64,000 bases of DNA. Origin: a virus. The position numbers and the translations under genes were made by a program. Positions 1 through 64,000 of the stretch are shown piece by piece. The stretch is from the IMG/VR virus record IMGVR_UViG_2786546122_000004, positions 3,022-67,021 of that record; one strand, 5' to 3'. A model generated the notes under the pieces. That model saw only the letters and a list, made by a program, of their open reading frames with translations, had not been told where the DNA came from and made no database searches. How positions within the stretch are numbered: position 1 is the first letter of the stretch; each line of letters opens with the position of its first letter.

Positions 1-985
1 TTATTTCAATAGAATCTTTGATGGTTTCTATGTCACTGTCTAATTTTTCAACACTCGACACAGTAAACTCTATATGAGAATTTCCAAGTGTCTTATATTT
101 CATTGAAAAATCATTGTTGTCATTATTGAATGTCACTTTGAATTTATGAATTTCATCTTTAATCCGTTGTTCATTTTTAAATTGTAGATAATCAGTCTTT
201 AATCCATTGCAACTTTTTTTATTCAATATTGATTCGATGATTTCTTTATCTTGTTCATTAAATGAATCAATAAGCAATACCATTTCTTCAATACTTATTT
301 CATCTTTTTTGTATCTAAGAACGTCTTGCCAAAACCAATCTAATTTTTCAATCCTCATTTTATATTCATTTAATTTGACTGATTTATAGATTTCTTCCTT
401 GTACTGCCCAATGGTTTGATGATACAGATCATTCTTTTTTGTGTATCTGCATTTCCCATCGTAAAATAAAGGAACAAGTGTATAAACTTCACCATTATGT
501 TTAAGCCTTTTTATATCAACTTCCACAATTGTTTTATTTAGCTCTAGCCAATAATCAATATAGTCTTCAACATTCTTCTTATTGCTATATTGCATTTCAA
601 TAATAATCTCTTGGTTACACTCTGTCTTTATGCTTAAGTCGGGGTTGTATTTCCCATTAGAAAGCTTATAAACAGGTTCAATGTTGATTTCTTTACACAC
701 ATATTCAATGACATCATTTGTCTTTATGTAAAATTTGTCACCAGATTCTATGAATTTATTTTTAAACCACCAGTGAACCATTGATTCTGCATGACAACTA
801 GATAAATCAACATGCGCAAAATGAGGTGTTACTTTCTTAGACTCAATTGCTTTTGGGATTAAACTTGATCCACAAATCGGACAGAAAAATGTACTTTTTT
901 TATTAAATTCATTAATTTTGTCAATGGTTATAACTCTATTATCAATATCTCTTGCAAACCACTGTTTTACATTCTCAAAAGACAC
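1..985 (-). CDS. CoiA-like PD-(D/E)xK nuclease-domain protein (3' end runs off window)
   Basis: Manual translation from GTG 985 (RBS AGAGGAGG): FFCPICGSSLIPK...HFAHVDLSSCHAESMVHWWFK...YNPDLSIK...IIIEMQYS; frame open at the segments checked and at base 1; absent from ORF track because no stop is in the window. Confidence 0.65.
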   Translation of the reverse strand, partial: MSFENVKQWFARDIDNRVITIDKINEFNKKSTFFCPICGSSLIPKAIESKKVTPHFAHVDLSSCHAESMVHWWFKNKFIESGDKFYIKTNDVIEYVCKEINIEPVYKLSNGKYNPDLSIKTECNQEIIIEMQYSNKKNVEDYIDYWLELNKTIVEVDIKRLKHNGEVYTLVPLFYDGKCRYTKKNDLYHQTIGQYKEEIYKSVKLNEYKMRIEKLDWFWQDVLRYKKDEISIEEMVLLIDSFNEQDKEIIESILNKKSCNGLKTDYLQFKNEQRIKDEIHKFKVTFNNDNNDFSMKYKTLGNSHIEFTVSSVEKLDSDIETIKDSIEI

Positions 986-1233
986 CGACTCCCCTCCTCT
1001 TTCTTTAATTATTCTTGTCCTTTGCTCAACATATTCATCCCATATAGATCCGTCTATACAATAATTATCTTTCAAACTTTTTAATATTCCTTATAGTCTG
1101 TATCTTCTCCCTTATTGTGTATTTCATTCAAAATCCTCAATAGCTTACCTTCAAGTGTTTCCTTATGTAAATTGAATAAGGTTTCCACTTGTTCTCCACT
1201 AATTTTATTTTTATTCTAAATAAAAGACCGATT

Positions 1234-1911
1234 TTATGTAGTTTTACATGCCAGAAAGACTCTGTTGATTAGCTCAAATACTGAATCCTCACTATCTGGA
1301 TTAAATCTAATTAACTTATAACCTTTTCTTTTTATGTACTCTTCTCTAACCAATTCTTTGTGTTTCGAATAACTTTTATGTCCATGCTCATCACATTCAA
1401 TAGCAACCTTCTCTTCAATGACATAATCAATATAGTAAGTTCCACACTTCACTTGTTCCTCAATACTGAATACGTCTTTAAAAGCTGTACTGATAAACGC
1501 CCCTAACTTTTTCTCTTTTGCTTTATATTCTGCATTACCAATCACTACATCTGTAAATCTTTCTGGTAATTCAAGATGCCCAACGTTTTTCTGAAATTGT
1601 CTTGCGATAATGCTGTTCCGTAAAAGTAATCCTATTCTAAGTAAACCGTATATATTAACTAAGGATAGCCTTCTTACTTTTTTAAATTTGGGCGACTGAA
1701 AAATTGCTGCTTCCTGTTTCAATTTTTTCATTTCAACTGTTCTTATTTCTGAATATTGCTGTATTATTTTCATGTTCCTTTTCAATACTGTCTTAATTGT
1801 ATCTTCAGGGACTTCGAAGTAATCACTTATCATCTGAACAGTGAATTCCTTTGTTGTTAATGACATTTCTATTGATTTAACTTGGTCAAGTATTTGTAGG
1901 TAATTGTCCAT
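1234..1911 (-). CDS. DUF559/Vsr-like endonuclease with N-terminal phage DNA-binding-like region
   Basis: C-terminal EQVKCGTYYIDY...VAIECDEHGH...R...GYKLIRF motif. Confidence 0.75.
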   Translation of the reverse strand: MDNYLQILDQVKSIEMSLTTKEFTVQMISDYFEVPEDTIKTVLKRNMKIIQQYSEIRTVEMKKLKQEAAIFQSPKFKKVRRLSLVNIYGLLRIGLLLRNSIIARQFQKNVGHLELPERFTDVVIGNAEYKAKEKKLGAFISTAFKDVFSIEEQVKCGTYYIDYVIEEKVAIECDEHGHKSYSKHKELVREEYIKRKGYKLIRFNPDSEDSVFELINRVFLACKTT

Positions 1912-1946
1912 CCTCGTCCCCCTTTCTAAATAAAATCAACATTTTA

Positions 1947-2252
1947 TCAATAATAAAACTCCATTAACGCATCTCTTCCTGCTCTGTTCAATAATTCAAT
2001 ATCGAATATTACATCTCTTCCCTTTAATTCGTTGTAATGATAATTAGGGTCATGCTTTTCATTGTAATGAATGAAGGAGACGTTATGAGAAGTATATACG
2101 TCATAACGATTTTTCAAAATAATCAACATTCCATTTATCTCAATTGCTCCGATTGAAACATTGTTTAACATTGTCCTACTGGGTAAAGAATGACGTAGTA
2201 CACTTCTAAGTTCTTCGAATTTTTCACTTCTCTTATAACCATAACTGTTCAT
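1947..2252 (-). CDS. hypothetical phage protein
   Basis: ORF track; RBS AAGGAG upstream. Confidence 0.7.
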   Translation of the reverse strand: MNSYGYKRSEKFEELRSVLRHSLPSRTMLNNVSIGAIEINGMLIILKNRYDVYTSHNVSFIHYNEKHDPNYHYNELKGRDVIFDIELLNRAGRDALMEFYY

Positions 2253-2448
2253 ATTGATCGTGCTCCTTTTCTGTATAAAATTAGAATTTTATTTTCATTA
2301 AATTGAATAACCGCCTCATGCAACACACAAAACAAAAATGGCTGTAATAGACAGGAAAGCTAGTATAAAAATACAACCGTATAAAAACCCATTTAAAAAC
2401 CCATGTGTATACTCTTTTAATTTAATCACCTTCTTTTTAAATTAATGT

Positions 2449-2477
2449 GTATATTTACAAAACATCTCCACACAATA
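2449..2477 (+). promoter_or_regulatory. SigG-type forespore promoter of sspC
   Basis: GTATA-17bp-CACAATA resembles SigG consensus GNATR-17/18-CATWHTA. Confidence 0.6.
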
Positions 2478-2521
2478 CAATTGAACAAGCTTGTTTACAT
2501 ACAACTTTAGGAGATGATTAT

Positions 2522-2734
2522 ATGGCTCAACAAAACAGATCAAACAACAGCAATGAATTACTTGTGCCTCAAGCTGCTGGTGCCCTTGAACAAATGAAGT
2601 ATGAAATTGCTTCTGAGTTCGGTGTGAACTTAGGGCCTGAGACAACTAGCCGAGCAAACGGTTCAGTAGGTGGAGAAATCACAAAACGTTTAGTTCGCCT
2701 AGCCCAACAAAGCATGAATGGCCAATTTCATTAA
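2522..2734 (+). CDS. sspC: alpha/beta-type small acid-soluble spore protein
   Basis: MAQQNRS...[36 protein letters not shown]...GQFH; RBS AGGAGA. Confidence 0.95.
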
Positions 2735-2739
2735 TGTAT

Positions 2740-2765
2740 GAGGGGATTACTCCCCTCTCTTTTTA
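2740..2765 (+). terminator. intrinsic terminator after sspC
   Basis: GAGGGGA-ttac-TCCCCTC followed by T tract. Confidence 0.8.
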
Positions 2766-2814
2766 TGCTCCTCTTCCAAATCCATAAGTACTACTGGCAT
2801 TGTATTCACCTCCT

Positions 2815-3003
2815 TTAGTGAACAAATGTACTTCGTCTAAGCAGCTCGTCTAAAACGATTTGAAGTTTTCTTCTTTGGTCTTTTATGTATGCATTGTTAT
2901 CGGTACGCAATCCATCATTAATTCTATTTTGTATGTCTGTTTTCAGTCTCTCTAAGCTTTCAATTGGTAATTTTTCTAGACTAACTTTATATGATTGATT
3001 CAT
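2815..3003 (-). CDS. hypothetical phage protein (62 aa)
   Basis: ORF track, start reassigned to MNQSY. Confidence 0.6.
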   Translation of the reverse strand: MNQSYKVSLEKLPIESLERLKTDIQNRINDGLRTDNNAYIKDQRRKLQIVLDELLRRSTFVH

Positions 3004-3004
3004 T

Positions 3005-3127
3005 TTAATAGCCCCCAGCAAAAACGAGTGAAATTATCAATAACCAAAAGACTGCTCCAGAAACAGCAAGAAAGCTTTTTGCAATACTCATAAACTCTTG
3101 AAAATCATTCTTCAACGACTCTTTCAC
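3005..3127 (-). CDS. small hydrophobic membrane peptide (40 aa)
   Basis: GTG with RBS AAGGTG; C-terminal TM FLAVSGAVFWLLIISLVFAGG. Confidence 0.5.
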   Translation of the reverse strand: MKESLKNDFQEFMSIAKSFLAVSGAVFWLLIISLVFAGGY

Positions 3128-3160
3128 TGCATCACCTTCTCTTTAAAATACAGATTTCAT

Positions 3161-3226
3161 TTAGATTATATCCAGCGCTCCATCACAGTAAGGACATTTG
3201 CCATTATCCTCTTCGCATGTACACAT
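3161..3226 (-). CDS. 21-aa Cys-rich micropeptide
   Basis: RBS GGAGGTG; MCTCEEDNGKCPYCDGALDII. Confidence 0.4.
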   Translation of the reverse strand: MCTCEEDNGKCPYCDGALDII

Positions 3227-3249
3227 ATATTTCACCTCCGACGTCCTCC

Positions 3250-3603
3250 TCAAATATCATTTAATTGTTGTTTCAGATCAAAGAATTCATCATGAATAAT
3301 TTTAAATTTATCCTTATTTATGTATGCTTTGTCATCATTAAGATTAAAAAGGTCTAAGTACTTTCTTTTATTTCTTCTAATAATTCTTAAAGCAATCGTG
3401 CAGCTAACCCATTCTTCATCTTCCAATTGGGTTAAGACTTCGCTTAATTCGAATAACAATTTAAGCTTCCCTTTGTTTTGCTGAGTTTCAAGTCTTAAAA
3501 GATCTCTCTGTTTTTCAAGTAAAGTCGTTTCTATTTGATATTTCTTTTTCTCCAAGGCTACTAGCTGTTCGTTGGTGCTATGTATTTTGTCTCCTACCTC
3601 CAA
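3250..3603 (-). CDS. yosX: SPbeta YosX-like protein
   Basis: 117 aa; sequence and position as recalled for SPbeta. Confidence 0.6.
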
Positions 3604-3637
3604 TGAATCACCTCCTTAAAGTTTGACAGTTTTTCTT

Positions 3638-3907
3638 CTATTCTGAACCCTTTTTATTACAGTCTAAATGAGATTTAAAACGTTTAACTGCTTCTTCATA
3701 TACAACCAATTTATTCAAATAAACATCAAGACATACTCCATTACCTTGTAACCCATCTGAATCGTATAGGCTGTAATTGTTATTTAACTTGTACTCCAAA
3801 TTGTCCAAAGCGTTACGAATACTTTTTATTTGCTCCTTTAAACGTAATTCAGCCCTTTCTTTTTCTGCCTCAAGTATCATCAGGTTATTGTTAATTTCAT
3901 TTGTCAT
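3638..3907 (-). CDS. hypothetical protein, paralog of 62265..62534
   Basis: Shared ILEAE...SIRN.LDNLE.KL...SDGLQGNG motif. Confidence 0.8.
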   Translation of the reverse strand: MTNEINNNLMILEAEKERAELRLKEQIKSIRNALDNLEYKLNNNYSLYDSDGLQGNGVCLDVYLNKLVVYEEAVKRFKSHLDCNKKGSE

Positions 3908-4011
3908 AAAAAACTCCCCATTCTGAATAAAATATTAGTTTTATCAAAATGCATATTTTTTGTTTTTGTATTTTAAATAAAAAACTGCTATTTCATCAAC
4001 CTCTTGTTATT

Positions 4012-4040
4012 ATATTATACATATTTTTTATTTTTGTCTA
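4012..4040 (-). promoter_or_regulatory. SPBRE-type SigA promoter
   Basis: TAGACA-AAAATAAAAAATATGTA-TAATAT on minus strand. Confidence 0.65.
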
Positions 4041-4549
4041 TATTTATTTTCAAAAGTTAGGAAGGAATAATTGTATTTGTTCTTTTCATCGGCTTCATTA
4101 TGTTGTTTATTAGTCACTTTCCAATGATCATCTAACATTGGGAAATATGAATCTGCTTCATTTGACTCTGAATCAACAATTGTCAAATACACTTTATCAG
4201 CGTAGGGCAAGAATGCTTTGTAAATCATACTTCCCCCTATCACCATCACTTCCTCATCAGTGTTAACTTGACCTTGAATGAGCTTTAAGACCTCCTCAAT
4301 TGAATGATACACAAAGGATGAATAATCTGGCTTAAAGTTCTGATCCCTAGTAAGTATAATATTCCTTCTATTCTGTAGAGGCTTACCTGTCATACCGATA
4401 ATTGATTCGTATGTTGATCTTCCTTGAATACATATTTTCCCCTCAGTTTTTTCTTTGAAATGTTTCATGTCAGCAGGCACATGATACAGTAATTTGTTTT
4501 GATGTCCAATGGCCAGAGTTTTATCACAGCAAGCAATAAGAGATAGCAT
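4028..4549 (-). CDS. dfrA: dihydrofolate reductase
   Basis: LIACCDKTLAIG...LPNRRN-like LQNRRNIIL, VMVIGGSMIY, ADSYFP; TAATG overlap with thyA. Confidence 0.95.
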   Translation of the reverse strand: MLSLIACCDKTLAIGHQNKLLYHVPADMKHFKEKTEGKICIQGRSTYESIIGMTGKPLQNRRNIILTRDQNFKPDYSSFVYHSIEEVLKLIQGQVNTDEEVMVIGGSMIYKAFLPYADKVYLTIVDSESNEADSYFPMLDDHWKVTNKQHNEADEKNKYNYSFLTFENKYRQK

Positions 4550-5388
4550 TAAACCGCTACCTCAAATAAAAGCTTGTCCCCATGTTTATAGTTGATTAAC
4601 TTGAAATCATCAATGGTAAAGTTATAAAAATCTTTCACTTCAGGATTGATCCATAGTTCAGGTGCTTCAAACTGTTCTCTTTCCATTTGGATTTTCAAAT
4701 TGCTTATATGACGGGTGTACACATGGCAATCCCCAATGTTAAAGATATATTCACCAAGCTCATAACCTGTGACTTGAGCAATCATGCGCTGCAACACATT
4801 ATACTGAAATACATTGAATGGATTTCCCAACGCCATATCATTGCTCCGTGCTCTTACCTCCAGATGGAGTTTCCCTTGTTTAACGTACCATTGGGTCTCG
4901 TATACACATGGTGTTAAGGCCATTGAGTCTAATTCATCAGGATTCCAAAGCATTGTAATGTGCCTCCGTGAAGATGGGTTGTTTTTCAATTGATGCAGAA
5001 GATAATCAACCTGATCCACTTTTTCTCCATTTAGATTTCTGTTTTTCTTGCTCAACTGAAATCCATAAGCATTTCCGATGGTGCCGTCTTCTTGCTTCCA
5101 TTGATCCCAGATATGTACACCCATTTTATTTAATTCTGTAACATCGTTCGATTTCAGCTGCCAAATCCAGAGCAACTCTTTAATGGCTGTTTTCCAGGCA
5201 ACCTTTTTTGTCGTTAAAATAGGAACCTCTGAGTTGTCAAACCTCATTTGCTTACTAATCACGCTTAGTGTATGAGCCGGTGTTCCATCAGAGTCCCACT
5301 TGGTTCTTACATTAAATTCTTCGTCTGAGATTCCATTATTTATAATGTCATTTATAATTGAGTTGTATTGTTTATCGAATTGAGTCAT
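4549..5388 (-). CDS. thyA: thymidylate synthase (thyP3/ThyA type)
   Basis: SSRRHITMLWN, LTPCVYETQ, RSNDMALGNPFN motifs; 279 aa. Confidence 0.97.
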   Translation of the reverse strand: MTQFDKQYNSIINDIINNGISDEEFNVRTKWDSDGTPAHTLSVISKQMRFDNSEVPILTTKKVAWKTAIKELLWIWQLKSNDVTELNKMGVHIWDQWKQEDGTIGNAYGFQLSKKNRNLNGEKVDQVDYLLHQLKNNPSSRRHITMLWNPDELDSMALTPCVYETQWYVKQGKLHLEVRARSNDMALGNPFNVFQYNVLQRMIAQVTGYELGEYIFNIGDCHVYTRHISNLKIQMEREQFEAPELWINPEVKDFYNFTIDDFKLINYKHGDKLLFEVAV

Positions 5389-5463
5389 TTAAAATTAACT
5401 TCCTTTCATTTACACACTTTGGTAAGATATTCTTAGTTATAAATTGGAAAGGGATGGTCAGTT

Positions 5464-6069
5464 ATGCCTGTTTATAAGTATAAGCCGGAGTTTGTTAGCG
5501 AAGTTATTGAGTGTAAAACTGAAAGATTAACAGATTCCATCGAAGCTAGGTACTGTTTATCGATAAAGTTAAACAACTCTTTAGACTCCTCTTTTGTTTA
5601 TATAATGTTAAATCCAAGTATGGCAGGCAGGGATATTTCTGACCTAACCATAAACAAGCTTTGTAAATTCAGCCACACCCTTAACGAAGTAGGTACAATA
5701 CATATTGCCAATCTGTATCCCTTTTATGAAACCAATTCTACAATGTTATCTTCTCTAATTAAAAACTTACAACACGAAAATACAAATTTATTTGATACAG
5801 TAATGGCAACTAATCGGCAGGTATTGAGCTCCCTTGTAAGAGACTCAAAAAAAGTCGTCTTGGCTTGGGGAGATTGCCCTGATTTATTTGATAGGCAATT
5901 CCATAAAAAACAATGTAATGACTTTATGTTGTTGCTTAAAGAAGCGAATCAAAATCAGGTTTATGTAATAAAAACTCATTTTGACAAGCTTCTAACTGTG
6001 AAAAACTCTCCAAGACATCCTTCAAGACCTATGCTAAAAGGGCTTGAGCCGTATAATGAGTGCAGCTAA
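5464..6069 (+). CDS. DUF1643 family protein
   Basis: YIMLNPS.A...D.TI, IANLYP, VVLAWG, PRHPS motifs. Confidence 0.8.
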   Translation: MPVYKYKPEFVSEVIECKTERLTDSIEARYCLSIKLNNSLDSSFVYIMLNPSMAGRDISDLTINKLCKFSHTLNEVGTIHIANLYPFYETNSTMLSSLIKNLQHENTNLFDTVMATNRQVLSSLVRDSKKVVLAWGDCPDLFDRQFHKKQCNDFMLLLKEANQNQVYVIKTHFDKLLTVKNSPRHPSRPMLKGLEPYNECS

Positions 6070-6077
6070 ACACAATT

Positions 6078-6491
6078 TCACATTATATGAAAAATAATAC
6101 TCAAAGCAAAGATAAGGTTCCCAAAGACATAAGCCAAATAAATATACCTACTATGGCTCACTGTTTCGCCCTCCAACACGTCTAAAACCTTAAACATGCT
6201 TAGGACTGTGTATATAACTGACAATGCTGTCCAACAGAGTATAAGGATATTTTCATGCATGATTAAACCGTTATATGCCAAGGGGATGATTAAAGAACTC
6301 CCCTTAAGCAAAGTAAACAGGTAAATTAAATTCTTATTTCGTTTCGCATCTTCTGGAGTTGAATTATCAAGTACACTCTTTACTTTTATATACGTATTGC
6401 TTTCCCCTCGCATAATCAACCTGACCTCATTAATGTTTAATACAATTAGATAAGCTGATAGAAATAAAGTTACATATGTTATAGTCAACAT
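6078..6491 (-). CDS. multi-pass membrane protein
   Basis: ORF track; about 4 hydrophobic segments. Confidence 0.7.
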
Positions 6492-6561
6492 CTCCTAATT
6501 TTATATTTGTGTTGGGTTGGCTTTTACTCACCCTCAAACTCTATACCGTTAATATTTGCTT

Positions 6562-6855
6562 TTATTCAAATAGCTCCCCTTTAAAACCATTCACTTGATC
6601 AACAATACTTTCTTTGATTGCATGTGGTAACTGATCAATCCCTTTTACAATCCGTTTCTGACCAGTTTTCCTGATTTTTGCAGTCATCTCTTTAAAACAC
6701 TCTAAAGCAGTATCTGAGATTTCATCATATAGCCCCTGAATTTTCACTAATACACTTAAATATTCTTCGTCACTTTCTTCAAATAGTGCCAATCCCTCTT
6801 CAAGTTTATTGATCTTTTCAATACTCTTTATTATTTTATTTTTATCCTTTAACAA
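6562..6855 (-). CDS. yosV: YosV-like hypothetical protein
   Basis: 97 aa; recalled sequence and synteny. Confidence 0.55.
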   Translation of the reverse strand: MLKDKNKIIKSIEKINKLEEGLALFEESDEEYLSVLVKIQGLYDEISDTALECFKEMTAKIRKTGQKRIVKGIDQLPHAIKESIVDQVNGFKGELFE

Positions 6856-7180
6856 TTAATCACCCACCTATTTTAATTATGTTCGATCATCTTCAAGAAA
6901 TTAGACGCTGCCTTTTTATATCTCAGATCTTTTTCATACTCAGCAACTTGTCTCATATGCTCAATAAATTCATCTTCAAGTCCTCGTAACGAAGAAATCC
7001 AAAACAAAGACCGTTCCTATACAGCATGTCATCATATTTTGCTTGTAAAGCTCTTTCTTTGTTGTTAATGATCTCTTTCCTCCTTATTGATTTAGATAAA
7101 AGTATTCTTTTATTGAAATCAGATCTCTCCTTTTCCCTATTTATGTTAAAATGAGTTAAAAAGGAAATTGTGGTGTATTT

Positions 7181-7795
7181 ATGCTCGACTCAGCTTTTCT
7201 CTTGCCATACTTAATGGTTCTTTATTTTTGCTTTATATTTTATAGACTCATAAGACAAGTCCTTTACAAAAAAGGCCGCCTACCCATACATAAACATATT
7301 GTTATCTTTTGTTTATTGGTTTACTTTTTCAACTTGATAAGTGTTACATTATTCCCTATTCCAATAGATACTGTTTTAATTAAGGATATGAGGGATGACA
7401 CTTATATCCCTTTTGTATCAGGAAATAACTTTATCCCGTTTTACTTTTTTGTAGACATTTATCATGAAGGTCTTCAACCCTATGTAATTAGATCAATTGG
7501 AGGAAACCTAATATTATTAATGCCAGTTGGCTTGTTGTTTCCTCTTTTATTTAATAAGTTAAATGTAAAAAGGATTTTGCTAACTGGATTTTTCATATCT
7601 TTGTTTATTGAATTAATACAGCTTTCGTTTTCAGTGTATATAGGAACAATTTACAGAAGTTTTGATGTAGATGATTTAATTCTTAACACTCTAGGTACTT
7701 TAATAGGGTATTGGTTCTTTTACATCTTAAGGATGCTTTATGGAAAATTGAATTGTCGTATTAAAAAGAACTCTTCATCAATAAACATTGAATAA
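7181..7795 (+). CDS. VanZ family membrane protein
   Basis: NFIPF, GNLILLMPVG, SLFIELIQL, RSFDVDDLILNTLG motifs. Confidence 0.9.
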   Translation: MLDSAFLLPYLMVLYFCFIFYRLIRQVLYKKGRLPIHKHIVIFCLLVYFFNLISVTLFPIPIDTVLIKDMRDDTYIPFVSGNNFIPFYFFVDIYHEGLQPYVIRSIGGNLILLMPVGLLFPLLFNKLNVKRILLTGFFISLFIELIQLSFSVYIGTIYRSFDVDDLILNTLGTLIGYWFFYILRMLYGKLNCRIKKNSSSINIE

Positions 7796-7888
7796 TTTAT
7801 GCATTCTCTCATATGATAATATGTACCTTGGCTGAAACCTCCATTGTTCAGATCACAGCATGAATACAGCCAAGGTTTTTAATTTTAC

Positions 7889-8317
7889 TTACTTCGTCCC
7901 CGTTGAACCGTGTCCGCCACGATCTTCATTCCCCAAGTGCTCAACCTCTACCAATTCAACTGCCGGCATTTTCTTAATAATTCTAAATTGACAAATCCGA
8001 TCTCCCTTTTTAATCTCAGTATTACGTAATGCATAAGCAGGAAAGAACCAAAAATCGTTGTCTCCCTTGTACGACTCATCAATAACACCCATTGAATTTG
8101 TTTGAATAACGCCAAAGTTCTTATATGTGCTCGACCGAGGAACGACATGTGCTTCGTAACCTTCAGGCAGCTCCATTGCTACACCTAGTGGGACAAGCTT
8201 AAATTCATCTTTTTTGATTGTTACATCTTCAGCTGCACGAAGATCGATCCAGTCTCCCTGCTCAATTTTGCTGATTCTTGTTTGTGTTTCATCTAAGTAT
8301 TTGATTTTAATTTGCAT
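7889..8317 (-). CDS. yosS: trimeric dUTPase
   Basis: [27 protein letters not shown] motifs; 142 aa. Confidence 0.95.
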
Positions 8318-8367
8318 TGTTATGTAATATAGCTCCTTTTAATTTAAGTTTGTTTAAAATTACCCTT

Positions 8368-8610
8368 TTATCGTAATTCCTTTAGTAACTCATCAAGTTC
8401 ATTAGGCTTAAAACCAACACTTCGTTTTACTTCTTCTCCTTGATCATTCAGCAAAATGGTTGCCGGTACTCCCATGACACCAAATCTTGCTGCTACTTCT
8501 GGTTCCTGTGTAACGTCCACTGTCTCAAAATGAATATCTGCTTGTTCTAAGTAATTGGAAACCATTTTACATGGATTGCAATTAGGCTGCTCTAATTTAA
8601 TCAATCTCAC
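8368..8610 (-). CDS. yosR: thioredoxin/NrdH-like redoxin
   Basis: CNPC active site, GVPA; GTG start gives 80 aa. Confidence 0.9.
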
Positions 8611-9611
8611 TGAATACACCCTTTCTCGGTAAAAATAAAATCAGAATCCTTTAATGGTTCAACCGTGGCTTTTTTGTACCCGTTTCCTTTAGTTGAAAAG
8701 AAGTCATGGGATTTAGTCTTAGTGCTCAAACCATTGATAACAATTGGATTAACATCCTCTTCTTCAAACCAATGATCAAAGCCCAGATTGTTTAAAGCTT
8801 TATTTGCGTTGTATCTGATGAATTTCTTTACATCTGGAGCTAATCCAACCTGATCATAAACATCTTCTGTATACTCCAGTTCATTTTCATAAAGCTCCTG
8901 CAGTAAACTTAAAGCCCATGCATGCAGTTCTTTTTGCTTCAGAGGAGTTTGTTTCTTATATATCTCCTGTGCTAATAAACCGATGTAAACGCCGTGTATC
9001 GCTTCGTCACGGATAATTAAATTTACAATTTCCCCGCTCTGCATAAGTTTTCCTTGTCCGTAAAAGTAAAGTGGATAATAAAACCCTGAGTAGAAAAGGA
9101 AACTCTCCAGAAAAACAGATGAAACCATTGCTTTGAATAAAGAAATTTCATCGTTTTTCTTGATTGATTTATAGACTGAAACAATTGTTCTAGCCTTCTT
9201 TTGAAGAAACCTATTGTTTTTCACCCATTCAAAGACTTCATTTATCTGCTCAGTTGGAGCTAATGTAAGAAAAATGTTGCTGTAAGACTTTGCATGAACA
9301 GCATTTTCCATCATAGCCATGAAATTTAAAACTGCCTTTCTTTGATGCCCATCTACATGTTCCGCAATTATAGGCATGCCTGTGTTGCCTTGTTCTGTAT
9401 CCAACAACGTCAACCCAGCTAAGACTTTCATATAAGTGTCCTGCTCGTTTTTTCCGAGGTACTTCCATGTGAGGAGATCGCCGTTTAAAGCAATCTCTTC
9501 CGGAAGCCAGAACTGCTTCACGTTTTGGTTATAGAACATTTGGGTAAAATCGTCTTCATGCTTTGACCAGTTTGCTGCAGTATACAGCTTGTTTTCGTTG
9601 AGTTGTGACAA
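8607..9611 (-). CDS. nrdF: class Ib ribonucleotide reductase beta subunit, intronless
   Basis: [30 protein letters not shown] ligand motifs in one continuous ORF. Confidence 0.97.
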
Positions 9612-9728
9612 AAATGTGACCTCCTAAATATTTTTTCCTCCCTCACCACCTGTAAAAAGAAGGGAATATTTTATAAATGTTGTAAATTTTATAATGCAAC
9701 ATATTCACTATTAAGGGAGGAATAAAAA

Positions 9729-10160
9729 ATGAAAAAGAAATTTATTGCTGGTGCTTTAGTTTTAGGTCTAATACCTACTATTGGTAGTACTGCTGTTTCA
9801 GCAAAGTCGATTCAAAATCCTGTGAAAGTCATAAATCCTTTAGAAGATCCTAGATGTGACCGTGGCACTTTAATTTGTGAAACTGGTTATTTTACAGCTG
9901 CAGGAAACTTATATTTCGATTATTTTGGAAGTGAAGACGACAAAATCAGAGTTTACATTGCAAATGATGGAGACTACCCTTTTGAGTACAGAATTACGAA
10001 CCCTGACGGCAAGAGAATAGCAGACGGTATTACAGTGAAACCAGGAAAGTTCAAAGAAACAACCTTTTACGTAAAAGATATAGAAGGTACTTATAAAGTC
10101 CGTGTAACAAATAAAGATGGTGAAGATATCCAAGCATTTGTTAAAGCAAGAGGACTTTAA
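9729..10160 (+). CDS. secreted protein inserted between nrdE and nrdF
   Basis: RBS AAGGGAGG; signal peptide MKKKFIAGALVLGLIPTIGSTAVSA. Confidence 0.85.
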   Translation: MKKKFIAGALVLGLIPTIGSTAVSAKSIQNPVKVINPLEDPRCDRGTLICETGYFTAAGNLYFDYFGSEDDKIRVYIANDGDYPFEYRITNPDGKRIADGITVKPGKFKETTFYVKDIEGTYKVRVTNKDGEDIQAFVKARGL

Positions 10161-10170
10161 TTTAGAACGC

Positions 10171-10205
10171 AGGAGTCAGGCAGCATTACAGAGTGCCGAC
10201 TCCTT
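10171..10205. terminator. hairpin between convergent nrdE and secreted-protein gene
   Basis: AGGAGTC-A-GGCA-gcattacagag-TGCC-GACTCCT. Confidence 0.55.
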
Positions 10206-10216
10206 TACTATTTAAT

Positions 10217-13200
10217 TTAAACTAAACAAGACAGACACCCTTCCTGTCCTGTATCTTTTGTTCTCGCATAGTACAAAGTCTTAATTCCTCGATGATGAGC
10301 ATAGAGATCAATTCGGTTCAAATCTCTTGTTGTCATCGTATCCTTTAAAAACAATGTAAATGAAATTCCTTGGTCAACGTGCTGCTGAATTGTTGCAATA
10401 AGATCAACTACCTTAAACATATCCATGTCGTATGCTTCTTTGTAGAAGAACCAATTCTGAGCCGATAAACCTGGCATCGGATAATATGTCTTACTGTTTC
10501 CGTATGTACGTTCCTCAATTCTCTCCATAATTGGCATTACACCTGCTGTAGATGATTGAACATATGAGATGCTTCCCGTAGGTGCAATAGCCTGCCTATA
10601 CGAATGGTATAAGCCATATTTCATTACATCTTCTTTAAGTTTCGTCCAATCTTCAATGTTAGGAATATGTTGATCTCCAAATAGCTTTTTAACCTTTTCA
10701 AACTGAGGGCTATAATCATTTGTTACGTACTTTTCGAAATACTCACCTGATTTATAAGTTGAACCATCAAACTTGTAGTATGTCTCCCCTGTTTCTCGTG
10801 CAATTTCCATAGAACGCTGCAGTGAGTAGAAGTTAATCATCATAAAGTATGTATTAACAAAATCTTTAGCTTCTTCACTTTCATAAGCAATATTATTTTG
10901 AGCTAGAAATCCATGTAGGTTCATCTGTCCTAAGCCAATTGATCTCATTAATGTATTTGCTCTCGCAACTGCTGGAGCATTTACAATGTTTGTTTTCCTT
11001 GTGACAGTTGTCAGTGAGTCAATTGCTATTCTGACTGTTGAAGCAATTGATTGATTACTCATTACATTTACAATGTTCATTGAGCCAAGATTACATGAGA
11101 TATCTAAGCCAATTTCATCCTCTTTATCGTAATCCGTATAAACTGATACTTGTGACGATTGAAGTACCTCTGAACAGTTACCAGTAACAATTCCATTGAA
11201 AATCAGAGAGTGATAGTCTTCTTGTGTTGTATCATAAACATCCTCAACACCATCTTCTTCAATACTAATAATTTCAGCTGTAAAATCATGCTTTGGCTTT
11301 CTTGACTTAGGTTGCAATGTCTCAGTTAACAAATTGAATTTATAAACATCGTATTCTTTCATTTCAACAATACTCATAAACAACTCTCTTGAGTTTCTAT
11401 CTTGAATACTGATTTTGTGTGTTGGTTTTACATTGTAAAGCTTAGAACCACCTTTTCCATCAGGAAGGAGTTCTTGTGAGCGCTTGTTGTTAGAATAAAT
11501 CGTTGTATAAACACCCATGTTCAGTAACAGCTTCTGAACGTCCTGAAGGCTCTCATAGTGGATGGATGTTAACTCAATAGTTAATGCTTTGGCTTTATGA
11601 TTTGCATTTACACACCCATCAGTCTGGAATAAACCCGATAAATAAGCTGCTTGCGTTTCCTTATTAGCTTGAAAAATGAATTCTGGGACTCTTGTTTTTG
11701 TTTCTTTGTTCATACCGAACTTCTTCAAGATGTCAAATAAGACAGTACTATTCATGTAGAGCAAATCTTGTTTTTCTGGGTTGGCCATATTAAATGTTGG
11801 GAGAAGTGATGTATTGTGCTTATAAGCACGATCAACCTTGTGTTTTTGAATAATACGGTGAACTGCATCAGTAACTTTCTGCTCAAGAACTTTTTTATTA
11901 TCGTATAAATAAATCTTGGCAGTTTTTTCAGTAATGGTTCCATCACCAGCTATAATGCCCATAATGTATGCAAGATCGGGTTCATGAATTTTCCCGTATG
12001 CTCCTTCAGCTGATTGGACTAATAATTTATCGCCTGTTTTCAGTTGATTCAATTGGAGCTTTTGAATTTCACCATCTCTTTTCACATAGAATTTGTGCCA
12101 CTCAGTTGCCCTAATTTCATATCCTTGCTTCGTTTTGACTTTAAATATTTCCGCATCTTTTTTAGTCAGTTGCATTGGAATTGCATCTACAATTGTGGTA
12201 CCTTTGCTACCAACTGCAAAATCTTTTGTTCTATTATCAATGACCACTTTAAGATCATTCTGCTTTTTATAAAGATCGGCTGCTTTTTCATATCCATTCT
12301 CAGTTAAAAGAAGTGTTTCTCCAGTAACGCACAAATTTGAAAACTTCACTTTTGAAATATGTTCATTTGGATGCACTTTATTTACATTGTCAGCGAACAT
12401 AATATACGGATAGCCTGATTCGCTTCTTAGAATGGCCAATTGCTCTAACAGCTTTCGAGTATTCCCTTTAGCTTTTCTAACCCTAGGGTTTTCAACAAGC
12501 TCATCATACATTTCATTAATATCCATCTCATCAAGATACTGCCCATATTCCTTGTATACTGAATGAGGATAGAACATGTAATAATCCTTGTCTTCCCTTG
12601 CAAGTTCAATAAATTTATCTGGAACAACTACACCAATAGATAATGTTTTAACTCGGACATCTTCATCAGCACTTATTTTTTTGGTATCTAGGAAATCTGT
12701 AATGTCTGGATGGAATACACTTAGATAAACTGCTCCTGATCCTTGTCTTTGTCCCATTTGATCTGCATATCTAAAAGCATTATCCAATAGCTTCATAACA
12801 CCTACGACACCTTTAGTCGCATTCTCTACGTCTTTAATCGCTTCACCTTTGGCTCTTAGTTTGTTTAGATTTAATGCTACTCCTCCACCTAGCTTAGAAA
12901 GCTGCATGGAGATATCAATAGCACGTGAAATATCATTCAAACTGTCGCCTACTTCAAGTAAGAAGCAGCTCACCATTTCACCTCTTCGCTTACGTCCAGC
13001 ATTAAGGAAAGTAGGTGTTGCCGGCTGATACTCTTGTTTCATCATAGTATGTACTTCCTCAACAGCTTTCTCATAATCACCATCAGCGCAATATAAAGCC
13101 ACAATTGAGACACGATCCTCATACCTTTCCAGGATCTTTGTTTTATCGTTTGTCTTCAATGCGTAGTCATTGTAGAACTTAAACGCGCTCATAAAAGATG

Positions 13201-13471
13201 GGAATCTAAATTTGTAACTGTAAGCAATCTTATAAATTGATTTAATCTGTTCAAATGTGTATTGATCTAAGAATTCTTCTTCGTAATAATCATTTTTAAT
13301 CAGATAATCCAGCTTCTCTTTTAAATCATGGAAAAAGACTGTGTTTTGATTTATATAATCAACAAAGTAGCTATGTACGGCCTCCTTATCCTTTTCGAAT
13401 TGATACTTCCCATCTTTCTGAATCATGATCTCATTATTGAGCTTGATCCACTTTGGTATTGTGTTTGTCAA
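10217..13471 (-). CDS. nrdE: class Ib ribonucleotide reductase alpha subunit with intein
   Basis: TTG start with RBS AGGAGG gives 1084 aa; PATPT, SCFL, NL/CSE, APTGS and C-terminal CxxC. Confidence 0.97.
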   Translation of the reverse strand: MTNTIPKWIKLNNEIMIQKDGKYQFEKDKEAVHSYFVDYINQNTVFFHDLKEKLDYLIKNDYYEEEFLDQYTFEQIKSIYKIAYSYKFRFPSFMSAFKFYNDYALKTNDKTKILERYEDRVSIVALYCADGDYEKAVEEVHTMMKQEYQPATPTFLNAGRKRRGEMVSCFLLEVGDSLNDISRAIDISMQLSKLGGGVALNLNKLRAKGEAIKDVENATKGVVGVMKLLDNAFRYADQMGQRQGSGAVYLSVFHPDITDFLDTKKISADEDVRVKTLSIGVVVPDKFIELAREDKDYYMFYPHSVYKEYGQYLDEMDINEMYDELVENPRVRKAKGNTRKLLEQLAILRSESGYPYIMFADNVNKVHPNEHISKVKFSNLCVTGETLLLTENGYEKAADLYKKQNDLKVVIDNRTKDFAVGSKGTTIVDAIPMQLTKKDAEIFKVKTKQGYEIRATEWHKFYVKRDGEIQKLQLNQLKTGDKLLVQSAEGAYGKIHEPDLAYIMGIIAGDGTITEKTAKIYLYDNKKVLEQKVTDAVHRIIQKHKVDRAYKHNTSLLPTFNMANPEKQDLLYMNSTVLFDILKKFGMNKETKTRVPEFIFQANKETQAAYLSGLFQTDGCVNANHKAKALTIELTSIHYESLQDVQKLLLNMGVYTTIYSNNKRSQELLPDGKGGSKLYNVKPTHKISIQDRNSRELFMSIVEMKEYDVYKFNLLTETLQPKSRKPKHDFTAEIISIEEDGVEDVYDTTQEDYHSLIFNGIVTGNCSEVLQSSQVSVYTDYDKEDEIGLDISCNLGSMNIVNVMSNQSIASTVRIAIDSLTTVTRKTNIVNAPAVARANTLMRSIGLGQMNLHGFLAQNNIAYESEEAKDFVNTYFMMINFYSLQRSMEIARETGETYYKFDGSTYKSGEYFEKYVTNDYSPQFEKVKKLFGDQHIPNIEDWTKLKEDVMKYGLYHSYRQAIAPTGSISYVQSSTAGVMPIMERIEERTYGNSKTYYPMPGLSAQNWFFYKEAYDMDMFKVVDLIATIQQHVDQGISFTLFLKDTMTTRDLNRIDLYAHHRGIKTLYYARTKDTGQEGCLSCLV
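11177..12331 (-). mobile_element. RIR1 intein with LAGLIDADG homing endonuclease (385 aa)
   Basis: Starts CVTGET after KFSNL, ends GIVTGN before catalytic Cys of CSE; two LAGLIDADG helices (IMGIIAGDG, LSGLFQTDG). Confidence 0.95.
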
Positions 13472-13829
13472 TAAGTTGTACCTCCTGAATGAGCTTCTGT
13501 AAGTCTTGTTTCGTTCCACTAAGTTCAAACTTTAATAACAATGGTGTGTGGAACTTAGCTGAGAGCTTGTCTCCAGCTAAACCATAGTTATCACCCCAAA
13601 CCTTGTTTCCACTAACAGCAACTCCTCTTATTTTATTTTTATTCTTATTAATAAAATTCAATGTCCTTTCAGGCACTTCCCCAAAGCCAATCGTGTATGT
13701 AATATGTATGAACTCTTGATTGATGATGGTATCATCTGTTATTTCAATTGCCTTAATATCTGATTTGTGTTGCAGCGCTTTTACAAACCTTTTTACATTG
13801 CCTGTTTTACTCTCATATGTAATGATCAC
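13434..13829 (-). CDS. nrdI: NrdI flavodoxin
   Basis: YESKTGNVKRF, TYTIGFGEVP, SGNKVWGDNYG. Confidence 0.95.
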   Translation of the reverse strand: MIITYESKTGNVKRFVKALQHKSDIKAIEITDDTIINQEFIHITYTIGFGEVPERTLNFINKNKNKIRGVAVSGNKVWGDNYGLAGDKLSAKFHTPLLLKFELSGTKQDLQKLIQEVQLIDKHNTKVDQAQ

Positions 13830-14182
13830 TAATCGTTATAAGCCCCTGTAATTAATTTTGTAGTCACTGTTTCAGCTTCATTTTCAGCGTAATTGAATGC
13901 TTCTGATATCTCACGATTAATGTTGCCCATTTCCATGTAGCCCTGTGCCATACTTTCATATAAGGAACTCTTCTTAACTGGAACGTAATCACCTAGATTC
14001 TTTTCTAATTCAACAAATTGATTTCCCTGTTGGTCGGTTGCAATAATCTCACCTTTTAATACAGGAAAAGATTGTCCATCAGCTAAATGAATATGAGTGT
14101 TCTCAGTGGCTACTGTAAAGTTAATAATGTTCTTCTTTTTTACATATGGTTGAGTTGGATCAATACGTCTAGCTGCCCCCAT
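13829..14182 (-). CDS. yosL: YosL, MazE-mimic (MazF inhibitor)
   Basis: 117 aa; C-terminus MAQGYMEMGNINREIS..AENEAET resembles B. subtilis MazE MRRGYMEMAKINLNIS..AECEAET. Confidence 0.8.
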   Translation of the reverse strand: MGAARRIDPTQPYVKKKNIINFTVATENTHIHLADGQSFPVLKGEIIATDQQGNQFVELEKNLGDYVPVKKSSLYESMAQGYMEMGNINREISEAFNYAENEAETVTTKLITGAYND

Positions 14183-14232
14183 TTTACATCTCCTTATTTT
14201 TTAATTTTATTTTGAATAAAGCTGTGATTTTA

Positions 14233-14433
14233 TCAAGATTTTTTGTTTGGCCATCCTTCGCCAAGAAGCTTTTTAGCCCCTTCAACATCTGTGAATCTCT
14301 CAATCTTGTGTCTATAATCATCGATCCACCGGTAAACACATACAGCATTTTCTTCTACTTTCATGACAGTGTATTGCTGCATAGGATCTTCTAAAAGGTG
14401 AAGCTTCTGATCTTTATAAAATCCTGGAATCAT
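14233..14433 (-). CDS. yosK: YosK-like hypothetical protein
   Basis: 66 aa; synteny. Confidence 0.6.
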   Translation of the reverse strand: MIPGFYKDQKLHLLEDPMQQYTVMKVEENAVCVYRWIDDYRHKIERFTDVEGAKKLLGEGWPNKKS

Positions 14434-14452
14434 ATAATATCCTCCTCTTCTT

Positions 14453-14587
14453 TTATTGAATTTCTCTTACTTCATGCGGTACTCCGCTTTCTTCTTGAGC
14501 ATAGACAGCATCATTATGAGCCTCAATTGCATCATCATAAGTGTTAACAAGTGTTCCCATGCAAAAAAGTCCGTATTTTTTATTCAT
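14453..14587 (-). CDS. yosI: YosI-like small protein (44 aa)
   Basis: Manual: MNKKYGLFCMGTLVNTYDDAIEAHNDAVYAQEESGVPHEVREIQ. Confidence 0.55.
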   Translation of the reverse strand: MNKKYGLFCMGTLVNTYDDAIEAHNDAVYAQEESGVPHEVREIQ

Positions 14588-14612
14588 TTTCATCATCCTT
14601 TTGATTTATTTT

Positions 14613-15086
14613 TTAAAGTAAACTTCCGTCCATAATCAAAACTCTTTCTTCATTACTTTGAAGTTCTTCGAGAACGTCTGATATTGGGGACAGTTCTTGA
14701 TCCTCGGTTACTGTTCGACTGTGTTTAACAGCTGCGTACAACATACCAACTTCTTTGGTCTCATCTCTTAAGTCCCCGTCATCATCCGCAACTTCTTCTG
14801 TATATAGCTTTATTGCCTTTTCTTTTGTATTTGCTTTAATTAATGCGTAATATGGGTCACACACCTCAAAATACTTCATAATGGGTTTTTCAACTTCCAA
14901 TTCCTCAACGTAATCGCCTTTAATTTTCACATCATCAACACCGTTTTCGAGCAAATGATCTACGATGTCCTTTCCCAGTTGTTCTAACGCAGCCCCTTGA
15001 ACAGATGGACTTTCGTCATTAAATCCCTCATGAGCGTAACAAGTTGCTTTTATTTCAAAAACTGCTGCTTTAATCCCCATATCCAA
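14613..15086 (-). CDS. yosH: YosH-like hypothetical protein
   Basis: 157 aa; synteny. Confidence 0.6.
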   Translation of the reverse strand: MDMGIKAAVFEIKATCYAHEGFNDESPSVQGAALEQLGKDIVDHLLENGVDDVKIKGDYVEELEVEKPIMKYFEVCDPYYALIKANTKEKAIKLYTEEVADDDGDLRDETKEVGMLYAAVKHSRTVTEDQELSPISDVLEELQSNEERVLIMDGSLL

Positions 15087-15094
15087 TTCCCCTT

Positions 15095-15307
15095 TTATTT
15101 TACTTTTGTGAATCTCTTAATCTCTTTGCCATCAATAATCACTTTTCCAAAGAACATGTCTTTAGGCCTTGCCCACAGAATGCCATCCATGTCTTCATAA
15201 GTAACAAGCTTCTCTTCTGTTTCAGTATGAATGACCTCTCCAATAACCTTATATAGACCGCCTTTATAATGTTTAAACCGACAACCGATAAAATCAAAAG
15301 TGTCTAT
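15095..15307 (-). CDS. DUF1653-like protein with apparent ATA start
   Basis: RFKHYKGGLYKVIGEVIHTETEEKLVTY...WARPKDMF; strong RBS AGGAGG 9 nt before ATA. Confidence 0.6.
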   Translation of the reverse strand: MDTFDFIGCRFKHYKGGLYKVIGEVIHTETEEKLVTYEDMDGILWARPKDMFFGKVIIDGKEIKRFTKVK

Positions 15308-15321
15308 TGTAGTTTTCCTCC

Positions 15322-15512
15322 TTAAACTTCCTCTAAATGCAACACAAGAACATTTTTATATGGATCTAATTGAATCTCATCCCTTGATTCTTCACCATCA
15401 ATCCTGAAGTTAACTGGTGTGTCGCCGTGAAAATCCAGTTGATCTTGTAATGCTTTAATTACATCACTTACTTTTGGGTTAATTACTTGCCATTAATCTC
15501 GTCATAAGTCAC
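15322..15512 (-). pseudogene. probable frameshifted small ORF (about 63 aa)
   Basis: RBS and GTG ACT TAT GAC GAG ATT AAT GGC then stop; adjacent frame open to 15322; span of 191 nt is one base short of 64 codons. Confidence 0.4.
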
Positions 15513-15548
15513 GGGCTTTCCTCCTCTTTCTTTAAAATCATCCTTTTA

Positions 15549-15839
15549 TTAAAAACCCCATTTGATCAAGAGTCCCATTCTTTTTTCACCATCATCTGAA
15601 GGTTCTATATTAATAATTTCCACCATGTATCCTTCTTTTTGTACAAGTTTTTTTAGTCGGATTAGGCTTTCTTCAGTTATAGCGCCTTCACTTTCCCCCA
15701 CAGAAAAGCCCACTGTTGTTTCTTCCTTACCTCCGTTTGCAGCAACAAATATAGCATTATTTAAAAAATTCAGTTCACTTTCTAATTCTTCTTTATGTTT
15801 TCTTTCCATAATTTCCTGTACTGCATATGCTTTTCTCAT
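15549..15839 (-). CDS. hypothetical phage protein
   Basis: ORF track; RBS AGGAGAG. Confidence 0.7.
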   Translation of the reverse strand: MRKAYAVQEIMERKHKEELESELNFLNNAIFVAANGGKEETTVGFSVGESEGAITEESLIRLKKLVQKEGYMVEIINIEPSDDGEKRMGLLIKWGF

Positions 15840-15895
15840 TATTTATACACTCTCCTATTTTATGTTTGTTTAAAATAAAACTTTTATTTAGATCT

Positions 15896-16318
15896 CTAAA
15901 TCTCATCGGCTCTAATGAATCTCCAGAGACGTTTCCACCAGGAAGTTTTGCACTTATCATTTTCTTCTTTAACACATTGATTTTCTTGTCTTACACGCTG
16001 TTGCCATTCTTCTTCAAGTTTTGCTTGCTCTTGAAGCGCCTTTTCAAGGCTTTCTTTGTCTTCAATTGTTTTAATGATTTTATCAGTCTGATACGTCCAT
16101 TCATTATTTGTGTTGCGTTGTCTGTCAGTAACAACTACATATTCATTAAAACCAGGAATGTATACTTTGCCCCCAACTTCAATTGGATCTAAGTCAATTA
16201 TTCCTTCAAAGAAACAGTTGAGTTCGATTTTCTCATATTCAGAAAAACGACCGAGTGCGTCCAATCCATATGATTTATTGATTATCTTGCCTTCAAACTT
16301 AGCTTGATGTCTCCCCAC
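15896..16318 (-). CDS. yosD: YosD-like hypothetical protein
   Basis: MGRHQAKFEG start; synteny. Confidence 0.55.
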   Translation of the reverse strand: MGRHQAKFEGKIINKSYGLDALGRFSEYEKIELNCFFEGIIDLDPIEVGGKVYIPGFNEYVVVTDRQRNTNNEWTYQTDKIIKTIEDKESLEKALQEQAKLEEEWQQRVRQENQCVKEENDKCKTSWWKRLWRFIRADEI

Positions 16319-16330
16319 TTATTCACCTCC

Positions 16331-16651
16331 TTAAATGTAGCTCCCCATTTCATATTCTGTTATGATTCCTTGTTCAATAAAATTAGCCATAATTTCTTGC
16401 ACTTTATCATTAGTAACGTATGGGAATTCAAGTTCCGCTCTTGTGCAAGCTTTCATATAGTATTGATAATCATATGGCTGTAAGTATCTTTCATCTAATA
16501 CGTCAATTTCACCCTTGAGACTCTTTTTATGTATTGTTAAATTAAATGTGATGTTGGGTTGAATTGACTTTATGAAGTACCACTTTGATTTCACATGATC
16601 CGTAAAACCAATATCCCTCATTTGTTTATCTTCAAGAATATGAAACTTCAT
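16331..16651 (-). CDS. hypothetical phage protein
   Basis: ORF track. Confidence 0.7.
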   Translation of the reverse strand: MKFHILEDKQMRDIGFTDHVKSKWYFIKSIQPNITFNLTIHKKSLKGEIDVLDERYLQPYDYQYYMKACTRAELEFPYVTNDKVQEIMANFIEQGIITEYEMGSYI

Positions 16652-16810
16652 TATCTTCCCTCATTGATGATCTTCTTTAATGCTTTTAGAAGCATATTTA
16701 GTGATTTCTTGTCACCCATTTCATCCCGATTGACTTCAATAAAGTGAACTGCTGACGTTAATTTATCCTGCATTTCAGTTGCTCCTTTCACGATAAAAAT
16801 TGAATTTTAT

Positions 16811-16990
16811 TTAGATAATATTGATAATTAATAAAACTAAACTGATTAAGAATGACATTCCAGCTAGAACTAATAACCCTAAAGCGATTTGAGGTTTTAT
16901 TCTCCTTTTCGATCCATATGTATCTAATGATACAAGTCCAATCAACAAAAGACCGATGAAATCAAGAATATTAATTGCAAATTGCACCAT
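16811..16990 (-). CDS. yosB: YosB-like two-TM membrane protein (59 aa)
   Basis: Manual: MVQFAINILDFIGLLLIGLVSLD...GLLVLAGMSFLISLVLLIINII; RBS GAGGAG. Confidence 0.55.
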   Translation of the reverse strand: MVQFAINILDFIGLLLIGLVSLDTYGSKRRIKPQIALGLLVLAGMSFLISLVLLIINII

Positions 16991-17063
16991 GTCACTCCTC
17001 GTTATTTGTTTTGATTTGTCGCATACTGCGCTTGCCCGGGAAATTAATTTCTATTTCCTTTCA

Positions 17064-17237
17064 CTATTTCAATTCCACCACTTCACACCAAGTTCTTAGT
17101 GAACTGTCTTTTTTTAAATTTAAAGCAGCTACGCCAGCTACATCTCTAAATGAAAATTCAGCAACTTTTCCATCACTGTCTAGCATTTTTCCTACATACT
17201 CTTTTCCAGCCCAAATCTCTACTGCGTACTTACTCAT
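17064..17237 (-). CDS. hypothetical phage protein
   Basis: ORF track, start MSKYAVEIW with RBS GGAGAG. Confidence 0.6.
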   Translation of the reverse strand: MSKYAVEIWAGKEYVGKMLDSDGKVAEFSFRDVAGVAALNLKKDSSLRTWCEVVELK

Positions 17238-17271
17238 ACAACATCTCTCCATTCTCGATAAAAGGAATATT

Positions 17272-17484
17272 TTATCCTCTATTTTTGTATTTGTTATTTA
17301 GTCCTAAATGTTCTAATGTCTTCTTAACACTTAAATTACTGCATTCATTTTTCACTCTCTCGGAATAACCCTTTGCACAGCCTTCACAACAATTGAAGTC
17401 TTCATAAGTTTTTTCATCGCTGATCCTAAGACAAATTGTTTTTCCACTTATGTACTCTTTACAGATGTCACATATATGATTCAT
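17272..17484 (-). CDS. yorZ: YorZ-like Cys-rich small protein
   Basis: 70 aa; CDIC...CCEGC; synteny. Confidence 0.6.
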   Translation of the reverse strand: MNHICDICKEYISGKTICLRISDEKTYEDFNCCEGCAKGYSERVKNECSNLSVKKTLEHLGLNNKYKNRG

Positions 17485-17514
17485 TAACACTCTCCTTTGT
17501 CCTAATGTAAATTT

Positions 17515-17543
17515 ATTATATACATATTATTTGTATTTGTCTA
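17515..17543 (-). promoter_or_regulatory. SPBRE-type SigA promoter
   Basis: TAGACA-AATACAAATAATATGTA-TATAAT. Confidence 0.8.
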
Positions 17544-17550
17544 TCGGTTT

Positions 17551-17733
17551 TTAAATAATTTCTTTAATATTTTTCAGCTTTGCAAAAACAGACATTATAT
17601 CTTTATCACACCGCTCCCAAACACGTTTTTCTTCAGGCTTCAAAGTGTTTTCTAAGTAAATATAGAGCTTATCCAATACTCCTTCAGCAGCATCTATATC
17701 ATCAATTACAAGATCTCTAACATTATCCTTAAT
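17551..17733 (-). CDS. yorY: YorY-like protein (60 aa, apparent ATT start)
   Basis: Manual: (I)[23 protein letters not shown]...KEII; RBS GGGAGAGGG. Confidence 0.5.
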
Positions 17734-17745
17734 GATACCCTCTCC

Positions 17746-17973
17746 CTATGAAAATATGGTTATGGCTTTTCCATTGTCATTTTTTATGTACGGAGAATGA
17801 TTTCGGGCAAGATAGTTCCTTGACTTTCCTTCTCCCAGACTTACATTATAAATATCCCTTACCTCATGTACTTCGTATGCTTGTTCTTTTGCATGTTCAG
17901 GTGATAGCGCCTCAATAACTAGAGACGCATTTTCACCTTTGCTATCTTTACACCTTACATAATACTTTTTCAA
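17746..17973 (-). CDS. yorX: YorX-like protein
   Basis: 75 aa; synteny. Confidence 0.65.
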   Translation of the reverse strand: MKKYYVRCKDSKGENASLVIEALSPEHAKEQAYEVHEVRDIYNVSLGEGKSRNYLARNHSPYIKNDNGKAITIFS

Positions 17974-18012
17974 TAAACATCCCTTTATCCTTTCATTTTT
18001 TCTTGAAACAAT

Positions 18013-18378
18013 TTAATGAATCAAGCCTTGATATGTATTTGGTTTAATATTGTGTAGATCGATTAGGTTAGTTAACCGCTCGATTTCCTTACTCATCGCA
18101 TAACATTGATCAACATAAAATTTCTTTGGCATAATCACAAACTGGCCATCTTTAAATCCTTCCGCACCGGCTTCTTGCATTGCTGCTGGAAAGATATCAA
18201 TTAGACTCCCTTTTTTAAAGCTCTCAATATACTCATCTACTGAAATAGTGTGCAAAACCCTAGCTAATACTCCATTGGTCTTTTCATCGTTATGTACGTA
18301 AATGCTTTGTGTATGTGGTTCAATAACTACAAAATCAAGAGCGTTTACCAAGTCAATTTTTTCTTGATCAGTTAGCAT
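18013..18378 (-). CDS. yorW: YorW-like protein
   Basis: 121 aa; synteny. Confidence 0.65.
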   Translation of the reverse strand: MLTDQEKIDLVNALDFVVIEPHTQSIYVHNDEKTNGVLARVLHTISVDEYIESFKKGSLIDIFPAAMQEAGAEGFKDGQFVIMPKKFYVDQCYAMSKEIERLTNLIDLHNIKPNTYQGLIH

Positions 18379-18380
18379 AT

Positions 18381-18599
18381 TCACTCTCCTTTTAAATAAG
18401 ATTTGAAAAACTCACTTAAGTTATCAGCCATAGCTGCAGCAACTTCAGAAAAGTATTTATGTCTTTTCTCCTCTGATTTCAAAAACTCAACTGTCGTTTC
18501 TGCAATTTCTTTAATCCTGTCTTCTTTGATATTTCCATTCCTAACACGCTCTTTAATCTCTTCTGTCTCTCTTTTTAAGGACTCAGGGTAACTTTCCAA
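18381..18599 (-). CDS. yorV: YorV-like protein
   Basis: 72 aa; synteny. Confidence 0.65.
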   Translation of the reverse strand: MESYPESLKRETEEIKERVRNGNIKEDRIKEIAETTVEFLKSEEKRHKYFSEVAAAMADNLSEFFKSYLKGE

Positions 18600-18642
18600 T
18601 CAATACACTCCTCTTATTTTACATTTGTTTAAAAGACAAACT

Positions 18643-19962
18643 TTATTCAGATTCTTTATTAACGTATGTATGTATTAATTCCTTGAATATTGACTCAAGC
18701 ACAGTTACAGTAATTGAATTACCGGCTTGCTTATATAATTGTGAGTTACTTATTCCCGCAGCAAAAGCTTTTTCAAAATCTTCGTCATCAAAAGCCTGTA
18801 GCCTAAAGCACTCTAACGGTGTTAATCTTCTAATTCTGTATTTTGGATATTCTCCAACCGCTACCCCGTGTCTGTCAATTGTGTTTACTGTAAATGCTGG
18901 TTCACCGTCATCTTTAAATCTTCTTCCATTTTGTCGCTTCTCCCCCCTTTCTGGGGTTAATACTGGCCTTACCTCAACAACTGCATTTTGTTTTTGGTTC
19001 CTATTCAATCCTCTCCAGTCAGAAGCAGAAAGCGTATGAGATACAGCTAGTTCTCGTCCAAGCCCGCTTTTTCTGGAGTACTCAACTGCAATTTTCAGTC
19101 CCTCTCCTTTATTAGTGGTAATTGTGGGGCTTAATCCAGATGAATTATAAACATTTCCATTCATTCCATTACCAGAGGGATTAATATTACCTACTTGCTC
19201 AACAGTAAGATTTTCATTAAGTCGACTTGTAGACAGCTCTTTGATCAAACTGTTTGTTTTATCTTCATTCAAGTAGTACTTTTCATCAACGTATTCTTCT
19301 AATAAATCTTTTAGCCTCTTCGTAGCAGCCGATTGAGCTGTCCATCTAAAATTAAAGCTTTTAATATCTAATTCTGCCAATCTCTGTTTCCCTTTTTGAA
19401 GTATATCCTTTCTTTTAAAATCCAAAGACCATTCTTCATTTTTAATTAAATCTTCTCTAATTCCAATTATGTAAAGTCGCTCCCTATTTTGTGGAACATT
19501 AAAGAATTTTGAATTAAGCAGCTCTAGGTCAATTCTGTACCCAACTTCACTGAAAGCTTCAGCCATAACATTTAATGTATTTCCTTTATCATGGTTGATC
19601 AACCCTTTAACATTTTCAAAAACAAAAAACTTTGGTTGCTTTTCCTTAAGAGTCTCAACGTATTGAAAAAACAATGTCCCTCTTGTATCTTCAAATCCCT
19701 TTCGATGGCCGGCTACACTAAAGCTTTGACAAGGAGATCCTCCAACTAAAAGATCAAATTCAGGTAGTTTTTTCTTATCAATCTTGCTTACATCTCCAAA
19801 ATTTAATTGCTCATCAACGTTGTGAATTGCACAAAAAGATTTGACGGCATATTTATCAATCTCACTAAAACCAACCAGCTCATAACCAACCCCAATGTTT
19901 CTTAGTGCAGCTTCAAATGCACCGATCCCACTAAAAAGACTCATTACACGTAGTTTACCCAA
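18643..19962 (-). CDS. mtbP: multispecific DNA (cytosine-5) methyltransferase, M.SPR type
   Basis: FSGIG, GSPCQ, ENV, QNRER, YKQAGNS; 439 aa; three TRD-like segments (PTIT, HTLS, FTVN). Confidence 0.95.
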   Translation of the reverse strand: MGKLRVMSLFSGIGAFEAALRNIGVGYELVGFSEIDKYAVKSFCAIHNVDEQLNFGDVSKIDKKKLPEFDLLVGGSPCQSFSVAGHRKGFEDTRGTLFFQYVETLKEKQPKFFVFENVKGLINHDKGNTLNVMAEAFSEVGYRIDLELLNSKFFNVPQNRERLYIIGIREDLIKNEEWSLDFKRKDILQKGKQRLAELDIKSFNFRWTAQSAATKRLKDLLEEYVDEKYYLNEDKTNSLIKELSTSRLNENLTVEQVGNINPSGNGMNGNVYNSSGLSPTITTNKGEGLKIAVEYSRKSGLGRELAVSHTLSASDWRGLNRNQKQNAVVEVRPVLTPERGEKRQNGRRFKDDGEPAFTVNTIDRHGVAVGEYPKYRIRRLTPLECFRLQAFDDEDFEKAFAAGISNSQLYKQAGNSITVTVLESIFKELIHTYVNKESE

Positions 19963-19991
19963 TAAACAACCTCCATATATTTTATTTTTAT

Positions 19992-20019
19992 TCTAAATAA
20001 AATTGATCTTTTATTTAGA
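19992..20019. repeat. 28-bp gene-junction palindrome (perfect copy)
   Basis: TCTAAATAAAA-TTGATC-TTTTATTTAGA. Confidence 0.85.
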
Positions 20020-20662
20020 TACCCTTGTTCTTGTTACGAATAAATTGCTTATAATCATGTAGCAGCCACTGATTAATCTTTTTTAAACTTTCAAAGTTAA
20101 AAAATCCTTTTTCAATGTACCATCGAAGCAAGCTACTATTTTGTTTTGAGCTATTACATGTTTTACAAGCAGGCACGCAATTACTCAAATTGTTTGCGCC
20201 GTTATGTTTAACATGTTCTTTATGCAGGTCTTGTCTAAACTTTATTCTATGCTCCTTTTCAGAAAGTCCACAATAAGCACAGCTATAGTTAAAGTAATTT
20301 TTACACGCTATCCATTCATCAACAGTAATTTCATGATTCTTGGTGTTCCGTTTCAGTGAATAGATTTTTAATCTTTCTTTGTTATTAATGTGCCATTTCC
20401 TTAGGCCACCGCTTCCCCGCCATTTTTCATTATATTTTCGCTGCATTTCTTTAAGTTCAGGCTTATCCTTATACCTTTTTAAGTTCTTTTTAAATTGCTC
20501 TTTATTGTTTTTAATCCACGTTGTTGACTTTTGCTTGCAACAAGTTTTACAATCTGGTCTTAAATAGACATAACTCTCTCCGTTTTTCTTCCTTTTGACT
20601 TGCTTATAAAAGTGTTCGAAATCTTTTTCAGTAAGACAAACACTACATGTCTTTTTGTTCAC
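20015..20662 (-). CDS. free-standing HNH endonuclease
   Basis: CAYCG...LHKEHV...NNLSNCVPACKTCNSSK plus N-terminal CxxC pairs. Confidence 0.85.
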   Translation of the reverse strand: MNKKTCSVCLTEKDFEHFYKQVKRKKNGESYVYLRPDCKTCCKQKSTTWIKNNKEQFKKNLKRYKDKPELKEMQRKYNEKWRGSGGLRKWHINNKERLKIYSLKRNTKNHEITVDEWIACKNYFNYSCAYCGLSEKEHRIKFRQDLHKEHVKHNGANNLSNCVPACKTCNSSKQNSSLLRWYIEKGFFNFESLKKINQWLLHDYKQFIRNKNKGI

Positions 20663-20714
20663 TGGTTTTTCTACTTAAACTCAACTCCTTTAAGGGAACA
20701 TGACTAGTGCATGA

Positions 20715-20978
20715 CTAGTTTATTTTCAATACCTCTAACGTTATGCCCTTAGGAATTCCAATTACATTGTTGTGTTCATCTTGCAACGCAGTACCTAAGG
20801 AATTAAAAATCATACCCGCTTGCTGCTGAGATACGGTTTCATCAAACCTTACGATTACCTTGTCTTTTTCATTTACATTTATGATTTTCTTTTCGTTAAC
20901 ATTTCCATCTATATTTTGTAACTCAAGTAACATCCTTTTCAATTTTTCTCCCCCTATATTATTTGAATCTCTACTCAA
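20715..20978 (-). CDS. hypothetical phage protein
   Basis: ORF track; overlaps yorR stop. Confidence 0.6.
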   Translation of the reverse strand: MSRDSNNIGGEKLKRMLLELQNIDGNVNEKKIINVNEKDKVIVRFDETVSQQQAGMIFNSLGTALQDEHNNVIGIPKGITLEVLKIN

Positions 20979-21468
20979 ACAATTGGATTAAATCTTCAAC
21001 AATCTCATCGCTGCCCCATTGTCCTGTATCCCATGAATATGTATGTAATCCAGCACTGCTCATAACTTCTCTGTATAACTCCAAAATTGAATCAATGTCT
21101 TTTCCTTCAATATACTCATCTCCCCGAATGCTTAACCGTTCCTTAATAACACTTGGATCAGCATGCAAGTATACAACCTTTGCTTTCAATTTAATTTTAT
21201 CCTCAATAATTCTAAGCTGCTGTTCTGTAAGGATCGAGTAATCTTTGAATTTCTTTGCATATACCAAGTTAGAATAAACAAACCTGTCAATAATCACGCT
21301 GTCTTCGTCAGCTAATCTGTTGAAGTGCTCAAATAATTTCTGATTCCCGCTTGTGGCCAACTCAAAGCTTGAACCTTTGATAATTGGATACTTCATAGCT
21401 TTGCTTAGCTTTGCTGCAACTGTTGATTTAAAGCAGCAATCAGGCCCCTCCAAGATAATTAATGCCAT
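20971..21468 (-). CDS. yorR: deoxynucleoside monophosphate kinase-like P-loop protein
   Basis: IILEGPDCCFKST, IIDRFVYSNLVY; 165 aa. Confidence 0.85.
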   Translation of the reverse strand: MALIILEGPDCCFKSTVAAKLSKAMKYPIIKGSSFELATSGNQKLFEHFNRLADEDSVIIDRFVYSNLVYAKKFKDYSILTEQQLRIIEDKIKLKAKVVYLHADPSVIKERLSIRGDEYIEGKDIDSILELYREVMSSAGLHTYSWDTGQWGSDEIVEDLIQLFE

Positions 21469-21623
21469 TAATCCTCCACCTTTCTTATTTTATGAAATCC
21501 AACAACCTGGTACGTACCATCAGAATACTTCACTTCCACCTGATTGTATCGATAATCAACTTTCGCAACAGCTCCAATCTCACCTGTAAAATCAACAATT
21601 ACCTTTTGACCTTTTTTAAACAT
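21468..21623 (-). CDS. yorQ: YorQ-like small protein (51 aa)
   Basis: Manual: MFKKGQKVIVDFTGEIG...RKVED; TAATG overlap. Confidence 0.6.
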   Translation of the reverse strand: MFKKGQKVIVDFTGEIGAVAKVDYRYNQVEVKYSDGTYQVVGFHKIRKVED

Positions 21624-21831
21624 AAGTTAAACCTCCCTTTAGTGGTGTTAATTCATGTTCTTTAAAGTAAGTAATGTCACCTGTTTCATCGCTAACTGCA
21701 TAGTCATATGTAGCTGAATGCAAATGCTCAATAATCTTTCCTTTTCTTCCAACATGATGAGGACAGCCATATCGTGCATTATTGTTAATTTCTACAGCTA
21801 GTCCAACAGGATAACTCCAGTATTTAGGCAA
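21616..21831 (-). CDS. yorP: YorP family protein
   Basis: MPKYWSYPVGLAVEINNNARYGCPHHVGRKG; 71 aa. Confidence 0.8.
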   Translation of the reverse strand: MPKYWSYPVGLAVEINNNARYGCPHHVGRKGKIIEHLHSATYDYAVSDETGDITYFKEHELTPLKGGLTYV

Positions 21832-21863
21832 TTTAATACCACCTCCCCTCAATAAAAAACCTC

Positions 21864-22061
21864 TTAATCTTCTGTTACTATTCTAGAAACCTGTTTTTCA
21901 TTAAACCCAAGGGACGACAAGAACCTCTTAAAATCATCTAACAACAATCCAGGGATTTCCCCTTTATGTTCTTCAATAATCGACGGTTTATAAGTCTTAT
22001 TTAATTTGGTTACCTGTCCATATTCATCTGTGAATGACATTTCAATTTGAATACACTTCAA
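21864..22061 (-). CDS. yorO: YorO-like protein
   Basis: 65 aa; synteny. Confidence 0.65.
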   Translation of the reverse strand: MKCIQIEMSFTDEYGQVTKLNKTYKPSIIEEHKGEIPGLLLDDFKRFLSSLGFNEKQVSRIVTED

Positions 22062-22095
22062 TTATCTCACCCTATTTTTTATTTTTGTCTTGCAT

Positions 22096-22245
22096 TTAAC
22101 TGCTTGTTGCCATAACAACATCATCAAAACGTCTTTCATCATAAGTTCCATCATAATAACTAAGTTCTACTGTTTCTGTTTCAGGATAGATCGCTTCAAT
22201 AATCCCACGCTCTCCAGTTGATTTTACCTTGGCCTCTTTATCCAA
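22096..22245 (-). CDS. yorN: YorN-like small protein (49 aa)
   Basis: Manual: MDKEAKVKSTGERGIIEAIYPETETVELSYYDGTYDERRFDDVVMATSS. Confidence 0.55.
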   Translation of the reverse strand: MDKEAKVKSTGERGIIEAIYPETETVELSYYDGTYDERRFDDVVMATSS

Positions 22246-22362
22246 AATGAACATCCTCTTCACTCTCTCTATGTAATAGTTTTCCTTGGGATAAATTTCA
22301 TGTTATGTATTGCATCGAACGAATTGTTGAAATGTTTATACCTTTCTGTTATTTGGATTGAT

Positions 22363-23085
22363 TTACCAGCTTACTCTTACATTTTTACGACCAAATGCAT
22401 TTGCTTCTTGCTCACTGTCCATCAGAATATCAATACGATTGTTTTTAATATCTCCTCCTGTATCTATTGCATATGCTTGAAAGCTATTCCCTTCATATGA
22501 AACTTGCACTAATGAATACAAAGGAATTATTTCTGGATCAACAGCGATTATTCTTTTTCCATTGTAATAGGATGTGTTTGATACATCATAGCCGGTTTTT
22601 GTTTTCCCTGTGCACCCTGTAGAACAAAACGCTGTGTAAGCAGTGGCAATCACTTCATGACTCTTCACTGCCTTTACATTAGTACTTTTTGAAGCAGATT
22701 TATCTTCACTTCTCTTTTTATTGGTTTTTTGCACTTTTTTTGTCTTTGTATGTTTTGCTGCTTTTTTATTTTCTTCTGTTAGATATGTAATCGTCGCATT
22801 AAGATACTTTTTTCTACTTTCAGCCTGCTTTTCTTCCTCACTCTTTAGCCTGGGAAGGATTCTTGGAACGTCAATTTCATGAATTAGTTTTTGGGTCACC
22901 TCTTTTTTATTTAGATAAAATGACTCTTTTATTGAGACTTGATTGTCCTGATGTGTATACAAGTTTTTAGCGCTATATACGAGCCCTACTCCTAACAAAC
23001 CAATTGTAGCAAAAAGTGTCATTTTGTTAATTCTATGATATACATATTTTTTGTGTTTGTCTATAAGTTTTTTGAAAATTTTCAT
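22363..23085 (-). CDS. yorM: membrane-anchored 3D-domain cell-wall-binding/hydrolase protein
   Basis: ATAYTA, IIAVDPEIIPL, AIDTGGDIKNNRIDI; N-terminal TM. Confidence 0.85.
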   Translation of the reverse strand: MKIFKKLIDKHKKYVYHRINKMTLFATIGLLGVGLVYSAKNLYTHQDNQVSIKESFYLNKKEVTQKLIHEIDVPRILPRLKSEEEKQAESRKKYLNATITYLTEENKKAAKHTKTKKVQKTNKKRSEDKSASKSTNVKAVKSHEVIATAYTAFCSTGCTGKTKTGYDVSNTSYYNGKRIIAVDPEIIPLYSLVQVSYEGNSFQAYAIDTGGDIKNNRIDILMDSEQEANAFGRKNVRVSW

Positions 23086-23107
23086 CTCTCCTATCATCAG
23101 CTAAGAT

Positions 23108-26100
23108 TTATATTTCTGCCCTTTTAGTTGTCAAACTCATATTTCCTTCATCATCAACATTGTCTATTCTGCAGACAGTGTGATTATATATGCTATCTTT
23201 ATAGACTTTCGGAATAAAATTGTTACCTCTTCTGAAACCAGTAAACATGAGCAATGTTCCTCTGGTATACCAAGATTTCTCGACTACCTCTTTCTTTCCG
23301 CCACCAATGGATCTAGAAATCTGTTTATTGTAATGACTAAAGCTGCCCGACCACTGTTTAACTGTAACCACCCCTGTTGGTGTTAGAAGAGTAATTGTAT
23401 GTTTGTTTTTATCCCTATCTAAAACAGTGCCTATAATCCGTGTAGTCTCATATTCATAGAGAGTTTTCCCTCTCCATTGATAAGGTTTACCTTTGACCGG
23501 CTCTGCTGGCAGTTTATAAAAGTCAGCAATATCATACTTGGCAAAGTTTACACCAGAAAGCTCATGGTCATTATAATAATAGCTCAATGAATCCATTTCC
23601 CACTTACCTAATGATCCATCGGCGTATTTTTCCCACTCTTTTATTAATAAACAATCATTCAATTTCTTCAGTGGTTCTTCTGTTGTTATCCAGGACTTTA
23701 TTTTAGACATCTTGTTATCATATTCTTTTTTAAAAGCTCTTTCAGAAATGACAAGCTGCCCGTTTAACATGTCAACTACACTATCCTCACTGAAATGCTG
23801 GTTATAAAACGAAGCTGATACATCATCCAATAAAAAAAGTTTATCTTTTGGCGACTTTAATGTTTTGTACACCTTTTTGCTGATGTAATCTTTAAAACGA
23901 AAGAATCTCACTTCTTGTGCAAATTCTGAAGGAACAATGTTGTTTTCAATTAGCATTTTTAAATTAGACAACGTAAGCTTACTTTTTGGTTCTGATATTA
24001 AGCTAATAAAGGCCTTCATGATTTCTTGCCTGTTTCCAAAAGAATCAAAGCAGCCTCCTTTTATTAATTGGATTACTTGTCCTTTCTTAATAATGCCGCT
24101 CTTAAACATTCTTTCAATAAAGTCGTTAAAGTCACTATATGGTCTATTTAGAACTATATGATGAATAACATCGTCTCCAATTCCATTCATTCCTTTAAGT
24201 CCAAATAAAATTGAATTGTTGTTAATATCAGTCCTAAAACCAAAATCAGCCTTATTTATATCTGGGAGGTCTATTTTAATCCCTCTTTGTCTGATGTTTC
24301 CAATGGCTGAAGCAACTTTTCCGTAGTTTGTAGCAGCTGTCTTTTTGTTGTCTTTTGTATCCTCGGTATCTATTCCTCCGCTGTTTACCGTTAAACAAGC
24401 AGTATTCCAGTATAAAGGATTATATCGATAGTTTAAGTTCAATTCCTGTAATGCAATAATTGAATATGCCAAGGTATGAAGTAAACTAAAACTGTAGCCA
24501 AACTGTCTTTTAAATTGAACATTCCAGACATAATTCAACAGGTTATCAGAAGTGCCAATCTCCTTTCCTTTTTTAAAAAACAATTCTTCCACTTCTTTTA
24601 ATACATCTTCTTTCTTTTTTGCTATGGATTTCCTAAGATAATTTGATTCTTTAATGTCAAAGTTAGCTATATCTTTATCCATTACCATCTGCATAACCAC
24701 TTCTTGAGTATCAGCAACACCATAAATGTCCTTAAGGTGCCTCTCCATTACTCTGATTTCCTTTTCGCTTAGACCGTACCGTGCCATTTCTTCATACCAT
24801 TTATTAAGGTTATTTTTGTATTTAACATATGTATCTACAGGCTGTTCTTCACCGTCTGACATAAGCCTCATTAAAGAATTGGTTACTGCTGCTTCAAGTA
24901 AGTTCTTAGGTTTTACTTTGACAACTGATTGATGACCGACTTCAGTTGAGAACTGGAATAAATCCATGATCTCCCCATTACCAGCCATTTCCCATAGCTT
25001 ATCATCTTCGTACTCAATTACGTCTGGATGGATGTATTTGTTGTAGGTTTCCTTTAAGCTTCCTTGCCATTCAATTTCTTTATTCTCGATTAATTGGTCT
25101 AATGTTACTCTAATCTTATCTAAAGCTTCAATTGTAAGAAGGTCAAACTTTACTGAGCCCATGGCTTCACTGTCACCCATATTAAACTGTGTAATATAAG
25201 CTCCTTTAGGAGTTTTCATCATTGCATTCGACTTTGTATATTCATCGTTAAAGATAATTACTCCGGCTGCATGAGAAGAGCGCTTATTAGTTAACCCTTC
25301 AATTTTTAGAGCTGTTTCTTTAAGATTAGGGTATTGTTCAACCTCCCTAATAAACTCTTTAATCGGCTTCCTGCCAGTTTCTTTGTCACCATAAAAACAA
25401 TGTGTTAAAGGCCAGTTAGATCCTCTTTCAAATGGAATCATTCCACTTAAATACTGGGATATATCATTATCGATTCCTAAGCCTCTACACGCTGTCTGAA
25501 GCGCTGATTTTGAACCCTCAGTTCCAAAAGTAGCAATTTGAAGAACACGTTTGTCTCCAAACCTTTCTCTAAGTGCCTTAAGAATTTTTTGTCTTTTTGA
25601 TCCTTCAGTATCAATATCGATATCTGGAAGGTCAGGTCTCGATTTATGTATATGTCTCCAATGTGGTAAATCATATTGCATTGGATTAATTTGAGTGTTG
25701 TCGAGTAGATAATTAACTAAGTAACCTGCAGCACTACCCCTGGCTGCCCCAACTAAACTATCTCCTCCACACTCATCATCCCAAATAATATTAATGATTT
25801 CTCTGACTGTTATGTAATAAGAAGACATAGACTGATTCAGCTTTTGGCTGATTTCCCAAAGTTCTCCCAGCTCAACGTTAATCCTGTTCAATATTTTATG
25901 AAAAGCTTCTCTCGTTAGTTCGCTTGTTTTTAATTTCTCTTCAAATCCGTCCTCAATTAACTTAAGGAGATATCTATCTTGTTCATCTGCTGATTCAGAC
26001 ATCTTTTTTATATATTCATATTGATCATATGCTGGTTTAAATAAATGTCTTAATTTAAAGTTAGGAAGCTCCATCTTAGGGATAATTGGTTCGTGCTCTA

Positions 26101-27025
26101 TAGTATAGTCTTCAATCATCTCACCAATGAGCATTGTATTTTTTATGGCCTGATCGATGACTTCTTTATCAATGTAGTCCATTCTCTCGTGAATTTCATC
26201 AACGTTTTGAACGAAACAGGCTTCATAAAAGGAATCAACTTCTCTTTCTCCATCCTTAGCGTTTAAAAAGGCTTGATGAATTGCTCTATCTTCTGGTCTT
26301 AGATAGTGAGCATCTGTTGTAACAATCATTTGCAAGTCATATCCGTTGGCTATATCTATCAGCTTCTTGTTACAGTAAATCTGTTCTTCACTCAGTGCAG
26401 GTTGAAGCTCGATAAAAAACTTATCCTTCCCAAAAACCTCAATACACCAAGTTATAAACTCATGAATCTTTAGTTTGTGCTGCTTAATTGACTGAGAATC
26501 ACCAGTTTCTTCAAAAGCCTTTATCTTTAACAGGTGAATGTTTACCTCAGATCCCAAGCAAGCTGTGGTAGCAATGATGTGGCCTGGATCTTTACTTAAT
26601 AGCTCCTCTACATCCTTTTTTACTGTCGGCACTCTTTCCATTGTTCCTGTATAAAATGAGTTTTCCCAGGCTTGAGAAGACAGTATTCTTAACTGCTCAT
26701 GTCCTTTTGGATCAATTGCCAACATCAAGAAATGAGGAAATTTTGTCACTCCGGATTTATAGTTATGTCGAACTTCCTCTAAAGAATCGACTAGGTACGC
26801 TTCATTGCCCAATATCAGTTTAAAATCTTCTGGCATATCCCCCTTCTTTTTCATTTCTCTAACTGTTCGAATAGCATCTAAATGTGCTGAGAGGACTTCA
26901 TGGTCTGTTATGGCCAATCCCTTATATTCCATCTTTACTGCAGTTTTGAGCAGTTCTTTAACTGAGTTTGTTGAGTCTAGAAGCCTTATGTTACTCCTAT
27001 CTGTGTGGCAGTGACATCCTATCAA
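23108..27025 (-). CDS. yorL: DNA polymerase III alpha (DnaE family)
   Basis: PHP HCHT and ITDH, ARGSAAG, PDIDID, KFDLL; 1305 aa. Confidence 0.95.
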   Translation of the reverse strand: MIGCHCHTDRSNIRLLDSTNSVKELLKTAVKMEYKGLAITDHEVLSAHLDAIRTVREMKKKGDMPEDFKLILGNEAYLVDSLEEVRHNYKSGVTKFPHFLMLAIDPKGHEQLRILSSQAWENSFYTGTMERVPTVKKDVEELLSKDPGHIIATTACLGSEVNIHLLKIKAFEETGDSQSIKQHKLKIHEFITWCIEVFGKDKFFIELQPALSEEQIYCNKKLIDIANGYDLQMIVTTDAHYLRPEDRAIHQAFLNAKDGEREVDSFYEACFVQNVDEIHERMDYIDKEVIDQAIKNTMLIGEMIEDYTIEHEPIIPKMELPNFKLRHLFKPAYDQYEYIKKMSESADEQDRYLLKLIEDGFEEKLKTSELTREAFHKILNRINVELGELWEISQKLNQSMSSYYITVREIINIIWDDECGGDSLVGAARGSAAGYLVNYLLDNTQINPMQYDLPHWRHIHKSRPDLPDIDIDTEGSKRQKILKALRERFGDKRVLQIATFGTEGSKSALQTACRGLGIDNDISQYLSGMIPFERGSNWPLTHCFYGDKETGRKPIKEFIREVEQYPNLKETALKIEGLTNKRSSHAAGVIIFNDEYTKSNAMMKTPKGAYITQFNMGDSEAMGSVKFDLLTIEALDKIRVTLDQLIENKEIEWQGSLKETYNKYIHPDVIEYEDDKLWEMAGNGEIMDLFQFSTEVGHQSVVKVKPKNLLEAAVTNSLMRLMSDGEEQPVDTYVKYKNNLNKWYEEMARYGLSEKEIRVMERHLKDIYGVADTQEVVMQMVMDKDIANFDIKESNYLRKSIAKKKEDVLKEVEELFFKKGKEIGTSDNLLNYVWNVQFKRQFGYSFSLLHTLAYSIIALQELNLNYRYNPLYWNTACLTVNSGGIDTEDTKDNKKTAATNYGKVASAIGNIRQRGIKIDLPDINKADFGFRTDINNNSILFGLKGMNGIGDDVIHHIVLNRPYSDFNDFIERMFKSGIIKKGQVIQLIKGGCFDSFGNRQEIMKAFISLISEPKSKLTLSNLKMLIENNIVPSEFAQEVRFFRFKDYISKKVYKTLKSPKDKLFLLDDVSASFYNQHFSEDSVVDMLNGQLVISERAFKKEYDNKMSKIKSWITTEEPLKKLNDCLLIKEWEKYADGSLGKWEMDSLSYYYNDHELSGVNFAKYDIADFYKLPAEPVKGKPYQWRGKTLYEYETTRIIGTVLDRDKNKHTITLLTPTGVVTVKQWSGSFSHYNKQISRSIGGGKKEVVEKSWYTRGTLLMFTGFRRGNNFIPKVYKDSIYNHTVCRIDNVDDEGNMSLTTKRAEI

Positions 27026-27037
27026 CTTTCTTCCCCC

Positions 27038-28768
27038 TTAAAACACAAGTTCTTTTTGTTTTGTGCGAACCACCTCCAATTCATAAATCTCGATTTGAGG
27101 TGTTTTCTTGCCTTTGTATTCATTTGCCTTTGCTTTGCCAATTACATTAATGACTAACGTTCCATTTGATGCAGTAAGCTGATTAAAGTAGTTCTCATCA
27201 CTTTTAAACCTTATGTATTCAATATCGCCATGCTTAAATTTAACAGTTGTCTTATTCTTTTTCCCTAAATGCTCAATTTGTTCGACTTCAATTTCAAGAT
27301 CCGTTATAGCTATTAAGGGTTCTTCAACTTTGTAACCCCAATAGTCTTTGTAACCATCAAGTTGAAGGATAAATTCTTTTCTCAATCGTTTTGCTGGGAT
27401 CTCAAAATCAACATTCTGAATATCTTTTTCGATATCTATGTCTTTAAATTTTTCATTCAGCACTTTGTTCACCAGGATTAAGTTCTGTCGTTTAATTGCA
27501 AAGCCAGCTGCATTTGGGTGACCTTCAACAAACTCAAATAATCCAGTATCTATAAGCTCTTTCTTAAAATCCTTTATAAACCCTTTATCATATCCTCGTA
27601 TAGAGCCACTCAAGATATCTTTACCTTTTTCGGGATCGTTTCTGGCTAACAAGACCGGCTTTTTATATTCTTCTGCAAGCTGATTGGCCACCAGTCCAGT
27701 TAGGCTTTTATCTAGAATTCCTTCAATGTAAACAATCAGTACTTTATTCGCTGTTAAACTTTTCTCCTCTATTCTATTTTTAATTTCAGCCCCAGCTGCA
27801 TCTGCAATCCGTTTCTGCTTTGCTTTTAGATTTCCTAGAATCCTAACTGTGTCATCATGTATTGACACAAGCTCAGTTTCACTTTGTCCACGTTTTTTGT
27901 AGGGTACCTTTTCTTTAGAAAGGAGGAATGCTCTCATCATTTGATCTTTTTCTTCACTGCTTCCAACCCTAATGGCAGCATTAATTAAGGGGTTAATAAA
28001 GAATTGTGTATTCTGTATGTTCTTGTCACCCTTGGTTGAAAACTCTTGCTTCTTAAATAGCTTTTTTAATAATGGATGCTTAATTTTCTTCAAACCTTCA
28101 TTCATAAAATACCGGGTTTCAAGGTTTCTTGAATCAGCCGAATCTGCTATGTTACCAATAGATACAAGGTCTAAGAATTGTTCAGCTTCATTTTTATTTA
28201 GCTTTTCATCAACTGCCTGGCAAAATTTATAGGCCATTCCTGCACCTGTCAGAGTTTTATTCGGATAATTAGGCGACAGTTGATTATTTACTACGATCGC
28301 ATGTTCAGACACTCGTTCACATTCATGGTGATCAATAACAATTATTTCTGCGCCTCTCTTATTAAGAGCCTCATGTTCGTCAAATTGACTTGAACCTGCA
28401 TCTGGGATTATGACTAAGTCAACATCATCAGGAATTGTATCAATAAAAATCCCATGCTCTTTCCCATCTTGAATTCTGTAATGTATATTAGCTTTCGGAC
28501 AAATCTTCTTTATGTAGTTTATAATGATTGAGCTGGATGTGTATCCATCAACATCACTGTCTACCTGAACAAACAATTTATTTTTATTATTTAAATGCTT
28601 AATAAGACAATCTGCAGCTTTATCAATATTATTTAGCTTTGAATAATGAATAACTGAACTTTGATCAACATTAACAAACAACTTTGGATCTTCTATGCCT
28701 CTATTTTTTAAGATAGTAGCTAAAGGATCGAAATTATAATCATTGTCGCCAATTAGTCTATACTCCAT
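27038..28768 (-). CDS. yorK: RecJ-like ssDNA exonuclease (DHH)
   Basis: DSDVDG, IIPDAG, IDHH, GHPNAAG. Confidence 0.93.
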   Translation of the reverse strand: MEYRLIGDNDYNFDPLATILKNRGIEDPKLFVNVDQSSVIHYSKLNNIDKAADCLIKHLNNKNKLFVQVDSDVDGYTSSSIIINYIKKICPKANIHYRIQDGKEHGIFIDTIPDDVDLVIIPDAGSSQFDEHEALNKRGAEIIVIDHHECERVSEHAIVVNNQLSPNYPNKTLTGAGMAYKFCQAVDEKLNKNEAEQFLDLVSIGNIADSADSRNLETRYFMNEGLKKIKHPLLKKLFKKQEFSTKGDKNIQNTQFFINPLINAAIRVGSSEEKDQMMRAFLLSKEKVPYKKRGQSETELVSIHDDTVRILGNLKAKQKRIADAAGAEIKNRIEEKSLTANKVLIVYIEGILDKSLTGLVANQLAEEYKKPVLLARNDPEKGKDILSGSIRGYDKGFIKDFKKELIDTGLFEFVEGHPNAAGFAIKRQNLILVNKVLNEKFKDIDIEKDIQNVDFEIPAKRLRKEFILQLDGYKDYWGYKVEEPLIAITDLEIEVEQIEHLGKKNKTTVKFKHGDIEYIRFKSDENYFNQLTASNGTLVINVIGKAKANEYKGKKTPQIEIYELEVVRTKQKELVF

Positions 28769-29904
28769 TAAATTCCCCCTTCATCTGTGCCAATCTCAAT
28801 TTTCCTTCTCATTAGCTCCTCTAGAGTTTCCTTTCCCTTGTCAGCTGGGCTGTCCTTATAATCCAGTAAGCCTTCATAATCCCACAAAACATACACACGA
28901 ACATAAGGAGTAAATTTTGCTGCGAGCTTTAGAATTTTCTTCTGATATTCAACCAATTTTTCTTGATATTTCTCCTCTGTTTCATGTTCTTTTGGTGGTC
29001 GGTATTTATCAAGAGCGATAAAAACTTCTTCAACACCAAGAGACAATAAAATGTCCCGGTGAAAATTAGATATATTACTTGAACAAACAGCACAGGTAAA
29101 GTTTGATTCACCGTAAAAGTCTTGGCATTTTAATACTGATTTTTCTGATTCGAAAATCAAAACTTTCTTGAACCTTTCTATCGAATTTTTTGTTTTATGT
29201 AATCCATATAGATTCATCATTGTTTGATGGTTATATAAGATATTGCCAACTTTTAAAGGCATATATTTATAGCCTGCATCAACTTCTTCTTTAATCATTG
29301 AGCGCCTACGTATACCAATCAACCTATTATTTAAATCTCGATGAGGAATGGTAATCCCTTCTGTATGAGGTCTAAAATAATACCCAATCTCAAACTCTTT
29401 TAATGTCTTGTGACTTATTCCCTCACCTAGCCACAATTGGTGAGGATAAGGCACAAATACATCTAGAACCGTTTCATTAAAGCTGGGGAGCTCAATATGT
29501 ATTTTTTTCTTCTTTTTGAACTTCCCCATCCATTCCCAGTCATCAATCAAATCATTGTTTATGTATGTCTCTCTATTCCCAAATCCAAATGTTCTTCCTG
29601 CTATTTTGGCAACATATTCGATAGCCTGATTAAAAGAGATATTAATTCCTTTTTGGCTTTTTGCTCTTATAACAAGTTCGAATACATCAAAATTATCCCC
29701 ACACTCTGTATAACAGTGAAACTGTTTTGCTTCATGATAGTAATACAGCTTATAGCTCCCACCAGAAGCATTGTGACAAACGGTTCTGTAAATTGGATTT
29801 CCTTGTTGATCCCACAGATTGTTCTCACTACCTAAATCTTTTAAAATCTTATGTATATCCTCAATGGTTAGGCTTTCTTTTACTCTGTCTTTATCATACT
29901 TCAA
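28768..29904 (-). CDS. yorJ: DNA primase
   Basis: Zn finger CH...CYTEC; TOPRIM IFESEKS, ALDK. Confidence 0.85.
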   Translation of the reverse strand: MKYDKDRVKESLTIEDIHKILKDLGSENNLWDQQGNPIYRTVCHNASGGSYKLYYYHEAKQFHCYTECGDNFDVFELVIRAKSQKGINISFNQAIEYVAKIAGRTFGFGNRETYINNDLIDDWEWMGKFKKKKKIHIELPSFNETVLDVFVPYPHQLWLGEGISHKTLKEFEIGYYFRPHTEGITIPHRDLNNRLIGIRRRSMIKEEVDAGYKYMPLKVGNILYNHQTMMNLYGLHKTKNSIERFKKVLIFESEKSVLKCQDFYGESNFTCAVCSSNISNFHRDILLSLGVEEVFIALDKYRPPKEHETEEKYQEKLVEYQKKILKLAAKFTPYVRVYVLWDYEGLLDYKDSPADKGKETLEELMRRKIEIGTDEGGI

Positions 29905-29919
29905 AGGGCGCTACACCCC

Positions 29920-31434
29920 TCATCCTGCTTTTATATTCAATTTCTCAACTGTGATTAGTTCATTGTCAAGATTTGTTGTGAAACAGTCCTTAATCCGCAT
30001 GTTGCCCATATTGATATGGGAAAAGACTTTAACTTTGTCATACTCATTCCCCCTATTTTTAAATACATGTGTAACAAAATTTGGCTCTGGATAAAATCCT
30101 TCTTTTAAGATTGGATCAATTGCATCCTTCTCTTTTTTACTTAAAGGAAGAATTATCATTGCAGCATCTGTTTTATCTGCGATGGCTTTACTTCCTCTCA
30201 AGTAAGAAGCATCTATTACTTGTCCTTTTAACCATGCTTCTTTCCAATCACCATTCAGCTGAGTTGCACTCATCATATAGACATCGTATTTGTTACATAA
30301 GCCTTTTAACTTATCCGACATAAGTAAAAGAATTTGGTCTTCCCTCAAGTTGACACCACTTTTTTTGCTCATCTCTGAAAAAATGGTTACTGATGAGTGA
30401 ATATAATCGAAATAAACGTACTCTACATTGTTTTTAATGACGTTCTTTTCAATTGTTCTTTCAATCTCCTGAATATTAAAATCAGGCAGATGTTCGAACC
30501 ATATGTTAGACTCTTGAAGAACCTTAGCAGCCTTACGCACAAGTTGTTTTTCTTGTTCATTGATTGTGTTTCTAAGGATTTTTTTCTCTTCTACACCACT
30601 AATGTAGGCAAGTGCTAAGCTTTGCAATTCTTCGGCCATCATTTCTGTTGAAATAACCGTAGAACTTTCACTCCATGGGTTTGATACCCATTCCTTCTTT
30701 TTAGGATCATAAAGTTCGGTTGCACTTAAGCGACAAGCGTCAGCGACCATGTTTCTTGTTTTACCGCCACCTGTAATACTTGAGCGCAGATAGAACTTTT
30801 TCTTCCGTGATCCACGAAAAATTGAGGTGAGCATTTCGCTATTTAATGGAACTCCAATATCCGGCGACTCTTCGAATGAATCCAATAATTCATTAATACC
30901 TTCTCCGCCCTGGATTCCTACACTTTCAGATGAAGTTCTGAATTTTTCTTTTATGTCTACAATCTTCATTTCATAAGCTGTCAAAATTTCATCAATCGAC
31001 TTCTTATCAAACTGTTCTTGCATCTTTTCTTGTTCTTTTGGGTCAATCAGAGATTCATCATATATTTCCTTAATATCGAATCCCAAGCCATCCATTTCTC
31101 TAAGTAGACTAAACTTTTTTAATCTTTTATAGTGGTAATCAAAATTTTCGACAACTGCCAACTCTTGTATTTTTTCTATATAATCAAGACCCTTATTATC
31201 ATGGAAAATTTTATATTGAATATCGTAATCCTTTAGATATCCATCTATTTCAACGTCATTCAATACTTCAGTTCCTTGATGAAATAGGTTGCTCATGGCA
31301 AAAAATAATATTGAATGAAACCTTGAAGGAAAATCATCCGAAGTTATCTTATATTTATTGCTCTCTGACAAGATTGTGGGATCTTTTAAAATGCTCCCTA
31401 AAACTTGAATTATTGCCTGTTTGTCTTGTAGCAA
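29920..31434 (-). CDS. yorI: DnaB-like replicative helicase
   Basis: SITGGGKT, ISTEM, YFDYIH, ATQLN. Confidence 0.9.
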   Translation of the reverse strand: MLQDKQAIIQVLGSILKDPTILSESNKYKITSDDFPSRFHSILFFAMSNLFHQGTEVLNDVEIDGYLKDYDIQYKIFHDNKGLDYIEKIQELAVVENFDYHYKRLKKFSLLREMDGLGFDIKEIYDESLIDPKEQEKMQEQFDKKSIDEILTAYEMKIVDIKEKFRTSSESVGIQGGEGINELLDSFEESPDIGVPLNSEMLTSIFRGSRKKKFYLRSSITGGGKTRNMVADACRLSATELYDPKKKEWVSNPWSESSTVISTEMMAEELQSLALAYISGVEEKKILRNTINEQEKQLVRKAAKVLQESNIWFEHLPDFNIQEIERTIEKNVIKNNVEYVYFDYIHSSVTIFSEMSKKSGVNLREDQILLLMSDKLKGLCNKYDVYMMSATQLNGDWKEAWLKGQVIDASYLRGSKAIADKTDAAMIILPLSKKEKDAIDPILKEGFYPEPNFVTHVFKNRGNEYDKVKVFSHINMGNMRIKDCFTTNLDNELITVEKLNIKAG

Positions 31435-31448
31435 ATGGACTCTCCTTC

Positions 31449-31919
31449 CTATAGCGTTGAGATATCAACTAGCCCTCTTTTCTTTCTCATTCCTTTTTTT
31501 ATGACTAACGTAATTTCTTCTCTTTTATGATTCTTTGGGTCTTCAGCTGATTTTCGAATGGCTTTTTGTCTAATGTAATGCCGCTTTGCTTCATCATAAA
31601 CAAATGGAACGATTCCAATGCCATCTCCTTCTCTGGGTTGATTATCTAAAGTTTCATAAAAGTATCTAAGCGCTAGCTCAATGCCTTTAAGCTTATACCC
31701 ATATTCCTCTTGATACTCTTTAATTTGTTTCAACATCATGCCAGTTGGAGATGTAAGACCATATAGATTGCATATGTATTGAATTAACTCTTTTCTGTGA
31801 TCTGATTCTTGCTTCCAGGTATTAAAACACTTTTCATGGTAATATCTTTTTTTATAAGGAATTGCTGAGTCTTTGTCTAACTTGGTCTCGCAATAAGGAC
31901 ATTTAACTTGTCTCCCCAA
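31449..31919 (-). CDS. yorH: YorH zinc-finger replication protein (possible helicase loader)
   Basis: CPYC...HEKC; 156 aa. Confidence 0.75.
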   Translation of the reverse strand: MGRQVKCPYCETKLDKDSAIPYKKRYYHEKCFNTWKQESDHRKELIQYICNLYGLTSPTGMMLKQIKEYQEEYGYKLKGIELALRYFYETLDNQPREGDGIGIVPFVYDEAKRHYIRQKAIRKSAEDPKNHKREEITLVIKKGMRKKRGLVDISTL

Positions 31920-31961
31920 ATAATCACTCCTAATAAGGAGGAGAGAATAATCCCTCCTCTT

Positions 31962-32933
31962 TTATTCTGCTAGAAGGTCTTTTAGATCATCTAGAATTAC
32001 AGACATGACACCTACTTGCTTACGGCTGCACTCAGTAACTTTTACACCCTTACCTAAATGTTTCTCTGTAATCTCATTAACTTCTTCTAAACGGCCTTCT
32101 TCATTAAGCTTCATGCCAATTTCTTTAATTTGATCCATTAATGAGTTGAAATCAAGTTCTTCTGAAGCGTTGTTTTGTTTTTGCTCTTCGTATGTAACAG
32201 CGACAATTCCTTCTGCTTGCTCCTGTCTTTCGACTGCCTCAATAATTGCTTTTTCTAAGTTTTCTGCAGTAAATTCAGGAAGGTATGTGTCAATGTAATC
32301 AAATCGGCTACGAGCAAAATGCTCTTCAGTTTCAGCTAACCAAGCACTTGATTTGATTACTTTTCTATCTTCATCAACACCATTAGAACTTAGATAAAGA
32401 ACAATATCGCTGTTATCAATTACTGGAGCTAAAACTCGTTTATCCCCCTTCGGATATACTTTGCCTTTTTTGTCTTCAGCAGCATGAGCAATAAAGATAA
32501 CCGTAAATCCTACGCCAATTAATTTATTGATTTCTTCCCATACTTCAGTTTCATACTCTTTCCAAAGGCCAAACCCATCATTACCATCTTTAATCCGTTC
32601 TACATCATATTGCTCGCATACATATCTAGTCGCATATTTAGCAAAAGCGTCTACTTCATCAACAATGATTGTCTGATACATTTCTTTGGCTTTTTCAGCA
32701 TTTTTAGTTAACTGTTTGTTTACCTTTTTAAAATCAGCCCAACTATTGATAGGCATGAATTGGACACCGGCAATGGCATTTAATCCTTTTTCGAATGGCA
32801 GATATAACGGTTTCTTCATCCGAGTGCTTTGCTTAGTTTTACCTAAGTTGTTAGAACCGTAGATTGTGATAACTTTTCCTTCTAATCCTTTTGCTACTAC
32901 AGAAACTTGTGGGTTGAAAATATCGATTGCCAT
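31962..32933 (-). CDS. yorG: AAA ATPase, Sak4-like recombinase/annealase
   Basis: Walker A GSNNLGKT, Walker B IIVDEVD; 323 aa. Confidence 0.8.
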   Translation of the reverse strand: MAIDIFNPQVSVVAKGLEGKVITIYGSNNLGKTKQSTRMKKPLYLPFEKGLNAIAGVQFMPINSWADFKKVNKQLTKNAEKAKEMYQTIIVDEVDAFAKYATRYVCEQYDVERIKDGNDGFGLWKEYETEVWEEINKLIGVGFTVIFIAHAAEDKKGKVYPKGDKRVLAPVIDNSDIVLYLSSNGVDEDRKVIKSSAWLAETEEHFARSRFDYIDTYLPEFTAENLEKAIIEAVERQEQAEGIVAVTYEEQKQNNASEELDFNSLMDQIKEIGMKLNEEGRLEEVNEITEKHLGKGVKVTECSRKQVGVMSVILDDLKDLLAE

Positions 32934-33015
32934 TATAGTTCTCCTTTTATTTTGAATTTGTTGGGTGAGTCGGAGCTCACCCCAGTTATGTATTAGATTA
33001 ATGATCTATTTTATT

Positions 33016-33930
33016 TTAGAAAGGGAGATCATCATCTGAAATTTCAACCGGCTTTGAAGGCTTGTTATTAGGAGCACTTCCACCAAAGCCAGACTTTTTA
33101 TTGTTTTCATTGCTGCTTTCGTTCTTAAGTCCTTCTAGATAAGTCTCTCTTTCAGTCAATGCTTTTTTAATTACTTCTGGATTAAAAGCATTTTTACTAT
33201 CTTCATCATAAGGATCGTTCCCACCTGTAACTAGATACTCTCTTTTTGTAATGGAGGTGATTTCTTTTTTGTCTTCTCCAAATGCAGCAGTTTTGGTTGT
33301 TACTTTTTGTTCTTTATAATTAATAATCTTTCCGAAGACATTAACCGTAGATCCTTTTTCATAATTGTTTTCAACATATTGAGAACCTTCCTTAGTCACT
33401 ACAAATGTAAAAGGAATGACTTTCCCGCCATACAAAGGGATATAACCATTTAAATTAACTCTTCCTGTTTCTTCTCCTTTTACTTTTTCTTCAGTTACAT
33501 TTTTAACAAACAGTTCAACATCAAATTCAGCTTTAGGATTAAATTCTTCATTAGCATCCAGTCTGTTTACAAAGTTAGTGCTTAGCTGTGGGTATGCCTT
33601 TAATACTCCTTGAGAGTAATATTCATTTAATCCAATCTTACCTTGGGTGATTCTCACTTTATCAGCTTGATCTCTTCCATGTTCTGCGATGGACTTATAA
33701 TCACTTATGATAGTTTGATACCCTTTGGCAATAGCATTATCTGTACCATCAGCTTTCTTATATTTTGAAAAGCCTTTAACTGTATGCACTTCGTTAGGTG
33801 CAACCTCAATATCTAATTCAATATTTAGTCCATTTCCATTTTTCCACTCAGTGTGTCTTACTTCTGCCAGAGTTCCTTCAAGTGTTACAACGTTTGATGC
33901 TTCACGTAATACCGTTTTGTTTTCTGTCAT
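33016..33930 (-). CDS. yorF: YorF, putative ssDNA-binding protein
   Basis: 304 aa; acidic DDDLPF C-terminus. Confidence 0.75.
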
Positions 33931-33951
33931 ATTTTTAATCATCCTCTATTT

Positions 33952-34323
33952 TTATTTTTGTCTATTGTGATTTTTCTTTGAATATGTAATTTTGCTAAAC
34001 TTGCAGTCTTTGATTCCAAGTTCTTTACTAAGTTCTATGTTCCTTCTTTTTGGGAACTTCCAATCATTTTGATCAGAAAAGCATCCTGATTTATTTACAA
34101 TTTCAAATACCTGCTTTTTTCTGTTAACTTTGATTATCATATTTCCATAAGCGTACTCTGTGCAAAATAAACGTTTTTTAACTCGCTCAGGATGAGTTTC
34201 TTTGACAAGTGAGACATTCCTTATCATCTTTAACAGTGCCTGATCAGGAGTAATTGACTTGTTGCCTTTAACGTTTTCTCTGTAATAGCTTAATGCCTTC
34301 TCTGTTATCCCCAGTACCTCCAA
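33952..34323 (-). CDS. yorE: YorE hypothetical protein
   Basis: 123 aa; synteny. Confidence 0.7.
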   Translation of the reverse strand: MEVLGITEKALSYYRENVKGNKSITPDQALLKMIRNVSLVKETHPERVKKRLFCTEYAYGNMIIKVNRKKQVFEIVNKSGCFSDQNDWKFPKRRNIELSKELGIKDCKFSKITYSKKNHNRQK

Positions 34324-34355
34324 GTAGTTCGCCTCCTTCCCTTTAACTTGATTTT

Positions 34356-34384
34356 ATTATATACATATTTTTTATCTTTGTCTA
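34356..34384 (-). promoter_or_regulatory. SPBRE-type SigA promoter of replication operon
   Basis: TAGACA-AAGATAAAAAATATGTA-TATAAT. Confidence 0.8.
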
Positions 34385-34496
34385 TATGTTTTATAAACTT
34401 TTATATTTTTTATTTTTGTGTTTCATTCGCAATCTTTCTAATTCGAATAAAATTATCATTTTATTTAAATTTAAAAGCCCCAATAAGGGACTCTTG

Positions 34497-34811
34497 TTAG
34501 TTTGTTCCTTCAACCTTACTCGTTAAGTAAGCTACTTGTTTTTCTAAATCAGCAACTCTTTCTTCGAGAGTTTTTGGCTTAGGTGCATTTTTCTTCTCTT
34601 CAAGCTCAATTGCTGCTTTTTCAATTTCCTCTAATGTAGGAATAGGTTCACTTTTTCTCCAGGCAGTAAAGATATGTCTTCCGTTGTCATTTACAAATTC
34701 CCAATCATAAGATTCGTCTGAACGAGGGAACATATACATTAAAACTTCCGGAAGAATCGATCCATGAATATTCCAAATTTCTGATACGTCTTGTCCAACT
34801 TTAAATTCCAC
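34497..34811 (-). CDS. yorD: YorD (XkdW-like) protein
   Basis: 104 aa; IWNIHGSILPE...TLEERVADLEKQ. Confidence 0.7.
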   Translation of the reverse strand: MEFKVGQDVSEIWNIHGSILPEVLMYMFPRSDESYDWEFVNDNGRHIFTAWRKSEPIPTLEEIEKAAIELEEKKNAPKPKTLEERVADLEKQVAYLTSKVEGTN

Positions 34812-34886
34812 AAAAACATCTCCTCAATTATCAAATTCTTCTATATTCTATCATATTTTCATTATATAGGTAAAGAGTTTACTATT

Positions 34887-35267
34887 TTAAACAATCTCAC
34901 TCCACAACCACATATCCATAGTTTGCAATGTAAACCCGTCAGGTAGCTTCTTCATTTTCACATTAACATTGAACCTCTTGCCGGTTGTTTTATGTACAAT
35001 AGCCAACTCTTCTCCATTAAAGAAACGTACAATGGCCTCATCAAATGCAATTGGCTGATTAACCACATAACCTTCCTTTAAAGCTCTAATAAACAAATAG
35101 GGATCATTTTTATACAGCTCATAAAGAATGTTCGCATATTGTTCGTTCTTGTCTCTAAGTAGTTCAAAATTAATCAACGGTATGTATAAGTCTTTGTCTG
35201 ATAAATTTAATTTGTTTCTAAAGTATTTAATTGCTTCATCTTGCTCTTTAGAAATGATGTTTGACAT
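34887..35267 (-). CDS. yorC: YorC hypothetical protein
   Basis: 126 aa; synteny. Confidence 0.7.
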   Translation of the reverse strand: MSNIISKEQDEAIKYFRNKLNLSDKDLYIPLINFELLRDKNEQYANILYELYKNDPYLFIRALKEGYVVNQPIAFDEAIVRFFNGEELAIVHKTTGKRFNVNVKMKKLPDGFTLQTMDMWLWSEIV

Positions 35268-35328
35268 TCAGTTAACCCCTTTTTGTTTTGATAACTGGGC
35301 TAATCTTAGATTAACCCAGCTTGACTCT

Positions 35329-35495
35329 GATTAAAACTTTACAAGTCTATCATCTTTAGCCCCTTCTGCTATTAAACTATATGCAGCCAGAAGATGCTCT
35401 TTGATTTTCTCCGAAATCATCAAAACCAACTTTCACACCACTTGAAGTCATTACTTTTTTAACCTAATCTATTACCTCTTCTCTCTTGTTGATTC
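35329..35495 (-). pseudogene. degraded small-ORF remnant at the yorB position
   Basis: REEVID*VKKVMTSSGVKVGFDDFGE then frame change to IKEHLLAAYSLIAEGAKDDRLVKF*; no start codon. Confidence 0.3.
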
Positions 35496-35506
35496 ACAAG
35501 CAGCAT

Positions 35507-36565
35507 TTAATCCAATAAAGAAAAGTCAGGCTTCAAAATCAAATCCATTATTGGTATTTTCCTCTCTTCACAAAACGAATTAATATAAGTGAATAATTCA
35601 GGAAGACGTAATTGTTCATATTCTGTCATATCATCTTCATCTAAAATTTTGTAATTGGTAAGCAACCTCCATTCTTTTATAAAGTTTTCATCTAAACCCT
35701 TCATATTCAGACGGTCTGCAACCGCATAAGGATCAGACACTATGTTACTTCCAGACCCATATCTATATGGATTTTTTTTATAGACTTCAATAATTATATA
35801 TATGAATCTACGTGTATTTTCCTGTAGGTAATTTAAAATTTCATAAAGACCTTTAAGTTCATTGTACATTTCTGTCTTTTCAACTTTATCTGTAAACTCA
35901 AACGTTAATAAAAACGTCTCCGCCGTAAAAGGTATCAGATTTTTAGTTTCGATTGGATATAAATCTTGTTTGAATGTTTTAATCTGTTCATTTATATTAT
36001 TAGTTATATATTCCCTTACATTAGAAACCGTTGAACTATCAGTGTCGGATGAGTCAATCAAACATAACAGATCCATAAGATCCCAAATTTGTATTTGATA
36101 TTGATTCCCATCCTCTAACACTCGGTCACATTTGTAAACATTAAACTGACTTTTTACGAATTGACAACGGTCTTTTTCATGCGGTTTGAAATGCTTTTCT
36201 CCTACTACGAAATGAATTAAATTGTTATGTTTTTTATATTGTTCGTTTTTTTCAAATTTATCTAATGTTTTCCACAATTTATCTTTTGAACCATCAACAG
36301 TTATCTGGATTGAAGATTGATCTTCTTCATCTGCCAAATCAATTCCAGGATAGTTTTTTTCGATATGTTCTAACCTTTTATATTCTTTATCCCATAGAAC
36401 ATTAAATAAACCAGCAAAAAATTGCTCACAAGCTTTGTTAATATTGTACAATCCAAGTTTGGCAGAACTAAACCTTATATAATATTGCAACAAAGATAAA
36501 CCTTTCATAATATCTTCAATTTCTTCTAGTCTTCTTATCATTTCAATTTCTCCCGTCTTATCCAA
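35507..36565 (-). CDS. SMEK-domain protein, candidate anti-phage effector
   Basis: N-terminal GLYNINKACEQFFAGLFN...NYPGIDLAD...SIQIT..K..KTLDKF; ATG 36541 is an alternative start. Confidence 0.75.
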   Translation of the reverse strand: MDKTGEIEMIRRLEEIEDIMKGLSLLQYYIRFSSAKLGLYNINKACEQFFAGLFNVLWDKEYKRLEHIEKNYPGIDLADEEDQSSIQITVDGSKDKLWKTLDKFEKNEQYKKHNNLIHFVVGEKHFKPHEKDRCQFVKSQFNVYKCDRVLEDGNQYQIQIWDLMDLLCLIDSSDTDSSTVSNVREYITNNINEQIKTFKQDLYPIETKNLIPFTAETFLLTFEFTDKVEKTEMYNELKGLYEILNYLQENTRRFIYIIIEVYKKNPYRYGSGSNIVSDPYAVADRLNMKGLDENFIKEWRLLTNYKILDEDDMTEYEQLRLPELFTYINSFCEERKIPIMDLILKPDFSLLD

Positions 36566-36730
36566 GATACTTTAACATTCCTTTCATACGATTTAATGCC
36601 CCATAAGTTTCGTTAAACTAAAGGAAATAAATTATGTTGATGGCTTTGCGTCTCATCTAATAAATATTCAAAATCGTTTTAAACAGCTGTATTTCTTGCT
36701 TCTTCTGAGGTCATTTAAACACTCTCCCTA

Positions 36731-36758
36731 TCTGGTTAAAATATCGTTTTTAACCAGA
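36731..36758. repeat. 28-bp gene-junction palindrome (perfect copy)
   Basis: TCTGGTTAAAA-TATCGT-TTTTAACCAGA. Confidence 0.8.
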
Positions 36759-36762
36759 TTAT

Positions 36763-37800
36763 TTAAAATATGTACTCGCCCATTTCTTCAAGCAATGTAT
36801 TTTTATCATTGATTTTATTTATATTTAACATTAATTTCATATGTTCTTTATTATCGATTTCCCATCCTCTTTTAACAAATCGTAATAACCGCTTTGCAGA
36901 GCCAATTGGATTTGTTCCTTGTAGATTGTATATTAATTTATTTTGCTTAATTGCCTTTAGAGATTCTTCCTTAATAAAGAATTTATCTTCACTTGGATTG
37001 TAGAATGACATCGTATGAATAAAGTCAAACTTATTTATCGTTTCAAGTGGTGATTCTCCATTATTAATTATCAATTGAATCTGAGAAGGGAAAGTGATCG
37101 CTCTTTGACTGAATACAATTGGCAGCATTTCATCATTGTCTTCAAAGCTTTTCACAAATTCTCTAGTCAGCCCAAGCCTTAGCTTTCCATCGTTTTCACT
37201 TTCCAAAAGGCATAATTTATCATTTTTGTTGCTGACATGACTATTATGTAAACTGCTATAGTAATCTATTATTTCTTTTAGAGCTTCTTTGGAATCAATA
37301 AAAATATCGTAGTCTTTGGGACATTCTCCTTTAATCAAAGAAGCAATGCTTCCTCCTGAAATATACCCGTGTTTCTTTAATAATTCTTTAATACGGTTTT
37401 CTTTAATGCTCGAAGTAAAGGATTCAAGTTTAGCTTTCAGTTTAGTCTTAATCTTATTCAATTCTTCAATACTTTCATTTATATCCTTAGGCTCTGTTTC
37501 CTCAAGTGAATATCCGTAATCAGGATGCACCCAAGCTATAAAATATATATTATTATCTGATTCAAAGCTGGTCGATTTCATAAATAGATAATTAAAATAC
37601 TCATATGCAGTGTTACATTCAAACGGGAAGTTTCCAATATATTTTGTTTTCAATTCACGTTTAAAACAATTGAGATTCACTCTTCTTGAAGTATCGTAAA
37701 GCTCTACAGATTGATCGTAAGGATCATAAACAATTGTGTAATTCTCTCTTCGATTAATATCCTCAACTTCAAATGCTTGCCTAGTGTACTTGTCTTTCAA
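36763..37800 (-). CDS. phage nucleotidyltransferase (Pol-beta fold, YoqZ-like position) with N-terminal extension
   Basis: ISGGSIASL...KDYDIF, KFDF, RLLRFVKRGW. Confidence 0.7.
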   Translation of the reverse strand: MKDKYTRQAFEVEDINRRENYTIVYDPYDQSVELYDTSRRVNLNCFKRELKTKYIGNFPFECNTAYEYFNYLFMKSTSFESDNNIYFIAWVHPDYGYSLEETEPKDINESIEELNKIKTKLKAKLESFTSSIKENRIKELLKKHGYISGGSIASLIKGECPKDYDIFIDSKEALKEIIDYYSSLHNSHVSNKNDKLCLLESENDGKLRLGLTREFVKSFEDNDEMLPIVFSQRAITFPSQIQLIINNGESPLETINKFDFIHTMSFYNPSEDKFFIKEESLKAIKQNKLIYNLQGTNPIGSAKRLLRFVKRGWEIDNKEHMKLMLNINKINDKNTLLEEMGEYIF

Positions 37801-37832
37801 TTCAATCCCCCATTTCTAATAAAATCTCTGTT

Positions 37833-38054
37833 TTATCTAGATCTTCTAATTTTATTTTTATCCAACAAATCAATTATGTAAGTCTCATACATGTCATCCC
37901 AATAAGGATTTGTTCTTGCTATGTACTTCTTTACTCTCCCATTCTCCTCAATCTTAAAGGTTTGCCCCTTTTGAATATCAGTGAACTTTTTCTTCCTCCA
38001 GATTCCCCTGATCAACACTTCAACTTCTTTAACCTCTACTGTTTGCTGCATCAC
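37833..38054 (-). CDS. yoqX: YoqX-like protein
   Basis: 73 aa; synteny. Confidence 0.65.
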
Positions 38055-38065
38055 ATTCCTCCTTT

Positions 38066-38094
38066 TTGATTTTCATGCATCAAGCCTGTACAAT
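38066..38094 (+). promoter_or_regulatory. SigA promoter of yoqW-ligB
   Basis: TTGATT-17bp-TACAAT with TG extension. Confidence 0.6.
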
Positions 38095-38121
38095 ATTCAA
38101 AAACCCTAAAGGATGATGAAC

Positions 38122-38796
38122 ATGTGTGGCAGGTTCACTTTATTTTCTGAGTTTGATGACATCATTGAGCAATTCAACATAGATCAATTCTTGCCTGAAG
38201 ATGAATATCACCCAAGCTATAATGTCGCTCCTTCACAAAACATCCTGACAATCATCAACGACGGATCAAACAACCGGCTGGGTAAACTTAGATGGGGTCT
38301 TATCCCTCCTTGGGCTAAAGACGAAAAGATCGGCTATAAAATGATTAATGCTCGAGCTGAAACATTGGCCGAGAAACCAAGTTTTCGAAAGCCACTCGTC
38401 AGCAAACGTTGTATCATACCCGCTGACAGTTTTTATGAATGGAAGCGTCTTGATCCAAAGACTAAGATTCCTATGCGGATTAAGCTTAAATCATCTAATC
38501 TCTTCGCTTTTGCCGGCTTATATGAAAAGTGGAACACGCCAGAAGGCAATCCGTTGAACACTTGCACAATCATTACAACAAAGCCTAATGAGCTTATGGA
38601 AGACATTCATGATCGGATGCCAGTTATCCTTACTGATGAGAACGAAAAGGAATGGCTAAACCCTAAAAATACTGACCCTGATTATCTACAAAGCTTACTG
38701 CAGCCATACGATCCTAATGGCATGGAAGCATACCAGGTTTCATCCTTAGTGAACTCACCTAAAAACAATTCACCTGAGCTCATTCAATCCCATTAA
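38122..38796 (+). CDS. yoqW: SRAP abasic-site-processing protein
   Basis: MCGRF N-terminus, INARAET, IHDRMP; 224 aa. Confidence 0.93.
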   Translation: MCGRFTLFSEFDDIIEQFNIDQFLPEDEYHPSYNVAPSQNILTIINDGSNNRLGKLRWGLIPPWAKDEKIGYKMINARAETLAEKPSFRKPLVSKRCIIPADSFYEWKRLDPKTKIPMRIKLKSSNLFAFAGLYEKWNTPEGNPLNTCTIITTKPNELMEDIHDRMPVILTDENEKEWLNPKNTDPDYLQSLLQPYDPNGMEAYQVSSLVNSPKNNSPELIQSH

Positions 38797-38865
38797 GTAC
38801 CAGTGTCATATCGCTTTATATATCACCTTCTCTTAGCTAATATGTTCTAAGTAGGAGGTGATATT

Positions 38866-39678
38866 TTGTTTGTATCGCCAATGCTATTGCATTCAATAAA
38901 AGAGCCATTTGACGACGAGAACTATATCACTGAGCTCAAATTTGATGGAATCAGACTCATTCTTTCTAAATTTGATAATCAGATTAAGCTATACACTCGT
39001 CACAACAACGAAGTAACAAGCAAGTTTCCAGAACTCTTGGACTTAGATATTCCAGATGGAACAGTACTCGATGGTGAAATTATTGTAGCTGCCCCAGGTG
39101 GTGCTCCTGACTTTGAAGCTGTAATGGAACGTTTTATGTCCAAAAAGTCAGCTCATAAGATTGTTTACTGTGTTTTTGATGTTATCTATAAAGACGGTCA
39201 GTCAATAGCAGCTAAGCCGCTCACTGAGCGTAAGACAGTTCTAAACTCACTTGAGCTAAATCATCCTAATGTCTTTGTAATCGAAGGAATTCAAGGTAAC
39301 GGACTAGCTTACTTTAACCTGGCCAAAGAAAAGATTTTAGAGGGAATCGTAATCAAGAAAGCTAACTCCCCTTATGAGATCAATAAACGTTCGCATAATT
39401 GGCTTAAAGTGATTAATTATGATTACACTGAAGTTCTCATAACCGGCTACACGAAGAACGATATTAAATTCCTTCTGTCTTATCCTGACGGAACTGCAGC
39501 CGGGTTTATGGAATTCATGCCACATGCAGAACGAAGTAAGTTCCACTCTATGAAACAAGTAAAATCTGAATCTGATGAATATGTATTTATTGAGCCTATC
39601 GTATGTAAGGTTAAGCACAGATTTAAGACTAAGCACGGCAAACTCCGCACACCTTCCTTCGATTCCTGGAGAGTATAA
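38866..39678 (+). CDS. ligB: ATP-dependent DNA ligase
   Basis: ELKFDGIR, LDGEI, FDV, EGIVIK, WLKV; 270 aa. Confidence 0.93.
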   Translation: MFVSPMLLHSIKEPFDDENYITELKFDGIRLILSKFDNQIKLYTRHNNEVTSKFPELLDLDIPDGTVLDGEIIVAAPGGAPDFEAVMERFMSKKSAHKIVYCVFDVIYKDGQSIAAKPLTERKTVLNSLELNHPNVFVIEGIQGNGLAYFNLAKEKILEGIVIKKANSPYEINKRSHNWLKVINYDYTEVLITGYTKNDIKFLLSYPDGTAAGFMEFMPHAERSKFHSMKQVKSESDEYVFIEPIVCKVKHRFKTKHGKLRTPSFDSWRV

Positions 39679-39917
39679 TCTCTCCGTTACATAACTCCTT
39701 AGAGCCTAGCCATTAAAAATCAAATGAAAATTTAGTACATGGATCAATTAGTTTTCGTTACCCCCTTTAATTAAAATAAATAGTTTATTTTAAATGACTT
39801 TTTTCTCTAAACCTTTTTAAATTTCCAAAATTCATTTCACCTTTATTACTGCAAGCAGGTTGTCATACGCTTGCCATATAAAAGAGACTGGACATTTTTG
39901 TCTCGGAGGTGAAATAA

Positions 39918-40070
39918 ATGAAATTAATTTTAGATAATTTCGTGAATTGGTCATTTGACAAAATCATGGACTATATCTTACTTGCAGGGTTTTATTTTGT
40001 ATTCAAATCAAAATCTACACAGAATCATTATCCTGATCACTTCGAAGAAAGACGCTGGCATAGAAATTAA
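39918..40070 (+). CDS. YoqT-like small protein (50 aa)
   Basis: Manual: MKLILDNFVNWSFDKIMDYILLAGFYFVFK...; RBS GGAGGTG. Confidence 0.55.
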   Translation: MKLILDNFVNWSFDKIMDYILLAGFYFVFKSKSTQNHYPDHFEERRWHRN

Positions 40071-40143
40071 TACACTCTTTTCTGATCGTTATCGACATGC
40101 TAAATTGCTTGATAACGATCCTTCCCTAAAATATTACTTGCTA

Positions 40144-40353
40144 TTATTTATTAAATTCTTTTAGAATCTCCTGCTTTCTTTTAACCCTTTCCCATTCTTC
40201 TTTATAGACTAATTTTTCATTTTCGCATTTTACACAAAGTATCCAACATGCATCATCCGCATCAATGGCAGCGCCTAAATTATTGTATATATAGTCATCT
40301 TTCAAGTAATGCCATTCATGTTTGCATTTAGGTATTTTCTTTCTCCAAAACAT
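40144..40353 (-). CDS. hypothetical Cys/His-containing phage protein
   Basis: ORF track; CKHEW...CVKC. Confidence 0.6.
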   Translation of the reverse strand: MFWRKKIPKCKHEWHYLKDDYIYNNLGAAIDADDACWILCVKCENEKLVYKEEWERVKRKQEILKEFNK

Positions 40354-40384
40354 CTGTTACCTCCCTATAAAAACTATCTTTTAT

Positions 40385-40675
40385 CTAGACTTGTTCAGCT
40401 TGCCTAATAGTATCTAACAACTCTTTCTTCTTGAAATATGTCTTTTCCAAACGATCTACTTCCTTTTGCAATTCAGTAGCAGCATCATACTTCAGAATCC
40501 ATTCTCCTACTCCACATACTTCTCTTTGTTCTTTCTCAAACGTTTTTATGTGACGGCCTTCGAACCAAACTCTTACTCTTGTACCGTTTTCAAATTCATT
40601 ATTAAAAGCAGCTGCTTTCTCAGTTCCCGCATAAATACATTTATACTTGCTGTCATCGACTACATAAGTGTTCAT
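40385..40675 (-). CDS. hypothetical phage protein
   Basis: ORF track; RBS AAGGAG. Confidence 0.7.
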
Positions 40676-40788
40676 TATCTCCGCTCCTTTAAATCACGAT
40701 TTTAATTTAACTTTAATGTGTATCATCTTGAGAAAATCCCCTTTAATTGGTAAACTCATACTTAACTTACATAAGAGTAGGTGATTCC

Positions 40789-41163
40789 TTGAGTAAAACA
40801 ATCGGTATTACTGGATTTTTCTTAAGCATAGTAGTGCAATCATTTTCGGCGAATGATTCGCTATCCCACAAGATCGCTACGGGTTTATTATTTGTATCAA
40901 TAGCAATTTATAATTTTGACCACGCTAAAGATTATTCCAAAGCATCCCTTGTCGTAATATGCCTCACCTTTTTCGTACTTGCCTTGGGTATTCATAAGCT
41001 TCTTTCCTTTTCGAGTGACTTATTTGACAATGTGAATATAAATTTCGGAGTAATATTCATCCTCCAAATCACATTAATAATTGGATCTGTTGCAATAGCT
41101 ATCAGTATAATGAAATTTATCTGTGATTGTCTAAAAAAGAAACCTAACGGTAAAGAGTGTTAA
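40789..41163 (+). CDS. yoqO: YoqO family four-TM membrane protein
   Basis: TTG start gives 124 aa; four hydrophobic helices. Confidence 0.7.
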   Translation: MSKTIGITGFFLSIVVQSFSANDSLSHKIATGLLFVSIAIYNFDHAKDYSKASLVVICLTFFVLALGIHKLLSFSSDLFDNVNINFGVIFILQITLIIGSVAIAISIMKFICDCLKKKPNGKEC

Positions 41164-41179
41164 TTCCTCTTTGCCTTTT

Positions 41180-41395
41180 TTATGCTAAATACTTCTTCTT
41201 ATGTGGTCTTCTATGTACAAAATCAAATGCTATATCAACTTTTGCATTTTCCTTCTCCTCTGCTACTCGCTCCGTAACAACGATTAGTTGTCCATTTTCC
41301 TGGCGGTCAATGCTATGGACTGAATATCCTTTAGCAGCGTAATATTCTCCGATAATCTCATCAACGTGGTTGCTAAGCAGATTCCTCTTTACCAC
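41180..41395 (-). CDS. YoqN-like protein
   Basis: GTG start with RBS GGAGGG; synteny. Confidence 0.55.
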   Translation of the reverse strand: MVKRNLLSNHVDEIIGEYYAAKGYSVHSIDRQENGQLIVVTERVAEEKENAKVDIAFDFVHRRPHKKKYLA

Positions 41396-41583
41396 TTGAA
41401 TACCCTCCACTTATTTTATTTTTATTCTTTATCCGTTTATATGTATTCCATCCGCAGCTGTCAAAAATGCTTATGTCCGCTCCAAGGTGCCATTTAAACC
41501 AAACTAAGTTAAACCAGGCGATTTCAAATACGTATTTGATGAATCCTATCCTATTGCCCTCCATTCTGCATAAAGTAATCCTT

Positions 41584-41976
41584 TTAAACAAAAATCAATT
41601 CAGGCTCTTTATCCTCTTCATATCGTTTGTAGCCAATAAAATATTCCTCATCCTTTTTATAAATAAACGGTGAAATCCACTCAATAAAACTCTCAATCTC
41701 ATTATCATAGTTTTTTAGATTGCATCTAATTGTCACATAGCGCCCACCTACAAGAGTATCGTTTACAATTTCGCTGTGAGTTTTTCCATCAAAATAATAG
41801 CTATCAGATTGAAGCATCCATTTCCATCTACTTCCTCCCGAAAATAGTTTATGATCTGGCAGCTCATCTGGATGCTCATCTCGTTGACCGCTCATAAACT
41901 CCAACGTTTCAATAATGTGACTTGGTGTTTCCTTAATTAGCTCAAAAGCACATACCAATTCTGTATACATTCCCAT
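41584..41976 (-). CDS. hypothetical phage protein
   Basis: ORF track; RBS GAGGGAG. Confidence 0.7.
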   Translation of the reverse strand: MGMYTELVCAFELIKETPSHIIETLEFMSGQRDEHPDELPDHKLFSGGSRWKWMLQSDSYYFDGKTHSEIVNDTLVGGRYVTIRCNLKNYDNEIESFIEWISPFIYKKDEEYFIGYKRYEEDKEPELIFV

Positions 41977-42025
41977 TAATACAACTCCCTCTCTTTAAAA
42001 CAGTCTTTTTATTCAGTCCATGAGT

Positions 42026-42220
42026 TTACTCGTATTCAACAACAACCTCCTCATTGTCTACAAACAGATCATTCCCATTTGATAAGTGTACCCAGAAAGC
42101 TTCCTCAGGTTCTTCTCTATAGTCATAAATTGCGACCACCTTTGCATTTGATTCTTTGCTTATCGGTTTCCCGACAGTTATTTTTGTATTCTCTTCAGGT
42201 AAAATAATTGATTTAATCAT
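42026..42220 (-). CDS. yoqI: YoqI-like protein
   Basis: 64 aa; synteny. Confidence 0.55.
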   Translation of the reverse strand: MIKSIILPEENTKITVGKPISKESNAKVVAIYDYREEPEEAFWVHLSNGNDLFVDNEEVVVEYE

Positions 42221-42268
42221 TTATATCAATCCAATCCAAGTTTGTTTTACACTGTTGCCCCAAGACTT

Positions 42269-42721
42269 TCAATAACAGGATTCAATATTTTTCGTTAATA
42301 TACTCGGCCCCAACTTTTGCGTGCTAGAATTTGACAGACGCACTTGCACTTTAACATTCTTCATTTCGGCCGAAATTGTGTCAATTCTTCCCGCCCAACT
42401 AGGACTCTCTTCCTCAGGAGTAGGATAAAGTTTAAACCGCCAACTAATCTCACCTGGTTTAGTAGCAAATCCTTCGTAACTGTCGTAATTTCCAAAAGAA
42501 GAAGGTGCAGGAAGATGGACAGCAAGAATGCTTATATTGGTTCTGGCAGCACTCGGTGGGTTCAATTGCACCTTATAGATTAACGCTACGCCTTTAGCAT
42601 TTTTAAGATTTTTATCTACCGGCTCCAGTATTACACTGCAAGGCATTGGACTGGCGTTTGTTTGAATGGGATAGGCAACAATAATACTTAATAAGGATAA
42701 AACTAAAATAAATCGTTTCAT
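42269..42721 (-). CDS. yoqH: YoqH-like secreted protein
   Basis: 150 aa; signal peptide. Confidence 0.7.
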   Translation of the reverse strand: MKRFILVLSLLSIIVAYPIQTNASPMPCSVILEPVDKNLKNAKGVALIYKVQLNPPSAARTNISILAVHLPAPSSFGNYDSYEGFATKPGEISWRFKLYPTPEEESPSWAGRIDTISAEMKNVKVQVRLSNSSTQKLGPSILTKNIESCY

Positions 42722-42803
42722 TGAAAGTTCCTCACAATTTTTTTAGTTAATTTTCCTTATTTCTGGATTGATTATTCATTTGTATTTGATTAAATCTTCA
42801 ATT

Positions 42804-43061
42804 TTATTTTGATTTAATCTCAACAATAAGACTGTCAGGATAGTTCTTCAAATCAAGTGCGTTTACATGACAGTGACCTACATATCCTTCTTTATCAACG
42901 TAATTATAATAGAACTTTTCCCCATTATTAATGATAACTTCACCCTGATGTGTATACTCCATCTCTGATCCCTTGTACCATGTTACTTTAACTTTTGTGC
43001 CAGGTATGATTTTATTTAAATCAAATATTGTTATTTCTTTTAGCAAAATCATTTCCTCCAT
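42804..43061 (-). CDS. yoqG: YoqG-like protein
   Basis: 85 aa; synteny. Confidence 0.55.
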   Translation of the reverse strand: MEEMILLKEITIFDLNKIIPGTKVKVTWYKGSEMEYTHQGEVIINNGEKFYYNYVDKEGYVGHCHVNALDLKNYPDSLIVEIKSK

Positions 43062-43296
43062 TTCCATTTTTGATCCTCCACTTCCTATTAAAATATTACT
43101 TTTTAAAACGATACAAAGTTATGGCGTTTCCTTTAATACACTCTTTATTGTTGCTGCTCCTCAATAGCTCCCTTTAATCCATTATTCCTAATCACTATTG
43201 AACTTTTATTCACAAAAATTCTACATATTTTTACAGGTGTAAAGTCCAAAATGTCGAATACTTAAAAAGTAAGTTAAAAAACAAGGAGTGTGTAAA

Positions 43297-43671
43297 ATGA
43301 AAAAGCTTTTCGTTTTAATTTTTTCAGTGATTTTTACTTTGACAGCTTTTGTTTCTTCTGCTAGTGCAGCTACAACTGGAAGTGTAACTTCATCTTCGGG
43401 AACCAGCTCTAAGATGATTACTGGTGCAGGTATGTATATGAAATTCACTTGCAAATATGCTGGAATCACTGAGGCATACGCCGGAGCCTGCCAGATAACA
43501 AGACAAGGTGAAAATGTTGCTGTTCTAAATGTTGGGGGTGGTAGTCTTAATAAACCATTTAGATCAACCGACGTATGGTTGAATAAAAACGAAACCTACG
43601 TTCTTTCGAGTAATTTTTTAACTGATTCTTGGTCTACCGGATCCATTACTGCCACTATTAGCGAAAGATAA
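43297..43671 (+). CDS. secreted protein (moron)
   Basis: RBS AAGGAG; signal peptide MKKLFVLIFSVIFTLTAFVSSASA; hairpin at 43688-43713. Confidence 0.8.
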   Translation: MKKLFVLIFSVIFTLTAFVSSASAATTGSVTSSSGTSSKMITGAGMYMKFTCKYAGITEAYAGACQITRQGENVAVLNVGGGSLNKPFRSTDVWLNKNETYVLSSNFLTDSWSTGSITATISER

Positions 43672-43788
43672 ATTACAGAATAGCTCAGGTCATCGAGAGG
43701 ACTCTTGGTGACCTTCTATAATGTTTTATTCACCCATTTCCCTTTTCCACTCTCTATAAAATTTTACTTTTATCTAAAGTTTTCAAAT

Positions 43789-44544
43789 CTATGATGCTAT
43801 TTCTCTTTTGTGCCCATGTTTCTTTAGAAGATCAACAATAAAATCGGCACCTTTAGGAGTAACAAGAGTAATTGTTTTAATTCCAACACTTGTCTCCTGG
43901 GTCTTCACTTGAAAGAATCCTCTTTCTACATATTTTTGATATGGGGCGTTTTTGTTTGTTCCATCAATAAGAACTTTATTTTCCCTCAAAAAGCGAAATA
44001 AATTGTTTTGGCCCATTCCTTTTATGCCAATTGCTTTTGCCACTTGTCCTATTTTCATTAATCCATCTGTATTAAGAAAGCGATCATATTTCTCCACTTT
44101 TGGTTCAGCCAATGTTAATTGCTCCTGCAATTCTCGTTTTGCTTTTCTTTCAGTGAAATAAGCAATGGCACGTTCATCTTCATTCATATCTAGATATGTA
44201 TCAATTAGGGACGGTCTTGCTTTTAACGCCTTCTCCATTTCTTCAAATTTAGAAACATATTGAGCTGTGAATAATACCCCTTTAGCACCAGTCATTTTAT
44301 TAGCAACCATATCGCATCCTTTTCGGGTTAAATGGAAATGCTTCAATGAGCGACCAGTTGCATCTTTATATGTACTTTCTAAGAAAAATTCCACTGAACG
44401 CAATTTTGCGTTTAGTAAGATCGCTACATATCCATCAATACTTCTAAGTAAATCTGTATGTCTCTTACCTACCATCTCTGCCACTTCACGGCTGTCAACC
44501 AAAAGCTGTCCATTCTGTTCAATTACTGTTAGATAACTTTCCAT
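43789..44544 (-). CDS. yoqD: Rha-family/KilA-C antirepressor
   Basis: VDSREVAEMVGKRH, LTRKGC, GQNNLFRFLRE, VTPKG; 251 aa. Confidence 0.9.
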   Translation of the reverse strand: MESYLTVIEQNGQLLVDSREVAEMVGKRHTDLLRSIDGYVAILLNAKLRSVEFFLESTYKDATGRSLKHFHLTRKGCDMVANKMTGAKGVLFTAQYVSKFEEMEKALKARPSLIDTYLDMNEDERAIAYFTERKAKRELQEQLTLAEPKVEKYDRFLNTDGLMKIGQVAKAIGIKGMGQNNLFRFLRENKVLIDGTNKNAPYQKYVERGFFQVKTQETSVGIKTITLVTPKGADFIVDLLKKHGHKREIAS

Positions 44545-44617
44545 TAAATACCTCCGTCTCATTTAATTTAAAATGCATCTTTTATTTAGACTATGATCTC
44601 AATACTTCTCAGCAAGG

Positions 44618-44815
44618 TTACCAACCTTCTTCATAGAAAATATCATCATATAAAACATTTGATTCATCGGCCATTTCTCTCTCTTCTTGGTATTCATCCA
44701 TATGATTAGTAATAAACTCACTCGCTTCTCTAATTGTATTACCGGTGAATCTTGCACTTATATATTGCTCCATGCGTCCGATCAGTCTCAACTGTTTTTC
44801 TGTTGCTCTAATCAC
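44618..44815 (-). CDS. hypothetical phage protein
   Basis: ORF track; RBS GAGGAGGG. Confidence 0.65.
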   Translation of the reverse strand: MIRATEKQLRLIGRMEQYISARFTGNTIREASEFITNHMDEYQEEREMADESNVLYDDIFYEEGW

Positions 44816-45159
44816 TTCACGCCCTCCTCATAAAGTCGTTTGAATCTCTGTACTGCTTTTCCTTCCGAATACAAAAATTCAGGTTTATATAAGATTAAAA
44901 CCGGTAGTTTGTCTATGGTCAGAACAGTGTTGTCGTCCTTATCTATGACTAATTCAGCCCGTTCAATTGTTTCCTCCAACGGTACGTTACGGTGTTCAAA
45001 TGCCTTTTTAATCTCTGCGTCGAAAACCTGTTTCTGTTCATCAAATGCTTTCCAAATATCATTATCCCAATTTTCAATGGGTGAAGGATTAACCGGAAAT
45101 ACCTTTCCCTCTGGCGTAATCATTCGGAACTTCAATTCGTTCTTTTCTTCAGGATTCAC
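44812..45159 (-). CDS. hypothetical phage protein
   Basis: GTG start, RBS AAGGAGGG. Confidence 0.65.
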   Translation of the reverse strand: MNPEEKNELKFRMITPEGKVFPVNPSPIENWDNDIWKAFDEQKQVFDAEIKKAFEHRNVPLEETIERAELVIDKDDNTVLTIDKLPVLILYKPEFLYSEGKAVQRFKRLYEEGVK

Positions 45160-45368
45160 TCCACGCCCTCCTTCTGACAGCCAGGACATAGAGTTTCAAA
45201 ACCGTTCCCCTTCTCCGTGAATGTGTAATCTCGGTGCAAAGCACCATTCATATGCCCCTCCCATGATAACGGCTCCCCTATGTTTAAAACCTTCTCTTTT
45301 CCGCACTTATCGCAAATAACAACCGTTTTGTATATAGTCTCGACCACTTCTTTATGAAATGCCATCAT
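45156..45368 (-). CDS. small zinc-ribbon protein
   Basis: MMAFHKE...CDKC...CPGC. Confidence 0.6.
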   Translation of the reverse strand: MMAFHKEVVETIYKTVVICDKCGKEKVLNIGEPLSWEGHMNGALHRDYTFTEKGNGFETLCPGCQKEGVE

Positions 45369-45756
45369 TCCGCGCCCCCCCCAATAGCTCAGGATTTTGA
45401 TAAACGTTGCCGCCGATATTACACGCTCCCCAATGTATACAATCATCAATATGGTAATCGCAATCACTGGGATATTTAAGACCAAAGTTACTACCTGCAC
45501 GAGCAAAGATCATCGGTTCGCCATCTGTCATGTCGATGTCCTCTTCATAAATATCCTTGCCTTTCTTATCCTTCAACCCTATTCCCCACATAAGGACTGC
45601 GTTTCTTTGTTTACTAGACGCTATAAGACTCGCATGTAGAGATGTGATGTTATTCCGGTACAAACCCCATTCTCCACCTGAGATAATAAGATACAATTCC
45701 CCATCATCCCAATAATGCATCCGCTCTCCGTCCCAAACTCTGTATGCTGTGTTCAT
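45352..45756 (-). CDS. yopX: YopX family protein
   Basis: MNTAYRVWDG...GLKDKKGKDIYE...GNVYQNPELL. Confidence 0.85.
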   Translation of the reverse strand: MNTAYRVWDGERMHYWDDGELYLIISGGEWGLYRNNITSLHASLIASSKQRNAVLMWGIGLKDKKGKDIYEEDIDMTDGEPMIFARAGSNFGLKYPSDCDYHIDDCIHWGACNIGGNVYQNPELLGGARNDGIS

Positions 45757-46259
45757 TGTGCATCCTCCTCCAATACTTTTCCTTCAAGAAGTTCCTTTGC
45801 ATATCGGGAATATCTTTGGATTACTAACTCAGGTGCCGTTCTAACTGTTTTCATATTTACGAACAAATGAAAGGCTTTTCTTAACCTGTCATTCTCATTT
45901 GTAAGTCGCTGAATTTTTTCCTGGGCCTGCCGGAGTTCCTTTGTATTTGCTCCCTGTATGGCTTTGGCTTCACCTTCATGACTCCAAGTTTCATATGAAA
46001 TTAACTGCCCTTCATTAATGTTTAAATCAGGTCTATTTCTTTTTATATATTTAGCGAAACCTTCACACAAAACCGTCTCATCGCTATGACAAGCCCAATT
46101 ATGTCCACTCTTTTCCTTCATCTCTACAATTTGCTGGGGTGTGGGCAAACATCCATAATTTTGAGCCATTTCAGCTTCATCACTGTGCGAGAAGGGACAA
46201 CTCATACATCCTCCACTTCCACAAAAAGAACGTTCAATCATATTTATTTCTTTCAACAT
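45753..46259 (-). CDS. Cys-rich hypothetical protein with coiled coil (yopW position)
   Basis: C..C..CP, GCLP, WACH, LCEG; C-terminal coiled coil. Confidence 0.7.
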   Translation of the reverse strand: MLKEINMIERSFCGSGGCMSCPFSHSDEAEMAQNYGCLPTPQQIVEMKEKSGHNWACHSDETVLCEGFAKYIKRNRPDLNINEGQLISYETWSHEGEAKAIQGANTKELRQAQEKIQRLTNENDRLRKAFHLFVNMKTVRTAPELVIQRYSRYAKELLEGKVLEEDAQ

Positions 46260-46342
46260 ATATCCCCCTTATCTGAATCTCGATAAAACTTACATTTTAT
46301 CCACTAATTTTAATTTTGTTACCTTAGTGAAAATTACACAAT

Positions 46343-46537
46343 TCAATATGTACTTACTTCTTTGCCCTTACTTTCTTCTTCTCTTAACATATCTTCAGCT
46401 ATATACATCCCCTCGTAAGCATAATCAATTATTGAATGAAATTCTCCGATGACTCTTCGTAAATTTTCCTCTTCTTTGTATGCTTTTAATCGCAGAATCG
46501 TTTTCATTAATTTATCGAGCTTTTCATCAAGCAACAT
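46343..46537 (-). CDS. yopV: YopV-like protein
   Basis: 64 aa; synteny. Confidence 0.65.
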   Translation of the reverse strand: MLLDEKLDKLMKTILRLKAYKEEENLRRVIGEFHSIIDYAYEGMYIAEDMLREEESKGKEVSTY

Positions 46538-46615
46538 AGCTCCCTTTACCATCTCCTATATACATATTATTTGTATTTGAATAAACTATAACCCATCATT
46601 TAATATCTGTCAATT

Positions 46616-46644
46616 AGATTCGGCCAATTTATGTGACCGAATCT
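46616..46644. terminator. hairpin after yopU
   Basis: AGATTCGG-ccaatttatgtga-CCGAATCT. Confidence 0.6.
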
Positions 46645-46648
46645 AATT

Positions 46649-46846
46649 TTAATCTGAGAACATAAAGATCAATTCATTGATGTCATCCCTAAGCTTAACG
46701 AGGCTTTGTGGTGTAACTGAAATTGTAATATCTAATTTCTCTCCCTTGAAACCAAGTAGGAATTGATAATGTTCTGAAGTCAGCAATTTTTTTGTAAGTT
46801 TCAGACTAACCTCTTTGTAATTATCTTGATCAACAAATATATTCAA
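46649..46846 (-). CDS. yopU: YopU-like protein
   Basis: 65 aa; synteny. Confidence 0.65.
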   Translation of the reverse strand: MNIFVDQDNYKEVSLKLTKKLLTSEHYQFLLGFKGEKLDITISVTPQSLVKLRDDINELIFMFSD

Positions 46847-46915
46847 AACAATACCTTCATTCTCCTCTTGCTGCTGATTACATTATGTTTAATGGAGTCT
46901 TTCTTTTTTTTATTT

Positions 46916-47134
46916 TTACTCAGGCAATTCTTCTGTATTTGTTATTTCATATTCCATATCACTTAATTTAAAATTTTCAACTGATCCGTCAGCTTTTAAA
47001 AACGAGACTTCTTTAGATAAAAGTAAATTTTCACAAATCCTGGTTACCAATGTTTCAGAGACTTCTGGACTATCTGCTTTGTTTTTGAGTACAATCTCCA
47101 GATTCAGTTCAATATTGTTTAAATAACCTGCCAT
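46916..47134 (-). CDS. yopT: YopT-like protein
   Basis: 72 aa, MAGYLNNIELNLEIVLK. Confidence 0.7.
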   Translation of the reverse strand: MAGYLNNIELNLEIVLKNKADSPEVSETLVTRICENLLLSKEVSFLKADGSVENFKLSDMEYEITNTEELPE

Positions 47135-47185
47135 CCTCATTCTCCTATGTTCAATTTTCTGTGATAAACCCTTAAGGCGTTAAGG

Positions 47186-47197
47186 GAACGTGCGTTC
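47186..47197. promoter_or_regulatory. LexA (DinR) SOS box upstream of yopT
   Basis: GAAC-GTGC-GTTC just downstream of a TG-TATAAT on the minus strand. Confidence 0.7.
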
Positions 47198-47316
47198 TGT
47201 TTTGTATAATCATTATACATAGAAAGTAGGTGTTATGCTAGTGGTTATTTATCGGCTTCGTATGGTATGATATGTATTATGTCTTTCCATAACAGAACGC
47301 AGGAGGATGTCCGATT

Positions 47317-47541
47317 ATGATTAAAGTTGAGATCGGGCAATGCTTGATACCTGAATTATGTAGAAAGAAAGACATTACAATCAATGAACTTTCAGAGATA
47401 ACTGGGATTAAGAAACAGCAGCTGAGCGACTATAATCGATTAGTTAAAGTAGATATGTCTATTCGAACTGCAAAAAGAATTGCTGCTGCTTTAGATTGTA
47501 ATGTCGAAGACCTCTATGAATTCAAGGTTGAAAGGCATTGA
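47317..47541 (+). CDS. yopS: XRE-family HTH regulator
   Basis: 74 aa; ITINELSEITGIKKQQLSDY...IAAALDCNVEDL. Confidence 0.85.
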   Translation: MIKVEIGQCLIPELCRKKDITINELSEITGIKKQQLSDYNRLVKVDMSIRTAKRIAAALDCNVEDLYEFKVERH

Positions 47542-47692
47542 AACGACTAAGACTTTGGTCTTGGTCTCCTCCTTAGTAAACCATATGGTTTACATGACCA
47601 TCTTACTACATTTAAACATGTATTTAAAGTGATTATTTTGTCTATTTTTGTCGAAATGCGAATTTTTTCACAATTTTTTGAGATAAAAGAAA

Positions 47693-47723
47693 AATCCATT
47701 TAACCAAAATAGTCAAATGGATT
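47693..47723. terminator. hairpin between convergent yopS and yopR
   Basis: AAATCCATTT-loop-AAATGGATTT. Confidence 0.6.
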
Positions 47724-47729
47724 TCATAT

Positions 47730-48707
47730 TTAAATGGTCGTCTCTTTTAGACCTAGTTCTTCTGCGTAATATTTATTAACTTCTTCCTCATTAATATAAT
47801 CTTGCATTGAATAAACTGCTCGATATTTGGATTTCACTCTTAAATTAAAGTCATCTATAATCTGATACCTTACAGAGTTATCAATAACCCCTTTTTCTTT
47901 ATAAAGCTGATATGCTCTATACAAATGACCAGATCTAACAATAGTATTTGGTGTTAAAAAGTTAATTTTAAAGAACTCAGATATATCAGTAATTAGATTA
48001 GTTATGACAAATTTACTTGCTTGGCCGTCTCCTTTGTTGGACGTTCTTTTTGTTTTAACTACATAATCATTTTCAACTAAAAAGACTTCTTTTGTTTGGC
48101 CTTTTGCCTTCCCATTCTTTAATTTATATTTAGTTTCCTGAGCTGCATTTAAGGCAATAACAAGACATTCACTACTAACTTTTAGTTTTCGTTCACCGTG
48201 CTTTGAATCATAGAGGGTTAAAACGTTACCATTTAGCATCGCATCCTCAACTTGCTTTTTGGTTAAACTTAGCAATTCAGAATGAGCTAAACCTGAAACC
48301 CCTTCAAACAACAGCCTTAATACAGCCTTTGATTGATAGTTAACTAATTGATTTTCCATTTCCTCTAATTCACTATAAGTAATATATAATTTTTTGTCTC
48401 CGAGACATTCATAAAGCTCTTCTTCAGAAATAGTTCTTGCCAAATTGGTTAATCCTTTACTTAACTTATATGAAATTGCCCAATCAATATACAATGACAA
48501 TAATGCTAAGGTTCTTCGAACACTACCAATAGTGGTTTGATCGAATGATCGTATAAGTTCTAAAATTTGCATTGATGTGAAATCATAAATGTCTTTATTA
48601 TATAAAGTCTCAGTAATCTCTGCTTTTGCAAAAATAGGCCTCATCTGCATAACCATACCCTCAGATAAGGTATCTAAATATTTTTCCTTAATCTCATTAT
48701 TGAACAT
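47730..48707 (-). CDS. yopR: MrpR/SroF master repressor (inactive tyrosine-recombinase fold)
   Basis: 325 aa; integrase-like but GLAHSE replaces G.R.SE and no HxxR. Confidence 0.9.
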   Translation of the reverse strand: MFNNEIKEKYLDTLSEGMVMQMRPIFAKAEITETLYNKDIYDFTSMQILELIRSFDQTTIGSVRRTLALLSLYIDWAISYKLSKGLTNLARTISEEELYECLGDKKLYITYSELEEMENQLVNYQSKAVLRLLFEGVSGLAHSELLSLTKKQVEDAMLNGNVLTLYDSKHGERKLKVSSECLVIALNAAQETKYKLKNGKAKGQTKEVFLVENDYVVKTKRTSNKGDGQASKFVITNLITDISEFFKINFLTPNTIVRSGHLYRAYQLYKEKGVIDNSVRYQIIDDFNLRVKSKYRAVYSMQDYINEEEVNKYYAEELGLKETTI

Positions 48708-48730
48708 TGCAACAAACAACTCCTAAGTAA

Positions 48731-50113
48731 TTACTCGTCTATTTTTAAATTGTTAAAGAAATTCCATATCTTTTGTGGTGATTTAGCATTTCCATTCTTG
48801 TCTACTACACCTAATTCATCCCACAATTTATTTTTCTTACTAAAGTCTATAGAGTTTAAAACATCGGTAATTTTACTTTCTAAATCATCTAGACTTACTC
48901 CATCTAACTGCAACTTCTTAGCTAGTACAACGTAGCCGTTAAAGAACAAATAGTTGTTCACAAAACTTCTCTTTCTTTCTTTTGCTATATCACCTAAGAA
49001 CTCATCCACATATTGTGTAGCTAAAGCATCAAAGAAAGATGTAAGGTATCTTGCAGTTTTTAAAATATCTGCCTGAGTTGAAAAATCTTTTTTAGAATAA
49101 CTTCTTTCAATTGCCTTTTTGAAGTCAGAAAAAGTTATAAGTAAGTTCTGATTCTGATTTATCCAGTCTCCATTTGTCTTTATATAATCACCAATTATGC
49201 TATTATCCTGAATGAACTTAACAATTTTATTAGAATAAACATTTTGACTCATCTCAGCTACTTTAGATTTCTTCACTGGATTTATTGTATTTTGTTGCCC
49301 AAAATGCTCTCTCGCCCTTTTTTGAGTGTAGTTATAGATGTCCACTTTAAAGGTTTCTTCAAACAAATGATCTAACTCAGGATGCTGTCTTATAGCCATA
49401 GTAATGCCTATTAGCCGGTGATACCCGTCTAAAACGTCTAAAATGGTGTCTTCAGTCACTGTAAGCGACATAGTGTCGTCATCATATTTTAATTCTTCGC
49501 CACAACTTGCGCTTCCAACACGTGCATTAAACGTAAAAACTGATTTAATTAATTTCCCATCTAAGAACAGTTCCTTTATTTCTTCAACCGATTGTTTATT
49601 GAGCTGCGGTACAGGTATCTCAATATCTGAGCCCTCTAGTTTTTTCGTTTTGTTCGTTCTTTGAGCATTAGGATTATAGTGCAATAACTTATTTTCAAAT
49701 AGCATAAACAACTCTTTAGCAGTGATGGGGAAGAAATAATTATCATCCGAATACTTTACAACTTGTTTGAATGTATACGGAAATTTTATATCTTCCTCCA
49801 CAGATCCTTCCCATAACGTTTCAATTTCTCTCATATCCGTTTCTGTGAAGTAATTTCGTGGATTAAACCTTTCACTTTCAAGAACTGAGTATAGGGACTT
49901 GGCTAAAAAGTACATATATTCTTTAGAAATTTCGACTTCTGGATTTTCTATATCATAAATTAATTTTTGTGTTGTCCCTGGAGTAATTTTATTTTTAGCC
50001 ATCTCTAATTGAATATCGTTAATAAAAGATCTTATGTGTTTATTTTTCGAGATAGCATCTTTCATTTCTGAAAGCAGTTTCTCATTTGCAGACTGATCAA
50101 AGATCACTGTCAT
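48731..50113 (-). CDS. yopQ: SroE, DndB/DGQHR-like protein
   Basis: 460 aa; VLDGYHR motif. Confidence 0.85.
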   Translation of the reverse strand: MTVIFDQSANEKLLSEMKDAISKNKHIRSFINDIQLEMAKNKITPGTTQKLIYDIENPEVEISKEYMYFLAKSLYSVLESERFNPRNYFTETDMREIETLWEGSVEEDIKFPYTFKQVVKYSDDNYFFPITAKELFMLFENKLLHYNPNAQRTNKTKKLEGSDIEIPVPQLNKQSVEEIKELFLDGKLIKSVFTFNARVGSASCGEELKYDDDTMSLTVTEDTILDVLDGYHRLIGITMAIRQHPELDHLFEETFKVDIYNYTQKRAREHFGQQNTINPVKKSKVAEMSQNVYSNKIVKFIQDNSIIGDYIKTNGDWINQNQNLLITFSDFKKAIERSYSKKDFSTQADILKTARYLTSFFDALATQYVDEFLGDIAKERKRSFVNNYLFFNGYVVLAKKLQLDGVSLDDLESKITDVLNSIDFSKKNKLWDELGVVDKNGNAKSPQKIWNFFNNLKIDE

Positions 50114-50219
50114 ATAGCCTTTCACCTCATGTCATGTTGCTAAATTTAAAGTTACCAAAGGCAATCTGGTTAATCAAGAAGAATTATCATTTGAACTGAG
50201 TAATATACCGAAAAAATGA

Positions 50220-51296
50220 TTATCGCTCATTTACATGCTTTATAAACTTTTTTAATGTAACAAGATCAGCGTTTTCAAAAAAACTAATAAAATCCTCTTG
50301 GGTTGCTTCATATAGTGGATTTAAATCGATTTTTTCATCCATTGTTACACCAGCAGAGTTCGCTATGTTAATCTTTCTGCTCATATATCTCTCTGTTGTT
50401 AATGTGTTTTTATGATTTCCTTGTTCTTTTGCTGCAAGTAAATCGTGACCAGAATTCTCATAGACATAGTCAATTCCTACACCCTTAAATGAGTGTAAGA
50501 CTAATTCTCTTTCAGGAGGTATTCCTAACCTTTTTTTCGACCTTTTTAAGGAGTGTCGTAAAGATTGTTCCGAAAGCCCCTGAAAAACCAATTCAGTTTC
50601 GCTGTCATCCTCTTCCTTCAGCTGCAACAATTCCTCATAAAATACCTGGTTAATGCCTGTAGACACAACCTGAGATCCTTTATCAATAACTGTTACTATA
50701 TAATGGCCTGTACTTTCATCAAGCTGTATGTCTTTCCATCTTACTCGCAAAATCGCACTTACACGAAAAGAAGTTCTGATGGCGAATTTAACAAACAGCT
50801 TTTTCATTAAAGGTTTCTGTCTTTCATTTATATACATATCCTGAGCGATTCTTTCGGCTTCTGTCTGGGTTGTTTTATCCCAGTTTTTAGTTACTGTTTT
50901 AAGCCTTTCGACAGTATTAAACACCGACAAGTCAATATAGTCCTTATAATCATGCTCCAAATATGTATAGAGCATCTTCAGGGAGGTCATTTTTCTGTTA
51001 ATACTATTATTAACTAATCCCTTTTCCTGAAGATACTTCACATAGTTGCTTAATTCGCTTTTACTTACAACTAAATCATCGGGAACTAAACTTTTGACAT
51101 CTTTACCTTTAATCACACTAAAGAACTGCTTAATATCCCCTTCATAATTCTTTCTGGTGTTCGACACCCTTCTAGTTGATGAAGGCATCATATAGTTAGA
51201 ATTCCCTGAGCTACTTCTTATATCTTTATTGATTAAAAAGCCCTCGATATCATCGTAAACCGCATAATTTTTTAATTGTTTAACTTTATTTTGCAT
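50220..51296 (-). CDS. yopP: SroD tyrosine-recombinase-family protein
   Basis: 358 aa; SFRVSA, DKG, LHSFK, GNH, ERY. Confidence 0.88.
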   Translation of the reverse strand: MQNKVKQLKNYAVYDDIEGFLINKDIRSSSGNSNYMMPSSTRRVSNTRKNYEGDIKQFFSVIKGKDVKSLVPDDLVVSKSELSNYVKYLQEKGLVNNSINRKMTSLKMLYTYLEHDYKDYIDLSVFNTVERLKTVTKNWDKTTQTEAERIAQDMYINERQKPLMKKLFVKFAIRTSFRVSAILRVRWKDIQLDESTGHYIVTVIDKGSQVVSTGINQVFYEELLQLKEEDDSETELVFQGLSEQSLRHSLKRSKKRLGIPPERELVLHSFKGVGIDYVYENSGHDLLAAKEQGNHKNTLTTERYMSRKINIANSAGVTMDEKIDLNPLYEATQEDFISFFENADLVTLKKFIKHVNER

Positions 51297-51498
51297 TATC
51301 TTCTCCTCCTTTCTCATCCAATAACTCATCAATAGAGACATTCAATACCAGAGCGATAAGCTTTATGGTTGTAACATCTGATTCATCTGGCATTTCAATG
51401 ATTTTGTTTAATTTCTGAATATCAATCATTGTCTCCCTCGACAATTCCTCTATTGTGATGCCACGTTTGACCAATAGCTGTTTTATTCGCTCTGACAT
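51286..51498 (-). CDS. yopO: SroC XRE HTH protein
   Basis: 70 aa HTH. Confidence 0.85.
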   Translation of the reverse strand: MSERIKQLLVKRGITIEELSRETMIDIQKLNKIIEMPDESDVTTIKLIALVLNVSIDELLDEKGGEDNAK

Positions 51499-51546
51499 GT
51501 CAACCTCCTACTTTTTATGTATACTATAGACTGCAGTGCGTATATG

Positions 51547-51867
51547 TTATGGTTGATAAATAAACTCTTCAAATTCAATTGCAATGTGTCGTTTTAAATT
51601 CTTCACAAAATGTATTAGGGATCTAAAATGCGGATTATTTTCAATGCTTCTTTTTAATCCATCTCCACCTAATAATGCTCTATTTAGATCTTTTAATAAT
51701 GCTGCTATCTCTATTTTTGCACCATGTAGATCATCTTCAGTTTTTGCATTAACAATCATTTTCCTAATGTTTAGTACACTCTCTATGTAAGTTTGTTTAG
51801 CATTTAAAACAAAATCGGCATCAATATCTTTATGATTTGTAGACCTAAGTTCTACAACATGCATCAT
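51547..51867 (-). CDS. yopN: SroB, MazE-binding lysogeny factor
   Basis: 106 aa; second gene of the sro operon. Confidence 0.75.
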
Positions 51868-52067
51868 TAATCCTCCTTGTATTCGCTTAGCAATTTCATG
51901 TATCCTTTAGTTAGTTGTTTTCGAACATTTTCATTCTTCATTATTTTTGACTTTTCAATGCTTTTTTCATGAAAAAACAAATCATTTTTAACTAACCTTT
52001 CAACTTTCTTTTGGTAAATGGTTTTATGCATTGTCATACTGTTTTTTAAGTAACTAATTGCGGACAT
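51867..52067 (-). CDS. yopM: SroA
   Basis: 66 aa; first gene after the aimX region. Confidence 0.75.
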
Positions 52068-52114
52068 ACCACCAACCTCCTATATACATATTTTTTATCT
52101 TTTGCATCTATAGC

Positions 52115-52143
52115 AATTGTAATGCATTACAAAAGGGAAGTAA
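52115..52143 (-). promoter_or_regulatory. SigA promoter of sro operon overlapped by TGTAATGCATTACA palindrome
   Basis: TTTACT-17bp-TACAAT on minus strand. Confidence 0.6.
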
Positions 52144-52245
52144 AGATTTTTTTAACGACAAATAGCACATTCTACGCAATTTTTTTTGCGAATGTGCTGC
52201 TTTGTAATGCATTTCATTTAATTAGGGTGTATGTATTTGAAGTTG

Positions 52246-52282
52246 ATCACTAGATGTTATTAAAACCTAATATTTAAGTGAT
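52246..52282. promoter_or_regulatory. AimR operator (aimX promoter)
   Basis: ATCACT-N25-AGTGAT inverted repeat directly downstream of aimP. Confidence 0.9.
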
Positions 52283-52298
52283 GGCCTTAAAACTACAA

Positions 52299-52331
52299 AA
52301 GACGCTTAGCTCAAAAGAGCCAAACGTCTTA
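52299..52331 (-). terminator. terminator after aimP
   Basis: AAGACGTTTGGCTC-TTTT-GAGCTAAGCGTCTT-TTG on minus strand. Confidence 0.7.
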
Positions 52332-52394
52332 CTTTTCTCTGTTTAATTTAATTAAATAAATAATAATACTAATAACTTTATGTGTCAATGGATT

Positions 52395-52520
52395 TTATGC
52401 TCCACGTGGCATTCCAGCAACCTCATAATCACCTGAAGCTTGTTGGATTGAAGAATCTGCACTTATGTAAGAAGTGCCTAGTGCGCCCAAGATAACTAAA
52501 GCCATAATAAGTTTTTTCAT
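52395..52520 (-). CDS. aimP: arbitrium pro-peptide AimP (mature GMPRGA)
   Basis: Manual: MKKLIMALVILGALGTSYISADSSIQQASGDYEVAGMPRGA; RBS AGGAGGTG. Confidence 0.95.
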   Translation of the reverse strand: MKKLIMALVILGALGTSYISADSSIQQASGDYEVAGMPRGA

Positions 52521-52533
52521 TGTCTCACCTCCT

Positions 52534-53694
52534 TTAAAGTAAAAGTAATTCTAAAAGTTTTTGATTTTCACCCATCTTTTGCAGTTCTAACAGTGGCAGC
52601 CTAATAAGGAATTTGTCATTAGACTTTTTAAAATACTCGATTGAAGAATAGAAACATGCTTTATTTTGTTCGAGTCTTCCTTTCAAATAATAATGCATTG
52701 CAAGCTCATTATCGTTGTGAACTAAAAGATCTAGTTTATCCAAAACTTCTTTTGCTTTGGAATTTTCATTAAAGTTGATAAAACAATGAGCTTGCTCCTG
52801 CAAATCCATAATTGAATCAGATTCAAAATTAATCCACTTATTTTCTTTACGCCATACATTATTTAAGAAGCACAAAGCCTGCTGGAAAATCATGTTGTAA
52901 TTTTCATTTTGAACAGAAACGCTTAGCCCTTTTAAAAAGTTTTCTTGAGCCAATTCATAATTCGAAAATAATAGAGAGTTGCCAATAGTTAAGTAGCTGA
53001 AAACCTGAAATCTCAGGATATTTGTACTTTCCAATGCCTTTTTAGAGTACTCTCTGCACTCCTCTAATGAATTTTCATTTAACTTTATATTAGACATTAG
53101 AACATGGACTCTTGTTTGATATGTATTTCTAATGTACATGTTCTCAGAAATCTCACTTAGGTCAATTTGTTTTATAAGTTGGGCCATCGGAGAAAAGTTA
53201 CCAGTGCTTAAATAATGATAAAGCAGCAAGAGTCTTGAGAAAGAATTCATTTCAGGTGTTTTTATATTTAATTTGCCGAGTCTTTTCACTGCCTCAAATT
53301 CAGTAATAACACTGTTAGACAGTTCTCTATGTATTTTATACACTTTTCCATATTCTTTACTTTTCATATTGCTGCAAGAAATCATTGAATCTATTAAAAC
53401 ATCTTCTATTTCAAAAAACATATTTGCATCCGCATACTCCAATGCACTTCTTGCTGCCTTTGTCTTAACATCTAGGTTTAAACAGTAATCTTTCATTAAT
53501 TCATATTCACGGTCTGGATACTGACTCTTAACAATGTTGACTATTGAAGAAAATTCATTAAATGTTTTCCCATCATGGTTTAAGAAGTCATAAAGAGGAT
53601 TGGGGTTTTTAAGGCCAGCTACTGTTGCCCATTTATTCATTAAAGAGTTGTCATTTTCCAAGTCTTTCTTCATAGCTATCCTTATTAACTCCAT
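52534..53694 (-). CDS. aimR: arbitrium receptor AimR (TPR)
   Basis: 386 aa; MELIRIAMKKDLENDNSLMNKWATVAG as in SPbeta YopK. Confidence 0.96.
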   Translation of the reverse strand: MELIRIAMKKDLENDNSLMNKWATVAGLKNPNPLYDFLNHDGKTFNEFSSIVNIVKSQYPDREYELMKDYCLNLDVKTKAARSALEYADANMFFEIEDVLIDSMISCSNMKSKEYGKVYKIHRELSNSVITEFEAVKRLGKLNIKTPEMNSFSRLLLLYHYLSTGNFSPMAQLIKQIDLSEISENMYIRNTYQTRVHVLMSNIKLNENSLEECREYSKKALESTNILRFQVFSYLTIGNSLLFSNYELAQENFLKGLSVSVQNENYNMIFQQALCFLNNVWRKENKWINFESDSIMDLQEQAHCFINFNENSKAKEVLDKLDLLVHNDNELAMHYYLKGRLEQNKACFYSSIEYFKKSNDKFLIRLPLLELQKMGENQKLLELLLL

Positions 53695-53737
53695 TATTTC
53701 CCCTCATTTCTTTTTGTTGTCTTTATTGGTTAACTTA

Positions 53738-53766
53738 ATAATACTATAGATCGCACTACGAGTCAA
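53738..53766 (-). promoter_or_regulatory. SigA promoter of aimR with adjacent SPBRE core
   Basis: TTGACT-17bp-TATTAT; SPBRE-like core at 53775-53792. Confidence 0.65.
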
Positions 53767-53847
53767 TTATTTTATACATATTTTTCGTATTTGAGTTCTC
53801 TTTAAAATTCCTATTTTATTCAAAAGGCATCTGAAATTGAAAGATGC

Positions 53848-54407
53848 CTAATCATCATTATCACTAATGTTGCAAACAACTCGTCCAGACTTAGCCTGTT
53901 GATTATAGTCCACTTCAAATCCATTCTTTTTATAAAAATAAATCAACCTATCATGGTGATCAAAATCAACAGGCGAAATCCAACCAGAAATTTTTTTAAT
54001 TCGATTTCTTCAGCAATTTTTTTAAGTGTATTTACTGCAAGCGTTCCATGCCCTCTAGATACTTCATTCGAAAAAATATCAACAATATAAATTTTTTCCT
54101 CATCCACCTCGGTTAAAATTTTAACTAAATATGAGTCATTTCTGATTAGATAATCTAAGTAATGTACTTTTACATCAAGCCCCTTAATAATTCCATGCCG
54201 GAAAGAATAAAAAACAATTACATCTCTTTCATCCTTGTCCTTCGTAATGGCTGTAATTGTATTCCCATCTTTTAATATAGTTACTACATTCCCAAGTGCA
54301 TTTGTTTTCTGAAAAAGACACTCTTCCAAAGTAGCCTGGATATTTGTTAATTCTTCAACGCGATTATTTAATAATCGATTCTCTGTTTTAAGTTTTTTTA
54401 AAAACAA
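53848..54407 (-). pseudogene. GNAT acetyltransferase frameshifted in an A7 run
   Basis: Motif A SRGHGT in frame 0; one extra A at 53991-53997 gives ISGWISPVDFDHHDRLIYFYKKNGFEV and a 186-aa protein. Confidence 0.75.
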
Positions 54408-54470
54408 ACAATGTCTCTCCTCTTTTTCTTAATCAAATAAAACAATTATTTTACATAGACACAAAGAGGA

Positions 54471-54809
54471 TTAATCCTCTTTATGCATAGCTGGCCAAAA
54501 AAATTTCTCAATCTCCTTTTTCAAGTCTTCCTGTGCTTCGGGCTCAAGTTTATTAAATATGGATTTCATGAGAGAACGTTGCTCAAATATAATGTCAACG
54601 AGCTCATCCCTTTTTTGGCTTTTGTAACTGCTTCGTGTGGTAAGCCACTCATCATCATAACCAATACATTCTAATAATAATGTTTCCATATTTTTATTTC
54701 TTTTTTTAATATGCTCAGCACGTCTCATTCCTTCTTTAAATCCCCTTTTAAAAGCGTTCGCTTCTAATTGGTTTAATTCATATTGTTTTTGATATTCCTC
54801 TAGGCTCAT
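54471..54809 (-). CDS. hypothetical phage protein
   Basis: ORF track. Confidence 0.7.
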   Translation of the reverse strand: MSLEEYQKQYELNQLEANAFKRGFKEGMRRAEHIKKRNKNMETLLLECIGYDDEWLTTRSSYKSQKRDELVDIIFEQRSLMKSIFNKLEPEAQEDLKKEIEKFFWPAMHKED

Positions 54810-54873
54810 GCGGTACTATCCTTTCTAATTAGAAATATTATCATTGCTGTACTATTATTTTTTTAAGGTATTA

Positions 54874-55251
54874 TTAGTTTAACCACTTTAAATCTGTAAA
54901 CGTTTTGAATTCATGCACGCCACCGCTTAACGTGGAGCTTACATTTAAATCAGTAAGCATAACCCTGGAACCTTTTTCGGTATAACCAATAAGACTTAAG
55001 ATTTCTGAATTTTCTTCAGTTAAAAACATTAACTCCATTTTTGCTTCACAGGTAATATATCCTTTGTAATATGAGCTTAATTGAATACTTTCGCCTACCC
55101 AACCACTGTCTGTTCTGTTAACTCTTACAGTCTTCTCTTCCTTAAAAAAGATAGCTTCATTAATACCATAATGGGCTAAACCTATAAATAAAGTGCATTC
55201 TCTTAATGTAATAGGCGATTTATATTTATTTCTAAATAGTGAATTAATCAT
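54874..55251 (-). CDS. hypothetical protein coupled to upstream membrane protein
   Basis: ORF track; start overlaps upstream stop. Confidence 0.65.
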   Translation of the reverse strand: MINSLFRNKYKSPITLRECTLFIGLAHYGINEAIFFKEEKTVRVNRTDSGWVGESIQLSSYYKGYITCEAKMELMFLTEENSEILSLIGYTEKGSRVMLTDLNVSSTLSGGVHEFKTFTDLKWLN

Positions 55252-55927
55252 TTTTATTCCTCGATTCGGAATGGATTGCAGCCAAGACGTGTTTTAAATC
55301 TTCCATCTGATCAACTAAATCATCCATATTCCGTTTAACCAAGTGAGATAATCCATATCTTTCTGCAAAATCAATCTCATATGAACGGACAATATTTTTG
55401 GCTCCTCTACTTTCTTTAGGGGCAGTATAATAGCTAATTAAAACATTTGATTTCATGGGTGAATTTGATTTTTTATATTGATCACTAGTATTAAAAAAGA
55501 AGCTAATCTCTTCTCCTTTTTCTAGAAGAGCAGTTCTTTGAAAAATGTTTAACTTATTTAATGACATATCACGATAGGGAATGTCTGGATTAAAAACAAC
55601 ATTTACATCATATGCTTGTCCTCCCCCAGTATTTTTGAGTTCTATGTTTAAACAACCTAAACTTTCTTTATCAGGCATTACCTTGACTGTAACAGCAGGC
55701 TCTTCCATCGCAACACGTTGTCGCCTAACCTCTGTATAAGATATATAAGTTACAATTAATAATGCCAGTCCTCCAATGGCTGCAACAGTTGTCGCTATTG
55801 CACTAAGACCTGATAACATCTCGTTGTCAAAGTCGTTTCCTACAAAATTATATAAATGTATTACTATCGCTAATGAAATACATATAAACAAGATAATTGC
55901 TGCTACTTTTACATATGATGTTTTCAA
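55244..55927 (-). CDS. two-TM membrane-anchored protein
   Basis: Two N-terminal hydrophobic helices then a soluble domain. Confidence 0.75.
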   Translation of the reverse strand: MKTSYVKVAAIILFICISLAIVIHLYNFVGNDFDNEMLSGLSAIATTVAAIGGLALLIVTYISYTEVRRQRVAMEEPAVTVKVMPDKESLGCLNIELKNTGGGQAYDVNVVFNPDIPYRDMSLNKLNIFQRTALLEKGEEISFFFNTSDQYKKSNSPMKSNVLISYYTAPKESRGAKNIVRSYEIDFAERYGLSHLVKRNMDDLVDQMEDLKHVLAAIHSESRNKND

Positions 55928-55979
55928 AATATCTCTCCAATCATATCAACAATAAATTAAATATTACAAAGAGCCCTTA

Positions 55980-56111
55980 TTAAAGCCGCTTCCATTCAAC
56001 ACACTCAAACCGCTTCTGATACAAGTCTTCAAGTATGGCAGCCCATTCAATCCAACCTTCGGCAACAATGCTTTTCTTTTTCCCGTCTTCCATCCACTCT
56101 ATCCAATACAC
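55980..56111 (-). CDS. yopG: YopG-like small protein (43 aa)
   Basis: Manual: MYWIEWMEDGKKKSIVAEGWIEWAAILEDLYQKRFECVEWKRL. Confidence 0.7.
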   Translation of the reverse strand: MYWIEWMEDGKKKSIVAEGWIEWAAILEDLYQKRFECVEWKRL

Positions 56112-56121
56112 CTGAACACCC

Positions 56122-56337
56122 CTACCGTTTTACGACTTGAATTTCCCTTACTTCACATTGGACATTACACATTGTTTTGAGCTCACTTGCAACCTCAATG
56201 ACTTCTAACATATTATGCAATTTAGAAGCGCCGTGGAGGTCGTTAGATGTCAAATAACCGTCCTCATCTAACTTAAATGATTTGAAGTATTCCTTGTTTT
56301 CAAACTGCAGTACATAAAAATAATCAATCAAAGGCAT
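56122..56337 (-). CDS. yopF: YopF-like protein
   Basis: 71 aa; synteny. Confidence 0.65.
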   Translation of the reverse strand: MPLIDYFYVLQFENKEYFKSFKLDEDGYLTSNDLHGASKLHNMLEVIEVASELKTMCNVQCEVREIQVVKR

Positions 56338-56340
56338 AAA

Positions 56341-56591
56341 TCAACCTCTTTTAAATAATTTTGTAATCCTCATTGCTAATGGCAGTAAACCAATTAACAT
56401 GAAAAAAGCCAGCACATTAAGCTTTTTTTGAAAAACAGGCTGGCCAAATTTCTTTCCATGCCCGCCGCTGTTTCTTTATCCATAAGTTCTTTAAACTCTT
56501 CATCATAAACCTGATCAACAAAAATAAACTTAATGCCGGTCAATAATCCAACCCCAAGCCAGATAATTAAAAAATAAGCAAATACAATCAT
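56341..56591 (-). pseudogene. yopE: yopE membrane protein frameshifted in an A7 run
   Basis: One extra A restores ...KLNVLAFFMLIGLLPLAMRITKLFKRG and an 83-aa product. Confidence 0.7.
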
Positions 56592-56661
56592 TTGTTCCCT
56601 CCCTATATCGAACGGAATTTGGTATTCTTGAGTATGTTGAATAAATTATGTGGGTGATCTT

Positions 56662-56841
56662 GTGGAAGAGAAGTTTGAAACAAACGGGTATGATACTTCA
56701 ATCGTTTATGATTACAAAGAATATCCAGATGTAAAATACGGGCGCTGCGACAATTGCGATTACACTTTGTTCAAAAGCTCTGTGAAGAGTGGAATATTCT
56801 TGCGTGAATGCCGGCGTTGCGGTATGAAAAAGAGCATTTAG
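56662..56841 (+). CDS. small zinc-ribbon protein
   Basis: CDNC...CRRC; terminator AAAAAGAGCATT/AATGCTCTTTTT at 56827-56856. Confidence 0.7.
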   Translation: MEEKFETNGYDTSIVYDYKEYPDVKYGRCDNCDYTLFKSSVKSGIFLRECRRCGMKKSI

Positions 56842-56877
56842 TTTAATGCTCTTTTTGTTTAAACACTTCTTTTAATA

Positions 56878-57120
56878 TTAGCTTCGATTAGGCAATCCAC
56901 TAAACTCGTTAAATGATTCAACTTGTTTAAATTTCGATTTTATCTTGCTTAATTCTTCTTCCTCTCCAGGTCGCCATCCGTAAAAAGCCAAGTGCTTACA
57001 CAAATCGTAATATTTACTTCCCTCTTAAACGATTTTCATGTATGTTTCTTCTGTCATATGTACCATGTAAATTTCTTCGTTTTTAATGTGATAGAATCTA
57101 AATTGATCTGACAAAATCAT
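56878..57120 (-). pseudogene. 80-codon ORF with an internal TAA
   Basis: RBS GAGGAG, ATG 57120; in-frame TAA at 57025-57027; frame open on both sides. Confidence 0.55.
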
Positions 57121-57127
57121 TCACTCC

Positions 57128-57358
57128 TCATTGTTTTATCCAATAAGCTGGTGGGACGTTCAATACCTGATATTGTTCATCTAAATAAGCATGTTTTCTT
57201 TTCCAACTACTTTTCTTCCACGCTTCTTGATTTGAATATGATGGATCTTTCGGTTTTGGATAGTCTCCATTTATCCATCCATCTTCAATATGATTTAATT
57301 TCGCTTCGCTGCCTTCATCATTGTATTTATACCAGACAGTTATCATTTTGACCGTCAT
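57128..57358 (-). CDS. hypothetical protein
   Basis: ORF track; RBS GGGGAGTAGG. Confidence 0.65.
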   Translation of the reverse strand: MTVKMITVWYKYNDEGSEAKLNHIEDGWINGDYPKPKDPSYSNQEAWKKSSWKRKHAYLDEQYQVLNVPPAYWIKQ

Positions 57359-57375
57359 ATGTACACCTACTCCCC

Positions 57376-59073
57376 TTAATAATTACTTTCAAATAAAAGC
57401 TTAATTCTATGATCCAACATACGATCTTGGTAATTATCCGCTTCATTTTTAACATAGTGTACAAAGTTATCAAAATATCCCTCAATGCCCCAATGCTTAT
57501 AGATGTTAAACATGAGTAATTTACATAAAATACACCAATCCCAGTGTTCTTGAGTTATTTGACCTTTAGGTAAAGGGAAAAAGAAATGGTTATCCTGTAT
57601 CTTTTGTTTTAAGTTTTCTTTTACCTCTTCATGATTTATAGAAGTAATTGAATCCATGAGATATTTTAAGTAGTTATTAGAACCGAACATTTTACTTGTA
57701 AAACAATCACTTATTTTATCCGCTAATTTATTATAATATTGGTAAATTATTTCATGATTAATCAATTTGATTATTTCTTTAACCTCTTTGCTTTGTAAGG
57801 TATACTGTGATAATGAAATATCATTCTCAAAAACGGTTTTTTCTATGTCTACATGTTTTGCAATATTAGGCTTAATCTTTCTAAGTAATTCTTCTTTGTC
57901 TAGATTAATATCAATGGACAAAATCTCTGACCATTCTACCCCATTAGTAATTGCTTGAATTATGTTTCCAATTGTTTCTTCTCCACTTAGTTCCTCAAAA
58001 AATTTTTTTGATTCCACAATCACATTTATAATCTCTTCTTCTGATGAAAGAAAATTTATGGGTTGGTAATTAAAATTATTTATAAAGTCTATCTCATTTA
58101 GGATGTTTGCCTTGTTAAACTCCCCACTCTCATACAAACGTTTAATGTGGAATAATACACTTTTACTCATGGAATTATCCAATGAGTTTTTCATTATATA
58201 GGCGCACATATAATCTACAATTGCACTTTCGCTTTCTGAATACCTTCTCATTTTCTCATCCATTAGGATCATTTTACCGTTATGTTCAACATTAAATACA
58301 ATTGTGGCGAAACACATTCGATAAACATCTTCTTTAGTAAACTTGTCACTAAACACGTTCTGCCCCAATGTATTTATTACTTCTAAAATTAATAGTTTTA
58401 TTTTCTGGAATGTTCTTAAATTTTTAAAAGAGAAAAATTCAGTAAGACCGCTAAGTGTTTCCCATACTTCTTCCCCTAGAATTTCAACAGGAGCATTGTC
58501 AGAGTATTTTTCAATAAAGTATGTACGATCAATTGCTTTTTCTTTGTAATCAAAGAAAATGCTTTCATTATCAGCATCTAAATGTTTTGTTGCTGCAATT
58601 AAAACAGTTTTAATTCCTTTAATTTTTGACAAGCTGTCCGATAAACCGAATATTTCTTTCAATCCAAGTTCTTCGTGTTTTCTTTCTAAATCATCAAATA
58701 TAATGATATACGTATCCTTTTGACTTAATTCTTTCTCCATAGCTTTATAAATATCGCCAAGTAAAGGAATGGTTAAAGAAAAACCGTAAATAGAAAAGTC
58801 TATTTTATTTAATTTCCCTGCCATATCTGTATACCTTTTTTTAAATTTGCCACCTATATCATCATTTGCTATTAGCTTAAAATAGATATCTTGGATTATG
58901 GTTTTAATATCTTTTTGTCCAAATAGGGATATGTAACAGCTATTAGGATAATCTTTTGTAAAATCTTCGACATACTTTGTTTTACCTATTCCCCACTCAC
59001 CCTCTATTAGCACTCTGTTATAAGAAGATTGACCAAGCTTCTCTAATACATCTATTATTTCATTTGCTTTCAT
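57376..59073 (-). CDS. KAP-family P-loop NTPase, candidate phage-exclusion protein
   Basis: Walker A IEGEWGIGKT, Walker B IIIFDDLER, NLRT..K. Confidence 0.85.
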   Translation of the reverse strand: MKANEIIDVLEKLGQSSYNRVLIEGEWGIGKTKYVEDFTKDYPNSCYISLFGQKDIKTIIQDIYFKLIANDDIGGKFKKRYTDMAGKLNKIDFSIYGFSLTIPLLGDIYKAMEKELSQKDTYIIIFDDLERKHEELGLKEIFGLSDSLSKIKGIKTVLIAATKHLDADNESIFFDYKEKAIDRTYFIEKYSDNAPVEILGEEVWETLSGLTEFFSFKNLRTFQKIKLLILEVINTLGQNVFSDKFTKEDVYRMCFATIVFNVEHNGKMILMDEKMRRYSESESAIVDYMCAYIMKNSLDNSMSKSVLFHIKRLYESGEFNKANILNEIDFINNFNYQPINFLSSEEEIINVIVESKKFFEELSGEETIGNIIQAITNGVEWSEILSIDINLDKEELLRKIKPNIAKHVDIEKTVFENDISLSQYTLQSKEVKEIIKLINHEIIYQYYNKLADKISDCFTSKMFGSNNYLKYLMDSITSINHEEVKENLKQKIQDNHFFFPLPKGQITQEHWDWCILCKLLMFNIYKHWGIEGYFDNFVHYVKNEADNYQDRMLDHRIKLLFESNY

Positions 59074-59118
59074 TGGTCTCCTCCAATTATTTAAATTTGG
59101 ATAAAAGAATGATTTTAT

Positions 59119-59355
59119 TTAAACACCTTGAGTATAGTCTGATTTGTCAATAGTTACGAGATGTTCAATATCATCATAGTGCTCTGCATTCATAACCTCA
59201 TAAATATCAATTCCAAGATTTTTCTTCAAATTGCTTTTAGCATGTAAAACAATCATATTATCTGCATTAATGCCATTAGGCATTTGTGGTACACCCGCAT
59301 CTGTTTTGATTTCTACACCGTTTACATTGAAAGTTACTTTTACTGTATTTTGCAT
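59119..59355 (-). CDS. hypothetical phage protein
   Basis: ORF track; RBS AGGAGAGG. Confidence 0.7.
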   Translation of the reverse strand: MQNTVKVTFNVNGVEIKTDAGVPQMPNGINADNMIVLHAKSNLKKNLGIDIYEVMNAEHYDDIEHLVTIDKSDYTQGV

Positions 59356-59449
59356 TATAACCTCTCCTATTCCCTATAAAAGTACGATTTTATGTAGACC
59401 CAGAAAACTTGTAATTCCTTCCTATGCTTGTAACTTTAGTATACCATTT

Positions 59450-59686
59450 TCATCCTGAGTGATCGATATGGTTATGGCTTTTTTCGAATATCAGCAATTC
59501 CTGCAGCTCGATGTTTAGGTATGTACAGACTTTATCTAACAGATCTCTTGGATACCGCTCCATTTCGTCATTATAAAGCTTTCTGACAGTTGGATACTCA
59601 TGATCAATATCCCTTGATAGCTTCCGGATACTGATCTTTCTTTCGTCTATTATGGGCTTTAAATTTGATTTAATGATTGTTGTCAC
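59450..59686 (-). CDS. XRE-family HTH regulator (YopB-like)
   Basis: [23 protein letters not shown]...[16 protein letters not shown]. Confidence 0.8.
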
Positions 59687-59769
59687 CTCTTAGTTATTTC
59701 TGATCACTTAAAATGATCATTAACTAAATAATAATGGCCAAGGCTTTTTTCTCCTTGGCCTCGCTGAAT

Positions 59770-60207
59770 TTAATACTCATCAGGCTCTTCATGTTCAAAT
59801 CCATAAATACCGTTTATCCAAACATCTCCACAACCTGGATTCTTTGTAATCTCTAACACATGATTACGATTAGCATCTCCCTCTACTCGGTCTGTAGCAG
59901 TATAGTCTAAATAATTTCCGGTAAATTCTTTCACACTACGTGGGAATACCCAGCCAGCAAGAGTAATTCTGCTGATTTTCATATTTAGAGTACAACCTTC
60001 AGCATTGCGAATTGTGAATTTGTAAAATAGCCAAGTACGGTCATAATTACGATCAAAATAATCTGCCATAGAAAAACTTTCTGAATCCTCACTCATGTGA
60101 AAGTTTACATTTTTGTACTCTAATGTAAGCTTTGCCTCGGCATTTGGAATACTAAAACTCGACATAAAGCCAAGGCAAATCAAAGTCAGAACGATTAATT
60201 TTTTCAT
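59770..60207 (-). CDS. YoaW-like secreted protein
   Basis: Signal peptide; NVNFHMS, YKFTIRNAEGC, KNPGCGDVWI; terminator GGCCAAGG/CCTTGGCC at 59736-59760. Confidence 0.7.
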   Translation of the reverse strand: MKKLIVLTLICLGFMSSFSIPNAEAKLTLEYKNVNFHMSEDSESFSMADYFDRNYDRTWLFYKFTIRNAEGCTLNMKISRITLAGWVFPRSVKEFTGNYLDYTATDRVEGDANRNHVLEITKNPGCGDVWINGIYGFEHEEPDEY

Positions 60208-60297
60208 TCCCTCTCCCCCTTTTATTCCAATTATAATATAAATTGGTAATTAAAGGACGATCTTTTTTCTTAATAAGGAAGAAATTTTATGACGTTC

Positions 60298-60681
60298 TTA
60301 CTTAGCTGCTTTCTTTGCCTTGTTTTGCAGAAAAACTGAATCCCAGATCCAAAAGATTACAGCAAATGAAATGCTAAATAAGTAAATTTCATATCCCATT
60401 AGAAAGTCTATTGTGGTTTTTGGGTCAGTAGTTATAGCAAAGATTAACCACACTAAGAAGGAAAAGAATATGTATGTAAGCAAATATTTCAGGCTAAACC
60501 TTTTTGAATTGCGATTCAAGAAATATTGAACAGGTGCAGCAAAGATTAAATAGAAGATAAAGAGAATAACACTTATTAATAAGTATGGAATATAGCCATC
60601 ATAATCAATGCCCAAAACATAAACAACAGCAGCTGATAATGCAGACAAGACATGCACAATAAAGATCCTTAAAACTTGCAT
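60298..60681 (-). CDS. UPF0715 family four-TM membrane protein
   Basis: FAAPVQYFLNR..KRFSL.YL, FWIWDS; ATG with RBS GAAAGGGG. Confidence 0.7.
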   Translation of the reverse strand: MQVLRIFIVHVLSALSAAVVYVLGIDYDGYIPYLLISVILFIFYLIFAAPVQYFLNRNSKRFSLKYLLTYIFFSFLVWLIFAITTDPKTTIDFLMGYEIYLFSISFAVIFWIWDSVFLQNKAKKAAK

Positions 60682-60760
60682 GTTTATAACCCCTTTCATG
60701 TTAGAAGCTTCAACATTGTCTAGATCCCTCCTTAAAATCACTTTAAAATCCATGTTTTAT

Positions 60761-61099
60761 TCAGTTATTTAGATTTGGCCTAATTAGATTAGCGATATCT
60801 TTTATATATTCAATAAACTGATTTTGGTCTTGAAGAATACCCAGCTTTTCGTATTCACCGGTAAAAAGCCATTGAGGGGTTTCCCCATTTGTCTGTATCT
60901 CCATGATAAAACTAGTCCCTTTTGTATTAATCTCTTCATCTTCCCCAGTTTCATAATGATATTCAATTAATTTTTTCAAAGAGTGGTTGTCTTTTATTTC
61001 TTTTGTGTAAAAAGTTAACCCTTGATCCTCATATTGCTTAAGTTTAAAGCCGTTATCCAATAAAAATTTAAGGTTGTTTTCATTTAACACTGTCATCAC
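60761..61099 (-). CDS. hypothetical phage protein
   Basis: ORF track. Confidence 0.7.
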   Translation of the reverse strand: MMTVLNENNLKFLLDNGFKLKQYEDQGLTFYTKEIKDNHSLKKLIEYHYETGEDEEINTKGTSFIMEIQTNGETPQWLFTGEYEKLGILQDQNQFIEYIKDIANLIRPNLNN

Positions 61100-61133
61100 T
61101 TAGAACCCCTCTCATTAAAGCTGTAGTAAGTAT

Positions 61134-61439
61134 TTAAATGTCTTCTTCGATTAAATTTTCTTTCAAAAGTTCTAATAGCTTATCAACATATTCTTTTTGA
61201 TCTTCATTGAAGTAAGTGCTAAACAAATCATTCTTTTCAAAGTCATCGAGTTTATCTTTAAGGCTTGAAATCTCATATAGTGTTTCAACTGGCTTCCCCT
61301 CAAAAACAAACTCAACACTTTCATCACCACACAAAGTAATCGTTTCAAGCGCTTCTTTAATGTCTCTATTCCAGTTTTTCAAATAAAACAATTCCATTGA
61401 CACGTCATACGATAGACCAATCGTGTACATGTTTAACAC
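61134..61439 (-). CDS. hypothetical acidic phage protein
   Basis: ORF track; RBS AAGGAG. Confidence 0.65.
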   Translation of the reverse strand: MLNMYTIGLSYDVSMELFYLKNWNRDIKEALETITLCGDESVEFVFEGKPVETLYEISSLKDKLDDFEKNDLFSTYFNEDQKEYVDKLLELLKENLIEEDI

Positions 61440-61505
61440 TCCTTATTCGCTTAGAATTAATGTTTATTGTTTCTTACTAGACTTATTTTGGTTTAAACTG
61501 CTGTT

Positions 61506-61751
61506 TTATTCAGATTTATTATAGAGCTTATAATCTCCTTCGCCATCCTCATGATAAACATCTTTAGAGTCACATTTTTTGCAAATGAAACTACCTTCAT
61601 TGAAGATATTGTCTATACCTGAATCTGAATAGTCTACATCATAAATCTTTCCGTTCCTCGCTCCACCTGTTGTATCGATAAGCTGTTTAGCCGCCACCGA
61701 CAGCTCTAAGTAGAAAAAGCGTTCATTACCGCAATCATTACATTTAGCCAT
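61506..61751 (-). CDS. zinc-ribbon protein
   Basis: CNDC...CKKC; RBS AAGGAGG. Confidence 0.7.
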   Translation of the reverse strand: MAKCNDCGNERFFYLELSVAAKQLIDTTGGARNGKIYDVDYSDSGIDNIFNEGSFICKKCDSKDVYHEDGEGDYKLYNKSE

Positions 61752-61917
61752 TGTTTAACGCCTCCTTATCCCGTTTAAGCTTCCGAATAGTTTCATTCTG
61801 TCTTTCTATAACATTTTCGTAATAGCAGAGCCTTTCTAAAGCGTGCGTAGGATTTTTCTTAATCCATCTCAATCTTTTAACGAGCAGTCTCAGGCTTAAT
61901 TTATCCATTGAAATCAT
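61744..61917 (-). CDS. small basic hypothetical protein (57 aa)
   Basis: Manual: MISMDKLSLRLLVKRLRWIKK...; RBS GAGGTG. Confidence 0.5.
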   Translation of the reverse strand: MISMDKLSLRLLVKRLRWIKKNPTHALERLCYYENVIERQNETIRKLKRDKEALNNG

Positions 61918-61949
61918 TTGATCACCTCTCTATGTATAAAATTGTTGTT

Positions 61950-62231
61950 TTATTCAGTTATTATTTCAGGATTTTTATCTGCTTTGTTTTCGACTTTCCC
62001 TATCCTTACAACCGAGATCAAATCCCCATCCCATTCAATAACACTAGCATAATAGAATAACTGATTGTCTTTTTCATAAAGCTCTGTTCTGATACGTTCA
62101 TACCACTTATGACCAAGGTAAGGATAGTCATATTTGAACTGTCCTTTATATGTAAAACCCATCTGTTCCATTGCTTCGTCAAGTTTACCTACTGGATTAT
62201 CCAACCTTATATCAATCATTATTTCTTCCAT
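61950..62231 (-). CDS. hypothetical phage protein
   Basis: ORF track. Confidence 0.65.
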   Translation of the reverse strand: MEEIMIDIRLDNPVGKLDEAMEQMGFTYKGQFKYDYPYLGHKWYERIRTELYEKDNQLFYYASVIEWDGDLISVVRIGKVENKADKNPEIITE

Positions 62232-62264
62232 CGTGATTCACTCCATTCTGTTTAAATTACTGTT

Positions 62265-62534
62265 TTATTCATCCTTAGAAAATTGTCTATTGAAAAGTTC
62301 AATCGCTCTATCATAGGTTGCTAATTGTGCGAGATGTTTGTCAATATTACTGCCATTTCCTTGCAAGCCATCCGATATATATAATTGCTGATTGTTTTTT
62401 AACTTTGATTCTAAATTATCTAACATGTTACGAATGCTTGAAATTTCATTCTCTAATCGCATTTTAGCCTGTTCTCTTTCTGCTTCAAGTATAACTAGGT
62501 TCCTATTTTCTTTCGTCATATCATTCTCTTTCAT
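62265..62534 (-). CDS. hypothetical protein, paralog of 3638..3907
   Basis: Shared SDGLQGNG motif. Confidence 0.8.
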   Translation of the reverse strand: MKENDMTKENRNLVILEAEREQAKMRLENEISSIRNMLDNLESKLKNNQQLYISDGLQGNGSNIDKHLAQLATYDRAIELFNRQFSKDE

Positions 62535-62635
62535 TTCAATCTCCCCGTTCTGTTTAAAATATGCATTTTATAATGTTTATATTTTTTGCATTTGTTAATT
62601 GTATTATAACCTGATTATCCATAATTATCAACAAT

Positions 62636-62664
62636 TTATTATACATATTTTTTATTTTTATCAT
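62636..62664 (-). promoter_or_regulatory. SPBRE-type promoter
   Basis: ATGATA-AAAATAAAAAATATG-TATAAT core. Confidence 0.6.
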
Positions 62665-62874
62665 ACACTCTAAAATATTGGCTCATGAGGGGGTTTGGGG
62701 GTGGTGTGAGCAAAAATTGTTCAGGTGAGGAACGAACCGTTTTGAACAATTAGCAGCACCCCCATTCTCTTATTTTATCATTTAATTTATTTTTGTCTCT
62801 CTTAAAGACTTAGACGGGAAAAACCTTGGTATTACTGAGCTTTTTTTAGAGTTTAAGAGGTTTATTCTCTTTAA

Positions 62875-64000
62875 CTACCCATTTAACCAATCAACGAGTA
62901 ACCCCCTCATCCTTAATGAAGGTATGTATAATGTTATTTCTTCACCATCTCTTATTGCAGATCTCCAAATCCATTGTACCAATTCGGATAATGCAAATGC
63001 ATCTTGATCAATTGTTATTTGATATTTCTCTTTAAAATAATTATATAGAACTGTGTTAACGTATCTGTTTATTGTATACACTAAGTGTTTTTTGTGCTTA
63101 AAATCATTGGTAGCTCTTGCATTACATGACACAAACCCTTTTGTATATCCATTCCCCTTTACTTTGTTTTTATGTTCTGAATAAGTCGTCCACATAGCTT
63201 CATCACTTGATGACTTAACAATGTTGTTAAAGTAATTGAATACATTATTCTTTACTTTCTTGATCGTATACGGTGATTTATTTTTATACCAATTAGATGA
63301 TAATGAATAATCCAATTGGCCAACTGTATTCAAGTTACCTTCATATATTTTAATTTTATTTCTTAATTGAGCCTTTAGAATACTCTCATATTCAGTATTA
63401 TGTTTTATAAACCTGTACTGCCCATCTATAAATTCAGAAACGTATTTTTGATAGTTGATATTATTTATATCATAATAATATCTTTGTATTTGAGCATCAA
63501 ACATGTAAGTGAGTATGTAAACTTCTTTAAACAACTTGAATATATCTGCAGGAAAATTCCAAATCAATATATTATCTTTAAAGTACATCAGATTATTGTT
63601 TAAAGCCATATCACGGATATCATCATAGCGAGTTTCATAGTCCTTTTTTTCTTCGTTCCATTTGACAAATCCGTCTTCAACATATATTAACTTTGATTCA
63701 AATAGTGTAGTAAGATCATGCTTCTTAACGCGTAACTGTTCAACTACTTCCATAACTTCATCTAATATCAATGTATAGTTGCCTGAAAGGATCAGCTCCT
63801 TTGTTTCGTCATTAGCATTTTTAAATAGATTATGTGTAGCAACAATATTTTTGTTCTGAGATAAAAGTTCATGAAATGACTCAAACTTATATTGTGTTTT
63901 GTCACCTTTCTTCTTTACTTTAGGTTCATAAATTTGTTTACTGCTTATGCTCTTCTTAATGCGATCCACTTCATCCAAGTACGGTGTAATGAAAATAAAA
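62875..64000 (-). CDS. yonV: YonV, SF2 helicase-like protein (5' end outside window)
   Basis: FIFITPYLDEV, LILDEV (Walker B), QWIWRSAIR (motif VI-like); frame open to 64000. Confidence 0.7.
   Translation of the reverse strand, partial: FIFITPYLDEVDRIKKSISSKQIYEPKVKKKGDKTQYKFESFHELLSQNKNIVATHNLFKNANDETKELILSGNYTLILDEVMEVVEQLRVKKHDLTTLFESKLIYVEDGFVKWNEEKKDYETRYDDIRDMALNNNLMYFKDNILIWNFPADIFKLFKEVYILTYMFDAQIQRYYYDINNINYQKYVSEFIDGQYRFIKHNTEYESILKAQLRNKIKIYEGNLNTVGQLDYSLSSNWYKNKSPYTIKKVKNNVFNYFNNIVKSSSDEAMWTTYSEHKNKVKGNGYTKGFVSCNARATNDFKHKKHLVYTINRYVNTVLYNYFKEKYQITIDQDAFALSELVQWIWRSAIRDGEEITLYIPSLRMRGLLVDWLNG

Follow-up and report, generated by a model that had tools for sequence, protein, structure and literature searches.

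A 28-bp palindromic element at the gene joints of SPbeta-like phages is confirmed as a real repeat, and genome comparison supports a strong enrichment of its copies at the mosaic boundaries of related phages. The explanation that we favor, tentatively and short of calling it probable, is that the element is a recognition site read by two subunits of a phage protein and a preferred crossover joint, with YopP/SroD as the likeliest binder.

A 28-bp palindrome is dispersed through the early region

The window, the whole 64,000-nucleotide stretch of DNA that was analyzed, is the early region of an SPbeta-like provirus. A sequence-only reading had described about 34 copies of a dispersed palindrome there; a weight matrix scan returned 37 copies with scores of at least 11, the threshold used, and there is a clear gap in the scores below about 11. 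Exact WTAAAA-N6-TTTTAW cores numbered 28 rather than the 24 first counted, but the claimed enrichment held, with a mean of 0.61 in dinucleotide shuffles and none of 100 shuffles reaching 28. The full 28-bp consensus with three or fewer mismatches was matched 19 times in the window against 0.02 expected. Density was far higher in the early region (37 copies in 64 kb) than in the late region (7 in 60 kb), and approximately one in three early-region junctions bears the element. No published description of the 28-bp element was found in the literature.

SPBRE, the MrpR operator, was ruled out as the identity of the element: it is a different 15-mer with eight occurrences in the window, at separate positions.

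Copies and core matches are listed by window position; only the cassette is assigned a strand.

1215-1242, element copy, score 24.3; contains the stop of ORF 1234-1911(-)
1925-1952, element copy, score 23.4
2270-2297, element copy, score 22.3
3138-3165, element copy, score 19.6; gene-orientation 5' arm alone retained in SPBc2
3922-3949, element copy, score 25.7; in a 5' leader, SPBRE 66 bp upstream
7091-7118, element copy, score 26.3
8349-8376, element copy, score 21.2
14211-14238, element copy, score 20.6; breakpoint of homology with SPBc2
15527-15554, element copy, score 20.6; overlapped by a weaker copy at 15544-15571, score 14.2
15865-15892, element copy, score 24.7
16788-16815, element copy, score 24.6
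17253-17280, element copy, score 22.7; SPBc2 homology stops within it
18624-18651, element copy, score 19.7
19992-20019, perfect element copy, 0 mismatches; SPBc2 homology begins within it
22910-22937, element copy, score 28.4; yorM homologue leader, downstream of SPBRE at 23039
30086-30113, core match in the helicase ORF, score 14.0; probably chance
34442-34469, element copy, score 23.1
36731-36758, perfect element copy; alone among the copies in folding strongly, -11.4 kcal/mol
37814-37841, element copy, score 21.0; breakpoint
39766-39793, weaker element copy, score 14.6; adjoins a 405-bp indel relative to SPBc2
40362-40389, element copy, score 22.6; breakpoint
41565-41592, element copy, score 18.9
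41990-42017, element copy, score 19.4; downstream border of the 785-bp cassette
42018-42784, minus strand, two-ORF cassette flanked by two elements; missing in a related provirus (locus L049)
42785-42812, weaker element copy, score 13.3; upstream border of the 785-bp cassette
43751-43778, element copy, score 25.2
44563-44590, element copy, score 21.0; SPBc2 homology begins at element position 6
46278-46305, element copy, score 22.3
47949-47976, core match in the yopR ORF, score 11.2; probably chance
53797-53824, element copy, score 23.1; SPBRE of the aimR promoter 10 bp away
54432-54459, weaker element copy, score 15.0
59096-59123, element copy, score 27.8
59371-59398, element copy, score 24.7; breakpoint
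60738-60765, element copy, score 19.2
61487-61514, element copy, score 17.1
61931-61958, element copy, score 21.0
62246-62273, degenerate copy, read from sequence; under threshold
62549-62576, element copy, score 19.3; 5' leader downstream of SPBRE at 62640

The two copies first read as perfect palindromes (19992-20019 and 36731-36758) both are; a copy implied at 62251 by the stop at 62265 turned out to be degenerate, with the left core TTTAAA. The replisome and sro blocks, described as empty, are not strictly so: core matches occur at 30091 in the helicase gene and at 47954 in yopR, both inside ORFs and low scoring beyond the core.

Architecture, gene context, and distribution

Each element consists of two inverted 11-bp half-sites (TCTnnATAAAA) flanking a 6-bp centre without conserved sequence. 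The proposed constancy of the spacer was upheld: among spacings of 0-12 bp scanned in the window, N6 gave 28 matches and every other spacing 0-1, and N6 was the sole enriched spacing in 13 of 13 genome sequences, including lineages with proteins approximately 27-30% identical. Direct and everted half-site arrangements were not enriched, and 19 of 23 half-sites sat inside full elements. Sequence information extends over 28 bp, a length that is usual among recombinase core sites but large for a dimer of simple helix-turn-helix type.

Among 201 distinct copies from eight genomes, read in gene orientation (minus strand), 49% hold the stop codon of the upstream gene within their 5' arm, most commonly as TAA at element positions 7-9. 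The other arm comes shortly before the next ribosome-binding site, as first described, with a Shine-Dalgarno-like pentamer a median of 5 nt past the 3' arm and the start codon a median of 24 nt past it. The arms are not equivalent, with 20 copies having T and 14 having A at position 23 against 31 of 34 with A at the mirror position, 6, because one arm carries the stop codon and the other the purine-rich run-up to the Shine-Dalgarno sequence. Several copies adjoin SPBRE promoters or sit shortly downstream of them, including in 5' leaders, and some are located between convergent or divergent genes. Within any one genome the centres are all different. Between orthologous copies the centre is stable (2.7% mismatches), and the copies are conserved no better than their flanks at the divergence examined.

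The palindrome is identical in SPbeta, phi3T, and the window phage. Proviruses whose YopP, YopQ, and YopR are 24-31% identical carry 23-70 N6 copies each, and distant lineages have their own half-site variants (ATGAAA, ATCAAA, and GTAAAA), with the two halves varying independently. A fixed 6-bp centre combined with independently varying half-sites fits two protein subunits reading double-stranded DNA. When 2.9 million viral contigs were scanned for the exact pattern, matches fell mostly on large SPbeta-like contigs or on multi-copy contigs, and single matches elsewhere were at about chance level.

Homology between related phages often breaks at the element

The proposal that gene-content breakpoints map to the element was supported, as a strong enrichment. 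Between 35% and 40% of homology breakpoints lay within 15 bp of an element compared with approximately 3% of random positions; two thirds of all breakpoints were away from elements. Across eight relatives, 221 of 272 junctions with the element were broken (81%) against 455 of 1300 without it (35%), pooled counts that are not independent because the genomes are related and that rest on gene calls from a simple custom ORF caller. The difference persisted in matched co-directional gaps of 35-150 bp (120/137, 88%, versus 89/209, 43%) and against immediately neighboring junctions (81% versus 46%). Element-bearing junctions were 5-9 times likelier to be broken, and each genome alone was significant (p 0.018 to 3e-5). 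The breaks are located within the element or at its edges, with offsets clustering at positions 0-10 and 19-36.

The 785-bp two-ORF cassette (42018-42784) is absent in one relative, where a single hybrid element combines the left arm of one copy with the centre and right arm of another. Among 35 distinct clean indels, an element stood at both ends in two and at neither end in 23, and neither inversion nor reordering was seen at elements in the genomes compared. The integron- or dif-module-like shuffling first suggested is not supported in that form: two-ended indels are few, no inversion or reordering was seen, the centres all differ, and attC features are absent. Integron-like excision is thus not supported, given how few indels are two-ended and that no centres match within a genome, and the differing centres would block a canonical tyrosine-recombinase reaction between copies.

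The breakpoint association may need no catalysis: short shared homology could produce it, together with selection for joints that keep the stop codon and ribosome-binding site.

YopP/SroD is the best candidate binder

Judged from sequence, YopP is the best candidate binder of the element. Its gene is positioned as follows:

50220-51296, minus strand, yopP/sroD, tyrosine-recombinase gene (Pfam Phage_integrase, E 1.8e-10), putative binder

YopP also matches a SAM-like N-terminal domain. It is conserved in every lineage with the element, and the active site R-K-HxxR/K-H-Y is retained in all of them, with the K variant in SPbeta and in one other genome (G003). YopP is non-integrative; SPbeta integrates through the serine recombinase SprA (PMC8612738; PMC10516654). 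The yopP gene belongs to the core set and is active in lysogens (preprint 10.1101/2021.11.22.469490; PMC10516654). It is this conservation wherever the element occurs, the preserved catalytic residues, and the separate integrase that make YopP/SroD the likeliest binder.

We infer that a phage-encoded protein binds the element in double-stranded DNA as two subunits. The element would then serve as a standard joint filling the short gap from a stop codon, often the TAA of its own arm, to the next ribosome-binding site, and such joints would be favored crossover points during gene exchange among SPbeta-like phages. With crossovers in the arms or at arm/centre borders, a centre would stay joined to the block upstream of it or to the one downstream. 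YopP/SroD may catalyze strand exchange at the element. Exchange between copies within a genome would be rare since every centre differs, which fits the scarcity of clean cassette excisions.

Against this explanation stand the differing centres, the few two-ended indels, the two thirds of breakpoints away from elements, a possible origin of the association without catalysis, and orthologous copies that are no better conserved than their flanks. The HxxK in place of HxxR in SPbeta YopP may also weaken catalysis.

Alternative explanations

A regulatory operator or roadblock array is plausible, if not probable: a lysogeny-operon protein would bind the approximately 40 sites and silence or insulate early genes, much as at mycobacteriophage stoperators or the KorB sites of plasmid RK2. 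Candidates would be SroE/YopQ (DndB/ParB-like), the Xre-type YopO, or YopP acting non-catalytically, and the link to mosaic joints would follow incidentally from short conserved homology and from selection for joints that work, as with T4-type PeSLs. The evidence for a DNA-binding dimer (no arm covariation, weak folding, strict N6, and half-site variants) fits this reading equally. So do the placement in short pre-start gaps throughout the early region and rarely in the late region, the proximity of several elements to SPBRE promoters, and the small number of clean cassette events with an element at both ends. YopQ has a Pfam DndB match (E 3.7e-16), but G003, which is 97% complete and has 21-25 element copies, showed no DndB-like gene, and this speaks against YopQ as the reader. 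For YopO, 28 bp is more than an Xre dimer usually covers. Stoperators are asymmetric and transcription oriented, unlike the symmetric element, and 12-18 conserved bases split by an unrelated centre make a poor substrate for homology exchange, yet breakage is raised as strongly as described above. In favor of an operator, SroE has been reported to be a second repressor, one for which no target is known (preprint 10.1101/2025.11.27.690993).

We consider it improbable that the element is a structural or host-factor site, at which in-phase A4-N6-T4 tracts would be bent and read by a host nucleoid protein or the Xer recombinases, even though the consensus is nearly unchanged across phages with proteins 27-55% identical and dif has the same 11-6-11 geometry. 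The half-site variants are lineage specific, which fits a binder evolving with the phage, and the confinement of most matches among the 2.9 million contigs to SPbeta-like or multi-copy contigs also speaks against a host reader. B. subtilis dif shares no more than about 5-6 of the 11 bases in each arm with the element, which counts against host Xer reading.

An RNA-level signal, with a hairpin before each ribosome-binding site of the polycistronic early transcripts acting in processing, stabilization, or translational control, is very unlikely, and the mRNA-hairpin alternative of the sequence-only reading is unlikely. The constant placement before the Shine-Dalgarno-like pentamer and start codon, the copies in 5' leaders directly after SPBRE promoters, and right-arm departures from the dyad that track gene direction (position 23) would suit such a signal. 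However, selection for a hairpin is absent: arm covariation was not seen (280 pairs observed versus 283 with shuffled arms), and positions 4-5 pair in 32-38% of copies. The predicted RNA fold has a median of -1.3 kcal/mol, with 73% of copies weaker than -3 and three of 45 reaching -6. Variant lineages show no compensatory changes, A-C mismatches being the commonest class there; arm sequence is invariant beyond mere pairing, and some copies are found where genes converge or diverge.

A selfish miniature repeat (REP- or MITE-like), functionless for the phage, would explain many gap-dispersed and sometimes degenerate copies but is highly improbable, given no stable hairpin, target-site duplications, or duplicated centres of the kind expected from recent copying, no RAYT-like or transposase partner noticed, stable centres in orthologous copies, and identical architecture across very distant lineages.

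Comparison with known systems

The pdif sites and dif modules of Acinetobacter plasmids (PMC6449649; PMC13141974) are likewise many 28-bp, 11-6-11 sites across the accessory part of a replicon. Both border small gene modules that differ between relatives, with a role inferred mainly from comparative genomics. However, a pdif site has one XerC arm and a different XerD arm, its readers are host Xer proteins, and the sites alternate in orientation and bound modules on both sides, whereas the element repeats one half-site, likely has a phage-encoded reader, and bounds only 2 of 35 clean indels on both sides.

PeSL (promoter-early stem-loop) cassettes of T4-type phages (PMC2839356; PMC4122927) likewise recur as short conserved sequences between genes of the plastic early region in large phages, and insertions, deletions, and replacements between close relatives start and stop at them. 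A PeSL is a strong promoter with a terminator hairpin that recombines by homology; the element has no room for a promoter, an unstable fold, and strict two-half-site geometry.

Stoperators of cluster A mycobacteriophages (PMC9283540) resemble the element as dozens of sites in short intergenic gaps across a temperate phage genome, but they are 13 bp, asymmetric, transcription oriented, and bound by the immunity repressor, whereas the element is symmetric and its binding is presumed. Integron attC sites are imperfect palindromes at cassette borders that may overlap the end of the upstream gene; their variable length and sequence, conserved structure, reading as a folded single strand, and intI/attI platform have no counterpart in the element.

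SPBRE, the MrpR/YopR (SroF) operator of SPbeta (PMC10516654; phi3T box in preprint 10.1101/2025.11.27.690993), is a dispersed early-region repeat of the same phage family. Its reader has a tyrosine-recombinase fold, and SPBRE and the element are sometimes 10-100 bp apart. SPBRE, an asymmetric 15-mer (CAAATAATATGTATA-like), is present at approximately 10 promoters, has a monomeric reader, and is not the same in SPbeta as in phi3T, whereas the element is symmetric and has approximately 40 copies.

A palindrome of fixed geometry recurs in the early region of SPbeta-like phages

The window covers bases 3022–67021 of a 123,738-bp IMG/VR provirus record and represents early-region (cluster III) sequence of an SPbeta-like provirus. 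SPR, SPbetaL1-L8, phi3T, and SPBc2 match its segments mosaically at 94–97% identity; the majority of window genes lie on the minus strand, and the window plus strand is equivalent to the SPBc2 minus strand. The enrichment of a 28-bp inverted repeat reported in the sequence-only reading was reproduced: the core WTAAAA-N6-TTTTAW occurs 28 times compared with a mean of 0.61 in dinucleotide-preserving shuffles, 0 of 100 of which reached 28, and the 28-bp full consensus occurs 19 times with up to three mismatches against an expectation of 0.02. A weight matrix made from the exact copies placed 37 copies in the window above a clear score gap; the 60-kb late-gene remainder of the provirus has only 7. 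SPBc2 carries roughly 33. Both copies described as perfect are indeed perfect, but a further copy implied near 62251 is degenerate, and the statement that none occur in the replisome or the sro operon was slightly too strong because the helicase and yopR genes each contain one low-scoring core match.

The 6-bp spacer is fixed, as had been proposed. Spacings of 0–12 bp gave 0–5 matches per genome, with N6 alone at 8–38, and only N6 was enriched in all 13 genome sequences, defining an 11-6-11 site. Direct and everted arrangements of the half-sites were not enriched, and 19 of 23 half-sites fell inside full elements. When 2.9 million viral contigs were scanned for the exact pattern, 59 stretches matched, most of them on SPbeta-like contigs (many of 85–165 kb), and isolated single matches elsewhere were at approximately chance level. 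Nine element-like copies, several directly preceding ribosome-binding sites, were also seen in IMGVR_UViG_3300037467_001292 (26% GC), which showed no protein similarity to the window provirus over the 13.9 kb compared; these copies may be due to chance in very AT-rich DNA, or this may be a more distant carrier of the element.

The palindrome is a real, family-wide site that has apparently gone undescribed: it is unmentioned in the SPbeta reviews and preprints searched, a set that did not include the 1999 SPBc2 genome paper. Two other features carry the label "palindrome" in the SPBc2 record, at SPBc2 77856–77871 and 82394–82411 (27856–27871 and 32394–32411 of L002, the SPBc2 locus used here), one of them ahead of yopM and the other in the yopR–yopS gap; neither is a copy of the element.

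In gene orientation, the consensus is TCTnrATAAAA-N6-TTTTAwnnAGA. Among 282 distinct copies from eight genomes, 175 are located between co-directional genes and the remainder in convergent, divergent, or opposite-strand gaps. The earlier observation that the element overlaps the upstream stop codon and precedes the next ribosome-binding site was borne out, with 49% of copies holding the stop codon in the 5′ arm (most commonly as TAA at positions 7–9), a Shine-Dalgarno-like pentamer at a median of 5 nt downstream of the 3′ arm, and the start codon at a median of 24 nt. The element is, in effect, a standard 28-bp gap filler ahead of a gene start.

The half-site sequence is conserved, not the complementarity of the arms

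An RNA hairpin had been offered as an alternative explanation for the palindrome. If the arms were kept for pairing, then their variable positions should covary, but none did: 280 arm pairs were counted in total compared with 283 after the 3′ arms were shuffled among copies, and arm positions 4–5 pair in only 32%–38% of copies. Predicted RNA folds of the 28-mers were also weak (median −1.3 kcal/mol), with 73% weaker than −3 kcal/mol and 3 of 45 reaching −6 kcal/mol. A hairpin signal in RNA or DNA was rejected on these grounds, and the stable hairpin with compensatory changes that defines a REP- or MITE-type repeat is lacking too. What is conserved is the half-site sequence.

Five large, distant proviruses showed no resemblance to SPbeta at the DNA level in the first loci compared and share approximately 19–29 proteins with the window provirus, mostly at approximately 25%–55% identity, yet each carries 23–70 N6 copies. 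Their half-sites differ by lineage: ATGAAA and ATAAAA in G001 and G002, GTAAAA and ATCAAA in G004, and ATSAAA in G005. Within a copy, each half varies independently of the other, and the commonest class in G001 would form an A-C mismatch if it were a hairpin. Independent half-sites, fixed spacing, and lineage drift are what would be expected of a protein that reads two duplex half-sites and co-evolves with the phage.

The palindrome is distinct from the MrpR operator

SPBRE was described in 1999 and identified in 2023 as the operator of the master repressor MrpR/YopR (PMC10516654). In ChAP-seq, MrpR gave ten peaks and a 15-bp motif, all peaks were at SPBRE promoters, and there were none at the other ~30 palindromes (PMC10516654). 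The published text prints no motif, so SPBRE was derived de novo as the best 15-mer shared by the ten named SPBc2 promoter regions, CAAATAATATGTATA. Allowing up to two mismatches, it occurs eight times in the window compared with 0.9 expected; every copy follows gene orientation and lies apart from the palindromes.

SPBRE copies in the window (CAAATAATATGTATA, two mismatches or fewer)
4016–4030, minus strand, SPBRE copy
17519–17533, minus strand, SPBRE copy
23039–23053, minus strand, SPBRE copy
34360–34374, minus strand, SPBRE copy
46559–46573, minus strand, SPBRE copy
52083–52097, minus strand, SPBRE copy
53773–53787, minus strand, SPBRE copy
62640–62654, minus strand, SPBRE copy

These eight copies are markers of the early promoters of the window phage. 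Identity of the palindrome with SPBRE was rejected because both motif and positions differ; furthermore, the SroF repressor box of phi3T differs again, whereas the palindrome is identical in SPbeta, phi3T, and the window phage. The two motifs are sometimes only 10–100 bp apart, and some palindromes occupy 5′ leaders immediately downstream of SPBRE promoters. At the aimR promoter (window 53773–53824), the palindrome is 10 bp from SPBRE, and in SPBc2 the two are 3 bp apart; published MrpR gel shifts and lacZ fusions made with yopJ-aimR fragments therefore probably included a palindrome copy as well. The long yorM ORF of SPBc2 (110881–111597) contains a palindrome, and the window homologue (ORF 22363–23097, minus strand) has both an SPBRE and a palindrome within its first part. 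A shorter gene is annotated in phi3T, and the real start therefore probably follows the element.

Homology breakpoints between related phages coincide with the element

The palindromes had been proposed to be recombination joints, and breakpoints are enriched at them: when the window, SPBc2, and phi3T were compared by blastn, 35%–40% of homology breakpoints were within 15 bp of an element compared with 2%–3% of random positions. Breakpoints favor gene borders anyway; therefore, the comparison was made junction by junction across eight genomes (the window provirus with five of its IMG/VR relatives, plus the early half of SPBc2 and that of phi3T), with genes taken from a simple ORF caller. Breakpoints against at least one other genome were found at 221 of 272 element junctions and 455 of 1300 element-free junctions, although pooled counts such as these overstate independence because the genomes are related. 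For co-directional gaps of 35–150 bp, 120 of 137 were broken with an element and 89 of 209 without; each genome was significant alone, with odds ratios of 5–31 (one infinite) and p values from 0.018 to 3e-5. Element junctions were also broken more often than their immediate element-free neighbors (81% versus 46%). A comparison of only three genomes under this gap filter showed a smaller effect that mostly fell short of significance.

Alignments of the joints showed homology beginning or ending within the element. At several joints, the 5′ flank is unrelated and identity runs from position 3–7 onward, including the center; at others, identity passes through the center and ends in or just past the 3′ arm, and at one, SPBc2 keeps the 5′ arm alone. 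Break offsets cluster at element positions 0–10 and 19–36. A classification of copies by same center and different flank, using 60-bp flanks, was dropped because mosaic borders lie 10–45 bp from the element, which breaks the measure. In the laboratory-evolved hybrid Hyb2phi3Ts-SPbeta, a crossover lies near the mtbP element, somewhere within 1.4 kb of perfect identity, which is too long a stretch to be informative.

Exchange at the element is mostly replacement

One event bears every mark of an exchange between two copies.

Segment absent from a related provirus
42018–42784, two-ORF cassette between the elements at 42785 and 41990

The related provirus has a single hybrid element in its place; the left arm of this element resembles that of the upstream copy, and its center and right arm are those of the downstream copy. 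Among 35 distinct clean indels, however, 2 were flanked by elements on both sides, 10 on one side only, and 23 on neither; some of the element-free indels affect the nrd genes, for which the SPBc2 annotation lists introns and an intein. Element-associated events were mostly replacements and not presence or absence of a gene. The joint interpretation is partly supported, by the breakpoint enrichment and the one hybrid-element loss; the integron- or dif-module-like mechanism is not supported, given the scarcity of two-ended indels, the differing centers, and the absence of attC features. Element-mediated inversion likewise found no support: strand switches are not enriched for elements, and opposite-strand blocks are not bracketed by them.

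No duplicated centers were found among the 28–46 copies in each of the eight genomes. With all centers within a genome different, a canonical tyrosine-recombinase reaction between copies would be blocked; the absence of duplicates is not itself significant, as fewer than one per genome would be expected by chance on a rough estimate. Orthologous copies in different genomes retain their center, with 2.7% mismatches compared with 5.2% in the arms and 4%–8% in the flanks (19 sites only), a comparison that was uninformative as to purifying selection on the arms.

Candidate proteins in the lysogeny operon

The lysogeny operon adjoining aimR encodes four proteins with DNA-binding folds: YopO is of the Xre helix-turn-helix type, YopP has matches to Phage_integrase and to a SAM-like N-terminal domain, YopQ matches DndB, and YopR matches the MrpR domains. 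YopP homologues are present in six of six lineages, with the R, K, HxxR, H, and Y residues kept at 27%–33% identity; HxxR is replaced by HxxK in SPbeta-type YopP (window gene 50220–51296, minus strand) and in G003, another of the distant proviruses, but is present in phi3T and most of the distant homologues. An 11-6-11 footprint would be expected to fit a recombinase-fold protein better than a small helix-turn-helix dimer. A sequence search of YopP against solved structures gave no match. Element density within 10 kb of YopP homologues was uninformative across 69 viral contigs because yopP of the distant lineages lies outside the element-rich region. SPbeta integration is carried out by the serine recombinase SprA (PMC8612738, PMC10516654), which leaves YopP without an assigned job.

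The DndB match of YopQ/SroE (48731–50113, minus strand) is to Pfam PF14072 of the ParB/Srx clan (E = 3.7e-16, residues 133–457). DndB-like homologues adjoin yopR in four distant lineages, and a search of genome contigs with YopQ gave spurious matches only. No DndB-like gene was detected in G003 although elements are present, which argues somewhat against YopQ as the reader. SroE has been reported to act as a second repressor, with no target known (preprint 10.1101/2025.11.27.690993), and yopP, yopQ, and yopR are core genes active in lysogens (preprint 10.1101/2021.11.22.469490; PMC10516654).

Discussion

These comparisons suggest that the element is best read as a putative protein-binding DNA site with two half-sites, which would double as a preferred joint for mosaic exchange. 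Exchange catalyzed at the sites, with YopP as the best candidate enzyme, and exchange as a by-product of a regulatory array seem to us about equally likely.

The closest analogues are the dif modules and pdif sites known from Acinetobacter plasmids (PMC6449649), the PeSLs of T4-type phages (PMC2839356), and mycobacteriophage stoperators (PMC9283540), but each has at least one defining feature that the element lacks. Tyrosine-recombinase core sites (dif, pdif, and lox) have inverted arms of ~11–13 bp around a fixed 6- to 8-bp center, and the element matches this geometry; partner sites share one center, however, whereas copies within a genome do not. Modules of dif-type cassette systems are bounded at both ends, for which there is one clear case here; overall, 2 of 35 clean indels are two-ended. 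Integron attC sites conserve a folded structure while sequence and length vary (~55–140 bp), in contrast to a fixed 28 bp with invariant arms and no covariation. PeSLs likewise border indels and replacements between relatives, but they consist of a promoter and a terminator stem-loop; the element folds weakly, and the median of 24 nt to the start codon leaves no space for a promoter. Stoperators are asymmetric with a fixed orientation to transcription, whereas the element is symmetric and occurs in co-directional, convergent, and divergent gaps.

It is conceivable, though we think it improbable, that YopP/SroD performs strand exchange at ~40 palindromes with the unique 6-bp center as an address. 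Copies within one genome would then hardly recombine, avoiding self-scrambling and keeping gene order. Recombination would be efficient between copies that share an address in a resident prophage and a co-infecting phage, and would swap everything on one side of the joint. Different addresses would permit rare single-strand exchanges, finished by replication or a phage Holliday-junction resolvase, giving new joints and hybrid elements.

SPbeta and phi3T are model phages for arbitrium signaling and prophage-driven evolution of Bacillus genomes, and ~40 strictly built sites in each genome seem to have gone unremarked. The element is a possible target of YopP/SroD and YopQ/SroE, conserved lysogeny-operon proteins without known targets. 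If a recombinase acts there, part of the mosaicism of a large phage family would be guided by an enzyme and would not stem solely from random illegitimate recombination and later selection, a long-standing question in phage evolution; if the sites form a silencing array, they would be the missing second layer of SPbeta repression. Among the distant proviruses, G005 (IMGVR_UViG_2879469214_000003) has ATCAAA, ATGAAA, and GTAAAA half-sites with unchanged N6 spacing and would make a useful natural variant in tests of binding specificity.

Follow-up and report, generated by a model that had tools for sequence, protein, structure and literature searches.

SMEK nucleases have so far been studied only within multi-gene systems, and the locus described here raises the question of what such a nuclease does when a phage carries it as a single gene. 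The gene lies in a window of 64,000 nt (IMGVR_UViG_2786546122_000004, positions 3,022–67,021) within a virus record of 123.7 kb, and the source is an SPbeta-like Bacillus phage, as yorC–yorF and yoqX–yoqW are 85–99% identical to SPbeta and its relatives. Judged from its sequence, the SMEK protein is a plausible anti-phage effector and a candidate one-protein defence, and we consider it slightly more likely than not that it acts as a single-protein defence nuclease that is switched on through its C-terminal domain. A one-gene SMEK in an SPbeta-like phage of B. subtilis can easily be tested with standard strains and phages, and our literature search, which had incomplete coverage, found nothing on stand-alone SMEK proteins, their C-terminal domain or experiments on members. 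Elsewhere in the window, all on the minus strand, are genes for a C5 DNA methylase (18643–19962), a YopP-like protein (50220–51341) that matches Phage_integrase above the cut-off and a KAP-family NTPase (57376–59073).

The gene and its slot

The SMEK and winged-helix gene is located on the minus strand at 35507–36541 and encodes 344 aa from an ATG at 36541. This is likely the start in use, lying 7 nt behind the ribosome-binding site GGGAGA (36549–36554, minus strand), and the RefSeq annotation of the copy in B. subtilis SH1 uses the same one. The alternative reading from a TTG at 36565 (35507–36565, minus strand) gives 352 aa and 1059 nt, and the residue numbers used here (E47, D76 and others) follow this longer reading. 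The GC content of the gene is 29%, compared to 34–36% in the core genes. Three further loci (L012–L014) encode the same SMEK protein, and direct comparison of the copies in L012 and L035 with the window gene showed zero differences over 1059 nt. L035 (NZ_CP064819.1) is a 118-kb B. subtilis 'plasmid' with SPbeta-like phage genes around the match and is probably an excised prophage.

Similarity to the phage backbone ends at 35458 and returns at 36691, inside the interval between yoqX and yorC. This interval varies between phages: in SPbeta it is occupied by yoqY-yoqZ-yorA-yorB, in SPbetaL6 gad2 is present in addition, and gad1 is found there in SPbetaL2 and L4. In the literature it figures as a dedicated anti-Gabija locus (10.1101/2023.05.01.538930). 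The preliminary description had proposed that the SMEK gene replaces yorA and yorB. A replacement did take place but its extent is different: compared to SPbeta the block also takes out yoqY and yoqZ, and of yorB it removes only the 5′ part and the promoter with its SOS (LexA) box (PMC8270828). Without the LexA-controlled yorB promoter, yorC–yorD would depend on upstream transcription. Among the genes lost at 35329–36760, yoqZ is annotated as a poly-gamma-glutamate hydrolase. At the downstream break (~35459) the decayed ORF that had been seen earlier turned out to be a yorB-like 3′ remnant (35329–35458, minus strand) with a frameshift and a 14-bp deletion, and at the upstream break (~36690) the first eight codons of the yoqY-slot gene of SPbetaL4 and L6 are left (36691–36714, minus strand). 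The 13-bp stem-loop 5′ of yorC (35293–35321, minus strand) belongs to the backbone, as SPbeta has it too. The SMEK gene is a real, intact, one-gene occupant of a gene-swapping slot of the phage.

A second SPbeta-like contig (L027) carries a 65%-identical SMEK allele between yoqX and yorC, with two intact palindrome sites as bounds, the upstream one having the same centre as that of the window. Because this allele sits in the same slot between two sites, SMEK is a recurring slot occupant. The earlier idea of acquisition as a cassette holds in part, for a mobile single gene that recurs in this slot but not for the palindrome as a gene-specific boundary. The nuclease halves of the two phage alleles are 81–84% identical and their C-terminal domains 41%, with dS values of about 0.5 and about 2.4 (near saturation), respectively, while dN/dS is 0.16–0.22 between the alleles and near 0.2 in both halves, indicating purifying selection. 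From this pattern the C-terminal domain appears to be a specificity module that was exchanged by recombination between the phage alleles.

Upstream DNA and expression

The gap upstream of the gene (36542–36762) measures about 220 bp, close to the 200 bp first given, but of this only the 149 bp at 36542–36690 (minus strand) are foreign DNA acquired with the SMEK gene, and 36691–36752 is phage backbone with 98% identity to SPbetaL6. About 90 bp of the foreign part are conserved in the L027 allele. A native promoter, as had been assumed, could not be recognised there, since the best sigma-A-like match reached 8/12 and was no better than in shuffled sequences. With the gene oriented like the early lytic region and no promoter better than expected by chance, a lysogen may not express it. 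It could accordingly be an intact but poorly expressed passenger in an early-region slot that is transcribed by lytic read-through only and brings the phage little or no benefit. Such a passenger would fit the missing promoter signal, the gene stub and the pseudogene at its flanks and its rarity, with no full-length relative among 50,697 phage records and no related loci found in IMG/VR or JGI metagenomes, and the identity of the compared copies would then point to recent spread. We nevertheless think this explanation unlikely, as two diverged alleles occupy the same slot in different SPbeta-like phages with a dN/dS of about 0.2, and the non-coding upstream DNA is conserved between them.

The palindrome and the Gad2-like neighbour

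The upstream boundary of the slot is a palindrome at 36730–36759 with perfect 12-bp arms around a 6-nt centre (core 36737–36752, minus-strand centre ACGATA; folding z −4.3), which is one of four inverted repeats with arms of at least 11 bp in the window. It belongs to a family of TAAAA-N6-TTTTA sites, 35 of which are present in the 124-kb genome (in the window at 1221–62570) compared to 1–5 expected, with the spacing N6 alone being enriched. Most of these sites are located directly 5′ of ribosome-binding sites on the minus strand. Their centre and right arm track the downstream slot and their left arm tracks the upstream gene, and the centre of the palindrome at this slot is kept in SPbeta, L4, L6 and L8, whichever gene comes next. 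The perfect junction palindrome reported before therefore exists and bounds the slot, but it is no SMEK-specific junction, as the family is phage-wide and the sequence break comes some 40 bp further on, inside the next gene. That it is an insertion scar or terminator specific to SMEK was likewise rejected in view of the 35 phage-wide sites and of its imperfect form beside identical SMEK genes in other phages. A possible decayed second core, weak and picked out by eye, is located at 36669–36681 (minus strand), its spacing from the conserved upstream block roughly matching that of the intact site in L027.

Outside the SMEK unit, and flanked by palindrome sites with cores at 36737 and 37820, lies a gene for a Gad2-like nucleotidyltransferase of 345 aa (36763–37800, minus strand). 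The protein shows 24% identity to Gad2 of SPbetaL6 (E = 3e-8) with the motif kept and, on the basis of this similarity, is a candidate anti-defence protein. The gene is absent from the other phages with the same SMEK gene: in three other assemblies and in the SH1 element the SMEK protein is encoded directly behind yoqX, and a single hybrid palindrome site is kept, which is what a clean gain or loss of the Gad2-like gene would leave. Because the palindrome is imperfect in these carriers, its perfect symmetry in the window comes from the end of the Gad2-like neighbour.

Position and orientation of the SMEK gene fit the anti-Gabija locus, where Gad1 and Gad2 counter Gabija, and with a Gad2-like gene adjoining, the SMEK protein might work in the lytic phase together with the early genes, by excluding co-infecting elements, by degrading host DNA or as a decoy for a host system. 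We regard such a role as quite improbable, as the relatives are mostly found on plasmids and islands and not in phages, HNH proteins with the same C-terminal domain are widespread on plasmids, and the active site is intact, unlike that of a decoy.

The SMEK nuclease domain

The N-terminal domain (residues ~9–170; 36056–36541, minus strand) was assigned to SMEK, described as an Mrr-like PD-(D/E)XK domain (10.1101/2023.06.08.544223), in agreement with the preliminary description. Profile searches matched both PF21941 of Pfam (E = 6.9e-28, residues 19–143, 97.7 bits against a curated cut-off of 27) and NF033859 of NCBIfam (E = 2.4e-23, 81.8 bits against a curated cut-off of 30). The Mrr domain of the Kordia Mrr-APAZ protein in PDB entry 26bh matches as well (E = 3e-22), and the active-site residues align to the same E..ID...Q-x-T...K motif. 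The putative catalytic residues E47, D76, Q87, T89 and K96 are intact and, like N55, which is also present in the window protein, 99–100% conserved in an alignment of 86 relatives. The nuclease-like pattern recognised before is real, but its spacing is I75-D76-x(9)-I86-Q87-I-T89, with nine residues after ID and thus one more than the eight given. Foldseek returned only weak Mrr/REase-type matches from BFVD and nothing at E ≤ 0.001 from the PDB, either with the whole model or with the C-terminal domain alone. Family membership and intact motif lead us to infer that the domain is a metal-dependent Mrr-like DNase.

The C-terminal domain

Residues ~205–352 (35510–35953, minus strand) form an acidic (pI about 4.7) helical and winged-helix domain according to AlphaFold and fold matches, and it is a candidate sensor or oligomerisation module. 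Modelled alone, it reached a pLDDT of 89.6 and a pTM of 0.85 and resembled winged helices such as those of Cdc6/ORC with Z values of 7–8, a level that in a predicted model would indicate a common fold and implies no function. Conserved are R252, L302, C332 and a terminal DFS-L-LD motif. No family in Pfam, NCBIfam or PADLOC matched the domain, its profile had no match among PDB sequences, and an Atlas feature search with the domain alone gave no usable one. With the same profile 155 representatives were found among 1.8 billion proteins, of which the weakest (E 1e-4 to 1e-3) may in part be false.

Of 123 proteins scanned, 71 combine the domain with SMEK and about 24 with an HNH domain of the CBASS-effector type; single proteins carry a TIR, deaminase or alpha/beta hydrolase domain, and further groups with other restriction-like domains were assigned, like all effector groups beyond SMEK, HNH, TIR and deaminase, by motif inspection. 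Independently of the profile, an Atlas structure search ties the domain to HNH proteins (TM 0.73 over 144 residues). The C-terminal domain is modular. Its tree needs 20 label changes for five effector groups and suggests repeated effector swaps, the number of which is not fixed by this quick tree with its mostly open forks. A domain that some 150 protein clusters share, in combination with effectors of several kinds, is a candidate new infection sensor, and it is this shared domain that is the part of real interest. We discarded the idea that it is the leftover of a STAND NTPase, which rested on generic winged-helix matches, as Pfam found no NTPase family in the 123 proteins. The XopAX type III effector model of NCBIfam matches eight of them (best E = 2.5e-10), so that a relationship between the XopAX family and these immune-type proteins is possible.

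Matches covering most of the HNH form were found on 64 plasmid records, which represent several phyla. The HNH gene is solitary in all five loci opened, with Abi-family or DUF4297 genes adjoining in two, and this plasmid-borne protein is an equally good defence candidate. Its genes (L030:5001-5822, L032:5001-5882, L033:4992-5831, L034:4998-5783) are mostly annotated as 'hypothetical', and L042 has tandem copies.

The combination of a PD-(D/E)XK nuclease with a C-terminal winged helix is also the layout of DpnI, and several types of nuclease are known with a fused winged-helix reader (PMC11037411). The protein could thus be a modification-dependent (type IV) endonuclease, in which the winged helix recognises a modified base of incoming phage DNA, SMEK cuts that DNA and the cell survives. 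The Mrr-like nature of SMEK would agree with this, as would the finding that no methylase is linked in any neighbourhood examined. On the other hand the C-terminal domain is acidic and also found on TIR, hydrolase and deaminase proteins, which involve no DNA cutting, and the C5 methylase of the phage itself would make a 5mC target self-damaging, so that we consider a type IV enzyme improbable.

Relatives and their neighbourhoods

The 25 close relatives show 38–62% identity, and the named ones come from Bacillales. Such relatives are uncommon: a search of 401 genomes of the order gave two full matches, and one of these was the starting genome itself. The loci of the close relatives include an island next to smpB that also has GmrSD- and Dnd-type genes, a prophage cargo position and other islands, as well as B. 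cereus-group plasmids where the gene is near integrases and CBASS-type, Schlafen and Panacea genes. The surroundings of several others are mobile without being rich in defence genes. No conserved partner gene was present in the loci of relatives opened. The proposed architecture of a stand-alone SMEK protein with a separate C-terminal domain is borne out by these solitary relatives and by the occurrence of the domain with other immune effector domains. A stand-alone SMEK gene for 307 aa with a different C-terminal domain is found on IncX1 plasmids (L036:3962-4885).

We also considered an orphan effector of a multi-gene system, either a Lamassu LmuA or the partner of a short Argonaute, with the other components encoded elsewhere. 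SMEK, HNH and lipase domains are indeed LmuA effectors (PMC12663957), and the sole PADLOC match of the protein is a model of an Argonaute-associated REase. This match is, however, limited to profile positions 2–169 of 463, there is no match to ABC-3C CTD or APAZ families, and the short C-terminal domains of LmuA are helical bundles. Neither a LmuB-like ATPase nor an Argonaute is encoded beside the SMEK relatives examined, the phage has no ORF with a LmuB-like Walker A motif, and no short pAgo gene is present in the window. An orphan effector is therefore highly improbable.

Proposed mode of action

The reading as a defence nuclease with its own switch is based on the near-invariant active site in 86 relatives, the purifying selection and the homology to Kordia Mrr-APAZ, for which weak collateral nuclease activity of the complex has been reported (PMC12205087). 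It is further based on a C-terminal domain that is acidic, joined to many effectors and linked to HNH proteins by structure search, on solitary relatives beside GmrSD/Dnd, CBASS-type, Schlafen/Panacea, Abi or DUF4297 genes, beside integrases or in prophage cargo, and on the different divergence of the two halves, which fits an exchanged specificity module. Against it speak the description of the slot as an anti-Gabija locus and thus as a place for lytic-phase counter-defence cargo (10.1101/2023.05.01.538930), the lack of a promoter above chance together with the early-lytic co-orientation, winged-helix matches that name a fold only, and those neighbourhoods that are mobile but not rich in defence genes.

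In this model an accessory slot of an SPbeta-like phage would have taken up an immune nuclease gene from the pool of defence genes on Bacillales plasmids and islands. As no methylase or antitoxin is linked, the nuclease would have to be held off by other means, and the swappable C-terminal domain is likely the switch. SMEK would most likely be inactive until the winged-helix domain senses an infection signal, presumably a phage protein rather than DNA: protein sensing or assembly is favoured over the reading of DNA modifications in view of the acidity of the domain and its occurrence with effectors other than nucleases. Sensing would change the oligomeric state of the protein, and the activated nuclease would cleave DNA without specificity and halt the infected cell, with the lysogen population being protected from competing phages. 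The C-terminal domains of LmuA tetramerise and thereby build the cleavage pocket (PMC12663957), and by analogy, DNA degradation and abortive infection would follow activation here. What we infer comprises the trigger, the oligomerisation, the abortive outcome and the expression of the gene in lysogens. More tentatively, and with somewhat less than even confidence, we propose that the C-terminal domain serves as a so far unrecognised immune sensor in widespread one-protein defences with interchangeable effectors, and that SPbeta-like phages keep a SMEK cassette in the anti-Gabija slot and swap its sensor half. If a defence role of the SMEK gene is confirmed, the 'anti-Gabija locus' would carry both defence and counter-defence cargo.

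Comparison with known systems

PADLOC 2.0 including its PDC candidates gave no full-length HMM match and matched N-terminal domains only, with the single PDC-S54 match falling on the other half of a fusion protein. SPbeta-like phages are known to carry defence cargo, as nonA of SPbeta acts by abortive infection against SP10 (PMC8270828); NonA, however, is a small membrane protein and the Gad proteins are counter-defence, whereas the SMEK gene of the window sits in the Gad1/Gad2 slot. A stand-alone SMEK protein of 360 aa from P2-like phages (e.g. YP_009883071.1) has the same two-domain layout and the same terminal motif. Its C-terminal domain is distant from that of the window protein (E = 3e-5 with a broad profile; hhalign E = 8e-4 over 153 columns, probability 24%), it comes from phages of a Gram-negative host where it lies antisense to tail genes, and it is uncharacterised like the window gene. 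DpnI and HhiV4I (PMC11037411) likewise combine a nuclease with a winged helix and have no cognate methylase, but the C-terminal domain of the window protein is acidic and also present on non-nuclease effectors, and DpnI was absent from its sequence matches and from the top 50 fold matches.

The SMEK protein belongs neither to the Lamassu nor to the short-Argonaute systems. The LmuA-SMEK protein of the three-component Lamassu (LmuA-SMEK/ABC; PMC12663957) is also an effector with a C-terminal domain, and its suite of swappable effectors (SMEK, HNH, lipase, Mrr-like) is similar, but the window gene has no LmuB or LmuC neighbour and its product a predicted winged helix instead of a bundle of 5–6 helices. 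No Lamassu model matched in the PADLOC scans, and the ABC-3C CTD families of Pfam were found neither in 24 C-terminal domains nor in 123 full proteins. The SMEK(Mrr)-APAZ protein of Kordia jejudonensis (PDB 26bh; PMC12205087, PMC10810196) has a homologous nuclease domain and probably the same chemistry, whereas the window protein has no APAZ domain and no Argonaute gene, with a winged helix in the place of APAZ. Hence the protein most plausibly works like an effector of Argonaute- or Lamassu-type immunity and, as far as its sequence tells, is a candidate new variant among the nuclease-plus-sensor defence proteins.
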